Source: a virus
IMG/VR virus record: IMGVR_UViG_3300028925_003959
DNA: 28,330 nucleotides
Strand: one strand, 5' to 3'
Shown: positions 1 to 28,330 of the stretch, one piece after another
Position numbering within the stretch: position 1 is the stretch's first letter
Layout: the number at the start of each line of letters is the position of its first letter
The notes under the pieces: generated by a model
Told to the model about the DNA's origin: nothing
What the model saw: the letters and a program-made list of their open reading frames with translations, nothing else
Database searches by the model: none
Made by a program: the position numbers and the translations under genes

Positions 1-99
1 TCTTAGGTGCTTTTAATTCGCTTTGTATAGCTATTAAATAGTCTGTCTTTTCTGTTTTCATTATCTTGTTCTTAAAATTAATGCTTTTCTACCTTTTTG
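1..99. repeat. Terminal direct repeat, copy 1. Identical to 28232..28330, so it is either a circular-assembly overlap or terminal redundancy. Unique genome length is 28231 bp.
   Basis: Read directly: tcttaggtgcttttaattcgc...ttttctacctttttg occurs at both ends of the window. It carries the first 61 nt of the ERF gene (ATG at 59..61 = 28290..28292). Confidence 0.95.
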
Positions 100-450
100 G
101 TTGTAAAGCTTGTTGTATATTTCTAGCTTGTCAATTACTGCTTGGTTCTGTTCATCTGTTATATTCAAGATGTCATTCCAATAAGACCCTTTAGGTTCTA
201 CCTTGTAGTTATAAACTTCATCAAGCATAAGTCCGTTACTCTTTTGGTATTCATTCCCTGCTAAGTCTATTTGTTCCTTAGTTCCGTAAATCCTAATTGA
301 CCTTTCATCACCAACTAAGTCGTTATCCATAGAATATAAGCTCTTATTAAAAACTGACTTATTAGCATATCCATCTTCTTTATAAAAGAAGTCTTGGCAA
401 ATTAAACTCAATGTATTAAATTCTAAATATTCTGCGTCTAGTGTAGTCAT
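61..450 (-). CDS. Hypothetical early protein (129 aa from MTTLDAEYLEF...)
   Basis: The ORF track gives 61..573. I prefer the internal ATG at 448..450 because it lies 1 nt after the stop (452..454) of the upstream ORF, which matches the packing seen elsewhere. Its TAA (61..63) overlaps the ERF ATG (59..61 = 28290..28292) as TAATG across the circular junction. No family recognised. Confidence 0.6.
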   Translation of the reverse strand: MTTLDAEYLEFNTLSLICQDFFYKEDGYANKSVFNKSLYSMDNDLVGDERSIRIYGTKEQIDLAGNEYQKSNGLMLDEVYNYKVEPKGSYWNDILNITDEQNQAVIDKLEIYNKLYNQKGRKALILRTR

Positions 451-451
451 C

Positions 452-718
452 TTAAAATATTTTAGAGTCAATGAAAGAAAAAGTATAACACATTGCAAAA
501 AGTAGAATGTAAAATACGATAAAAGAACCAAGAGTGAAAAGAATGTTGTTGTAAAACTTAATCTTTTTTTCATTTTCAGTTCTTGTTAAATCTATAATAT
601 TATATTTTATAGTTCCGTTTTCTTGGTAAGCATTCATTGTAAAGAATTGTATCTTTTCCTTTTCGTTCATTAAGTAAACTACTTTGCTTTTTAGATTTGT
701 AATTTTAAAGTTCTTCAT
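452..718 (-). CDS. Small early protein with a C-terminal membrane anchor (88 aa)
   Basis: ATG at 716..718. It has a C-terminal hydrophobic stretch ILFTLGSFIVFYILLFAMCYTF. It is the first ORF downstream of the candidate early promoter. No family recognised. Confidence 0.6.
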   Translation of the reverse strand: MKNFKITNLKSKVVYLMNEKEKIQFFTMNAYQENGTIKYNIIDLTRTENEKKIKFYNNILFTLGSFIVFYILLFAMCYTFSFIDSKIF

Positions 719-744
719 AACATTTGTATTGATTAATATGTTGA

Positions 745-776
745 CAAAAGTACACCTTTAAAGTTACTCACACAAT
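745..776 (-). promoter_or_regulatory. Candidate host-type (Bacteroidota sigma-A-like) early promoter
   Basis: The minus strand reads ATTG(776..773)-N20-TACTTTTG(752..745)-N26-ATG(718). TACTTTTG fits TAnnTTTG and the upstream TTG fits the -33 TTTG element at about the usual spacing. It lies just downstream of the terminator that ends the long minus-strand transcription unit. Confidence 0.45.
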
Positions 777-777
777 T

Positions 778-791
778 ATAAACAAGTTTAT
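778..791. promoter_or_regulatory. Perfect 6-2-6 palindrome ATAAAC-AA-GTTTAT abutting the -33 element (possible operator)
   Basis: Read directly: ataaac is the reverse complement of gtttat. Its position next to the candidate early promoter is the only functional hint. Confidence 0.3.
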
Positions 792-829
792 TTACAAAGT
801 TATTAACAATTAGAAGGGTATATACTAAA

Positions 830-864
830 ACACTAGATAAGAGGTTTTAAGTCCTGTCTAGTGT
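830..864 (-). terminator. Intrinsic terminator candidate closing the genome-long minus-strand transcription unit
   Basis: The 8-bp stem ACACTAGA (830..837) pairs with TCTAGTGT (857..864). There is inner AGG/CCT pairing (842..844 with 853..855). On the minus-strand RNA the hairpin is followed by UUUUAG. It sits 48 nt downstream of the stop at 912. Confidence 0.5.
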
Positions 865-911
865 ATAGGTATTAAAATGTATTTAAAGTGTCTTAAATCT
901 TAAAGGGGGTA

Positions 912-1994
912 CTAGAAATAGTGTACTAGGCGTGCTATCTGACCTGAGTCTTTAGAATGTATAAAACCTTCTACAGCAGGAGCTGAAAGGAAACCTTTTC
1001 CTGCGTGCCAACTATCAGCTGCTGAAGGGCTACGCATATATTCAACAGTACAACCTATGAAGTCTTTTCCGTCTAGCCATTTGTATTTTACTTTATGATG
1101 TACGTGGTGAAGATACCAATATCTATGACTTGTTTCTGACCATTCTTTTGGTTTCTCATTAGCCATAAGCATAGGGAGTAAATCCATCTTAGCTCCGTCA
1201 CCGTGTTCAAGTCCTATAAGATTAGTTCCATACTTATAGTATTTACGATTTGCTACAGATATATCAAAGGTAACGTCATCAGCTTTTCTAAACCAAGACT
1301 GTAATGCGTGTGCTAAATGGAATCCACTTTGAAAATCGTGATTACTCATTGAATGTACAACATCTACAGGTGCTACTTGTCTAAGTATTTCAACACACTT
1401 AACATAAAGTTTTAAAGCTATTTCATAATGCTGCCACCACTTGCCATCTGTATCTTGGTATGTACCTCTTGTAGTGCTTGACATTACATTATCAGTGTGA
1501 AGTATATCGTTTCCAATACAGAACAAGACTCTATCAATGTTAAATCCTTGTGACTTACTGATTAGTCCTTTAACTCCTTCTAAGACTCTTTCGCAAGCTA
1601 TTTCTGTGTTGTAGTCTTCACCTGTTTCAGAAGCAACAGCTAGCTTACCTATATGAATATCAGCAGGGTTTATGATAAGTAAATTATCTCCCTTTACTCT
1701 TTTGATTTTTGGATAAGTAGGTGCGTGATTATCTATTAGGTTCTTAACATCTTCTAATAAATCGTTTTGGTCAGTACCGTATTGTTCTTTGGTAACTATA
1801 GAGAATCGTAAGTCCCCTCCCATATTCTGCCAATGCTTAACGCTTACAATATCTTTCTTTTCAATACCTCTGTCCTGCAAGTGTATATCTAAAGCTGTAT
1901 TGCCGTTAATGTTTTGTAAGTCCTTCCCCCTGCTCTCATTGATTAGTTCAACTTCTTCAGGGGAAAGTCTTAGTCTTTTTCCATTCTCAGACAT
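912..1994 (-). CDS. Calcineurin-like metallophosphoesterase (Mre11/SbcD-like motif pattern) with an N-terminal extension of about 100 aa
   Basis: The ordered motifs are NPADIHIG (DxH), CIGNDILH (GDxxH-like), SMSNHD (GNHD), GLEHGDG (H) and YLHHVHH (HxH). ATG at 1992..1994. It is the last gene before the terminator. Confidence 0.7.
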   Translation of the reverse strand: MSENGKRLRLSPEEVELINESRGKDLQNINGNTALDIHLQDRGIEKKDIVSVKHWQNMGGDLRFSIVTKEQYGTDQNDLLEDVKNLIDNHAPTYPKIKRVKGDNLLIINPADIHIGKLAVASETGEDYNTEIACERVLEGVKGLISKSQGFNIDRVLFCIGNDILHTDNVMSSTTRGTYQDTDGKWWQHYEIALKLYVKCVEILRQVAPVDVVHSMSNHDFQSGFHLAHALQSWFRKADDVTFDISVANRKYYKYGTNLIGLEHGDGAKMDLLPMLMANEKPKEWSETSHRYWYLHHVHHKVKYKWLDGKDFIGCTVEYMRSPSAADSWHAGKGFLSAPAVEGFIHSKDSGQIARLVHYF

Positions 1995-2003
1995 TAAGTC
2001 TAA

Positions 2004-2198
2004 TTATGACTTATTAGAATCAGCAATACCTTGGCCGATTACTAGTGCGACAAGTGAATAAAGAATGTTTTGTGATACTTCAGGGTCTATTCCCCAATTG
2101 TCGCTTAACAGTTGTACTATAATACCTACAATTGTGTAAAGGAATTTACGACTTGATACCATCTTTTTAATCGTTTGTAAAATTAGCCATTTTTTCAT
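2004..2198 (-). CDS. Small two-TM membrane protein, holin-like candidate
   Basis: Hydrophobic segments are FLYTIVGIIVQLL and ILYSLVALVIGQGI. It lies directly downstream of the putative cell-wall hydrolase. The ATG at 2196..2198 overlaps that gene by 32 nt. An alternative ATG at 2160..2162 (MVSSRKF...) lies 4 nt after its stop. Confidence 0.5.
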   Translation of the reverse strand: MKKWLILQTIKKMVSSRKFLYTIVGIIVQLLSDNWGIDPEVSQNILYSLVALVIGQGIADSNKS

Positions 2199-2616
2199 AG
2201 TCTTTTTTTTTAATTATTAAGTTAATATTTGTGCCGCCTAAATTAAGTATTTCTTTTATAAGTAAGTCCATTGCAAGTCTAGAGTTATTAACAACATCTT
2301 GTTGGCTACCTAGTCCTACTAGAATACAACCGCTTGTATCTTTAGCTGTATTGCCTCTGTGAAATAGTATCCAATCCCTATTAGGAACGTCTTGTATTAA
2401 TAGATGTAAATAGTCCCTTGTTGCTGATTCTCTAGCTAGTCTTAGTCTTACAGGGTATTCACCTTCAGGAATGCAACTTATAGTCCTTTGATTATCTAAA
2501 TAAGGGTTTTCTAATGTGTCGCATATCCTTTCTCCATTTATAAAGAGTTCACCAACCGTAGACTCCTCAGTAAATGTATCCCTAATTAATAATAAATTAA
2601 TCTTGTCTTTCTTCAA
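2167..2616 (-). CDS. DUF5675-like protein with a His/Cys motif; putative peptidoglycan hydrolase (endolysin candidate)
   Basis: The pattern GELFINGERICDTLENP...IPEGEYPV...FHRGNTAKDTSGCILVG matches my recollection of the DUF5675 consensus. The H...(S/T)xGC arrangement recalls YkuD-type L,D-peptidases. The only usable start is TTG at 2614..2616: there is an in-frame TGA two codons upstream and no ATG before about residue 116. Two small membrane-protein ORFs flank it. Confidence 0.5.
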   Translation of the reverse strand: MKKDKINLLLIRDTFTEESTVGELFINGERICDTLENPYLDNQRTISCIPEGEYPVRLRLARESATRDYLHLLIQDVPNRDWILFHRGNTAKDTSGCILVGLGSQQDVVNNSRLAMDLLIKEILNLGGTNINLIIKKKDYEKMANFTND

Positions 2617-2758
2617 ATTTCACAAATTTATATATTGTAAAAGCAATAGCGAGTGTTAAACTGACTAAAGTTAATATTTGATTGCATTCTGTAAGGCTGA
2701 AAACTATTGCGGTACTATTTGCTAGTCCTACTTGTAGGCTGTCTTGTACTTCTTTCAT
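2597..2758 (-). CDS. Small membrane protein absent from the ORF track (53 aa), holin/spanin-like candidate
   Basis: My own translation from ATG 2756..2758: MKEVQDSLQVGLANSTAIVFSLTECNQILTLVSLTLAIAFTIYKFVKFEERQD, stop TAA at 2597..2599. There is one clear TM segment (ILTLVSLTLAIAFTIY). Its 3' end overlaps the TTG start of the hydrolase gene by 20 nt. Confidence 0.4.
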   Translation of the reverse strand: MKEVQDSLQVGLANSTAIVFSLTECNQILTLVSLTLAIAFTIYKFVKFEERQD

Positions 2759-2851
2759 TTGTCTTAGGTTTATTATCCAAGTAGGACTTTAGTTTAGTTA
2801 TATTAATTTGTTTTGGTTTGTAATGTTTCTTAGTGTGGTTCTTTACTTTCA

Positions 2852-3364
2852 TTATATGTGTAGTCCGTTAAAGTAAGCTTCTTTTGAAGGGTTTACATCT
2901 GAGCCTGAGTTCGTTGAATATTCAGGGAAAAGAGTTGAGTTGTTACAAATATAACTAATCATTTGCTCTGTAAAATATTGAGCTGTATTTAAAACTTCCT
3001 CTCTAAGATGTTGGCTTTCTTCTGTAGTTAAAGGAGTTCCGTTTTCAGAAGTCTTTGAGTATATGTTACCCCCCTCGATTCGAAATCTTAAAAATGGAAT
3101 ACAATGATATAAAGCATAGTTAGGGAGTTGAACTGATATGTAGTCATTTAATAGTGTAGCATAAGCTTCATTCCCTATTGAATTAACAGTACCTGCTGTT
3201 ATCAATGATTCAATTTTTTCATATAAATCTGTTCCAAGTTTAGTCTTTACATAAAGCCTCTGACTCTGTAAGACATAAGGAAGTAAAATAGCATTATCAA
3301 CTGATAGGGATATTGCTGTGCTTGACTTAAGCTTAGCTTCTGATATAAATAGTACGTATGACAT
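2852..3364 (-). CDS. Hypothetical virion protein (possible head-tail adaptor, by position after the portal)
   Basis: 170-aa ORF with a TAATG overlap with the portal stop at 3364. No motif recognised. The functional guess rests on position only. Confidence 0.35.
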   Translation of the reverse strand: MSYVLFISEAKLKSSTAISLSVDNAILLPYVLQSQRLYVKTKLGTDLYEKIESLITAGTVNSIGNEAYATLLNDYISVQLPNYALYHCIPFLRFRIEGGNIYSKTSENGTPLTTEESQHLREEVLNTAQYFTEQMISYICNNSTLFPEYSTNSGSDVNPSKEAYFNGLHI

Positions 3365-5283
3365 TAGCTTCTAGGTTTTAAAAATCCGTTATTTTTCATT
3401 TTCTTTGGTGGTGTTGCTACTAGCTTATCGTTCTTTTGAGCTGTAAATCCTTCTGACTTAGCCTTTGTGTAACCTATCATATCAGCATCTTCAATCTTAG
3501 TAGTCTTTGAATCTCCTATTACAGTTTTAAAGATACGTCTACTCCAGAAATGGTGGCAGTTCCCACCGCCCTTATACAAGTCTAATCTGTTGTTATTCAA
3601 TGAGTTACAACAATCTTGTTGGTCTGCTAGCCAAATAGAATAAGTATTAGCACCTCTTGCTCCCCAACCTGCATTGACTTCTATTTTACCCATACTAATA
3701 ATATCCTCCTTTCTGTAAAGCTTTTTAGCAGCCATCATCTTTCTGCAAAATTCTCTTTTCTCTCCTGACTTACTCGTTAAAAAGTTATCTTCAGAATAAA
3801 CATATCTAACTCTAAAGTAATCAAAAGACTTTTTAGATAGTCCGTCTTGTTCTGACTTACGTCCAGGAATAGCCCTACCTGTTGAAGCTAGTTCAATCTT
3901 TTCTCCTGCTAGTTCGTTTAATACTTCTTCATAGTTAAAGTCTTGGTGTTCTCCATCTACTACTTCTTCTTCTACTAATTCCCATTCGTCCGACATATCT
4001 TCACCAAATTCTTCAATGAAAGAATCTAGTTCAGTCTTTTCTTCAGATAGTTGAGTATTAAAATCTTCTTCTTCTTGCTGTTGTGTTAAATCTGGCAATC
4101 CCAAATCACTCCTAATTTCGTCAGTCGTCATAACTTCTCTAATAGTTTCAGAGTCAAACTGAATAGTAATAGGTTTCAATTGAACAAAACTAACAGGTAA
4201 GTCCATTTGATTAACTGCAAATATTTTTTGAAGTGTTCCTAATATGTTTAATTGGAACGGACGAATAACTTGATTAAGGTAAAAATTTGAAGCATTCAAA
4301 AGTTCGTCTGCTGAACTTGAAAATCCACTATCTGAATCAATACCTAAAAGAGTCTTAGATGTTACCCTGTGAGCTGTAACGATATTTTGAACGATTAGTG
4401 TCTGTAAATTTATGTATTGTTCTGAAAGGTCTGCTGCATTAAGAGAATGTATTTCAGGTGCTCTAGTCTTATCGTCTGAAAATGACATCAAAAACTTACC
4501 TGCATTAGCTGCTGAAGTTAGTTTCCCTGTAATATCCCTTTCTATTTGGTTTCTTTCTTCTTCTAAAGGTATTCCATTATTGAAGGAAAACATATAACTG
4601 CCTGAAAATCCATTATTGATATTATTCAAATGGTACTCTGAAATCTTTGCGTCAATCAAAGCCCAATTGTTTCCTGCTAAATAATCAGGTGTGTAGTAGA
4701 TATCCATATTAGGACTGTAAGAACCTGTATATATCAACTGACTACCTGAAGTTCTATCGTTAGTATTGAATGCTGCAACTGGGTAGGGTTTATTTGAACG
4801 TACGTTGCTCCAATCTGAACTTATGAAGTAAGTGTCCACTTTGCCAAATTCATTCGGTCTACCTGCTCTTACACGTTCTACAGCCACGTGATAGACTTCT
4901 GCTATTTCTGTTCTTTCTCTATTCCAAATAATATGTAAAGCATAAGCACCTTGAAGTTTAAAGTCAAAAGCTACTTTCTTAATTACTTGGTGCAATGATT
5001 CGTTGCTATTTGCGTTCTTTAAAAACTTCTTTAGCTTAACAACTGCTTCTAAATTAATATCGTCTTCATCAACTACTATGTCTTCACCTGCTACCATTTC
5101 AGCTGTTGAATTAATAATTGCAGCGTGTGTACTTGAATTGTAGTAAAGGTCAATTAAAAAATTAGGGTATTGATTTTTCCAAAGTCCGTCCTCATCAGAA
5201 TATTCTATATAGTCACGACCTCTAACCTCTTGTATTTTTGGAGCTGTTGAAGACCCTAAGTTTATTGAAAGTAAATTGTTCAT
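3364..5283 (-). CDS. Portal protein with an acidic linker and a C-terminal Cys/His-containing extension (possible MuF/SPP1 gp7-like head-morphogenesis domain)
   Basis: At 639 aa it is the largest head-module ORF. The N-terminal roughly 400 aa have portal-like character. Next comes an acidic linker (QQQEEEDF...EWELVEEEVVDGE). The C-terminal segment is CRKMMAAKKLYRKEDI...GWGARGANTYSIWL...LYKGGGNCHHFWSRRIF, which resembles the C..C...GG.NC(R/H)H endings of MuF-type minor head proteins. Confidence 0.6.
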   Translation of the reverse strand: MNNLLSINLGSSTAPKIQEVRGRDYIEYSDEDGLWKNQYPNFLIDLYYNSSTHAAIINSTAEMVAGEDIVVDEDDINLEAVVKLKKFLKNANSNESLHQVIKKVAFDFKLQGAYALHIIWNRERTEIAEVYHVAVERVRAGRPNEFGKVDTYFISSDWSNVRSNKPYPVAAFNTNDRTSGSQLIYTGSYSPNMDIYYTPDYLAGNNWALIDAKISEYHLNNINNGFSGSYMFSFNNGIPLEEERNQIERDITGKLTSAANAGKFLMSFSDDKTRAPEIHSLNAADLSEQYINLQTLIVQNIVTAHRVTSKTLLGIDSDSGFSSSADELLNASNFYLNQVIRPFQLNILGTLQKIFAVNQMDLPVSFVQLKPITIQFDSETIREVMTTDEIRSDLGLPDLTQQQEEEDFNTQLSEEKTELDSFIEEFGEDMSDEWELVEEEVVDGEHQDFNYEEVLNELAGEKIELASTGRAIPGRKSEQDGLSKKSFDYFRVRYVYSEDNFLTSKSGEKREFCRKMMAAKKLYRKEDIISMGKIEVNAGWGARGANTYSIWLADQQDCCNSLNNNRLDLYKGGGNCHHFWSRRIFKTVIGDSKTTKIEDADMIGYTKAKSEGFTAQKNDKLVATPPKKMKNNGFLKPRS

Positions 5284-5287
5284 ATTT

Positions 5288-6439
5288 TTAATAGTTGTTA
5301 ATATATGCTACCATATGTTGTCTTTCTGACATTGTTAATCCCTCTGTAAAGTAGCTGATATCTCTAATGTAACCATCTAAGTTTGCAGCATCACCATTCC
5401 AAGAGCCTATAGTGTCAATAGTTAAAGTATCTGTATCTGTTCCTGTTCCCCATTCTATTATATTATTATCACCTGCGTCTACATAAACAGAAACAACTCC
5501 GCTTATTCTTTGTAGAATAACTGTGTACCAAGTGTTATTTACTAAAGTTTGTGTAGCACTTGTAAAGGTTATTTCATCAATTCCTCCTGCTCTAAATGTA
5601 AAAGTATTAGCATCTGTTGCCTCAAACATATTTGTATTGCCTGAACCGTACATACCATCTTGAGATGGAGTATTTTTAAATTGAACACTCATACATAAAC
5701 TAAAGTCAGCTGTTATAACTAAGCTACTCGCAAGCTCATAGTATTTATCCCCATCAATATCTACTGATTGTTTAGCTATATTCCAAATAGGTCTATTCCA
5801 ATTTTCATCATTATATAATAAGTTGCTACTAACTTGAGATTCCCATTTAATTTTATCGGTATCTATAAATAAAGAAGTATCTGTTACTCCATCTTGATTT
5901 TCTAATTTCTGAAGATGTTGATACCATAAAGCCATTGATGGAAGTGAAGTAGGGTCAAATTCATTACCAAAATATATATAGTTAGTTGCTTCAGGAGAAT
6001 TGTATTCTGAATACTGCACCTGCTCTGTTCCTGCTTTCTCTGTTAAGTTTAAGATTCCTTTTGTAACTATTCCTTTTACTACACCGTTTGTATCGGCTAC
6101 AGACAATACATCTGTTTCATTTGCAGGAGCTGTTCCTAAAGCCACTACTACAGTTCCTATCCAACTAACTTCATAGACTTCATACTTCCAATGACCTGCA
6201 GGTAATAGTTTAACTTGACCTTCATATAAGCCAGGATTAGGACTGTTATAAGAGAATTCCATTTTAGTATAACGATTGTATATTGTTGCGCTAGGATAAG
6301 AATAATCTACACTTCCGTCTAGGTCATTAATGAACTTAACTAAGAATCTAATCTGAGTAGAAGCTACAGTCTTATCTATTCTATTGTCTTCAGTTGATAT
6401 GAAAGCTGAGATAGCTGTTTCGGTATATCCTTGTATCAT
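5288..6439 (-). CDS. Structural protein with a C-terminal LamG/concanavalin-A-like lectin domain
   Basis: The C-terminal roughly 170 aa follow the LamG pattern: FSLCMSVQFK...NTWYTVILQRISGVVSVYVDAG...IGSWNGDAANLDGYIRDISYFTEGLTMSERQHM. ATG at 6437..6439, 2 nt after the conserved 12-mer. Confidence 0.55.
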   Translation of the reverse strand: MIQGYTETAISAFISTEDNRIDKTVASTQIRFLVKFINDLDGSVDYSYPSATIYNRYTKMEFSYNSPNPGLYEGQVKLLPAGHWKYEVYEVSWIGTVVVALGTAPANETDVLSVADTNGVVKGIVTKGILNLTEKAGTEQVQYSEYNSPEATNYIYFGNEFDPTSLPSMALWYQHLQKLENQDGVTDTSLFIDTDKIKWESQVSSNLLYNDENWNRPIWNIAKQSVDIDGDKYYELASSLVITADFSLCMSVQFKNTPSQDGMYGSGNTNMFEATDANTFTFRAGGIDEITFTSATQTLVNNTWYTVILQRISGVVSVYVDAGDNNIIEWGTGTDTDTLTIDTIGSWNGDAANLDGYIRDISYFTEGLTMSERQHMVAYINNY

Positions 6440-6441
6440 AC

Positions 6442-6453
6442 TATATAATAGAA
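6442..6453 (-). promoter_or_regulatory. Conserved late motif copy 5: TTCTATTATATA (minus strand), 2 nt upstream of ATG 6439
   Basis: Exact 12-mer shared with 8802..8813, 10895..10906, 19914..19925 and 21611..21622. It lies just downstream of the terminator at 6505..6538. Confidence 0.55.
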
Positions 6454-6504
6454 AAGTGTTGTTTTTATTTGGTTCTTAACTGTTTTAAAGCGTTCTAAAG
6501 AGTA

Positions 6505-6538
6505 TATAAAAGAAAAGGGTAACAATTAAGCTACCCTT
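6505..6538 (-). terminator. Rho-independent terminator after the tail tube gene
   Basis: The 7-bp stem AAGGGTA (6515..6521) pairs with TACCCTT (6532..6538) around a 10-nt loop. On the minus-strand RNA the hairpin is followed by UUCUUUUAUAUA. Confidence 0.6.
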
Positions 6539-6565
6539 CTCTAAAATATAATAAAAATGAAAGAA

Positions 6566-7129
6566 TTAAGATTCTACTATTGTACCCATTGTGAATGCTG
6601 CATTGTCAAAAGGTTCTGAATCATAATCTGCAACCATTGGAAAAGGCATTGCTTCCATTCCGTCAAAAGTCAAAGTGTAACCACCTCTATCACCCCAAGC
6701 TGCACCTGAATCCATAGTTCCTGCGTTAAGCTCCATTCCGTTTACTGTTCCTAAAGCTACGATTGTATCGTGTCCGTTAGCAAGAGTTGCGTTTAATTGA
6801 GCAAAGCAAATTACTTTAGTTTGAGCTAAAAGTTTAACTTGGTTTTGGTCTTCTTTTGTTAATTTATTAAGTACAAGGTTTAAAGTTGGAGTATAAAATA
6901 TAGTTCCGTTTTCTTTACTTCCTGTAATTGTTTCAGACAAAGAAGCTGTACCTAAAGGCATAGCATATCTATAAAGAACGTCAGTTCCCATTTCAATATC
7001 TGTTACTTCTCCTGCTGTTTGTGGTATAGATGTTACTTGGTCGTAAACTGCGAAATATACGTATTTGATTCCACCGCTTACACGATTGCAATCTAACCCT
7101 CTACCTTTTGTAAGTGCTGTACAAGCCAT
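6566..7129 (-). CDS. Putative major tail (tube) protein
   Basis: 187 aa, beta-rich. The N-terminal GLDCNRVSGGIKYVYFA and C-terminal GGYTLTFDGME segments resemble siphovirus major tail proteins as I recall them. It lies immediately after the capsid gene. Not verified by search. Confidence 0.45.
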   Translation of the reverse strand: MACTALTKGRGLDCNRVSGGIKYVYFAVYDQVTSIPQTAGEVTDIEMGTDVLYRYAMPLGTASLSETITGSKENGTIFYTPTLNLVLNKLTKEDQNQVKLLAQTKVICFAQLNATLANGHDTIVALGTVNGMELNAGTMDSGAAWGDRGGYTLTFDGMEAMPFPMVADYDSEPFDNAAFTMGTIVES

Positions 7130-7153
7130 TGTGTTTGTTTTTTTTTAGGTTAA

Positions 7154-7183
7154 GGGAGTGAAGGGTTTTACCCCCTCACTTCC
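7154..7183 (-). other. GC-rich stem-loop directly after the major capsid gene (RNA stability, attenuation or processing element)
   Basis: GGGAGTGAAGGG (7154..7165) pairs with CCCCTCACTTCC (7172..7183): 12 positions with one wobble and one mismatch, and a 6-nt loop. No U tract follows on the minus strand; the sequence there is CUUAACCUAAAAAAAAA. Confidence 0.5.
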
Positions 7184-7196
7184 GTTTATTTATTAA

Positions 7197-8111
7197 TTAC
7201 GATACAAATACTACATCTGCACCAATTCCAACTTGAGTTCCTCCCGTGAATCTTGCGATTAAACGAGTATTCAAACTTCCTACGTGAGATTGGTCAAGTA
7301 ATTGAATGTTAGTTGAGTCTGAAATTAAATCAGTCCCAAAGAATAAGTTAGACTTTTCAGCACAAACTAACTTATCGTCTTCTGCACCGTTGCATACTGC
7401 AAGTTTTATTCCTTCAAAAACTGCATCATAATCACCATTCATTGAATAAGCATTTACATAACCTAAAGCTGAAATAGCTGAGATGTATAATCTGTAAGAC
7501 TTTGGACTCATATAGATGTAAAGGTCTTCTTTCGTATAAACGTTAGAAGGAATAGCTGCTGTTGCTGCTTGTAAGTTAGCGATAATGTTTGCTGCTGTGA
7601 ACGCTGTTCCTGCTCCACCGTCATTAGCTACATCAATTACTGTTGCATCTACTACAAGTCTTCCTACTGCTGCTGTAGTCAATCCTGTAAAAGAACCTCC
7701 TGTTGCATCATTTCCTGACCATATAGCGTTTTCAACTCCTTGAGAAATTCTACCTGCTAAGTGAGAAATTAAGTAGTCGTCAAATGATGCCGGTGCCGGT
7801 GCTCCTGCTCCTGCTCTCATCTCTAAACTTTCCCAAGAATCCAATAAGTTTTTTGAACAAATTTCCATATTAACTTGTAGGTCTTTTGGAGTGATGATTG
7901 CTTCAGTAAGAACTAATGTTCCTGCTGTTGTGAAATCGCACGTGCTGTCCGCCATCTCTGAACCGGATTCCATTTTCTGAATTACTGCTTTATACTTCAC
8001 GTTTTCCATTGAAGTCATAAAGTTTAAAGAGTTAGCTTCTTTTAAAGCTGCTGATACGTAAAAGCCGGCTGCTTTCCCCGCGAACGTGCTAGTTACTGTT
8101 GGTAATGCCAT
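7197..8111 (-). CDS. Major capsid protein (HK97-fold type)
   Basis: 304 aa, preceded by an acidic scaffold-like gene. Composition and length are typical of HK97-like capsid proteins. It follows the XkdF-like protease and scaffold block. Confidence 0.7.
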   Translation of the reverse strand: MALPTVTSTFAGKAAGFYVSAALKEANSLNFMTSMENVKYKAVIQKMESGSEMADSTCDFTTAGTLVLTEAIITPKDLQVNMEICSKNLLDSWESLEMRAGAGAPAPASFDDYLISHLAGRISQGVENAIWSGNDATGGSFTGLTTAAVGRLVVDATVIDVANDGGAGTAFTAANIIANLQAATAAIPSNVYTKEDLYIYMSPKSYRLYISAISALGYVNAYSMNGDYDAVFEGIKLAVCNGAEDDKLVCAEKSNLFFGTDLISDSTNIQLLDQSHVGSLNTRLIARFTGGTQVGIGADVVFVS

Positions 8112-8125
8112 AATTGTTTATTTTT

Positions 8126-8770
8126 TTAGTTATTTAAGTTATATAAGAATCGCTCTTGTGAGGTCATCATTTTTAATTGTTTCTTGCTAAGAGATGTTTT
8201 CTCAGAGCTAAATTTATTTGTATCTAAAGGTGCTGATGCAGGTTGTGCTGCTAACTCAGTCTTTAGTCTATCGTTTTCTGCTTGTAAGTCTTCCATTGAG
8301 AACTCAACTACTTCTGTAGTCTTAATAGATTTTGGAGTTGTACCTCTAACCTCTACATCTTCTTCAACTGACATTTCTTCAACTTCTTCCTCTACTTCTT
8401 TTTCTTCTCCTTTAAGACTAGCTACTGCATCTTCTAAGTTTTGGATTCTTTTCTCCATACCTGCCCAATCAGCAACGTCAGCTTCTTCTGCCATTTCAGC
8501 TTCTTCTTCAACGTCTTCTGCACCAAAAACTTCATCAACAATACCTTCTTCAGAAACTGAAAAAGATTCTCCTGATTCTAATACGTAATTTCCAACAGGT
8601 AAAAGCATAACAGAACCATCTTCAGTAAGAACTGAGATATCTACTCCTGCAATTAATTCGTCAGCTGTAGAAGTGATAATTGTACCATCTTCTAATTTAG
8701 CTTGAAAAGCCATTAAGACTTCTTCTTTGTCAAGTCCAAGTGCTACTAATATTTGATTTTTTAAATCCAT
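8126..8770 (-). CDS. Scaffolding protein candidate (highly acidic)
   Basis: Glu/Asp-rich core (EDVEEEAEMAEEADV, EEKEVEEEVEEMSVEEDVEV) plus coiled-coil-like segments (RIQNLEDAVASLK, ENDRLKTELA). It lies immediately upstream of the capsid gene. Confidence 0.6.
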   Translation of the reverse strand: MDLKNQILVALGLDKEEVLMAFQAKLEDGTIITSTADELIAGVDISVLTEDGSVMLLPVGNYVLESGESFSVSEEGIVDEVFGAEDVEEEAEMAEEADVADWAGMEKRIQNLEDAVASLKGEEKEVEEEVEEMSVEEDVEVRGTTPKSIKTTEVVEFSMEDLQAENDRLKTELAAQPASAPLDTNKFSSEKTSLSKKQLKMMTSQERFLYNLNN

Positions 8771-8801
8771 AATCTTTTTATAGTTTTGTTTTTAGTTCTG
8801 T

Positions 8802-8813
8802 TATATAATAGAA
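8802..8813 (-). promoter_or_regulatory. Conserved late motif copy 4: TTCTATTATATA, 31 nt upstream of ATG 8770
   Basis: Exact 12-mer in the divergent intergenic region 8771..8873. Confidence 0.55.
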
Positions 8814-8839
8814 TAGTTATTGTTCTGTTTGGTTTTTGT

Positions 8840-8869
8840 TTTGTTATTTGATTTATTTTGTTATATTTG
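8840..8869 (+). promoter_or_regulatory. Host-type (TTTG / TAnnTTTG) promoter for the lone plus-strand ORF
   Basis: TATATTTG at 8862..8869 fits TAnnTTTG exactly. TTTG at 8840..8843 lies 18 nt upstream. The ATG at 8874 follows 4 nt after the box and a second ATG is at 8883. Confidence 0.5.
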
Positions 8870-8873
8870 CACT

Positions 8874-9080
8874 ATGAAAAAAATGTATTTAGTAGGAGAA
8901 GTAAACCAACAGCAGACTAATTGGGATTTTTGCGGTATTTATTCTACTGAAAAACTTGCCCTTAAAAGGTGTGTAACTGAAAATCATTTTTTAGCTAGAG
9001 TTGAATTAGATTATTATGTGCCTATTGAAAAGAGCAAGTTCAAGTATTCCTACTATCCTTTGCTAGAAGATAAGCCTTAA
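8874..9080 (+). CDS. Only plus-strand gene: small hypothetical protein (68 aa, MKKMYLVGEVNQQQTNWDF...), moron-like
   Basis: The track ORF 8820..9080 begins at a TTG, and I trim it to the first ATG (8874). It has its own promoter-like signal. Its stop (9078..9080) is 2 nt from the stop (9083..9085) of the convergent minus-strand gene. No family recognised. Confidence 0.5.
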   Translation: MKKMYLVGEVNQQQTNWDFCGIYSTEKLALKRCVTENHFLARVELDYYVPIEKSKFKYSYYPLLEDKP

Positions 9081-9082
9081 GT

Positions 9083-9517
9083 TTATTTTATTTGTGAAGC
9101 TTTAGATACTATCTTCATTCTAGCATCTTCTAATTGTTTTCTTACTTTTAATCCTTCAGAATAAAATTTATTAGCAGAAGCAATACTTTTTTGACTTGAA
9201 GGATTAATACCTAATTCTTTTAAAGCTTTCTCCATTTTAGAAACTATATCCCCTAGTTCAACCACAACTTTATTTGCTGTCCTTTCGTGTATTTTCATAG
9301 TTGCAACTGCACCATCTACACTACCTAATATTGATAATAGATTTTTACTTTCCTTTACAGATTCAGCACTTTCCTTTATTACTTGTTCTACTTTTTTTCT
9401 TGCTTTCTCTACATCATCACCTAATCCCAACTCAACCTTTTCAGACTTCAGTTCAGTTTTAGATTCTTGCATTAGCTTATTTAAAGCACTTATTATTTGT
9501 TTGTTCGTTGGTTTCAT
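9083..9517 (-). CDS. Coiled-coil head-module protein, paralog of 10414..10872 and of the C-terminus of 9527..10414
   Basis: Shared landmarks are KVELGLGDDVEKA and ALKELGINPS. Compare RIELGLANDIKST / SKELGIDVND in 10414..10872 and KVDLSINDDINKP / AKELGVSSD in the C-terminus of 9527..10414. Confidence 0.6.
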   Translation of the reverse strand: MKPTNKQIISALNKLMQESKTELKSEKVELGLGDDVEKARKKVEQVIKESAESVKESKNLLSILGSVDGAVATMKIHERTANKVVVELGDIVSKMEKALKELGINPSSQKSIASANKFYSEGLKVRKQLEDARMKIVSKASQIK

Positions 9518-9526
9518 ATTATACGT

Positions 9527-10414
9527 TTAAAGTAATTTTTGTATTTGTTTTACTATATTAGAAGACTCCTTAGCTCCTGTTTCTGCTTCTGTTAATTTTG
9601 AAGAAAATAATTTAACTATATCTGAACTAACTCCTAATTCTTTAGCTTTTGTAACTCCTATTGCAGCTTCTTTTGCAGCTTTATTGAAATCACTAGCAGC
9701 ACTATCAGCTACACCTGCTGCATCTCTTAGTCCGTTTTTAATATTAGCAAAAGCAGTTCTAGCTTTTTCTAGTGGCTTATTTATGTCGTCATTAATACTT
9801 AAATCAACCTTCTGAACACTTAGCAACTCTTTTATTGCATTCCTTACTTCTTCGTCTGTAAATTCTTTCTTCTTGTTCATTTGTTCAAATTTATTAGTAA
9901 AATAGCCTTCTATTGAAAGACCTTTAAGTTCTCCGTTTTTTATCTTAGACCAAATTTCATCATTTGAAATAGATAACTTAACCATCCAAGTTCCCACAGG
10001 AAGCGAATAGCCATATAAAGTAGACTTATCTAATTTAGTGTCTTCTATAATCCAAGACTCAACTGTAAGTATTCCTGAAACTCTATCTTGATGTTGGTAT
10101 GTCGCCTTATGGTGATTGTTATGCTTTAAATACAATTCAGAAGCCTTCTGTACTGTTTCTTTTGAAAAGTAAACATAGTAGTCCGAATCGGTGTTTGGGT
10201 CGTGTCTAAAGATTTGCTTGTTAGGAATCAAAGCAGGAGAAATTAACATTCTCTTTTCTTCATCAACCTTTGCAAATGTTAAGTTGTTTTTCTCTTTACC
10301 AAAGAATACAAAGTCTTGCTCAATAGCAGGACTAGTTACTAAGCTAATAGCATCAATAGCTAATTCTTCAGAATCATCTGCAATTACAAGTTCTACTATT
10401 TTAGTTGCTTTCAT
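9527..10414 (-). CDS. XkdF-like putative prohead protease with a C-terminal coiled-coil module
   Basis: Segment-by-segment resemblance to B. subtilis PBSX XkdF as I recall it: ISLVTSPAIEQDFVFFGK, EKRMLISPALIPN, TVESWIIE and GTWMVKLSISNDEIWSKIKNGELKGLSIEG. Confidence 0.7.
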   Translation of the reverse strand: MKATKIVELVIADDSEELAIDAISLVTSPAIEQDFVFFGKEKNNLTFAKVDEEKRMLISPALIPNKQIFRHDPNTDSDYYVYFSKETVQKASELYLKHNNHHKATYQHQDRVSGILTVESWIIEDTKLDKSTLYGYSLPVGTWMVKLSISNDEIWSKIKNGELKGLSIEGYFTNKFEQMNKKKEFTDEEVRNAIKELLSVQKVDLSINDDINKPLEKARTAFANIKNGLRDAAGVADSAASDFNKAAKEAAIGVTKAKELGVSSDIVKLFSSKLTEAETGAKESSNIVKQIQKLL

Positions 10415-10872
10415 TATAGGTTAGCTTGTAGTTTTGCTATAGCACCTAAAGTATCATCAGCAGCAGCCTTATATCCATCAGCATTATCTACTAAATCTTC
10501 TAGATTTCGATAACCAGGAATATCATTAACATCTATACCTAATTCTTTAGATAATTTCTCTGCTGTTCTCAATAAGTCTATAGCTTTATTTTCAAGGCCA
10601 TCTACAGGCTTGAATTTACCTTCTAAGTCATTATAATTTCTATCAAGAGCTTTAGATGCTAAATCCAATTCAGTTCTTACTTCCTCAACTATATCGGCAG
10701 CTTCTTTTTGAGAAGCATTTAGTTCAGTTAAAGCTTTTTCTAAAGCATCCTCTGTTGATTTTATATCATTTGCTAGCCCTAATTCAATTCTTGTAACTTT
10801 ATTTAAATTAAATTTTGCAACTGCTTCTGTATATTCTTTGTAGGTTTTTCCGAATGGTGTTGGCTTGTTCAT
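10414..10872 (-). CDS. Coiled-coil head-module protein (paralog family, see 9083..9517)
   Basis: 152 aa, helical and acidic. It carries the RIELGLANDIKST and LSKELGIDVND landmarks. ATG at 10870..10872, 22 nt downstream of the conserved 12-mer. Confidence 0.6.
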   Translation of the reverse strand: MNKPTPFGKTYKEYTEAVAKFNLNKVTRIELGLANDIKSTEDALEKALTELNASQKEAADIVEEVRTELDLASKALDRNYNDLEGKFKPVDGLENKAIDLLRTAEKLSKELGIDVNDIPGYRNLEDLVDNADGYKAAADDTLGAIAKLQANL

Positions 10873-10894
10873 AGTTTTTATTTAAGGTTTGTAA

Positions 10895-10906
10895 TATATA
10901 ATAGAA
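10895..10906 (-). promoter_or_regulatory. Conserved late motif copy 3: TTCTATTATATA, 22 nt upstream of ATG 10872
   Basis: Exact 12-mer in the 54-nt gap after the tape-measure-like gene. Confidence 0.55.
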
Positions 10907-10926
10907 ATTAAGTTCCTTTGTTTGAT

Positions 10927-12576
10927 TTATATTGTTGCCCTTCTTCTAATGTTTGCTAATTGATTCTGACTGTTACTCATCTCGTCAGTTACTACATAAG
11001 CCTTAGTAGCTTCAGGGGCTACTCCTCCTGATATATCAAAAGCTCCTGACATCATTTGAGGTGATGGTGTTTGTGGTGCTACTGGTGCAGAACCTCCTCC
11101 TCCTTCACCTCCTGGAACGTCTGTTGCTAATATAGTCTTTACATTATTAAGTCCTGCTGCTATTACTGCTGCTCCTGTTACGAATCCTACAGTACCACCT
11201 TGAGCAAAGGCTTTATTAGCTCCTACATAAGTATCTATTACGGCACTTGCTACGGCTAAAGCTTTGTTATCTCCTGCTAATGCACTTAATGCTCCTGCAA
11301 GTCCTGAGAACGCTTCTAACTGAGCATTCATATTAGCCTTAACTACTTCAGTCTTTTGTTTCTCATATTGTTTAGTAATAGCTAGAGTTTTCACTCCTGC
11401 CTTATCAGCCATTGCTACTTTTAAGTCATAAGCGTCCTCAAGTTCTTGTAATTCTTTTTGTAACCCTGAAAGACCTTCTGCTCTTATTCCCTTTTGTGTT
11501 TCAGCTAATTCTTTTTCTAAACTTACTTGATTTGTTTTTTGTTCTGACAACTGACCTGTAATAGTTTCTTCAAGTTCAAGTTGTGCATTCTGAGCTTCCA
11601 TTAAAGCTAACCTATTTTCATCATTTCCGTTCTGTTGTACTGCTAAAGCTGCTGCTGTTACTTGTTTCTGTATTTGGTCAGACTGAAGTTTCTGTTGTTC
11701 TTCTAATGATTTTTTTAAGTCTTTATTGGCTTGTATCCTTTCAGCAAAAGTCTTTGTTTCATCATCTCTAATTTGTCTAAGTAATTCTGCCTCTCTTAGT
11801 TTTTCAGCGTTTAACTTTGCAAATTCTGCTTGAGCAAATTTAGCCGCTTTAACTGCTGCTGTTGTAGCCTCTGCTTGTTCATAATTAGCTTTTATTGAAA
11901 TCTTACTTATACCCTCAGAAGCCTTTTCATATATATCTCCTATCTCACCTATTGCATCCCCTATATTGTTTACAATATCTTTTCCTGCATCTACAGCTGC
12001 TATTGCTACTTCTGCTAAGTTCGTTTTAGTTAATTTTATTTCTTCTCTAAGTTCTGCAATTTTACCTTTATCACCACCACCCAATGCACTATCTTCCCAA
12101 GCTAAAGTTAATTGTTGTATTCCTAATTTAAGTCCGTAAAAAGCAAGCTTCAAAGGAGTTAATGCAAGCGTAACTATTCCAGACAAAACTTTTCCTAGTC
12201 CATCAAATCGGTCTGAGCTTTCCGTTACCCAAGAAACAACGTCTGTTAATACTGTAACAACTTGATTGAAAGTAGTAGAAATAGTAGACATTACTGTTTC
12301 CATTAAGTCCATAGCTTTTTGATTCCTTTCAACTGCTTCTTTAAGTGCTACAAATAAAGCAATAATCAATCCTATTCCTGCTGCCTTTAAAGCTAATCCT
12401 ACTCCTTTAATTGCAGTACCCATTCCTTTAAAACCTTTTGAAGCTGTCTTAGTTGCTCCATCAACTTTTTTAGTTTCATCAGCTAATTTTCCTACTGACT
12501 TAGTAGCACTATCAATACCTTTTGATACCTCGCCAATATTTGACTTAACTTCCATTTCTAATACTTCCTTTGCCAT
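10927..12576 (-). CDS. Tape-measure-like protein (or internal/ejection protein)
   Basis: 549 aa with long Ala/Lys/Glu/Gln coiled-coil stretches and two hydrophobic segments (GVGLALKAAGIGLIIALFVAL, LSGIVTLALTPLKLAFYGL). The C-terminus is Gly-rich (GGEGGGGSAPVAPQ). Confidence 0.55.
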   Translation of the reverse strand: MAKEVLEMEVKSNIGEVSKGIDSATKSVGKLADETKKVDGATKTASKGFKGMGTAIKGVGLALKAAGIGLIIALFVALKEAVERNQKAMDLMETVMSTISTTFNQVVTVLTDVVSWVTESSDRFDGLGKVLSGIVTLALTPLKLAFYGLKLGIQQLTLAWEDSALGGGDKGKIAELREEIKLTKTNLAEVAIAAVDAGKDIVNNIGDAIGEIGDIYEKASEGISKISIKANYEQAEATTAAVKAAKFAQAEFAKLNAEKLREAELLRQIRDDETKTFAERIQANKDLKKSLEEQQKLQSDQIQKQVTAAALAVQQNGNDENRLALMEAQNAQLELEETITGQLSEQKTNQVSLEKELAETQKGIRAEGLSGLQKELQELEDAYDLKVAMADKAGVKTLAITKQYEKQKTEVVKANMNAQLEAFSGLAGALSALAGDNKALAVASAVIDTYVGANKAFAQGGTVGFVTGAAVIAAGLNNVKTILATDVPGGEGGGGSAPVAPQTPSPQMMSGAFDISGGVAPEATKAYVVTDEMSNSQNQLANIRRRATI

Positions 12577-12587
12577 AGTTTTATTTT

Positions 12588-13445
12588 TTAAAGTGCTACT
12601 CCTGTTTTAATTTGTGTCATTCTTATTGTAGTTGCCCACATTAAATCTCTGTTATTAGCTCCTTTTACTGTCTGAACAAGATTAGTACCTGAAACAGATA
12701 TATCACTAATCCATCCTGCTGTAGAACCTGAATTTGCTATTATAACTCTTGTCTTGTCTATACTTAGCACTCCTGATTTATTAATAGCAACCCCTGTTTC
12801 TATAAATGCTTTGAAATCACCAACTGCTCCTGCTCCTGTTCCACCTATTCTTACAGCTACAGTTTCAGTTTGGAAAGCTACTATCGTGTTATCAGGAATA
12901 ACAAAATAACTATCCGTTGTATTATTTAAGTAACTATCTACTACACTATTATCTGTAGTTTCAGTTCCATATAATACAGTAATTGATTGTCTTTCACCTA
13001 AAGAGTCCGTTCCTGAATTACCCCCCAAGACTATAGAATTATCAGCTGTAGCCTCTCCTAAAGTGCCTGATACGTTAGCATTGTTTACTCCATTAGCTAT
13101 TTCGTTTTGATTACCTGTTATTATGCTATTTCTTGAGAATCCTCTTACTGTGTTATTCTCGCCCATTACTAAGGTATTGTTAGTACCTGTTTGAGTTGAA
13201 TTACCTGTTCCGAAAGTCTTATTGTTTTCGTTAGCTACTGCTCTGTTTAGATTTGTATTGTATCTAAATGTTGAGCAAGTACCTGTTACTTTATTATATG
13301 TATATCCGTAAGCCTCACATTGTAATTGATTAGGGATTACGTCATTTTTTCCGTCAGTAAATGTTACTGTTCCAAGTGCTGAAATTGAAGCAGGTTTTAC
13401 TGTGAATCCTGTTATGTATGGTATTGATATCGTAGGTGCTGCCAT
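12588..13445 (-). CDS. Tail fibre / receptor-binding protein candidate with short Asn/Gly repeats
   Basis: Repeating N-x-(I/V/L)-x-x-G units: NNTLVMGENNTVRG, NSIITGNQNEIANG, NNANVSGTLG, NSIVLGGNSG. They resemble YadA-head or fibre-type beta-roll repeats. Confidence 0.45.
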   Translation of the reverse strand: MAAPTISIPYITGFTVKPASISALGTVTFTDGKNDVIPNQLQCEAYGYTYNKVTGTCSTFRYNTNLNRAVANENNKTFGTGNSTQTGTNNTLVMGENNTVRGFSRNSIITGNQNEIANGVNNANVSGTLGEATADNSIVLGGNSGTDSLGERQSITVLYGTETTDNSVVDSYLNNTTDSYFVIPDNTIVAFQTETVAVRIGGTGAGAVGDFKAFIETGVAINKSGVLSIDKTRVIIANSGSTAGWISDISVSGTNLVQTVKGANNRDLMWATTIRMTQIKTGVAL

Positions 13446-16132
13446 TATGGTATAAGTATAAATTCAACTGTTGCTAAGTCGTTAGGCTTGTAGTCTATTT
13501 TGTTCACTCTAAAGACTCTATTTTTAATAAAGACTCTATCGTTAAACTTGAACGTATTAATATCAGCAGGACTAAGATTTACTTTAAGAGTCATAGTCCT
13601 AGTATTTGGATTGTAAAGCTCTGAGTAGTAAGGAAGCCAATATAAATTGAACAAGTTATTTACTGTAGAAACTTGATTACCTAGTAGCTGACATTCGCCA
13701 AAGTGGAAATCTCTTGCTGCTGAAATTGATAATCCTGAATCTTTAATATGACTAAACTGTAAGTAGTTATATTCGTTAGAACTTACTACACCGTTCTGTT
13801 CAGGTATATAATAAGAAGTTCCTGTAGATTTTATTCCGTTATTATACATAATTCTAGGACTATTTTCAAACCCTTCTTCAATATCATTATTTATAGCATA
13901 AATAGCAGGAGTTATAAATGAAGGATATTGACTCATTAAAGCTTTAACTATTGTAGCTGCAAAAGGTTCTGCAATTATTTCTTTTTCACCATCCAATATG
14001 TTAAATTCATTACCTGAATTAAACTTCTTACTTCCGTATAAATGACCGCCTACTTGATTCTTATAATTATTAAAAGCATAATCATCATCATCTTCAACAA
14101 ACTTAAATATTGTCTTTTTATTAAGGTCTGTTAAAGGTGTTAATTTTATTTCTGAAACATCTATCTTATCAGTCCAATCGTGCTGAATTCCTCTATTAGC
14201 TAAAGTTGCTCCTGCTGTTGCTGTTGGTATAAATACATCAGTATAAGGTTCTATTAAAATATTGTTAGGATTATCTTCATCTACTAAAGTTACTAAGTTA
14301 AACATAGTAATAAGACCTTTTAAGAAATCCCATTGTCCTAGTTCTCCTCTTAGGTTTTGTAGTAGTGAATCAGTTGTTGCTAATCCCTGACCTATACTAG
14401 CTATTATATTATCATTGATATAAGGATATTGCCAATAAGAATTTAATGAATCTGCCTTATATTCTACTTGTAGCGTGTCCCCTTGTTGTAAAAGTACATT
14501 TTGAGAAATATCTAATGATACATATGCAGTACTATTACTATAAATAGAACCATACACATTTAAAACATTTCCTGCACTATCTTTGTGTGTTAGTCTAATT
14601 GTAGCACCCCACCCTGAAACTTGACCAATAGCTACGTGAGTTTCTAAATTATATTGCGTATTATTATTTAGTGCTTCAAATCTATGATTTACACTATCAT
14701 AATTTAAGTCTGCTGAGAAATTACTAACATCATTTAATTGAAAATTTTGGTATGTAGTTGTAGCATAAATAACAGGTGGTACAAATGACGCTAAATTATA
14801 ATATCCAATAGTTGGAGTTGTACTAGTGTCATTAGCACCCCAATTAAAGTCCATAAATAACTTCTTGAAGTCTGTAGTATCAAAGAAAGCTGATTCATAA
14901 GTGAAGTCTGTTGCTTCAAATATTCTATCTACTAAATACTTTATATTAATGAAAGGTCTGAATATTTGCTCTAAAGATGTGTACTGAGGATTGCCATCTG
15001 TAGGTCCTGCACCTCCTGAAGGGTTATCTGCTACAATAATCTGATGATCCCAATCAACAAATGGATATTTAACTGTGCTATAAGCATCTCTAAATCCTGA
15101 AGTACTTGGATTTGTATAAGCTATTCCTGTTGTTGCATCATTCCAACTATTCTTAATTTGTGTTCTATTATATTCGTGTTCAATTTCTGTAAAGTCTAAA
15201 TCTCTAAATACTCTATCTTGTAAGGTATCTGCTAAAGCTATGACCTCTGAATATAAATTCACATTATAACTTATCTCGCCTTCTTTATCTGTTACGTCTA
15301 GCATTCTTAAATAGCCTTCAAATAGAATAAAGCCATCTTGTTTTAAAACGCATTTAGTCTTTTTATAAGGGTTAAAGATTAGTCCGTCATTTTCCCTTGT
15401 TACTTCAAATATAGCATTGAATATTTTATTGTTTCTTTTAGTAGAAGGTAAGTTAAAAGCCTTTGAATACGACTGTACTTTCTCAGCTACGTTCTTAAAG
15501 TCATCTACACTAAGAGTCAAAGGTAAGTCTTCATCTTCATAAAGGTCGCATATTATTTGTCCATCTTCTAGTAATTGAATAGCTCCAGAAGGAGAAATTC
15601 CTGCTGCCGTTACTCCTATTGTATTTATTTGAATAAGATTTGCAATAGATATATATTTAGAGTCTATTAATATAGTATCTTGTGTTGAGTTTGCTGTAAA
15701 TTGTAAGGTCTGAGTTCCTGAAGATAACGAGTGTGTACTTTGTAAAGTCGTTCCTGAAAATACTAATAGCCTTGCTGCACCAACTAATACACCTACATTT
15801 ACTTCTACATCATAAACAGCACCAATAGTAAGATTTGAAAGTTTCTGAATGATTCCGTTTTGTTCTCCTGCTCCTGAAGCTATCCTTAAAAAACTTCCTG
15901 TTTCATATACGTTTGTACTATCTGTATCATAATAACGATACCAAGTATTTACCGCCATTATTGAATTGTAGTAGCTAATTGCTCCCTGTGCTAATGTAGT
16001 AGCTATTGCAGTATTTGCTGAAGCGTTTACATTATTAAAGTTTATACCATCTACAAAAAATTGATTAGAAGTATTACTAGAGTTTGTTAAACCGTCATAG
16101 CTCTGAGGATATACTATTAATTGAACACTCAT
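13445..16132 (-). CDS. Large tail/baseplate protein (895 aa), possible tail-associated or host-recognition protein
   Basis: It is the largest ORF, beta-rich and Asn/Thr/Ser-rich, and is coupled by TAATG overlaps to both neighbours. Function is inferred from size and neighbourhood only. Confidence 0.35.
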   Translation of the reverse strand: MSVQLIVYPQSYDGLTNSSNTSNQFFVDGINFNNVNASANTAIATTLAQGAISYYNSIMAVNTWYRYYDTDSTNVYETGSFLRIASGAGEQNGIIQKLSNLTIGAVYDVEVNVGVLVGAARLLVFSGTTLQSTHSLSSGTQTLQFTANSTQDTILIDSKYISIANLIQINTIGVTAAGISPSGAIQLLEDGQIICDLYEDEDLPLTLSVDDFKNVAEKVQSYSKAFNLPSTKRNNKIFNAIFEVTRENDGLIFNPYKKTKCVLKQDGFILFEGYLRMLDVTDKEGEISYNVNLYSEVIALADTLQDRVFRDLDFTEIEHEYNRTQIKNSWNDATTGIAYTNPSTSGFRDAYSTVKYPFVDWDHQIIVADNPSGGAGPTDGNPQYTSLEQIFRPFINIKYLVDRIFEATDFTYESAFFDTTDFKKLFMDFNWGANDTSTTPTIGYYNLASFVPPVIYATTTYQNFQLNDVSNFSADLNYDSVNHRFEALNNNTQYNLETHVAIGQVSGWGATIRLTHKDSAGNVLNVYGSIYSNSTAYVSLDISQNVLLQQGDTLQVEYKADSLNSYWQYPYINDNIIASIGQGLATTDSLLQNLRGELGQWDFLKGLITMFNLVTLVDEDNPNNILIEPYTDVFIPTATAGATLANRGIQHDWTDKIDVSEIKLTPLTDLNKKTIFKFVEDDDDYAFNNYKNQVGGHLYGSKKFNSGNEFNILDGEKEIIAEPFAATIVKALMSQYPSFITPAIYAINNDIEEGFENSPRIMYNNGIKSTGTSYYIPEQNGVVSSNEYNYLQFSHIKDSGLSISAARDFHFGECQLLGNQVSTVNNLFNLYWLPYYSELYNPNTRTMTLKVNLSPADINTFKFNDRVFIKNRVFRVNKIDYKPNDLATVEFILIP

Positions 16133-17532
16133 TATACTGCTTGGGTTCTAAGTGTCTTTGACTTTTCTACTTCAAAAGTGTACTGCATAAGCTTGTCATT
16201 AGCTACTGTCTTTTTAGTATAGTTAGAAGTTGTAAGTCTTACAGGTATTACATATTGATTCAATGCAGAATCTGTTGCATCATCTTTAAAGCCTTCTAAG
16301 ATATAAACTTCAGGACTATTTATAAGTTCTTCAAACCACTCGGACTCGGATTCACTTACAAAGTCTGTATTCATAGTTATTTTCTCAGTAGCGTTTACTC
16401 TAAAGGATTTTTTACCACCTTTAAAGCTATCTAGTCTGTAAGACTTTTCATTCCAACTACCTGCAAGCTGTTGGTATGTACTTCCTTTTGTTGAGATAGT
16501 CTTACTAGACTTCATTTTAAAAGTGTAGTAATCCCAACCACCCCATTGATTAAGCCAAGTAAGTCTTACAGACTCAAATCCTTTTTGATTAGGACAGTTT
16601 ATATTAATAGTTATTCTATCAGAAATAGTTTGTCCTGTACTATTATGGGCTGATATTACATAGTAGCTTAAAGTAGGAATAGCAGCATTGAAGTCGCTAC
16701 TCCAATTCCTTAAATTTGCAGGAAAGCAACCAAGAAACATCATTTGTCTATTTATATGAGCACTCCAAACATCAAATCCACCATCTGTATCTAAGTTTTT
16801 TATAAGTATTGTTGAACCTATAGGTACTCCATCTGAATCATACATATTTACTTTGAACTGAATAAGAGTAGTGTATGGTACATTGCTTGATAATGGTGTT
16901 GATAAAAAGGGTAAAGTTCCATAGTCTTCTATATTAGCATATTGAGTTCTTGGTGCATTAGTTAAAAACCTTTGTCCTGAAGCTCCACCTCCTAACTGAA
17001 AAAGTTTAGTATTAAAGCCAAAATTATTACCTGATAAAATTATCTCATCAGTGTATTTTAAGTAACCATTGAATACTTTGTACAAGTCAGAGTTATCTTG
17101 AGTTCCATCAACAACTAAATCTCCTGATGCGTCTATGTATTCTGTAGTAAATTTTACAACTAAGTATCTTATTACTTCTGTATTCCTTGCATACTTATCA
17201 ATTAAATGTATTCCGAAAGGCACGTAAGTAGAATATATAGTCTTAAAAGCTGACCACTTATAAGCCTTATTCTGAGCATTAACAAAACTTTCAATTATAG
17301 GTCTGAAGTCAAACATTCCAACTCCTGCGTTGTTTGGAGTAGTCTTGAAAGTACCTACTACATCATTTACAGTAGATGGATTCGGAGGAGTACCATCACT
17401 TATATGAACTTCAGCTATAAACTTAACCCCTGTAAAAGTAGATACTATCGGAGTATTACCTACTGTAAACATTACTTCTTGCCCTACAGGTAAAGTATCG
17501 TATAAAGGATGCTGTGTTATTGTTGTTGCCAT
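16132..17532 (-). CDS. Tail/baseplate structural protein (466 aa)
   Basis: Long beta-rich ORF in the coupled structural block. No motif recognised. Confidence 0.3.
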   Translation of the reverse strand: MATTITQHPLYDTLPVGQEVMFTVGNTPIVSTFTGVKFIAEVHISDGTPPNPSTVNDVVGTFKTTPNNAGVGMFDFRPIIESFVNAQNKAYKWSAFKTIYSTYVPFGIHLIDKYARNTEVIRYLVVKFTTEYIDASGDLVVDGTQDNSDLYKVFNGYLKYTDEIILSGNNFGFNTKLFQLGGGASGQRFLTNAPRTQYANIEDYGTLPFLSTPLSSNVPYTTLIQFKVNMYDSDGVPIGSTILIKNLDTDGGFDVWSAHINRQMMFLGCFPANLRNWSSDFNAAIPTLSYYVISAHNSTGQTISDRITININCPNQKGFESVRLTWLNQWGGWDYYTFKMKSSKTISTKGSTYQQLAGSWNEKSYRLDSFKGGKKSFRVNATEKITMNTDFVSESESEWFEELINSPEVYILEGFKDDATDSALNQYVIPVRLTTSNYTKKTVANDKLMQYTFEVEKSKTLRTQAV

Positions 17533-18068
17533 TATTTAATTGTTGTTATGCTATTAATTATATCTTCTTTTACACTGCCTAGTAAGTCTTTTCCGAACTG
17601 CTTTAAACCAAGCCCTAAAGGTTTTTGAAAGAAGCTTATCCCTTGTATTCCTTTACGCCCTATACTTCTAGCAATTAAAAAGGTTATTGATTTTCTACTC
17701 ATAAACTTTCCGCTTGCATCTCTTGGAGCTATTCCTTTTCTAACAACCCACTTATCTAAAGCCTTACTTGGTGGCTGTGAGTGTCCTTTACTATTTTTAT
17801 AACTATAAGGAGTTTTAATTGCTTTCCCTTTATAGTCTTTAAATGTTCTTTTGGTCTTAGTTCCTGAAACTCCTTTGTCTACAAATTGTCCATAACTTGA
17901 CATATAGAATTGTACTGTAAAACCGTCTGCTGAAGTAATTACTTTAAACGAGATGGAATCTTCTAACTTAGTCTTATCTCCTTTTTTATAATTAAGAGTA
18001 GTTTTAGACTGAGCAACCACTTGCCGTCCAAAGCTTTCTAAGTACCTTTCTATATTGTCAGTTTTCAC
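17532..18068 (-). CDS. Basic virion protein (178 aa), possible neck/tail-completion protein
   Basis: Lys/Arg-rich ORF coupled by a 1-nt overlap on both sides. The function is only a positional guess. Confidence 0.3.
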   Translation of the reverse strand: MKTDNIERYLESFGRQVVAQSKTTLNYKKGDKTKLEDSISFKVITSADGFTVQFYMSSYGQFVDKGVSGTKTKRTFKDYKGKAIKTPYSYKNSKGHSQPPSKALDKWVVRKGIAPRDASGKFMSRKSITFLIARSIGRKGIQGISFFQKPLGLGLKQFGKDLLGSVKEDIINSITTIK

Positions 18069-18514
18069 TACTCTACTCCTACGAATACTTCAACTCTAGC
18101 TGTAACAGCTGTTGTTGGTTGTACTTGTAAAGAAGCTAAGTCTAACATAGTTCCAAAAGTAGGAGCGCCAACTTCACCTAAAGCAATTACATCTCCTGAA
18201 TAAAGAATGTGTGAGCCTCCTGCTCTTATAGTTACAGTATAACTTGAAGTAGTAGTCTGAACTGCTAACTCAATGTCTACAGCCGTTTCTAAGTTTGTTA
18301 CTCTAACGTATTTAGTCCTATCAACATCAATAGCTCCTGGAGAAGTTGAAGGTAATGTATCAAAGACCGCTACAGTAGTTACTACACTTGCTGTGCAGGT
18401 TACTATCCTTTCAAAGACGTCATTAATACCTGTTGTTGTTACTGAATTAACAGAGCCTCTTAAACTTCCGTTAAGTGTTACTGTTTCTGAAATTGTTGTT
18501 ACTAAGTCTGCCAT
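18068..18514 (-). CDS. Beta-rich structural protein (148 aa)
   Basis: Thr/Val-rich ORF in the structural block. No motif recognised. Confidence 0.3.
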   Translation of the reverse strand: MADLVTTISETVTLNGSLRGSVNSVTTTGINDVFERIVTCTASVVTTVAVFDTLPSTSPGAIDVDRTKYVRVTNLETAVDIELAVQTTTSSYTVTIRAGGSHILYSGDVIALGEVGAPTFGTMLDLASLQVQPTTAVTARVEVFVGVE

Positions 18515-18518
18515 AATT

Positions 18519-18590
18519 TTATAAATTAATTGTTATTTTAAATTTTTTCCATCCTATCATTATTTCTAGTTTCCAAATCTTAAACTTCAT
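18519..18590 (-). CDS. Candidate micro-ORF (23 aa, MKFKIWKLEIMIGWKKFKITINL)
   Basis: My own translation. The ATG (18588..18590) overlaps the upstream TAA (18590..18592) as TAATG, the coupling used at many real junctions here. Its stop (18519..18521) lies 4 nt before the next ATG (18514), so it exactly fills the 75-nt gap. Confidence 0.25.
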   Translation of the reverse strand: MKFKIWKLEIMIGWKKFKITINL

Positions 18591-19141
18591 TAATACCCTG
18601 CTCCATTTGAACTGACAGGAATATCGCAAGTCTGAAAGTCGTTCTGTACTAATACTCCAATATTAAATACCCAACCACAACAAAGATTGTCAAACCTTTC
18701 AGAGAACGGCTCTATAGTGAATTGGTCTTGCGTAAAGTATATCGGTTGATTAATATCATTCACCCCTTCTAAAGACTGCCTAGAACTATGCCTTAGCATT
18801 CCTATAAAGTCAGTACATACTTGAAGTGTTTCATTTAAGACATCTTGTTCGTTATCTAAAGTCTTTACTAACTTAGTGAAATCAGCTGAAGCATTGTTTG
18901 TAGTCCATTCAGTTCTTTCTGTTACCATATCCATAATGAAGATTTGGAAGTTAAAGACAAGCTGACTGTCTCCAGTAGTTACATTTGTAGGGTTGATATG
19001 AAGTAAAGGAAACTTAGTATTCTTATCTCCTAAATCTATCTGCCAAATATCCCCTACAGAAGTTGTACTTATTTGCTCGTGGTATTCCCCTAGTCTTAAA
19101 AGAGTATTAACGACATTATTATAGCTTTTATTTTTAACCAT
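18590..19141 (-). CDS. Structural protein (183 aa), possible neck/connector component
   Basis: ORF with ATG at 19139..19141. The -1 frame ORF from upstream ends 8 nt inside it. No motif recognised. Confidence 0.3.
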   Translation of the reverse strand: MVKNKSYNNVVNTLLRLGEYHEQISTTSVGDIWQIDLGDKNTKFPLLHINPTNVTTGDSQLVFNFQIFIMDMVTERTEWTTNNASADFTKLVKTLDNEQDVLNETLQVCTDFIGMLRHSSRQSLEGVNDINQPIYFTQDQFTIEPFSERFDNLCCGWVFNIGVLVQNDFQTCDIPVSSNGAGY

Positions 19142-19909
19142 TTCTTTTTACTTTATTTTGTGAGTTCAAATCTGTTTCATAACTTAACCAAGTCAGGCAC
19201 TCTAACAAGTTGAGCTTTGTAATACTTTCTAATTTACTAATATCTTCACCGCACAACCTGTGCATTACTCCGAACCATCCCCACTTACTGGCAAAGTCTT
19301 CACTAGCTATTGCACTTTCGTTTCCTTCAGCCGAGTTATCGAAAATGATAGCAAAGTCTCGGACAATACCTTCCCTAAAGTGTAAAAAAAAACTAAAGCA
19401 CTTTGAACTTGTTCTGCCGACATCTGTTTCATTTCTTCTGCTCTGAGCCGAATATCACCATCATACGGTTCAATAATATATAGTGTATCACTTTTCTTTA
19501 TTTTGATAGGTCTATAAAGTACCGACATCAATTCAGGAAGGTTCTTATCTATTCCATTCTTTATAAACTGCTCAATGTCTGCATACTCTCCTAATGTAAT
19601 TTCTGAAAGGTCAGGATGAAAAGCGTATTCAACTTCATTGATAGTTATAATCCTTTTAAGCTTAGTGTCTTGCTTAGCTTGAAGTTCTCCTATCTTTGAC
19701 ATAATGACTGCTACGTCTGATAAAGCTAGTTCCTTAACCAACCGTTTAGGAATGTCAGATAGTGCTGCTAATGTTGCTTCAGCTTCTTCAGTCTTAGTTC
19801 CTGTTTCAAAGTCAATAATTTTTAACCAAGTTTCTAATGTAACATCACTCCAATTGTTAATTAGACTGAACGATTCTACTTTACCATCTTTTTTAATTTT
19901 GACTTTCAT
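19134..19909 (-). CDS. Predicted -1 frameshift fusion product (about 258 aa): residues 1-175 of the 200-aa ORF plus 83 aa from the -1 frame
   Basis: The -1 frame is open from 19454 to the TAA at 19134..19136, with no ATG before 19265. It covers the otherwise gene-free gap 19142..19306 and translates to a normal-looking sequence: LHFREGIVRDFAIIFDNSAEGNESAIASEDFASKWGWFGVMHRLCGEDISKLESITKLNLLECLTWLSYETDLNSQNKVKRNG. Confidence 0.45.
19307..19909 (-). CDS. Zero-frame product (200 aa) of a candidate frameshift pair; tail-assembly-chaperone-like by architecture
   Basis: ATG at 19907..19909, 4 nt after the conserved 12-mer. It contains GTT TTT TTT TAC (a U9 run) 25 codons before its TAG. Confidence 0.6.
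   Translation of the reverse strand: MKVKIKKDGKVESFSLINNWSDVTLETWLKIIDFETGTKTEEAEATLAALSDIPKRLVKELALSDVAVIMSKIGELQAKQDTKLKRIITINEVEYAFHPDLSEITLGEYADIEQFIKNGIDKNLPELMSVLYRPIKIKKSDTLYIIEPYDGDIRLRAEEMKQMSAEQVQSALVFFYTLGKVLSETLLSFSITRLKETKVQ
19384..19392 (-). other. U9 slippery run (heptamer U_UUU_UUU in the zero frame)
   Basis: The plus strand has nine consecutive A at 19384..19392. The zero frame reads GTT TTT TTT TAC. Confidence 0.5.
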
Positions 19910-19913
19910 ACAC

Positions 19914-19925
19914 TATATAATAGAA
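19914..19925 (-). promoter_or_regulatory. Conserved late motif copy 2: TTCTATTATATA, 4 nt upstream of ATG 19909
   Basis: Exact 12-mer in the 45-nt gap after TerL. Confidence 0.55.
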
Positions 19926-19954
19926 ATAAGTTGTTTTTAGTTTAACGATTTTTT

Positions 19955-21265
19955 TTACTGCACATAATACCTTCCCACGTTCTTATCTATCTCATAATAC
20001 ATTCGCATTGCTAAAGCGTCAGCATAATCAGGAGAACGCCCTAGAATAGCCTTAACAGTATCTTTAGGAATTATCTGTAGTTTGTTATCTTTATCTGCAT
20101 CTTTCATTCTTACTTGTTCTAGTTCTTCTGTTATTGTATTCTTAGTATTAACGTCTGAACAACTTATACCAATTTGTCCTTTGTTTATTTCATCTGCTAA
20201 CTTGTAATAACATTGAGTCTTTAAGTTCTGATAGTTCTCTCCTTTTAAAGCTCTAGCATTATTTGTAAATCCTTGACAACGTAAGTAATCTTTAACTCCA
20301 CCACCAACTCCATCCTCATCTACTATGATATTCCTTAAAGCTACTTGATTTTCTTGTTGTAGTTTCTTAATCTCGTCCACAACATCATTTACAGCCGATT
20401 TAAGGATAGTTCTCACATAAGTAAGGTGTAAGCCTTCCCATAACATTATAACTGTCTTATCGCTTCCAAATCGTGCAACATCACAACTGATATACTTTTC
20501 TCCTGTTATTCCTTTTTGACTAAACATTCCCATAATAGAATTGTAATCTATAAGACTGTCATCAGTTGCATCATATTCCCAATTACCGAATAGAAGTCTT
20601 TGCTTACTTAGTTCATCTAATTGAGATAGCTGAGTTTCATAGTGCTTAGAGATGTAGTTGTTATCCACCACTAAAGACTGAATAAACTTTCTGTAAGGTT
20701 TTATTGTATTGTCTTGTGCAGGTCTGTAATACTCTGAATAAACCCAATTCTTAGCAGGGTTGCAAGTCATAAGCATCTTAGGTATTAAGCCGTTCTCATC
20801 TAACTTATATCTTAGTCTTGATGCTACTACGTTCTTAGCCTTTTCAGTAATCTGATTAGCCTCATCTATGAAAGCTCCTGTTATTTCTAGTGAACCTAGA
20901 CTATCAAAGTTTCTGTCTGAAGGGTATAAGAACAAGTCCTTTAGTATTATCTCAGAACCATTGTAAAAGGTTATCACATTACTTGAACCATTAAACGTGT
21001 AGTCTTTAATAGCTTTTAAGTTCCACTCGGTGCATACTTCAAAGAATGTATTTAGTGTAGTCTTTTTTAAAGCATCTAACTTTGACCTTCCCATTAAGTA
21101 CCTAGTCTTTGGATATGTTAGGCACATAGTAATTAAGTAGCTACAACCTACCCAAGACTTACCTCCTCCTGCTGCTCCTCCAAATAAAACCTCTTTAGTC
21201 TTATTGTCTAATAGATACTTTAAGCACTCTTTTTGTTTAGGTGTAAATTCAGGATTAATCTCCAA
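19955..21265 (-). CDS. terL: Terminase large subunit
   Basis: Walker A FGGAAGGGKSW and Walker B-like AFIDEANQ, with a C-terminal nuclease-type region (VDEDGVGGG). 436 aa. It overlaps the upstream TerS gene by 11 nt. Confidence 0.9.
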   Translation of the reverse strand: MEINPEFTPKQKECLKYLLDNKTKEVLFGGAAGGGKSWVGCSYLITMCLTYPKTRYLMGRSKLDALKKTTLNTFFEVCTEWNLKAIKDYTFNGSSNVITFYNGSEIILKDLFLYPSDRNFDSLGSLEITGAFIDEANQITEKAKNVVASRLRYKLDENGLIPKMLMTCNPAKNWVYSEYYRPAQDNTIKPYRKFIQSLVVDNNYISKHYETQLSQLDELSKQRLLFGNWEYDATDDSLIDYNSIMGMFSQKGITGEKYISCDVARFGSDKTVIMLWEGLHLTYVRTILKSAVNDVVDEIKKLQQENQVALRNIIVDEDGVGGGVKDYLRCQGFTNNARALKGENYQNLKTQCYYKLADEINKGQIGISCSDVNTKNTITEELEQVRMKDADKDNKLQIIPKDTVKAILGRSPDYADALAMRMYYEIDKNVGRYYVQ

Positions 21266-21608
21266 GATTTATATTTATTTTAATTCTTTCATCTCCTGAA
21301 GTTAAATCTATTTCTTGCTTCTCATTATAACCACGCTTACGTCCTCTTGTTCTTAGGAAGAAAGTTGTAGCTGTTGTATTACCTTCCTTGATTTGTTTCT
21401 TTAGACTTGTTTCAGCAAAGTCAATAAACTTACTATCAATATTATCTACTGCGTTCTTGTATTCTTCATCTTCATTCATCCAAGCATAATGTCGGCTTCT
21501 TGTTACCTCTGCTTTCTCACAAGCTTCAGTTACTATACCTAGTGAAGTTTCTAGTGCAGCTAGTAGCTTCTTTTTACCCTCCTGTGTCCTCTTTTGTTCT
21601 GTTTCCAT
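21255..21608 (-). CDS. terS: Terminase small subunit candidate (HTH)
   Basis: 117 aa, immediately upstream of and overlapping TerL. It has an HTH-like segment LGIVTEACEKAEVTRSRHYAWMNEDEEYKNAV. Confidence 0.6.
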   Translation of the reverse strand: METEQKRTQEGKKKLLAALETSLGIVTEACEKAEVTRSRHYAWMNEDEEYKNAVDNIDSKFIDFAETSLKKQIKEGNTTATTFFLRTRGRKRGYNEKQEIDLTSGDERIKININLGD

Positions 21609-21610
21609 AA

Positions 21611-21622
21611 TATATAATAGAA
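21611..21622 (-). promoter_or_regulatory. Conserved late motif copy 1: TTCTATTATATA, 2 nt upstream of the TerS ATG 21608
   Basis: The whole 15-nt gap between the NinB stop and the TerS start is TTTCTATTATATATT. Confidence 0.55.
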
Positions 21623-21623
21623 A

Positions 21624-22007
21624 TTATTCATATTCATTTGGCAGCATTAGTCTGATACCTAGTTCAGTCATTGCCCATATTCTTATTTGGTCTGCATATA
21701 TCTCAAAGGCTTTGCTATCCATTCTTGCTGTACTCTTAACTACTTGTACTCCTATTACCTTATCATTTCGTTCTATGCTTTCCCATTGAGTGGAGAACTT
21801 TAATTTTAATAGATCGTGAATTTCGTCAGGGTAGTAGCCTAGTTCGTTAGATAAGACTTGTACGATACAACTCCAATAATAGTTATTCTGCATATTGCTT
21901 CTTGTATTTCTTTGTTTCTTTACCTCTACTAAGTAGTCGTTCCCTAATTCCTTTAAGTAGTGTATTAGGTTGTGCTTGTCCTTATCGCATTTGATTACGA
22001 ACTTCAC
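21624..22007 (-). CDS. ninB: NinB/Orf-family recombination mediator
   Basis: KKQRNTRSNMQNNYYWSCIVQVL...VKSTARMDSKAFEIYADQIRIW parallels lambda NinB ERNRSLDQNRKLWACLGDV...GQSTSRMRVGEFAELLELIQAF. The start codon is GTG (22005..22007), overlapping the upstream TAG. Confidence 0.7.
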   Translation of the reverse strand: MKFVIKCDKDKHNLIHYLKELGNDYLVEVKKQRNTRSNMQNNYYWSCIVQVLSNELGYYPDEIHDLLKLKFSTQWESIERNDKVIGVQVVKSTARMDSKAFEIYADQIRIWAMTELGIRLMLPNEYE

Positions 22008-22237
22008 TATTCCTTTAATCTTTCTATTTCAAATAACAAATGATTCACTCCTTTTTGAATATCATCTATATGCTTATCAATATTAGACATACCTTCCTCT
22101 GTTTTCTTACCACAACGCAAAAGATATGAACAGGCAGTACCGACATTATATGATAAATCAAAGTCCTCAATGACCTTACGTGCTTCTATCTTGTATCTTC
22201 TTCCTATATAGTAACTTGGTATTCTATTGTTTTTCAT
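22007..22237 (-). CDS. DUF3310-like small phage protein
   Basis: The pattern PSYY...E..VIEDF.L....G.A..YL.R.G.K......D..K...HL matches my recollection of the DUF3310 consensus. Confidence 0.5.
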   Translation of the reverse strand: MKNNRIPSYYIGRRYKIEARKVIEDFDLSYNVGTACSYLLRCGKKTEEGMSNIDKHIDDIQKGVNHLLFEIERLKE

Positions 22238-22430
22238 CTTTCTTTTGTATTTCGCTATAAGTTCTGTTTCTATCGTGTGCTAGTCCTCCTGTCCTAGTTT
22301 CTACTTTATCCATTTTCCAAAGTAGCTTTTCTTTTGTTCTATTCTTTATTCTTGTTTCTATTATGCTCATAATAATAACTACGAAAAAGAAGATTGCTGT
22401 AAAGATGCCTAGTACGGTAAATATAATCAT
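22224..22430 (-). CDS. Small membrane protein (N-terminal TM)
   Basis: The N-terminus IIFTVLGIFTAIFFFVVIIMSII is followed by a basic tail. Confidence 0.55.
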   Translation of the reverse strand: MIIFTVLGIFTAIFFFVVIIMSIIETRIKNRTKEKLLWKMDKVETRTGGLAHDRNRTYSEIQKKDEKQ

Positions 22431-22447
22431 TGTTTTATTGTTTTAGT

Positions 22448-22618
22448 TTATTCTGTTAATAGTCTTAGTAGTTGGCTGCTCGTATATATTCTTTCCTTTC
22501 CTGAATAATTATCAAAGATACAAGTAAAGTTATCTTCTTCCCATATCCATAAAGAATTGACATTGTTCTTTATATGTCCTTTCAACACCCACTTGATTGT
22601 TTTGTATGTTCTTTCCAT
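22448..22618 (-). CDS. Hypothetical small protein (56 aa from MERTYKTIKW...)
   Basis: The track ORF 22448..22654 starts at a TTG inside the GC-rich hairpin, so I trim it to the first ATG (22616..22618). Confidence 0.45.
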   Translation of the reverse strand: MERTYKTIKWVLKGHIKNNVNSLWIWEEDNFTCIFDNYSGKERIYTSSQLLRLLTE

Positions 22619-22640
22619 ATCTATTGTTTTAGTTTGTATT

Positions 22641-22662
22641 GGGGAGGCGACCAAACCCCCCC
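22641..22662 (-). other. GC-rich stem-loop in the gap 22619..22719
   Basis: GGGGAGG (22641..22647) pairs with CCCCCCC (22656..22662): 7 positions, which on the minus-strand RNA is 6 G:C pairs plus one G:U wobble, with an 8-nt loop. It stands out in AT-rich sequence. No U tract follows on the minus strand. Confidence 0.45.
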
Positions 22663-22719
22663 TTTACTACTCAGGTCTGAAAAATTAAAGCCTTTGTAGG
22701 TCTTACCCTATATTTATTA

Positions 22720-23127
22720 TTAATTATTTCCTGAGTATTCTTTATATATCTTTTTTATTCCATCAAAGCAAGCTGCTATACAACTTCCACAATTAGTCCT
22801 TACTGAATAGTTTGCTCCGTATATTACATTGTACAATTCAATCATTTTCTTCTTTGCTATTTGGTTCTTTGCCCTTCCTGTTTGTAGGTCAGGGTACAAA
22901 GCTACAACTTCTTTTATTATTTCTTCAGGTATTTCTGTAGTTTTTTCAACCTCTGTAGTCTTTAACCAATACTTCTTTGGGCATTCCTGAGCTGAAATTC
23001 TTGACTTCACTTTCATAAAACAGGAACAAATTGTGCAATTTCCTAATAGACTTGAATAGTATACACAACCTTTGCAGATAGCTATCCTGTCTTCATATAT
23101 CTCTTTAGGTACAAAGAACTTATTCAC
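22720..23127 (-). CDS. Cys-rich (putative zinc-binding) protein
   Basis: Cys clusters CKGCVYYSSLLGNCTICSC...ECPKKYW and CGSCIAAC. No family name assigned with confidence. Confidence 0.5.
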   Translation of the reverse strand: MNKFFVPKEIYEDRIAICKGCVYYSSLLGNCTICSCFMKVKSRISAQECPKKYWLKTTEVEKTTEIPEEIIKEVVALYPDLQTGRAKNQIAKKKMIELYNVIYGANYSVRTNCGSCIAACFDGIKKIYKEYSGNN

Positions 23128-23686
23128 TTAGTTTCTTTTTTAATTGCTCCCTTACTTTGTCAATGGTTGTGAAAAGACTTCCTCGTGAAATTTTAGTTTT
23201 TGCGGCGAGTGAATCAAGAGTGTTTCCTTCATAATAATATAAAGTAAATACTTTGGAATCATACCAATTCATCTGGTCTAGAGCTGCGTCGATTCTTTCT
23301 AGGTTAACCCATTGATAGTCATTTACTATCTCATTAGGTAAGTTATAAAGGTGCTTAGCCGTAGAAGTATCCCCTGCCGTTATTTCATCATAAGTAACTG
23401 ACATAGCAAAACTGTCGATATGTTTATAATATTTTTTGTATTTATAATAGAAAGTGCTTCTCGGACTTGTCAAAGACCTTCTTAAGGCTACTGCTCCATA
23501 TCTTGTAATTCCTAAGGAACCGTCTTTCTCATAAATATTTCTAATTACATCAGGGTTTACTTGTAATAAATAAAGCATAAGTTCCTGAACCGCTTCATTA
23601 ACTTCATTTTCGTCTGATGTTAGTCCGTATGCCATAGTCCTGAACTTGTCTGATAGCTTAGCTATTTCTTCATAAATCTTTTCCAT
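23120..23686 (-). CDS. Phage-encoded sigma-70 family (ECF-like) RNA polymerase sigma factor
   Basis: Region-2-like segment EAVQELMLYLLQV...YGAVALRRSL. Clear region-4 HTH: SKVFTLYYYEGNTLDSLAAKTKISRGSLFTTIDKVREQLKKKL. 188 aa. Confidence 0.7.
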   Translation of the reverse strand: MEKIYEEIAKLSDKFRTMAYGLTSDENEVNEAVQELMLYLLQVNPDVIRNIYEKDGSLGITRYGAVALRRSLTSPRSTFYYKYKKYYKHIDSFAMSVTYDEITAGDTSTAKHLYNLPNEIVNDYQWVNLERIDAALDQMNWYDSKVFTLYYYEGNTLDSLAAKTKISRGSLFTTIDKVREQLKKKLSE

Positions 23687-24042
23687 TATTCTTTTATTAT
23701 TTCTATCCGGTCTATCTTATCTACGGTATCTTGTACCAGCTCATTAAGAACTAATCGGTATGCTCTAACTATTGCTGCATTCTTCTTTGTTTCAACTCCT
23801 GCAAAGAATCCGTTTGTTGCTACTGAAAGGTTTATAGGTATAATCATTAACCAATCCCAAAAATTTTGTTCTCTTTGCCCTTCGCCGTATGCATTTGAGT
23901 ATTCTATTATTACTTCTACAACCTCTAAGTAATTTTCGTATCGGTCTATCGTGCTTACGTCCTTTGCAAACTCTTGGCACATTATTATGAATGATTCTAC
24001 TATCGCTCGGTGTTCTTCATTCGCATAAATCGGTTCTATCAT
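23686..24042 (-). CDS. Hypothetical protein (118 aa)
   Basis: ORF coupled to the sigma gene by a TAATG overlap. No family recognised. Confidence 0.5.
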   Translation of the reverse strand: MIEPIYANEEHRAIVESFIIMCQEFAKDVSTIDRYENYLEVVEVIIEYSNAYGEGQREQNFWDWLMIIPINLSVATNGFFAGVETKKNAAIVRAYRLVLNELVQDTVDKIDRIEIIKE

Positions 24043-24063
24043 ATGCCAAAGATAACCAAAATA

Positions 24064-24474
24064 TTATTCAATCCCCTTTTCTTTTTTTAAGTTTTCAACA
24101 ATTAGCTTATAATATCTTATTTGTTCTTCATACTCTACTCTTGAAATTTTATACGTAGTCCTAGCAAAGTGTTCTAATTCTTCGGCTGTACCCTCTCCGT
24201 ACTTTTCATCTAGCCTAAGTGAGAAAAGGTACTGCTCTCCTTGAGAAAACATATTACACTTGATACACTGCACTTGACAATTTTCTTCGTCAAATCTTGT
24301 CGCCATATGTTTTCGACTTTGGAAGTGACCGTTCTGCATTCCGTCTTTATAGTGCCTGACTACTCCACAAGTTATGCACTGTATATAGCCAAATTCGTTT
24401 GCGTCTCTTAATCTTATGTAAAAACTAAACCATTTGTCTAACTCTTTTTTTAGTTTACTAATTGTTTTCTTCAT
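24064..24474 (-). CDS. ninG: NinG/Rap-family recombination endonuclease
   Basis: LDKWFSFYIRLRD...CITCG...MQNGHFQSRKHMATRFDEENCQVQCIKCNMFSQG matches the NinG pattern (YIRlRD, CxxCG, aGH, QCxxCN). Confidence 0.7.
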   Translation of the reverse strand: MKKTISKLKKELDKWFSFYIRLRDANEFGYIQCITCGVVRHYKDGMQNGHFQSRKHMATRFDEENCQVQCIKCNMFSQGEQYLFSLRLDEKYGEGTAEELEHFARTTYKISRVEYEEQIRYYKLIVENLKKEKGIE

Positions 24475-24769
24475 ATCCTAAATTTCTTTTAACTATGTTT
24501 TGCTTTGTTGTTTGTCTATCTATATATACTTTCCCCCTTAGTCCTACGTGCTTTTCTTGTAATAAAGCTCTGTATCTCCTTATAGTTTTTGCGTTAGTCA
24601 ATTTACTGGCCGCAATTAATCCCATAAACTCCATGCAATTTAGTTTGTGAGGGTCTAACCCGTTGTGTTTCATCTCATTAAACCAAAACGTGCAAATAAG
24701 TTTATTGTCACTATCTTTTAAGTGAGGGTGCTTTTCTAATAATAACTGAACTTCATCTTTAGTTTTCAT
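24458..24769 (-). CDS. Hypothetical protein (103 aa)
   Basis: ORF immediately downstream of the ThyA-like gene. No family recognised. Confidence 0.5.
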   Translation of the reverse strand: MKTKDEVQLLLEKHPHLKDSDNKLICTFWFNEMKHNGLDPHKLNCMEFMGLIAASKLTNAKTIRRYRALLQEKHVGLRGKVYIDRQTTKQNIVKRNLGYEENN

Positions 24770-24771
24770 AA

Positions 24772-25419
24772 TTATACATTTAATTCAAATTTGACTTTGT
24801 CCCCTCTTAAGAGAGAGCTAGTATTATCTATGTTATTACTATAAATATGAGCGTTACCTATAAAGAACGTGATATTTCCTAATGGTATATTTATTTTTTT
24901 ACTAATTAAGTACGCTTGATATATATCACTAGGTAGACCTAAGTTACTGTCTGCTGACCTTTGAAAAACAGTAATAAATAACTCTCCATCACTTATTTGG
25001 AATTGTATAAGGGACAAACAGGGTAATTGACTAGTCTTAATTCCCGTTTCTCCTATGAAAAGCATATAATTTTTTGAAGACCTTTTTTCCTTATTAATTT
25101 TATCTATAAGTGCAGGCAATTTTTTAAAGTATGTTGGGTAGGTATTAATCATTTCAGGAAAGCAATAATCCCACCACGCGATACCCACCTCATTATATTT
25201 AGCTACAGATGTTATACCATTACAATACAATTCAAGTTCAGCAGCGAGCTTAGTTTTAGCTATAGGATGCTCTTCTAATATCCTTAGCACTTCTGTTTTG
25301 TCTAAATTTAGTGTCTCATTAATTAGATAGGTTATATTTCCTTTCTTATTTTTCTGTTTTTTTCCAACTATTAGAATTTTTTCTAATAATTCATAATACT
25401 TATTCAATTTATTTTTCAT
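24772..25419 (-). CDS. Divergent, short ThyA-family pyrimidine C5-(hydroxy)methylase with dCMP-type specificity residue
   Basis: An ungapped match to E. coli ThyA runs from the catalytic Cys onward. Ours: PCLSLIQFQISDGELFITVFQRSADSNLGLPSD. E. coli: [33 protein letters not shown]. Also GNAHIYSNN vs GDTHLYSNH. Cys134 equals Cys146. The residue 31 positions later is Asp165 (GAT, 24925..24927) where thymidylate synthases have Asn177. Confidence 0.75.
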   Translation of the reverse strand: MKNKLNKYYELLEKILIVGKKQKNKKGNITYLINETLNLDKTEVLRILEEHPIAKTKLAAELELYCNGITSVAKYNEVGIAWWDYCFPEMINTYPTYFKKLPALIDKINKEKRSSKNYMLFIGETGIKTSQLPCLSLIQFQISDGELFITVFQRSADSNLGLPSDIYQAYLISKKINIPLGNITFFIGNAHIYSNNIDNTSSLLRGDKVKFELNV

Positions 25420-25547
25420 ATCTTTTCTCCTTTAGGTTGTCTTACAACAGGAACGTATCTGTATACTTCCGGTTGCTTAAATCCAAACATCATTTTGAAA
25501 CTTCCTGTCTTTTCAGGGTTGTACAATTTTCCTTTTTCTGTTTTCAT
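25416..25547 (-). CDS. Small ORF absent from the ORF track (43 aa, MKTEKGKLYNPEKTGSFKMMFGFKQPEVYRYVPVVRQPKGEKI)
   Basis: My own translation. The ATG (25545..25547) lies 4 nt after the DnaC-like stop. Its TGA (25416..25418) overlaps the ThyA-like ATG (25417..25419) as ATGA. It fills the 132-nt gap exactly. Confidence 0.4.
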   Translation of the reverse strand: MKTEKGKLYNPEKTGSFKMMFGFKQPEVYRYVPVVRQPKGEKI

Positions 25548-25551
25548 ATTT

Positions 25552-26127
25552 TTATTTTCTAAAGCTTTCGCCTTTAATTATTATTACTTTACATTTTCTT
25601 AATCTGTCTAATGTCCTATCGTCATATCTTTTCTTTAGTGCTTCAGGGGATAAGTTAGTCGTTATTAATAAAGTCTTTGAACTATCTTCAGCATAAGAAA
25701 TTGCGTCTGCTACAGCGTCTATTTTTGTACCGTAATCATTCTTAATGCTTTCAGTTCCTAAGTCATCAATGATAATAAAAGTAGTTATGCTTTTTTCAAC
25801 CACTCCTAAGTCTTTTGCTGATACACTTTTTAGACTCTTGTTTGTCTTGGTTCTAAAAATTGCAGGAATAACATAATTTAGAATAGTAGACTTCCCTAAT
25901 CCACATTCACCCATTAACATCAGACCCCTTCCTTTCGTGTCTTCTAACCAATCAATTATTTCGTCATAAGCAGGAAGGTGCTTATAAGTGTCTATCGTCC
26001 TGTCATAGTGCTTAAAAGCCTTAATAAACATATCTTTCAATTCCTCTTTAGTTCCTAACTTGAACCTGTTGTAAACTTTAGGTTTAAGAAATTCAGCTAT
26101 TTTAAATGTATCTTCTATTGTTCTCAT
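25552..26127 (-). CDS. DnaC/IstB-like AAA+ ATPase (helicase loader)
   Basis: Walker A GECGLGKST and Walker B FIIIDDLG, with TLLITTN (sensor-like). 191 aa, downstream of the initiator-like gene. Confidence 0.7.
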   Translation of the reverse strand: MRTIEDTFKIAEFLKPKVYNRFKLGTKEELKDMFIKAFKHYDRTIDTYKHLPAYDEIIDWLEDTKGRGLMLMGECGLGKSTILNYVIPAIFRTKTNKSLKSVSAKDLGVVEKSITTFIIIDDLGTESIKNDYGTKIDAVADAISYAEDSSKTLLITTNLSPEALKKRYDDRTLDRLRKCKVIIIKGESFRK

Positions 26128-26132
26128 AATTT

Positions 26133-26849
26133 TTAAAATGTTCCATCACCATAGTCTTGACCTTTTTCGTGTCTATGTGATGTAGTGTTATTATTAGGTT
26201 TATCCCACTTCTTTTGATTTGCAGCCCAATTCTTTAATCTTAAAGAAGTACTCCAAGTTTTGTTTAATTCAAATTTCATTTTTGTATTTGACTTATTTGG
26301 TTCTGTCCAATAATCTATAAAGCCGTTTAATATACTTTCATTATAATCAAAAGTTAAAACCTCAAAAACAAATTCATTTTTTCTATTTGATATATTAGTT
26401 ATTATTATTTCTTTATTCTTATTGTTATTCTTATTAATAGTTTGCTCTTTTTTAACAGCAAGTTGTTCACTTTCTTCACAACTAGTTTGCTCTTTTTTAA
26501 TAACTTGCTTTACACTTTCTTCACAACTAGTATTGAAGTAGCTTAAAAGCTTGATTTCAATAATTTTAAAGTGCTGCTTTGCTGGAATGCCTACTAATTG
26601 AGTTTCAATTATACCTGAATCTTTAAGATTCTTAATTGCTTTTCTTTGTTGATGTGAAGTTAATGAAGTATCTCTTTCTATATTCTTAGCTGTATTAAAA
26701 AACCAGCCATCGGTCATGCCATTAGCTATAAAGTATTCTTCTTTACTTATTAGGTCAGCAAGTAGTACAGCCTCTTTTAATCCTACTTGCCTAGCTAATT
26801 CTTTGTTTAATACTATAAATGCTGTACTACTTAATAGATGTTTCATCAT
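26133..26849 (-). CDS. Replication initiator / replisome-organiser-like winged-helix protein with an internal 15-aa tandem repeat
   Basis: The N-terminal LARQVGLKEAVLLADLISKEEYF...DGWFFNTAKNIERDTSLTSHQQRKAIKNLKDSGIIE is typical of DnaD/phage-O-like N-terminal domains. Mid-protein repeat: SCEESVKQVIKKEQT / SCEESEQLAVKKEQT. Confidence 0.5.
   Translation of the reverse strand: MMKHLLSSTAFIVLNKELARQVGLKEAVLLADLISKEEYFIANGMTDGWFFNTAKNIERDTSLTSHQQRKAIKNLKDSGIIETQLVGIPAKQHFKIIEIKLLSYFNTSCEESVKQVIKKEQTSCEESEQLAVKKEQTINKNNNKNKEIIITNISNRKNEFVFEVLTFDYNESILNGFIDYWTEPNKSNTKMKFELNKTWSTSLRLKNWAANQKKWDKPNNNTTSHRHEKGQDYGDGTF
26438..26527. repeat. Two tandem 45-bp units (about 38/45 identical) inside the initiator gene, next to a duplicated 11-mer TTATTCTTATT (26413..26423, 26425..26435)
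   Basis: Unit 1 (26438..26482): tagtttgctcttttttaacagcaagttgttcactttcttcacaac. Unit 2 (26483..26527): tagtttgctcttttttaataacttgctttacactttcttcacaac. A third unit begins with tag at 26528..26530. Confidence 0.85.
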
Positions 26850-27355
26850 ATGACTTTGTATTGATAATGGTAATCTTTGAGTGCAAATTTAATAATTTCA
26901 ATAACATTATAGAAATTTTGGTGACTTAATTGTAAATTAACATAAAAGTTTCCTGATCTTAATACTAGTTCTGTATTGTAAGTAAGACTTGAATTAATTT
27001 TATACTTATCTAGGAATTTCTTAAAAGAAGCTTGAGTTGTAAAGTATTTCTTTTTCTTCTTTTGATTACAATAAGCTATGTAAACATTTATAAAAGTTTC
27101 CCTGTACTTTGGAAATGAAATATAATTAGACTGATGAAATTTCTCATAATGATATATATTACTCCTATCTCTTTTTAACTCCTTTGCTATTACTGTTTGA
27201 TGTATATTTTCCTCTAGTCTTGCAATCATACTTATAACAGCTCTAGGTATTTGGTACTTCTGTTCCCTAGACTTTTTAGATAGTGAGCCTTTAGGCAACC
27301 CTACTAACTCTGTAGTAAGGTTGCAAAGGTTTTTAAAGTTTTCTTTATCAGTCAT
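26846..27355 (-). CDS. DnaA C-terminal-domain-like HTH protein
   Basis: IPRAVISMIARLEENIHQTVIAKELKRDRSNIYHYEKF resembles DnaA domain IV (R..amyl.r.....s...Ig......dhstv.ha). It has a 4-nt ATGA-type overlap with the downstream gene. Confidence 0.4.
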   Translation of the reverse strand: MTDKENFKNLCNLTTELVGLPKGSLSKKSREQKYQIPRAVISMIARLEENIHQTVIAKELKRDRSNIYHYEKFHQSNYISFPKYRETFINVYIAYCNQKKKKKYFTTQASFKKFLDKYKINSSLTYNTELVLRSGNFYVNLQLSHQNFYNVIEIIKFALKDYHYQYKVI

Positions 27356-27356
27356 C

Positions 27357-27701
27357 TTAGAAAGGTAAATCGTCAGGAGTAGTACCTGGAAAATGTACGT
27401 CTAATCCTTCAGGCATAGCTGTTTCAGGAGTCTTTTTGACGAACCAATATCCGTCTATATTGTGGAAGTATTTTCCGTTGTATTCTCTTGAAGATACGTT
27501 GCACTTGATTAAAACTTCATCACCTACTGAAAGTTTATTCAAGTCTTTAATTTTCTCATCTCCGAAAGCTGTTACTGCTATTTCAGGATTATATTCTGCA
27601 CCTGTGTCTACAACTACAGTTTGCTTTTTCCAAACCTTTTCAGACTTTGAGATTCCTGATTCTACATCTAACTTCTTTACTAATGTTCCTTTTACTTCCA
27701 T
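27357..27701 (-). CDS. ssb: DUF3127-type OB-fold single-stranded DNA-binding protein with SSB-like acidic tail
   Basis: MEVKGTLVKKLDVESGISKSEKVWKKQTVVVDT...FGDEKI...VGDEVLIKCNVSSREYNGKYF follows the DUF3127 pattern. The C-terminus ends DDLPF, like the bacterial SSB tail DDDIPF. Confidence 0.7.
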   Translation of the reverse strand: MEVKGTLVKKLDVESGISKSEKVWKKQTVVVDTGAEYNPEIAVTAFGDEKIKDLNKLSVGDEVLIKCNVSSREYNGKYFHNIDGYWFVKKTPETAMPEGLDVHFPGTTPDDLPF

Positions 27702-27743
27702 TTTTATTGTGCCTGTTTTTGCAGGACTTTATTAATTAAATTA

Positions 27744-28292
27744 TTATCCTTGAATCATTATACCTAATGTTTCGGATTGTTTTTTACTCATTTTATAGTT
27801 GCTCATCTTTCTTGATACAGCTTCACCTTTTCCTGTATTGATTGCTTCTAACATTGCATTGTAAATATCAGTAGTCATTTGAGGTTTTGAAGCAGGTTCG
27901 TTTACTCTATTACTATCAGCATCTTTAGTGTCATCTAATAAGAATAAATTTCCGAGAGCATATTTCTTTGCATAGCTGCTAGAACTTCCGAAAGATTGTG
28001 CTATATCCATTCCTTTTCTTTCAGGGTTTATTCCTGCTTGAGCTTCTACAAAGATAGTTTTTTCTCCATCTGAAATAGATACTTTAGAGTTTAAAACTAA
28101 GTAGCCTGCAATCTCTTGAGTTGTTTCTGTTATCGTTAAGTAACAACCATACTTATTTAAAAGTGGTTTAACGGCTTCTAAGATGTCTTCAGCACTTCTG
28201 TACTTATACTTACCAAAACTATTGAATTGGTTCTTAGGTGCTTTTAATTCGCTTTGTATAGCTATTAAATAGTCTGTCTTTTCTGTTTTCAT
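27744..28292 (-). CDS. erf: ERF-family single-strand annealing recombinase
   Basis: NSFGKYKYRSAEDILEAVKPLL and GSSSSYAKKYALGNLFLLDD match ERF hallmarks (Y.YA.L..I...v.p; GSa.TYArRYaL). The ATG at 28290..28292 lies inside the terminal repeat. Confidence 0.8.
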   Translation of the reverse strand: MKTEKTDYLIAIQSELKAPKNQFNSFGKYKYRSAEDILEAVKPLLNKYGCYLTITETTQEIAGYLVLNSKVSISDGEKTIFVEAQAGINPERKGMDIAQSFGSSSSYAKKYALGNLFLLDDTKDADSNRVNEPASKPQMTTDIYNAMLEAINTGKGEAVSRKMSNYKMSKKQSETLGIMIQG

Positions 28293-28330
28293 TATCTTGT
28301 TCTTAAAATTAATGCTTTTCTACCTTTTTG
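28232..28330. repeat. Terminal direct repeat, copy 2 (identical to 1..99)
   Basis: Base-for-base identity with 1..99 checked by eye. Confidence 0.95.

Follow-up and report, generated by a model that had tools for sequence, protein, structure and literature searches.

The genome of a small marine phage, whose inferred host is uncultured and probably flavobacterial, carries five copies of a 12-mer, TTCTATTATATA. Each copy is likely to be the -10-like half of a bipartite late promoter, with an ECF-type sigma encoded by the phage itself as the probable reader. The stretch of DNA analysed here (IMG/VR record IMGVR_UViG_3300028925_003959; 28,330 nt, called the window below) is a circularly assembled and complete genome with a 99-nt terminal overlap and a circular unit of 28,231 bp (28.2 kb). 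In the proposed scheme, host RNA polymerase with the Bacteroidota primary sigma would transcribe the early operon, and a conserved host-type promoter would lie directly ahead of a two-gene unit ending in the phage sigma gene. The 188-aa ECF-type sigma would then steer the host core polymerase to the five late promoters, turning on TerS/TerL packaging, the tail-like block, two head blocks and the LamG/portal block. Each promoter would consist of a -35-like MAAMTRAA block, about 10 variable bases and the box (T)TCTATTATATA, with the start 2-3 nt further on. The initial annotation had already proposed a late promoter set read by a phage sigma, and all sequence-level tests supported it; from these tests we infer the promoter role and the link to the sigma.

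Five copies of the 12-mer stand at the heads of late gene blocks

The gene blocks and the candidate promoters P1 to P5 are listed below, with scores from a bipartite weight matrix built from relatives and with predicted starts.

718 to 61, then across the circular junction 28292 to 21624, minus strand: early operon
21608..21641, minus strand: P1, before TerS/TerL; block CCAAATGAA 21633-21641, box TTCTATTATATA 21611-21622; 43.5 bits; predicted start 21608, the A of the TerS ATG
21608, minus strand: ATG of TerS, packaging block TerS/TerL; 2 nt from the box end
19911..19944, minus strand: P2, before ORF 19307-19909 and the tail-like block; block TAAACTAAA 19936-19944, box 19914-19925; 40.0 bits; predicted start near 19911
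19307-19909, minus strand: ORF with ATG at 19909, 4 nt from the box end, heading a roughly 9-kb tail-like block
10892..10925, minus strand: P3, before ORF 10414-10872; block TCAAACAAA 10917-10925, box 10895-10906; 28.9 bits; predicted start near 10892, leader about 20 nt
10414-10872, 9527-10414 (protease-like) and 9083-9517, minus strand: three ORFs in one block downstream of P3; ATG of the first 22 nt from the box end
8799..8832, minus strand: P4, before ORF 8126-8770; block CCAAACAGA 8824-8832, box 8802-8813; 24.1 bits; predicted start near 8799, leader about 29 nt
8126-8770 and 7197-8111 (capsid-like), minus strand: ORFs of the block downstream of P4; ATG of the first 31 nt from the box end
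6511-6542, minus strand: intrinsic terminator with a 13-bp stem (5 G-C pairs) and a T-rich tail, closing the P4 unit just upstream of P5
6439..6472, minus strand: P5, before the LamG-domain ORF and portal; block CCAAATAAA 6464-6472, box 6442-6453; 41.6 bits; predicted start 6439, the A of the ATG
5288-6439 (LamG-domain ORF) and 3364-5283 (portal), minus strand: block downstream of P5; LamG ATG (6439) 2 nt from the box end

The five exact copies reported in the initial annotation were all recovered on the minus strand, against 0.07 expected from shuffles of the window, and none of 100 shuffles (0/100) held five. As had been stated, every copy is intergenic, on the coding strand and just before a gene start (2-31 nt before an ATG), and four of the five are extended by a further T directly 5' of the 12-mer. 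The fifth copy does follow an intrinsic terminator. The early region contains no copy of TTCTATTATATA, as claimed earlier, and a scan of the window with the bipartite weight matrix gave 24-43 bits for the five sites and no other position above 0.5 bits. The element is confined to the heads of gene blocks and does not stand in front of each late gene. An AAC said to lie 2-4 nt upstream of the box is present, but it is weakly conserved; a strong upstream block was found instead at -19 to -11.

The box is conserved at orthologous gene starts and belongs to a bipartite element

A motif search in related phages, which the initial annotation had suggested, covered about 2.3 Mb of marine viral contigs from relatives. 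Forward copies of the exact 12-mer numbered 299 versus 9 in reverse, with only 74 one-mismatch forward copies, and the exact copies stand at the same orthologous gene starts as in the window. The P1 site has an orthologue in 61 relatives, with a 2-nt gap to the ATG in 59 of them, and P2 is the commonest orthologous site (100 copies). Orthologues of P3 precede homologs of ORF 10872 and of the protease, those of P4 (n = 17) lie 20-38 nt from the ATG, and those of P5 number 44; the P5 block is preceded by a terminator T-run in most relatives, so that the order of terminator and then element is kept. Across 149 non-redundant sigma loci, one copy was found in 508 kb upstream of the sigma gene versus 119 in 565 kb downstream.

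The 12-mer is the downstream half of a bipartite element. At a fixed distance of about 13 nt ahead of it stands a MAAMTRAA block (for example CCAAATAA and TAAACTAA); then come about 10 variable bases and the near-invariant box (T)TCTATTATATA. When the box is numbered 0 to 11, the upstream block occupies -19 to -11, and this spacing was constant across 181 contexts, of which about 100% have AA at -17/-16 and 90% have T at -14. In a 17-mer scan of the viral collection, the upstream block accompanied 61 of 96 family matches versus 0 of 21 in unrelated contigs. A pyrimidine-purine step follows 2-3 nt past the box, whether or not an ATG is there; of the contexts without an ATG at the step, 97% had a purine at index 14 and 86% had a pyrimidine at index 13. 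We take this step to be the transcription start. Sigma-dependent bipartite promoters have about 16-18 bp between their -35-like and -10-like hexamers. If TATTAT is read as the -10 hexamer, the upstream block lies 23 nt away, start to start. Two blocks at fixed spacing are present, as in a sigma-dependent promoter. Judged by this arrangement, the geometry of the element is that of a sigma-70-family promoter.

A host-type promoter probably drives the sigma operon

Bacteroidota primary-sigma promoters consist of a -33 TTTG and a -7 TAnnTTTG, the latter box at positions -12 to -5 (PMC9723704). Three places in the window bear on such promoters.

24047..24054, minus strand: host-type (Bacteroidota sigma-A) -7 box TATCTTTG, 4 nt before the ATG (24042) of ORF 23686-24042
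745..802, minus strand: candidate host-type early promoter region, with TACTTTTG at 745-752 and TAACTTTG at 795-802, in a 193-nt gap before the early operon
8862-8869, plus strand: TATATTTG, 4 nt before the ATG of a plus-strand 68-aa ORF (8874-9080)

ORF 23686-24042 overlaps the start of the sigma gene, and TATCTTTG is the probable promoter of the sigma operon. TAnnTTTG occurs in the window at chance level (39 found versus 40.4 expected). Of 87 non-redundant relatives, 73 have it 3-5 nt ahead of the start codon of the gene that precedes sigma. The phage family thus appears to use a Bacteroidota-type promoter for its sigma operon, with the start falling on the ATG, and the late box has the same leaderless layout. 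Of the two host-type boxes named in the initial annotation, the one at 745..752 is on the minus strand, whereas the one at 8862..8869 is on the plus strand and so not on the coding strand. Its view that the late motif differs from the host type was confirmed, with the box and its flanks lacking TAnnTTTG at all five sites, unlike Bacteroidota primary-sigma promoters.

The 188-aa protein appears to be a divergent ECF-type sigma

23120..23686, minus strand: gene of 188 aa for a putative divergent ECF-type sigma (AF2 model, Foldseek, TIGR02937, PHROG 1740)

No other transcription factor could be recognised in the early region, and public data contain more than 2,000 homologs of this protein. In an AF2 model of moderate confidence (pLDDT 70), a sigma2-like domain (about residues 2-95) is followed by a disordered linker (96-128) and a sigma4 domain (129-187), which is the ECF layout of two helical domains with neither sigma1.1 nor sigma3. 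The top 19 Foldseek matches, and nearly all of the list, were sigma-70-family proteins, mostly ECF sigmas, with ECF alignments spanning about 180-200 columns at probabilities up to 1.0. Region 4 of sigmaE superposed on the model at an rmsd of 1.2 A. For the sigma2 part, no sequence alignment to sigmaE was obtained.

Profile searches gave matches below family thresholds. TIGR02937 matched 20 of 20 family members over their full length (E 1.6e-8 to 1.9e-11), with residues 10-186 aligned to positions 9-165 of the 165 in the profile; the score of 34.4 bits is under the curated cut-off of 42.9. Bacteroidetes ECF subfamilies came next. Pfam r4_2 gave 22.7 bits versus a cut-off of 25.7, the r4 match was weak too, and Pfam region 2 had no match in the protein. 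The PDB profile search returned FliA alone (E = 0.09), and PHROG 1740 was assigned. By its modelled fold and the sub-threshold full-length profile matches, the 188-aa protein appears to be a divergent ECF-type sigma, in line with the sigma-70/ECF-like factor first annotated at this locus.

Box variants track changes in the sigma2-like domain

The P2 site was the basis of the analysis of covariation between box and sigma. Divergent clades carry other boxes at this site, among them TTATATTATATA, TTACATTATATA and CCCTTTATATA, and have separate sigma clades, whose sigmas differ at otherwise invariant residues 64-87. Among lineages with internal box changes, six of seven had substitutions at residues 64-77, a segment at least 98% invariant in 51 canonical-box sigmas; lineage L156 had a variant box and no change there. 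Clade box variants thus track substitutions in the sigma2-like domain, with shared ancestry as a confounder. The same confounding applies to the enrichment of substitutions in residues 66-88 (Fisher p = 0.009), for which the segment was picked after seeing the data.

The covariation bears on the question of which sigma reads the box. It is unlikely that a host sigma, primary or ECF, reads these late promoters, possibly with a small phage activator, while the 188-aa protein is otherwise employed. Promoter anatomy is silent on the reader, several small early ORFs have no known function, and the sigma assignment is sub-threshold, all of which would suit a host sigma. However, the box is unlike the Bacteroidota sigma-A TAnnTTTG that the phage family conserves elsewhere (PMC9723704), its variants follow substitutions in the phage sigma, and clade-specific boxes would need a different host and sigma for each clade. 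A phage sigma as the reader has a point against it as well, since the box is unlike the known ECF -10 motifs, GTC for sigmaE (PMC6648896) and the CGT box in Flavobacterium (PMC9723704).

The element is unlikely to be an RNA-level signal, a recombination site or a phage polymerase promoter

At three of the five sites, and at the majority of orthologous sites in relatives, only 2-4 nt separate the box from the ATG, so many late mRNAs would be leaderless or carry a 2-nt leader. Such closeness would also be expected of an RNA-level element at start codons, that is, a translational operator or enhancer or an RNase processing site, and Bacteroidota, which lack Shine-Dalgarno sequences, use an A/U-rich context (PMC6847099). 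We regard this reading as quite improbable. The distance from the box to conserved start codons varies from 2 to 38 nt in relatives, which argues against a translation signal, and a sigma footprint would account for the second conserved block, which keeps a fixed spacing about 30 nt upstream. The element also comes after a terminator and at the heads of gene blocks only, and no conserved RNA fold was found at it (structure z from -0.7 to +1.7).

In relatives, 57 of 296 copies precede variable genes without a homolog in the window, which places the box at junctions of cassette exchange. The element could on this count be a DNA site for module recombination, packaging or replication, with its boundary position a by-product, a reading to which we give very little weight. 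It has a single strict orientation, always immediately 5' of an ORF, and carries the signature of a start site; recombination between five direct repeats would delete essential genes, and shared promoters are expected to serve as exchange points anyway.

Least probable of all is a promoter for an RNA polymerase of the phage itself, whether single-subunit or YonO-like. Such enzymes typically have near-invariant promoters, the box is unusually exact, and no family could be assigned to several large ORFs of the late region (895, 549 and 466 aa). Against this, Pfam and PHROGs showed no polymerase domain in any ORF, and those large ORFs sit in the late structural block downstream of boxes. T7-type enzymes, moreover, have contiguous promoters, whereas the element here has two conserved blocks around a variable spacer.

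Comparison with known systems

A close parallel to the proposed late promoters is found in phiEco32 and 7-11, where a phage sigma (gp36) redirects the host core polymerase to short, highly conserved boxes of middle/late promoters (PMC4331800). The phiEco32 consensus TAATGTATA and 7-11 late 12-mers such as tgtgatgttata end in TATA, as does the box here, and host-type promoters likewise serve early genes while phage boxes serve structural genes (PMC4331800). The present system differs in its box sequence, in the conserved -35-like block, and in its inferred Flavobacteriia hosts as opposed to Enterobacteria; homology to gp36 was not found, with no tblastn match of the 188-aa protein at E <= 1e-3 in 50,697 cultured phage records.

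Dedicated promoters for phage sigmas are known from phiEco32/7-11, SPO1 and T4, so the design is not unprecedented, and the earlier statement that none had been described does not hold as a general claim. In our literature search, no transcriptional programme of this kind was found for Bacteroidota phages; what we propose is a familiar timing switch that is as yet undescribed for this phage group. In a mapped flavobacterium only 5.5% of mRNAs are leaderless (PMC9723704), which would make a mostly leaderless late regulon unusual. We put forward more tentatively that abundant uncultured marine flavobacterial phages may run their whole late programme via a private ECF-type sigma, with transcription beginning at the start codon or 2 nt ahead of it, late mRNAs systematically leaderless as against about 5% of mRNAs in the phylum, and the box and residues 64-87 co-evolving by clade as natural orthogonal sigma/promoter pairs. 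The proposed late promoter scheme gives a testable transcription map for a widespread uncultured marine phage family, with five late units, a single sigma and a host-type promoter for the sigma operon. Clade box/sigma pairs could become orthogonal expression parts for Bacteroidota, whose genetic tools are limited, and the predicted leaderless late mRNAs bear on translation start in a phylum without Shine-Dalgarno sequences.

Cellular ECF sigmas, for example E. coli sigmaE, share the sigma2-linker-sigma4 layout, a length of about 190 aa and a bipartite promoter. AAAC/AAAT in the upstream block presumably recalls the AAC core of ECF -35 elements. The differences are a 12-bp A/T-rich box in place of a GTC or CGT -10, no anti-sigma partner identified here, and profile scores below family thresholds. 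In sigmaE, a swappable sigma2 loop sets -10 specificity (PMC6648896).

The T4 late promoters read by gp55 (TATAAATA) resemble the present ones in having an A/T-rich late box near the start and a phage sigma-like reader. T4 late promoters have no -35 element, and gp55, a region-2-like part only, needs gp33 and the sliding clamp. The conserved upstream block and the sigma4 domain set the present system apart, and a T4-type -10-only promoter, the analogy drawn in the initial annotation, was rejected because the element is bipartite.

RinA, ArpU and Ltr, late activators of Gram-positive siphoviruses, are similar in that a small regulator encoded shortly upstream of terS switches on the packaging/morphogenesis operon (PMC3152322). 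RinA/ArpU models were absent among the 11 NCBIfam families matched by the first member and among the 25 most widely matched NCBIfam families listed for 20 members. Those activators serve one late operon promoter, whereas five dispersed promoters are predicted here.

Five copies of the box precede late genes

The 12-mer TTCTATTATATA, hereafter the box, was found five times in the window, always on the minus (coding) strand, against a mean of 0.07 expected from dinucleotide-preserving shuffles. The initial annotation had reported five exact copies placed between genes, in coding orientation and before gene starts, and this was borne out: each copy lay in an intergenic gap, 2-31 nt from an ATG. 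The terminator it had described beside the fifth copy was real as well (6511-6542, 13-bp stem).

Box copies in the window (exact 12-mer) and distance from box end to ATG
21611, minus strand, 2 nt before TerS
19914, minus strand, 4 nt before ORF 19909
10895, minus strand, 22 nt before ORF 10872
8802, minus strand, 31 nt before ORF 8770
6442, minus strand, 2 nt before the LamG-domain ORF

When the window was scored with a matrix over -22 to +16, these sites reached 24-43 bits and everything else at most 0.5 bits, so that the sites number exactly five. A one-mismatch copy within the sigma gene (TTCTATTATAAA, 23441-23452, minus strand) was rejected as a real site, as it lacks the upstream block described below; TTGACA stands 18 nt before it, it falls outside the 14 best matrix matches of its strand (below -14.9 bits), and it is probably a chance occurrence. 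A scan with sigma-70-type consensus sequences was uninformative (39 and 63 matches vs 53 and 60 expected from shuffles), and an Rfam scan of the window gave no match.

The window has an exact 99-nt terminal overlap (1-99 = 28232-28330), indicating a complete, circularly assembled genome of 28,231 bp. ORF 61-573 abuts ORF 27744-28292 over the circular junction with a TAATG overlap, and on the circle the early genes at 718-61 run straight on into 28292-21624. The ORFs of at least 50 aa that tile the window are all on the minus strand.

Gene order in the window, assigned from PHROG and Pfam scans
Early block: Erf, SSB, replication initiator, DnaC-like loader, thymidylate-synthase-like protein, NinG, sigma-like protein, NinB
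After the early block: TerS, TerL, then a block of about 9 kb of large unassigned proteins
After the 9-kb block: protease-like gene, capsid-like gene, LamG-domain protein, portal; the last gene is a Mre11-type exonuclease

The 9-kb block is taken to be tail-like. The late gene order in 3364-21608 (TerS-TerL, about 9 kb of large tail-like ORFs, head genes, LamG protein, portal) is unusual, with terminase and portal about 15 kb apart.

The box is conserved at orthologous positions

The comparison drew on IMG/VR relatives of the sigma gene, TerL and the portal. The search of related phages proposed in the initial annotation located the motif at the same orthologous positions: the exact 12-mer occurred 235 times forward vs 8 times reverse in the first 160 loci (1.57 Mb), and 299 vs 9 times in 239 loci (2.28 Mb). 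The latter set also held 74 forward copies with one mismatch, 25 of which differ in the first base only. Orthologous sites were most numerous before ORF 19909 (100), followed by TerS (61), the LamG ORF (44), ORF 8770 (17), the protease (7) and ORF 10872 (5). When the whole viral collection was scanned for the box in its 2-nt-gap form, this family gave 96 of the matches listed, 61 with a strict upstream block, and unrelated contigs gave 21, none with an upstream block.

As a separate observation, 57 of 296 box copies in related loci precede genes absent from the window, with recurrent starts such as ATGAAACAACAAGTTAAG and ATGAAACTAAAAATCAAC, which would mean that late promoters accompany variable accessory cassettes.

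The element has bipartite promoter geometry

A frequency matrix of 181 non-identical contexts revealed another conserved block, spanning -19 to -11 from the box, with the consensus y-M-A-A-M-T-R-A-A, in which AA at -17/-16 is close to 100% and T at -14 reaches 90%; between this block and the box lie about ten variable bases. The T4-like promoter with only a -10 element that had been suggested was therefore not borne out, since the element is bipartite. Downstream of the box comes a pyrimidine at index 13, then a purine at index 14. Among the 122 contexts without an ATG at index 14, index 14 was A/G in 97% and index 13 T/C in 87%, and after de-duplication to 70 contexts the values were 97% and 86%. 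This pattern is interpreted as a Y(-1)R(+1) signature of a start site, which predicts initiation at index 14, and the start could fall anywhere from index 11 to 16. Counted from a start at this signature, the box would occupy -14 to -3 and the upstream block roughly -33 to -25, as in sigma-70-family promoters.

A translation or RNA element was also considered, and a promoter is favoured by several results. At orthologous sites the start codon and first codons are conserved (e.g. ATGATACAAG in the LamG ORF) while their distance from the box ranges over 2-16 nt, and at other sites it reaches 38 nt. In most relatives of the LamG class, the upstream block comes after the T-run of a terminator. Finally, the 81-nt regions around the five sites had no significant RNA structure (z -0.7 to +1.7). 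Taking the element as a promoter, many late mRNAs of this phage are predicted to be leaderless, which is of interest in an abundant uncultured marine phage family.

The 188-aa protein resembles ECF sigma factors

The product of 23120..23686 (minus strand), a 188-aa protein, gave only weak region-4 matches in Pfam. The full-length NCBIfam ECF model TIGR02937 matched 20/20 diverse members of its family over residues 10-186 (E 1.6e-8 to 1.9e-11), with scores under the curated cut-off; the next best models were Bacteroidetes ECF subfamilies, and neither RinA nor ArpU models were among the NCBIfam families returned. In an AlphaFold2 model (pLDDT 70), a disordered linker connects two helical domains. 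Foldseek's first 19 matches, and almost all the others listed, were sigma-70-family proteins, mostly ECF (SigL, SigH, RpoE, AlgU, SigW, SigK), and region 4 of DNA-bound SigmaE superposed on the model at 1.2 A. The earlier designation as a sigma-70/ECF-like protein is supported by the ECF-type fold, and TIGR02937 points the same way in all members tried, with scores under the cut-off.

The family profile searched against PDB sequences found only a marginal FliA match. In hhalign against an approximate E. coli sigmaE sequence, sigma4 alone aligned, leaving residues 64-87 unmapped with respect to region 2.4 and the specificity loop, and the assignment of residues 74-77 to a sigmaE-type specificity loop was consequently dropped. 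Public data contain over 2,000 family members, and no homolog was detected in cultured phages. PHROG and Pfam scans recognised no other transcription factor in the early region, which holds several small ORFs without a family.

Sigma and box vary together

Across 149 non-redundant loci, counted over 5 kb on either side of the sigma gene, there was 1 box copy in 508 kb upstream and 119 in 565 kb downstream, the first of them 1-2.5 kb past the gene. In divergent clades, where de novo k-mer counting was too noisy, boxes were found by ortholog-anchored inspection. Separate clades have other boxes instead of the canonical one at the ORF-19909 site.

Boxes replacing the canonical box at the ORF-19909 site
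TTATATTATATA, 7 loci
TTACATTATATA, 4 loci
[A/T/C]CCCTTTATATA or TCCCTTTCTATT, 5 loci, sigma 32-43% identical
TTCTATATAT-type and ATATATAC-type, single lineages

In the CCCTTTATATA/TCCCTTTCTATT clade (5 loci) the upstream block has changed too, to TAAACGATT or TAAACGAAA. Box types cluster on the sigma distance tree. We then used 51 sigmas with canonical boxes (53-100% identical to the window protein), in which 54 columns are at least 98% invariant, as reference. The invariant columns altered in variant clades concentrate in residues 66-88 (L68I, S74C, R76N/K, S77N, K82T, Y87N), and single lineages add G64A, A65T and T73R. Changed columns amounted to 6/11 within residues 66-88 vs 6/43 outside (Fisher p=0.009, for a segment picked post hoc and ignoring shared ancestry). 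A substitution at residues 64-77 was present in 6/7 lineages with internal box changes; L017 and L147, two lineages among the related loci whose box differs in the last base only, have no such change, consistent with the pattern, and another lineage, L156, is an exception. This covariation is supportive, not decisive, in favouring the phage sigma as reader of the box, and the natural series of co-varying sigma/box pairs is of interest in the same marine family. At the sequence level these results supported the proposed late promoter set tied to a phage sigma, and the five elements are likely to be late promoters read by it.

A probable host-type promoter precedes the sigma operon

In 73 of 87 non-redundant relatives (among L001-L301, the fetched related loci), the host-type (Bacteroidota sigma-A) -7 box, TAnnTTTG, stands 3-5 nt ahead of the ATG that opens the gene overlapping the start of sigma.

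Host-type box before the sigma operon
24047-24054, minus strand, TAnnTTTG -7 box of the gene preceding sigma, conserved in relatives

The same box lies at -12 to -5 in Flavobacterium psychrophilum (PMC9723704), which would put the transcription start on the ATG of the gene preceding sigma. The conserved promoter would thus be placed for a leaderless transcript, and the phage family would use the leaderless layout with host-type promoters too. Host sigma-A would serve the phage sigma gene, whose product would in turn serve the late units. Only 5.5% of F. psychrophilum mRNAs are leaderless and the median 5'UTR is 24 nt (PMC9723704); by that measure, a late regulon made up mostly of leaderless transcripts would stand out in the phylum.

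Comparison with known systems

Functionally, the phiEco32/7-11 group comes nearest: a phage sigma there reads the short boxes TAATGTATA and tgtgatgttata, and host promoters serve early genes (PMC4331800); like the box here, those boxes end in TATA. ECF sigmas also use bipartite promoters, E. coli sigmaE recognising GGAACTT and GTC with a swappable sigma2 loop that sets -10 specificity (PMC6648896), so the logic is common and the sequences are not. The analogy with T4 gp55 is weaker, because conservation of the phage element includes an upstream block and the 188-aa protein contains a sigma4 domain. The RinA-type activators encoded upstream of terS (PMC3152322) are similar to the phage sigma in position and non-homologous. 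The temporal switch had been put forward as undescribed: the phage-sigma/late-promoter design has clear precedents, but for flavobacterial or Bacteroidetes phages neither the motif nor such a system was found in the searchable, incomplete literature.

Relatives, host and an opposite-strand gene

Megablast of 25 kb gave no nucleotide match to cultured phages. TerL is 54.5% identical to that of Flavobacterium phage 11b and 52.6% to that of Cellulophaga phage phi10:1, with Bacteroides and Polaribacter phages next; both the box and a sigma homolog are missing from phage 11b, the closest cultured relative. The TerL relatives, together with the conserved TAnnTTTG boxes, point to a probable host in Flavobacteriia. 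When bacterial genomes were scanned, the matches were all entire contigs of phage size, binned in MAGs whose taxonomies disagree, and gave no host or prophage information. Among them, L303-L307 are 29-36 kb whole genomes of this family in MAGs labelled Methanobacteriota, Pseudooceanicola, Arcobacteraceae and Campylobacteraceae, almost certainly through binning contamination. Another locus, L240 (JGI 3300075516), has a 76% identical sigma homolog and the same gene order in 62,776 bp, about twice the usual genome size, and may represent either an assembled concatemer or a relative with a larger genome.

The sole opposite-strand gene is a 68-aa ORF (8874-9080, plus strand) with no family match, which occupies an apparent 312-nt "gap" beside the candidate late promoter P4, the box site before ORF 8770. 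The sequence at 8862-8869, once listed as a host-type box, proved to lie on the plus strand and belongs to this small ORF: 4 nt separate the end of the -7 box TATATTTG from the ATG of the ORF. Relatives carry GCAAATATA in reverse orientation (TATATTTGC when read on the opposite strand) directly upstream of the ORF-19909 promoter, which suggests that opposite-strand cassettes may have been inserted beside late promoters.

Follow-up and report, generated by a model that had tools for sequence, protein, structure and literature searches.

A conserved nine-thymidine run probably joins two reading frames of a virion-assembly gene in a large phage family

Does a run of nine T near the end of a phage gene mark the place at which that gene yields two proteins? 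The question is raised by a gene, here called gene X, in the virion-assembly gene block of the window, by which we mean the whole 28,330-nt stretch analyzed (IMG/VR record IMGVR_UViG_3300028925_003959). The gene for the terminase large subunit (TerL) lies directly upstream (Table 1). The T9 run precedes the 0-frame stop of gene X by 25 sense codons. The -1 frame has no stop from 19454 to 19134, its first ATG, GTG or TTG is the ATG at 19265, and its own stop falls 8 nt inside the next gene (overlap sequence ATGGTTAA). The apparent 165-nt gap before that gene vanishes if the -1 frame is counted as coding. A preliminary description had located the ORF, the T9 run, the open -1 frame, the ATG and the 8-nt overlap, and every one of these coordinates agrees with the sequence.

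Standard decoding of gene X would give a 200-aa protein that ends at 19307. A net -1 frame change at T9 would give a 258-aa protein with the same 175 residues followed by 83 from the -1 frame. This predicted fusion is join(19909..19385, 19385..19134), 175 + 83 = 258 aa, with the junction SALVFF/LHFREG. The predicted junction peptide of the long product is SALVFFLHFREGIVR (…ILFFLSFRER… in phage P12024S), and the predicted 0-frame tail peptide of the short product is VLSETLLSFSITR. A protein identical to the 200-aa form is present in the public collection (P0008), and dozens of 199-200-aa relatives with 84-96% identity are among the matches listed.

Table 1. Gene X, its slip site and its immediate neighbors in the window
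Feature	Positions	Strand	Details
Terminase large subunit (TerL)	19955..21265	-	phrog_2 E = 3e-34; Pfam Terminase_6N E = 2e-9
Gene X, short product (0-frame)	19307..19909	-	200 aa; ORF and translation
T9 homopolymer, putative slip site (U9 in mRNA)	19384..19392	-	0-frame reading GTT TTT TTT TAC
-1-frame extension, LHFREG…KVKRNG	19134..19385	-	83 codons + stop
Dual-coding overlap: 0-frame tail YTLGKVLSETLLSFSITRLKETKVQ* over first 25 codons of -1 extension	19307..19383	-	
Next gene, no assigned function	18590..19141	-	183 aa; ATG at 19141

A single A/T run of at least nine is unremarkable in a window of 33% GC. An A run of at least nine is expected 0.2-0.65 times on the + strand, and two further 9-base runs occur besides that of gene X. 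Both were considered as slip sites and rejected, since each is an A-rich leader immediately before a start codon. What stands out is the open -1 frame. The -1-frame stop density in the window's genes is 0.127 per codon, so that 83 open codons past the run have a probability of about 1e-5. Nor is the T9 run of gene X explained by codon bias. In the window, 71% of Phe residues are encoded by TTT and 35% of Val residues by GTT; with this codon use, the probability of GTT TTT TTT given VFF is 0.18, and TTTTTT encodes only one of nine other Phe-Phe pairs.

Whether related phages keep the slippery run together with an open -1 frame had been named as a check, and 237 loci do so. Among these loci, all of which need a frame shift, the run is T9 in 228 and T10 in nine, and it is never shorter than nine. 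The shift is needed in 80 of 80 close IMG/VR loci, in 79 of 79 usable loci from a clade whose proteins share about 26% identity with that of the window, and in 72 of 72 diverse metagenome loci, as well as in three MAG contigs, one of them at 47.6% GC. The cultured Nonlabens phages P12024S and P12024L (tblastn E about 5e-5, protein identity about 29%) also need it, and their records annotate the two parts as separate genes, 38 and 39. The shift-needing loci span several deep clades with protein identities of 26-40%, in a sample drawn mostly from a small number of abundant clades of marine and freshwater origin. IMG/VR scans with two further family members, P0163 and P0186, gave zero confirmed loci.

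The T run is the sole invariant nucleotide element in the alignment. It reaches at least nine in three codon registers (GTT TTT TTT TNN, NNT TTT TTT TTG and ATG TTT TTT TTT); the register moves and the run length stays at nine. Its flanks vary, with G, A or C before it and A, C or G after it, and the synonymous codons TTC, GTN or CTN are never used at the run in the 237 loci. Insertion of one base is the change required in every shift-needing locus, including T10 lineages, in which a compensating base keeps the shift necessary.

The -1 frame reads as the true continuation of the protein. It encodes a conserved C-terminal domain in all 237 loci, and the run is the point at which codon third-position variability passes from the 0 frame to the -1 frame. 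Some relatives (P0155, P0185, P0190, P0276, P0351 and others) are uninterrupted, with single ORFs of 235-274 aa and no Phe run; in these genes the alternative frames meet a stop at once. These ORFs align across the junction, and their C-terminal half is homologous to the -1 extension; the more distant relatives have the same protein of 240-260 aa in one ORF that lacks a T run. The preliminary description had claimed that a -1 slip yields short and long products with a shared N-terminal 175 residues, and the junction peptide of the homologues bears this out: …VFFL.FRE… is encoded both by rare in-frame variants of the homopolymer and by distant uninterrupted homologues. The 257-261-aa "full-length" database proteins in close relatives were considered as uninterrupted ancestors and dismissed, as their DNA proved to be T10/T11 (+1) variants of interrupted genes.

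In the AF2 model of the predicted long product (pLDDT 80, pTM 0.73), a confident helix at residues 165-185 crosses the junction; the -1 extension finishes this helix and adds a C-terminal "KWGW" helical domain. The short product is modeled with a pLDDT of 84.7, and its 25-residue tail would continue the same helix in place of the C-terminal helical domain. Homologues of gene X number about 4,000 in full, and the family falls into more than 1,600 clusters at 50% identity. In a set of 112 representative clusters, Phe-Phe stands at the junction in about 85%, and the short, interrupted type accounts for 69 clusters; about 15% have the long form only and lack the slip site. Judged from these comparisons, the 258-aa long form is best regarded as the ancestral full-length protein of the family.

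The 0-frame tail also bears marks of selection. It is open for 18-43 codons in 70 diverse loci; the median tail length is 32 codons, where stops have a density of 0.105 per codon. With allele counts that are not phylogenetically independent, and with few sites in the window's own clade, -1-synonymous changes are suppressed in the overlap (22 of 44 accepted versus 179 of 239 in controls, p = 0.0018), and they are also suppressed in a second clade (p = 2e-13). Frame-0-silent changes are favored in the second clade (OR 2.2, p = 0.002; control OR 1.26, p = 0.23), and the corresponding test in the clade of the window falls short of significance (p = 0.52). In-frame +1 contigs are rare. Five were encountered (L081, L171, L252, L253 and L254), all keeping the alternative-frame tail, and none was found among about 231 loci fetched regardless of frame. 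As the 0-frame tail seems to be under selection, both the short and the long product are probably wanted, although the suppressed synonymous variation could stem from a nucleic-acid element in the overlap and not from the short protein.

These observations make it highly probable that recoding of some kind at T9 is real, and other accounts of the locus fit them poorly. If the run were miscalled, the true genome would be T10 with a single 258-aa gene, and the frameshift would be a sequencing or assembly artefact. The five public contigs just named do have an in-frame run, and the L081 and L082 assemblies also have fragmented neighboring genes. However, the shift is required in about 231 of 231 loci that were assembled independently in many projects, and in both cultured phage genomes; the alternative-frame tail stays open and constrained, and the T10 lineages with a compensating base still need the shift. 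A miscall is thus hardly credible, and the break at T9 is conserved and is neither a sequencing error nor a chance ORF. Replication slippage might instead maintain a mixture of T9 (short-only) and T10 (long-only) genomes, with the long protein supplied by the minority genomes, through co-infection, for example. In-frame +1 variants do occur in Illumina metagenome assemblies, one Tara contig being found in several samples, but they account for <1% of the sequences seen. Moreover, the run is held at 9-10 with no drift and no longer runs seen, and a structural-module protein that is full length in distant relatives is unlikely to rely on co-infection. Such DNA-level phase variation is therefore very unlikely. 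About as improbable as a miscall is the absence of any recoding, with a truncated gene whose C-terminal domain is either dispensable or made by internal initiation. P12024S and P12024L are annotated with a separate 55-aa ORF that has its own ATG (P12024S gene 39), and the window has the ATG at 19265. This codon, the earliest possible start in the -1 frame, is nonetheless located past the conserved F..KWGWFG motif. The -1 segment right after the run (L.FRE..….F) is equally conserved and has no start codon in other clades; in the AF2 model it completes a helix whose first half is read in the 0 frame, and purifying selection extends along the whole -1 frame.

Given recoding at T9, either RNA polymerase or the ribosome may slip. 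On the A9 template, the weak rU:dA hybrid would let the polymerase slip back one position, and a fraction of the mRNA with U10 would bring the downstream frame into phase (GUU UUU UUU UUA CAC…). RNA polymerases are known to insert single bases in A/T runs, with a frequency that rises exponentially with run length (PMC5574713), and slippage is well established at T9, A9 and A10 runs, Shigella type III secretion genes being one example (PMC5009743). A run of at least nine has the length of a transcriptional slippage site, which is about that of the RNA:DNA hybrid, and this length is kept whatever the codon register and flanks. Classical -1 programmed ribosomal frameshifting, in which P- and A-site tRNA-Phe slip on U_UUU_UUU of a faithful U9 mRNA, would yield an identical product. 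A perfect in-frame X_XXY_YYZ heptamer is present in every register observed, the late position of the slip site in the short ORF, together with the short and long pair, reproduces the architecture of a phage G/GT-type cassette (PMC5009743), and a longer run might itself raise ribosomal slipping when a stimulator is absent. The heptamer, however, needs seven T, and runs of 7-8 T are absent from the 237 loci; a run shifted in register is still nine long, and the free variation of flanking run positions expected if the heptamer were the conserved unit is not seen in these loci. No stimulator is conserved around the run, be it a downstream stem-loop or pseudoknot or an upstream SD-like element. 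The fold downstream has z = -0.01 in the window, the downstream z-scores of 31 diverse loci are mostly near 0 (two outliers, -3.4 and -2.8), and RNAalifold finds zero consensus pairs upstream. A candidate stimulator, a small hairpin that in some clades directly adjoins the run, was discarded; it is absent from the window and the Nonlabens phages and shows no covariation. In addition, the host of the cultured relative, Nonlabens (Persicivirga) sp. IMCC12024 for P12024S, belongs to the Bacteroidota, and the ribosomes of Bacteroidia work without SD pairing (PMC10798248).

Since no conserved RNA structure accompanies a run of at least nine in all registers, and since the homopolymer is the only conserved signal, we favor transcriptional slippage adding one U over -1 ribosomal frameshifting as the main route, by a run-length argument that is comparative rather than mechanistic. 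The preliminary description had mentioned in passing that the run could act through transcriptional slippage, which is the reading that the comparative data favor. A -1 ribosomal slip on U_UUU_UUU may contribute, with an identical protein as the result; we regard it as somewhat unlikely to be the principal mechanism. The sequences themselves show the conserved run, the conserved and homologous -1 frame and the added constraint in the overlap; we infer that RNA polymerase is the main slipping machine (rough probability 0.55) and that both products are made in some ratio.

Thermus thermophilus dnaX carries an A9 run and Shigella mxiE a T9 run. The P2 E/E+E' chaperone pair (slip site T TTT TTG, Pfam Phage_TAC_7) and the T7 capsid proteins 10A/10B depend on a 6-7-base motif and are established ribosomal events. 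Like gene X, the P2 and T7 genes are phage morphogenesis genes with a U-rich slip site and a minor longer product, but they show no homology to gene X, and its Phage_TAC_7 match is noise. Other parallels are cases of programmed transcriptional slippage at A/T runs, among them dnaX, mxiE, spa13, other type III secretion genes and IS elements (PMC5009743). Their sites, too, are homopolymers of 9-10 A or T. As proposed for gene X, an extra base brings the downstream frame back without the help of a ribosomal stimulator, and one gene gives two C-terminal variants. Those are cellular or IS genes in single lineages, whereas gene X belongs to a phage family that holds the site in >60 representative clusters at <50% identity, possibly in diverse hosts, and the slippage in gene X is putative. 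Citrobacter rodentium tssM is reported to give two length variants via transcriptional frameshifting on a poly-A run (PMC4256274). There, too, a homopolymer interrupts a gene whose family norm is full length, and truncated and full-length proteins result; the tssM interruption is found in one species, while that of gene X appears ancient and its alternative-frame tail is constrained.

The preliminary description also likened the locus to lambda G/GT, the tail assembly chaperone pair whose frameshift is conserved in dsDNA tailed phages (Xu, Hendrix & Duda; reviewed in PMC5009743). The architectural part of this likeness stands. Gene X has two overlapping ORFs, the second a startless -1 ORF, and its slip site lies shortly before the first ORF ends. 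As in lambda, one 5' start would give two products with a common N-terminal domain (PMC5009743), the -1 slip would occur a few codons before the short-ORF stop in a virion-assembly block, and the arrangement is conserved across very divergent sequences. The proposed chaperone identity fares worse on sequence, fold and gene order. The slip site of gene X is a T9/T10 homopolymer and not a heptamer such as G GGA AAG, part of its family lacks any short form, and no sequence or fold similarity to G/GT is detected. A comparison with chaperone families by profile and structure, proposed at the outset, gave no match, with an hhalign probability of 0.35% against lambda gpGT. Gene X does not lie between tube and tape-measure genes. 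It follows TerL and adjoins neither, the tape-measure-like gene being seven genes downstream; this 549-aa gene is the sole such match, and its label comes from a partial PHROG match (E = 4e-9).

It is doubtful that the short and long pair nevertheless serves this phage as its tail assembly chaperone and is a divergent analogue of the lambda pair, an identity compatible with either slip mechanism. In its favor are the short/long architecture itself, the position in the virion-assembly block, and the fact that no other candidate chaperone pair was recognized in the window. Three noise-level matches point the same way: Pfam Phage_TAC_7 (E = 0.07) and phrog_166 "tail protein", each in one of 32 members, and a BFVD "tail assembly chaperone" at rank 50 (E = 0.07). 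Fused single-gene chaperones have been proposed for T4-like phages (reference 44 of PMC10885494). Against it, no significant sequence or fold similarity was found to any chaperone family or solved structure, the uninterrupted relatives place the gene on the opposite strand between the head and tail blocks, and products of 200 and 258 aa with a 175-aa alpha/beta N-domain are unlike gpG. Pfam and NCBIfam scans of gene X, its relatives and all neighbors returned noise-level matches at most for the gene X family. A PDB profile search with gene X returned zero matches, Foldseek of the gene X model found nothing in the PDB below E = 3.5, and its BFVD matches were all uncharacterized phage proteins. 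Megablast of the region found no match among GenBank phages.

The sole PHROG match of gene X is phrog_32199, of unknown function, which covers the N-terminal domain (E = 6.9e-10) and matches 17 of 32 family members (best 2.2e-16). This is the direct sequence family of that domain, with relatives to 2e-16, and it presumably includes Nonlabens phage P12024S gp38 (175 aa). Its 175-position profile, however, corresponds approximately to the short reading, and the recoded long form is missing both there and in GenBank annotation.

No published report of the gene X T9 site was found in the literature searched. We propose, tentatively, that a large phage family uses RNA-polymerase slippage at a maintained T9 as its normal route to two isoforms of an assembly-module protein, with a signal that would work unchanged in phages from marine and other metagenomes, across possibly diverse hosts. 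This might be the first widespread and ancient case in dsDNA phage morphogenesis, and the products a new chaperone-like pair unrelated to G/GT. If polymerase slippage is indeed responsible, it would be a mainstream expression strategy of tailed-phage structural genes, and this whole class of sites would escape gene callers and frameshift predictors that were trained on the heptamers of tail chaperones. At this locus, thousands of public phage contigs and the P12024S and P12024L references annotate a truncated gene followed by either a gap or an orphan mini-ORF; the correct annotation would be a joined protein of 230-260 aa in addition to the short one. The site offers a clean natural recoding experiment, in which the signal is a homopolymer unaided by any helper structure and its length stays at 9-10 in proteins that are only 25-30% identical.

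MAG binning hints at Proteobacteria and Firmicutes hosts in addition to the known Bacteroidota host. Host range as given by the MAG titles was set aside, since these contigs are phage-sized and probably mis-binned. A cultured host-phage pair for the gene X family already exists.

Gene X, which directly follows TerL, carries a run of nine T residues (T9) near its 3' end, and a net -1 shift within this run gives join(19909..19385, 19385..19134), a fusion of 175 + 83 = 258 aa with the junction ...SALVFF/LHFREG.... All genes near the site lie on the minus strand. Rechecking of coordinates and translation found the preliminary description of the run, frames and junction accurate throughout. The window contains three 9-base A/T runs, and a lone run of this length is not unusual at its 33% GC. 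The 83-codon open -1 frame is unusual; at the -1-frame stop density of the window's own genes (0.127 per codon) it has P ~1e-5.

Gene X, its T9 run and the adjoining reading frames in the window
Feature	Position	Strand	Remark
Gene X ORF	19909..19307	-	200 aa
T9 run	19392..19384	-	GTT TTT TTT TAC, 25 sense codons before the 0-frame stop
Open -1 frame	19454 to TAA at 19136..19134	-	no potential start codon of any kind before the ATG at 19265
Next gene	ATG at 19141	-	-1-frame stop lies 8 nt inside

The -1 frame is a real continuation of the gene X protein. A protein search with the conceptual 258-aa fusion as query returned 4,069 proteins, and 112 representatives were examined out of 1,621 clusters at 50% identity. 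Close relatives (84-100% identity) are nearly all 199-200 aa, with matches ending at the junction, and a few proteins of 257-261 aa span the entire query. Among the representatives, 69 of 112 are short and broken at Phe-Phe, 26 long ones have Phe-Phe at the junction, and another 16 are long without a Phe run (e.g., ...EYFLKFRKEILEKYAGLF... or ...PEFIAFRENFMDTYGNLF...). These 16, essentially one branch in a rough NJ tree, align to the window fusion over the junction, and the alignment extends through the C-terminal 'KWGW' domain; the DNA of such relatives (GAG TTT ATA GCT TTT AGG GAA) meets an immediate stop in both alternative frames. Where relatives are uninterrupted, the gene and a 181-aa partner lie between the head and tail blocks, on the opposite strand. 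The -1 frame is taken as coding also because the codon positions that vary most are the third positions of frame 0 upstream of the run and those of frame -1 downstream of it, and because AlphaFold models the fusion (mean pLDDT 80.2, pTM 0.73) with a single helix over residues 165-185 (block pLDDT 77-90), unbroken across junction 175/176.

The interruption is conserved across relatives and is therefore not an error. Fetching IMG/VR loci with the fusion as query gave 80, and each has a T run at the equivalent position; the 0-frame tail measures 24-25 codons, and the -1 frame stays open for 80-85 codons and is conserved. Three arrangements occur: T9 in GTT TTT TTT TAY, T10 in CTT TTT TTT TTC, where a compensating base leaves the shift still required, and T9 in ATG TTT TTT TTT GCT. 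A second clade (~26% identical to the window protein) has T9 in 79/79 loci. In a metagenome scan, for which the profile was built from diverse short-type proteins, 72 loci could be parsed: 69 have T9 and 3 have T10, with varying flanking bases and two registers, and three MAG contigs have T9, one at 47.6% GC. The preliminary description had asked whether relatives keep the open -1 frame and the slip site, and they do: the shift is required at 237 loci, of which 228 have T9, nine have T10 and none has a shorter run.

Among GenBank phages, matches are confined to P12024S and P12024L, two cultured phages of Nonlabens (Persicivirga) (~29% protein identity), whose homologue also follows TerL and contains CTT TTT TTT TAT CAT TTA GGG. 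Their -1 frame is open from T9 into a separately annotated 55-aa gene 39, homologous to the C-terminal domain of the window protein. This part is annotated as hypothetical gene P12024S_39 (locus L083, 9351-9518) and P12024L_41 (L084, 3411-3578); the annotation also has an antisense 38-aa ORF immediately downstream, which overlaps the last 20 nt of gene 39. Both GenBank records, in which the two halves now stand as separate hypothetical proteins, should carry a joined CDS. The three MAG contigs (L255-L257; 9.7-36 kb) are titled Pseudooceanicola, Parvibaculum and Christensenellaceae, three phyla; either they are wrongly binned or the hosts of the family reach far beyond Bacteroidota. Two contigs hold two copies of gene X ~30 kb apart (L145 and L156 on IMGVR_UViG_3300043447_000083, 33.6 kb, with 73% and 70% identity to the query; L203 and L211 on Ga0208793_1000087, 58.9 kb) and look like concatemeric or chimeric assemblies of ~30-kb genomes.

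The long Phe-Phe proteins checked in DNA (four proteins, five contigs) are all +1 homopolymer variants of interrupted genes: T10 in L081, L171 and the Tara Illumina assemblies L253 and L254, and T11 of the T10 subtype in L252. In the four contigs checked for it (L171, L252, L253, L254), a typical 0-frame tail is still encoded by the alternative frame, which has no stop for 24-26 codons. A fifth long Phe-Phe protein, P0146, is matched at 100% identity by two IMG/VR loci, both with T9 and both requiring the shift. The +1 variants number 0 of ~231 among loci fetched without regard to frame; they appear among the representatives probably because clustering, we assume, tends to retain the longest member. 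In L081 and a further contig, L082 (JGI 3300075401 and 3300072551), several neighboring genes and, in L082, TerL are fragmented (118 + 179 aa; 142 + 29 aa; 51 + 98 + 95 aa); further indels in L082 rejoin the frames of gene X. Such breaks suggest the homopolymer or indel errors that long-read assemblies typically carry, and proteins from these two samples are therefore unfit as evidence for uninterrupted genes.

Comparison of the loci indicates that selection keeps gene X interrupted, because the overlap is constrained, the 0-frame tails are open and continue a helix, and long-only genomes are rare. In selection tests, whose allele counts are not phylogenetically independent, -1-silent changes were accepted at 22/44 in the overlap versus 179/239 in flanking single-coding sequence in the window's clade (p = 0.0018), and at 52/113 versus 162/188 in the second clade (p = 2e-13); frame-0-silent changes were favored over both-frame non-synonymous ones in the second clade (OR 2.2, p = 0.002; control OR 1.26, p = 0.23) and not significantly so in the window's clade. 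Four-fold-site entropy falls from 0.8-1.8 to ~0.3-0.4 in the overlap. The 0-frame tail spans 61 codons in the second clade (P ~1e-3) and 18-43 (median 32) at 70 diverse loci, with a stop expected every ~9.5 codons. AlphaFold models the 200-aa form at pLDDT 84.7, the helix of the fusion extending on through the tail. Mutation from T9 to T10 is bound to be frequent and would yield a long-only genome, yet such genomes stay rare. Both products seem to be wanted.

We hold the recoding of gene X to be real with a probability of about 0.9. Transcriptional slippage, which the preliminary description mentioned in a side remark on the 9-base run, is now the somewhat favored route, because the run alone is conserved at the nucleotide level, its length stays at 9 or above in each of the three registers, and the required change, always equivalent to one added base, fits polymerase insertions. 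In genome-wide transcript sequencing, these are single-base, concentrate in A/T runs and rise exponentially with run length (PMC5574713); cellular and IS genes provide established cases of slippage on A/T homopolymers (PMC5009743). A -1 ribosomal shift on U_UUU_UUU appears the less probable route: structure is conserved neither downstream nor upstream, and the run never drops below 9 though the heptamer would do. The downstream 111 nt of the window fold no better than shuffles (z = -0.01), z-scores at 31 diverse loci are mostly near 0 (outliers -3.4 and -2.8), and RNAalifold finds no consensus pair upstream of the run. GTT TTT TTC, a perfect heptamer in the common register, is absent from the loci surveyed; elsewhere in the window TTT makes up 71% of Phe codons and TTTTTT encodes 1/9 Phe-Phe pairs. 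Polymerase and ribosomal slips would give an identical protein and could coexist.

Gene X is part of the virion-assembly region, because of the surrounding gene order. The structural block (window 3364-21608) is unusually arranged: in the direction of transcription, TerS, TerL and gene X precede six unknowns (183, 148, 178, 466, 895 and 285 aa), a gene of 549 aa that partially matches a tape-measure PHROG, and an unknown of 152 aa, making eight or nine unknown, presumably tail, genes after TerS/TerL. Then come the head protease, two unknowns (144 and 214 aa), a probable capsid protein (304 aa) and two more unknowns (187 and 383 aa), with a scaffold-like gene between protease and capsid; the portal (639 aa, phrog_33693, E = 7e-66) is last. 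The parallel with lambda G/GT drawn in the preliminary description holds for the short/long architecture and is unsupported for family membership: Pfam, NCBIfam and PDB (by sequence and by fold) gave no match, and hhalign against lambda gpGT was negative. Membership of gene X in the tail assembly chaperone family is thus doubtful. Its PHROG match, phrog_32199, is annotated as unknown function, and BFVD matches are uncharacterized phage proteins only, P12024S gp38 among them. Our literature search found no published mention of the slip site. Mechanisms of this kind are already known. The gene family is likely new, as are a T9 signal that is bare, locked in length and so broadly shared, and a phage assembly gene that likely uses polymerase slippage.

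Other A runs in the window lie upstream of start codons. An A8 at 19949-19956 (coding strand), 40 nt before the gene X ATG, begins within the TerL stop codon (...CAG TAA AAA AAA TCG...) and is another A-rich intergenic leader. An A9 at 2203-2211 (coding minus strand) sits 3 nt before the ATG of a ~66-aa ORF starting about 2198 (-); the run was rejected as a slip site and read as an A-rich translation leader. The ORF has two hydrophobic segments (MKKWLILQ...FLYTIVGIIVQLL...ILYSLVALVIGQGI) and looks holin-like; there is overlap between it and the 3' end of an ORF of 149 aa (2167..2616, -), whose sequence looks endolysin-like. The A9 at 7138-7146 (minus strand), 8 nt upstream of an ATG at 7129, is preceded by a GC-rich hairpin (AGTGAGGGGGTAAAACCCTTCACT, about 7150-7180) after the probable capsid gene, and the two together resemble a terminator or processing hairpin with an A-rich leader after it.

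Follow-up and report, generated by a model that had tools for sequence, protein, structure and literature searches.

A 28,330-nucleotide stretch of viral DNA (IMG/VR record IMGVR_UViG_3300028925_003959, referred to here as the window) contains, at 24772..25419 on the minus strand, an open reading frame (ORF) for a 215-amino-acid protein with the thymidylate synthase (ThyA) fold, in which the catalytic core is kept. The protein has the conserved catalytic set, an aspartate at position 177 and a glutamine at position 143 (E. coli ThyA numbering), and a retained C-terminal tail, and these features are conserved across its family. On the basis of its residues, and with confidence that is evenly balanced, the gene is predicted to encode a compact, folate-dependent dCMP methylase with 5-methyl-dCMP as its product. 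We infer that the substrate is dCMP and that the product is methyl rather than hydroxymethyl, and likewise everything that would follow from these.

The ORF, its length and its translation were checked by re-reading the sequence and are as given in the preliminary description of this stretch. The ATG start overlaps the stop codon of an upstream 43-amino-acid ORF (ATGA), and the ORF ends with a TAA stop codon (24774..24772). The following codons were located on the minus strand. TGT at 25018..25020 encodes Cys134, the family-invariant equivalent of the ThyA nucleophile Cys146, as seen in the alignments. GAT at 24925..24927 encodes Asp165, which four alignments place at the pyrimidine-specificity residue Asn177. 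CAA at 25027..25029 encodes Gln131, three residues before the catalytic cysteine (Cys-3) and equivalent to Leu143 in the MAFFT alignments. Asp157 (24949..24951), the equivalent of the folate-type Asp169, is Asp in 120/120 close homologues. The window has an A+T content of 67%, and a megablast search with 8.3 kb of it against 50,697 phage records returned no match.

Membership of the ThyA family was evident at the level of sequence and structure. The protein matched Pfam PF00303 with an E-value of 9.3e-20 (71.3 bits against a curated cut-off of 24.3) and PHROG 160, 'thymidylate synthase', with an E-value of 3e-27; with hhalign, the family profile aligned to E. coli ThyA at a probability of 97.6%. 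The AF2 monomer model had a pLDDT of 92.3 and a pTM of 0.90, and Foldseek matched it to many ThyA crystal structures (TM ~0.8, E about 5e-17). The best-scoring solved structures were canonical ThyA. The protein nevertheless failed every cut-off of the NCBIfam ThyA equivalogs, with a best score of 60.2 bits against cut-offs of 108-576.

The protein is approximately 50 residues shorter than E. coli ThyA, as originally reported. The small size is due to two internal deletions (E. coli residues ~97-110 and ~218-256 are absent) and not to truncation; the C-terminal tail motif is present nonetheless, which corrects the earlier picture of a simply shorter protein. An alignment to E. coli ThyA without gaps from the catalytic cysteine onward had also been claimed. 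This holds from Cys134 to approximately residue 170, but a 4-residue deletion comes next. The tail, VKFELNV (residues 209-215; 24775..24795, minus strand), aligned in MAFFT with the ThyA tail IKAPVAI and with the K[FY]x[LM]NV ends of long Asp177 relatives, the homology being drawn from global alignments via intermediate sequences. It is among the most conserved segments of the protein, with F in 118/120, L in 117/120, N in 119/120 and V in 117/120 homologues. In ThyA, the C-terminal tail closes over the folate cofactor. A special kinship to TIGR03283, the short thymidylate synthase of archaea, was considered and rejected, as the score of 50 bits was well below the cut-off of 174.55 and no better than those of other ThyA models.

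The equivalence of Asp165 and Asn177, on which the preliminary description turned, was recovered independently by HMMER against ThyA chains of the PDB, by MAFFT with reference enzymes and by hhalign. In the AF2 model, Asp165 occupies the matching place in the helix that starts at G161 (G173 in ThyA). Conserved equivalents of ThyA catalytic positions are E61 (Glu58), C134 (Cys146), R154-S155 (Arg166-Ser167), D157 (Asp169), H191 (His207) and Y193 (Tyr209); the catalytic set of Cys146, Glu58, Tyr94, Arg166, Asp169, His207 and Tyr209 is aligned throughout and invariant in the family. In ThyA, His207 and Tyr209 bind the 3'-OH, and Asp169 and Glu58 handle folate. The alignments differ on the equivalent of Tyr94 (Y94 or Y97), and a threonine precedes either candidate (Thr93 or Thr96), the sequence reading N-T-Y-P-T-Y.

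The altered residues listed previously at the Arg pair, WDEW and GDTH were all verified. K116-N117 stands where ThyA has R126-R127, leaving no Arg126/Arg127 pair; W83-D84-Y85-C86 replaces W80-D81-E82-W83, with Cys86 as a small residue in place of Trp83; and N189 replaces D205. Leu135 replaces His147 and Gln131 replaces Leu143. Of the four arginines that bind phosphate, Arg166 is kept and the other three are changed (K25, K116, N117), with the Arg21 position occupied by Lys or a variable residue that differs across the clade. Enzymes of the ThyA superfamily are obligate homodimers, in which residues 126' and 127' are given to the site of the partner.

The Asn-to-Asp change at position 177, earlier described as a hallmark of cytosine-specific members, is conserved family-wide here and has been linked to a dCMP substrate by mutagenesis and metavirome association (PMC8670742, PMC13326640). 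The N177D or N229D substitution turns ThyA into a dCMP methylase, and of all positions, Asp177 and non-His147 show the strongest association with metavirome contigs that carry modified cytosine (PMC8670742). Both of these cytosine-associated states are present in the 215-amino-acid protein (D165 and L135). Its Ser155 corresponds to Ser167, the main deoxyribose determinant (PMC5175136).

The protein belongs to a subfamily of >1200 members, mostly of 211 amino acids, found in Bacteroidota phages from marine, soil and gut samples. The subfamily signature comprises Gln143, Leu/Ile147, Lys126-Asn127 and a small residue at position 83. Asp is present at position 177 in 120/120 of the closest homologues; a script counted 119/120, and the sequence of the remaining one, P0078, shows LGLVSD. 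Gln at Cys-3 is likewise present in 120/120 close homologues. When 1.84 billion representatives were searched, Asp was found at position 177 in almost every full-length relative that outscored canonical ThyA; long Asp177 proteins scored 83-97 bits against the 215-amino-acid protein, and canonical ThyA about 59-65 bits.

Among cultured phages, those with long Gln143/Asp177 forms were no closer than ~31% identity, and close relatives were found only in p00-type temperate Bacteroides phages. Bacteroides phage p00 (hankyphage, BK010646) encodes a member of the same compact subfamily, annotated as 'thymidylate synthase' (DAC76694.1), with 212 amino acids and 57% identity, and this protein likewise has Gln at Cys-3, Asp177, Leu147 and a tail, VRFGLNV. 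Hankyphage, which is inducible from Bacteroides thetaiotaomicron jmh43 (PMC12135933), is a transposable, Mu-like phage that carries a diversity-generating retroelement, and the gene lies at the right end of its genome, adjoining an N6 DNA methyltransferase gene, whereas the window gene lies in a lambdoid replication module.

The best functional analogue is the dCMP methyltransferase of phages XP12 (MT664984) and PaMx74 (NC_028809), which has the ThyA fold in common with the window protein, together with Asp at 177, Asp at 169 and a non-His residue at 147. The Cys-3 position is an amide in each case (Asn in XP12 and PaMx74, Gln in the window protein), and XP12-type enzymes also have a C-terminal segment after the core. 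The XP12 enzyme has been shown experimentally to form 5mdCMP (10.1101/2024.12.05.627091). The XP12 enzyme and the window protein each share only 22-29% identity with E. coli ThyA (MAFFT), and the window protein falls in a different clade from the XP12 and PaMx74 enzymes. The XP12 enzyme keeps Arg126/Arg127 and is 289-298 amino acids long with insertions, in contrast to the 215 amino acids and two internal deletions of the window protein. The preliminary description had left the chemistry as '(hydroxy)methylation' of dCMP. Methylation is favoured because of the Gln at Cys-3, the retained C-terminal tail and the amide that the XP12 methylase also has at Cys-3; the signature of a T4-type hydroxymethylase is lacking.

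In the proposed reaction, Cys134 would attack C6 of dCMP instead of dUMP, and the N3/N4 face of the cytosine would be read and protonated by Asp165. Methylene-tetrahydrofolate would be activated and oriented by Glu61 and Asp157, and its one-carbon unit passed to C5, with the site closed by the VKFELNV tail. As there is no Cys-3 carboxylate to activate water, the exocyclic methylene would be reduced by hydride from folate, and the products would be 5-methyl-dCMP and dihydrofolate. Since the phage encodes neither a dCTPase nor a kinase nor a polymerase, the 5-methyl-dCMP would be expected to join the host nucleotide pool, where host kinases may phosphorylate it at most partially. Incorporation by the host replisome could then give partial, sequence-independent 5mC during lytic replication, not full replacement, and some of the 5-methyl-dCMP may be deaminated to dTMP instead.

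The gene is flanked by the 43-amino-acid ORF (25416..25547, minus strand) and by a 103-amino-acid ORF (24458..24769, minus strand) that begins 2 nt past its stop codon. Both had been suggested as partners in a modification pathway. This was not borne out: they are poor candidates because neither has a PHROG or Pfam match and the 103-amino-acid ORF is a conserved neighbour in just 3 related loci. Upstream is a replication and recombination module (25552..28292, minus strand) assigned by PHROG and Pfam, with genes for an Erf-like annealing protein, an SSB, a DnaA-HTH-like protein, an O-like initiator and a DnaC-like loader. Downstream is a 'nin'-type region (21624..24474, minus strand; PHROG) with NinG/Rap, an ORF without assignment, a sigma-like regulator, a DUF6171 protein, small ORFs and NinB, after which the terminase genes come.

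Scans of all of the window ORFs found no dCTPase, dNMP kinase, glycosyltransferase or polymerase, in agreement with the first reading of the sequence. Close to the gene, neither the window nor 41 related loci had a dCTPase, a deaminase, a polymerase or a clear kinase, and no short-family locus had a dihydrofolate reductase (DHFR) beside it. In XP12 and PaMx74, by contrast, the methyltransferase shares a cassette with a HAD/pyrophosphohydrolase, a dCMP deaminase and a DHFR, and the phages also encode their own DNA polymerase; none of these is found in the window or the 41 loci. To search for pathway partners, 975 ORFs from 43 loci were clustered and the recurrent neighbours annotated. Replication and recombination functions made up these neighbours, joined in some loci by N6/N4 DNA methyltransferases; no kinase, dCTPase, deaminase or glycosyltransferase recurred. 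A phmmer search of all of the locus ORFs with the XP12/PaMx74 hydrolase, deaminase and DHFR and with the T4 beta-glucosyltransferase returned nothing. N6/N4 DNA methyltransferase genes adjoin the ThyA-like gene in phage p00 and 6 loci. Two further candidates were discarded: a DHFR-like neighbour, which belongs to an outlier outside the short family (L043; 433-aa ThyA, 27% identity), and a P-loop neighbour in three large contigs, which matched guanylate kinase only below the threshold.

At the DNA level, the window is nearly without CATG (2 against 55) and GATC (3 against 58), and C-containing palindromes of the restriction type are strongly avoided in the window and many of its relatives. Such avoidance is missing from XP12 and PaMx74, phages with full 5mC. 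Full replacement of cytosine in the virion DNA is doubtful because the accessory enzymes are missing in the 41 related loci, and it is further weakened by this avoidance of C-containing palindromes, unlike in XP12 and PaMx74.

The main rival to the methylase reading, which we consider unlikely, is that the enzyme is a dCMP hydroxymethylase, in which water rather than hydride would add to the exocyclic methylene to yield 5-hydroxymethyl-dCMP and tetrahydrofolate, making 5hmC available for DNA. T4 gp42 (PDB 1B5E family) shares with the window protein the Asp at 177, a small residue for Trp83, a hydroxyl residue by the catalytic Tyr and a compact size. Three features of the window protein are hydroxymethylase-like and count against a methylase: the polar residue at 143 and Cys86 for Trp83, which together replace the Leu143/Trp83 pair tied to sealing of the site for hydride transfer, and the Thr ahead of the catalytic Tyr, which resembles Ser94 of the T4 dCMP hydroxymethylase (dCH). 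The absence of a linked DHFR also fits a hydroxymethylase and sits less well with a methylase, as XP12 and PaMx74 have one, although host DHFR would suffice. A Stealth-like (sugar-phosphate transferase) match three genes away in three large contigs points the same way, but is weak and sub-threshold (17 bits). Against this, Asp/Glu at Cys-3 is the published hydroxymethylase signature, for water activation, and T4 dCH D145N is inactive (PMC6400193, PMC13326640), whereas the residue here is Gln, as in 120/120 close homologues. The C-terminal tail is absent from T4 dCH (PMC6400193) and is highly conserved here. T4 gp42 has dCTPase, kinase and glucosyltransferase partners; the window gene has no clear dCTPase, kinase or glycosyltransferase beside it. 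The family profile aligned with T4 gp42 over 69 columns with a probability of just 13.9% (hhalign), and no solved dCH or MilA chain was among the best 60 PDB matches.

Two other known chemistries of the fold were rejected. The flavin-dependent 5-hydroxy-dCMP synthases RB69 gp48 and DLP3 gp80 share the ThyA fold and Asp at 177, but are marked by Asn at 169 (PMC13326640); their diagnostic D169N and L143E are absent, and this activity is ruled out because the Asp169 equivalent is kept, with Asp157 and Gln131 at these positions. The CMP-preferring MilA has Ala at 167 and Lys at 126' (PMC5175136). A MilA-type CMP hydroxymethylase does not fit, as Ser155 is not Ala and there is no Asp at Cys-3; only the auxiliary Lys116 matches. 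Taken at face value, the published signatures would exclude an ordinary thymidylate synthase, a 5-hydroxy-dCMP synthase and a T4-type dCMP hydroxymethylase. It is improbable, but conceivable, that the enzyme uses another substrate or makes another product (CMP, a di- or triphosphate, or an undescribed C5 adduct), with the remodelled phosphate/sugar site as the key feature. The depleted phosphate site (Arg21, Arg126 and Arg127 positions), variable at position 21 within the clade, and the Lys at 126, as in MilA, argue for this and against the methylase, and the recently found flavin-dependent 5-hydroxylation shows that the fold can hide unexpected chemistry. On the other side, Arg166 is conserved, the deoxyribose determinant at 167 is Ser and not Ala, and the residues for the 3'-OH (His207, Tyr209) and folate (Asp169, Glu58) are conserved.

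Also unlikely, slightly more so than the hydroxymethylase, is a rival at the level of the pathway, a dUMP-independent route to thymidylate, which is compatible with methylase chemistry: dCMP would be converted to 5-methyl-dCMP and then, by a deaminase, to dTMP, supplying dTTP to an AT-rich phage with no DNA modification. XP12-type phages obtain part of their dTTP from deaminated 5-methyl-dC nucleotides (preprint 10.1101/2024.12.05.627091). The A+T content of the window is consistent with such a role, as is the solitary gene with no kit driving 5mdCTP into DNA, and the purging of C-containing palindromes would be expected if the DNA cytosines are ordinary. However, no deaminase lies near the gene in the window or the 41 related loci, and the route would lean on a putative host activity. 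A canonical ThyA would serve equally, leaving the strict Asp conservation unexplained; Bacteroides phage B40-8 carries such an enzyme, with Asn177 and 56% identity to E. coli ThyA. The adjoining N6/N4 DNA methyltransferases of p00 and the 6 loci also suggest a context of DNA modification. That the protein is an ordinary but divergent thymidylate synthase (dUMP to dTMP), as the database labels say, is very improbable. Phage p00 and JGI records have homologues with this annotation, the top solved-structure matches are canonical, the entire catalytic core is present, and the fold, catalytic residues and C-terminal tail motif are in common with E. coli ThyA (PF00303; TIGR03284, PRK01827). The differences from that enzyme are nonetheless extensive (Asp for Asn177, Leu for His147, Gln for Leu143, Cys for Trp83, Lys-Asn for Arg126-Arg127), the Asp at 177 is found family-wide, the mutagenesis of N177D moves ThyA towards dCMP, and the best NCBIfam score lies far under the equivalog cut-offs. 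The earlier view that this is unlikely to be an ordinary thymidylate synthase is thus upheld by Asp177, Leu147, the missing Arg pair and the failed cut-offs.

The general idea is not new, as the making of modified dCMP has already been established for ThyA homologues with Asp177. The novelty lies in the subclade, which is coherent, abundant and uncharacterised, with its own active-site signature and a minimal architecture of 211-215 amino acids that keeps the cofactor-closing tail, and which is encoded by a solitary gene in small phages dependent on the host replisome. If the enzyme is active on dCMP, it would test nucleotide-level cytosine modification without the usual accessory enzymes, as well as the residue rules (Leu versus Asp/Glu at 143) by which methyl and hydroxymethyl products are called from sequence. 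It also illustrates that automatic 'thymidylate synthase' labels conceal enzymes of differing specificity.

Tentatively, and as a proposal that is somewhat unlikely, small and mostly temperate Bacteroidota phages, a large family including hankyphage, may introduce C5-modified cytosine into DNA by way of the nucleotides, with one compact enzyme of the ThyA type. Such pre-replicative, 'kit-less' modification would depend wholly on host enzymes (no own dCTPase, kinase or polymerase); or the Gln143/Thr/Cys86 site may yield something other than a methyl or a T4-type hydroxymethyl product. Hankyphage is a globally common human-gut phage, among the most widespread, and activity on dCMP would raise the question of whether its DNA is modified. 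If 'kit-less' modification is true, host DNA would be marked as well in the case of a transposable phage, which replicates within the chromosome. Among the papers searched, none gave an account of hankyphage DNA modification or of its ThyA gene. In the whole hankyphage genome, CTAG alone is purged.

The ThyA-like gene (24772..25419, minus strand) is an uninterrupted open reading frame of 215 codons, as read from the window DNA. Its ATG start shares ATGA with the stop of a 43-aa ORF upstream and its stop lies 2 nt from the next ORF start, placing it in a tightly packed operon. The protein matched Pfam Thymidylat_synt (PF00303; E 9.3e-20) and PHROG 160 'thymidylate synthase' (E 3e-27). None of the NCBIfam thymidylate synthase equivalog cut-offs was reached, all being missed by far. 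A confident AlphaFold2 model (pLDDT 92.3, pTM 0.90), built from 39 homologues, matched dozens of ThyA crystal structures at a TM of ~0.8.

Asp165 (codon GAT, 24927..24925, minus strand) lies within the conserved block QRSxDxxLGLPx(D/N). It was equated with Asn177 of E. coli ThyA by four methods: HMMER against PDB chains, MAFFT with reference enzymes, hhalign profile comparison with E. coli ThyA (97.6% probability) and the helix register in the model. The conserved E. coli residues are Glu58 (Glu61 in the window protein), Trp80 (Trp83), Tyr94, Cys146 (Cys134; codon TGT, 25020..25018, minus strand), Arg166-Ser167 (Arg154-Ser155), Asp169 (Asp157), and His207 and Tyr209 (His191 and Tyr193). The equivalent of Tyr94 is Tyr94 or Tyr97 depending on the aligner; both are invariant in alignment A1 (39 sequences), and each is preceded by Thr. 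The changed residues are Arg21 (Lys25), Trp83 (Cys86), Arg126-Arg127 (Lys116-Asn117), Leu143 (Gln131), His147 (Leu135) and Asp205 (Asn189). On alignment to E. coli ThyA, the substitutions listed in the preliminary description were correct; the alignment, described there as gap-free from the Cys onward, is so as far as approximately residue 170, and not beyond.

The protein ends in VKFELNV, which global alignments including long Asp177 relatives equated with the ThyA C-terminal tail, IKAPVAI. The same motif is carried at the ends of the long relatives (IKYEMNV, IAYPLNV, YNFTLNV(GN) and YLYKLNY). Among the best 120 of 1257 homologues found by a word-indexed search, the tail residues were conserved in 118/120 (F), 117/120 (L), 119/120 (N) and 117/120 (V), compared with a mean column identity of 78%. 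As the tail is present, the shortness of the protein reflects internal deletions and not truncation, with the ~50 missing residues falling at E. coli ~97-110 and ~218-256. The retention of the tail matters: in ThyA, its closure over folate seals off the site so that hydride can be transferred, and T4 dCMP hydroxymethylase is without it (PMC6400193; PMC5175136).

At position 177 (E. coli numbering, as for 143, 147 and 169 below), Asn selects dUMP and Asp selects dCMP (PMC8670742; PMC13326640); the window protein has Asp165. Positions 147 and 177 show the strongest association of any with cytosine-modified metavirome contigs (PMC8670742), and position 147 is occupied by a non-His residue, Leu135. 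The main deoxyribose determinant is Ser155, where the CMP hydroxymethylase MilA has Ala; the Lys at the auxiliary position Arg126 is MilA-like. The Asp had earlier been taken to indicate dCMP-directed C5 (hydroxy)methylation, and a cytosine-directed ThyA homologue that is no thymidylate synthase is well supported by the residue equivalences, the family conservation and the missed equivalog cut-offs. Asn at position 169 marks the flavin-dependent 5-hydroxy-dCMP synthases (PMC13326640); this activity was excluded by Asp157.

The product was considered mainly through position 143, which is Leu in methyl-forming ThyA and Asp or Glu in hydroxymethylases, with T4 D145N being inactive (PMC13326640; PMC6400193). 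Gln131 (codon CAA, 25029..25027, minus strand) is neither. The position was calibrated on the experimentally 5mdCMP-forming enzyme of phage XP12 and its PaMx74 homologue, which have Asn, rather than Gln, three residues before the catalytic Cys. An amide at this site is thus compatible with methyl transfer and, together with the retained tail, favours a methyl product. A hydroxymethyl product would be in keeping with three features that resemble the T4-type enzymes, namely the polar residue at 143, Cys86 in place of Trp83 and the Thr beside the catalytic Tyr; however, the XP12-like amide and the kept C-terminal tail argue against it, and we regard it as rather unlikely. As these three features remain, the sequence gives a methyl product about an even chance. 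The protein is probably a dCMP methylase representing a new, compact subclade.

The best 120 of the 1257 homologues share at least 68% identity and are nearly all 211 aa long, with many from Tara ocean samples; the Gln three residues before the Cys, Asp169 and Asp177 are invariant among them. HMMER, run exhaustively against 1.84 billion representatives, returned 111 proteins at E <= 1e-10, and nearly all full-length proteins outscoring canonical ThyA have Asp177. One group of relatives, including forms of 224-289 aa, has Gln143 and Asn127 in common, with position 147 not being His and position 83 occupied by a small residue; another has a ThyA-like Leu143 with Arg126-Arg127. This split in active-site residues assigns the window protein to a separate Gln143/Asp177 clade, whose compact branch consists of the 211-215-aa proteins. 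A distant relative (27% identity) in locus L043 is a 433-aa ThyA-fold protein (9494-10795) whose gene end is overlapped by the start of a DHFR-like gene (10792-11454), an architecture unlike that of the short family.

In cultured phages, close relatives (57% identity) were found only in Bacteroides phage p00 (hankyphage) and related temperate Bacteroides phages. When one genome per species was scanned, gene copies were also present in a Pedobacter chromosome and a Bacteroidales MAG. The hankyphage 'thymidylate synthase' (BK010646.1, 41030..41668) is an Asp177/Gln143 compact enzyme adjoining an N6 DNA methyltransferase (41764..42618), the two genes lying at the right-hand end of this Mu-like genome. 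Phage Mu has its DNA-modification gene, mom, in the corresponding place. In the B40-8/B124-14 group of Bacteroides phages, a canonical ThyA gene immediately follows that for a Dam-like N6-adenine methyltransferase; the ThyA of B40-8 (NC_011222, 19768..20565) has Asn177, His147 and Leu143, with 56% identity to E. coli ThyA. Two kinds of ThyA-fold enzyme therefore share one annotation in Bacteroides phages. No papers on this subfamily or on hankyphage DNA chemistry were found in the literature searched. As hankyphage is inducible in culture, the dCMP methylase prediction is directly testable.

In XP12 and PaMx74, the enzyme lies among a pyrophosphohydrolase/HAD hydrolase, dCMP deaminase and DHFR, and a DNA polymerase is also encoded. 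In contrast, across 41 viral loci with relatives of the window protein (975 ORFs, clustered, with recurrent neighbours annotated), neither the XP12 cassette proteins nor T4 beta-glucosyltransferase had a homologue. The recurrent neighbours were helicases, nucleases, initiators and NinG, with N6/N4 DNA methyltransferases in some loci. The 43-aa and 103-aa ORFs flanking the window gene had no family match and were not conserved partners in these loci; the enzyme is thus typically solitary. The sole kinase hint was a sub-threshold guanylate-kinase match (22.6 bits; cut-off 25.2) in three near-identical large contigs (L039, L040 and L042), which also encode a clamp-loader-like ATPase. The protein concerned, a P-loop protein of 182 aa (L039:7443-7991), is encoded three genes upstream of the ThyA-like one and could serve the larger phages as a dNMP kinase partner. 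Three genes downstream, a 244-aa protein (L039:13019-13753) matched Stealth CR2, a sugar-phosphate transferase family, at 17 bits, well below threshold; the match probably reflects noise, although a hydroxymethyl-C product would make it of interest.

Palindrome counts (observed/expected, 3-mer Markov model) bear indirectly on the modified virion cytosine that had been proposed as possible. The window is depleted of GATC (3/58, z ~-7), CATG (2/55, z ~-7), TCGA (7/24) and CTGCAG (1/9.5), which looks like escape from host type II restriction systems. Relatives (L008, L023, L026, L027, L029, L034, L038, L039, L040 and L042) differ in which C-containing palindromes are purged, suggesting lineage-specific restriction pressure. 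GATC and CATG stood at 0/59 and ~50/87 (not purged) in the three large contigs (CTAG 0/16), 1/43 and 7/37 in L008 (CCGG 2/22, GGCC 1/12), 1/28 and 0/39 in L023 (CTAG 3/25), 0/19 and 0/23 in L026 (CTAG 4/24), and 19/60 and 28/44 in L029 (CCGG 0/12). Unlike these, the fully 5mC phages show no purging, either in PaMx74 (50 kb; GATC 136/176, CATG 235/273, GGCC 666/691) or in the XP12 region (41/45, 52/57 and 149/156, respectively). The gene carriers thus apparently remain under type II restriction selection at C-containing sites, which argues against complete, protective cytosine replacement, with the caveats that 5mC is ignored by some enzymes, that avoidance may be older than the acquisition of the gene, and that hankyphage (53% G+C) purges only CTAG (1 observed, ~30 expected), its other palindromes being near expectation. 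Full cytosine replacement in virion DNA is unlikely; the modified base may be incorporated in part by host enzymes, or 5-methyl-dCMP may be channelled to dTMP instead.

The window is a lambdoid-type phage fragment with the gene order Erf, SSB, O-like initiator, DnaC-like loader, ThyA-like, NinG/Rap, sigma-like regulator, NinB, terminase and structural genes. The minus strand carries every called gene except one small ORF; cumulative GC skew declines monotonically, and the window contains no tRNAs. In the source collection, the longest contig listed with this protein measures 28,330 bp, and the window is therefore probably an entire, though incomplete, phage contig. A 295-aa protein (9527..10414, minus strand) matches head-maturation-protease PHROGs and, over the C-terminal part of the profile only, phrog_1530 'DNA methyltransferase' (E 1e-18); it is most likely a protease, the latter label reflecting a fused or mislabelled family. 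A 76-aa ORF (22007..22237, minus strand), conserved in 6 related loci, weakly matches the C-terminal part of PHROGs annotated as 'nucleotide kinase' or 'kinase' (E 2e-6 and 4e-4). It lacks a Pfam match, and a kinase would have to be longer. The ThyA-like gene is followed by genes for a Cys-rich protein of 135 aa (22720..23127, minus strand), whose DUF6171 match falls slightly short of the threshold, and for a sigma-factor-like protein of 188 aa (23120..23686, minus strand). The two recur together, the first (cluster c8) in 9 related loci and the second (c2) in 14, and may be a late-gene regulatory pair.
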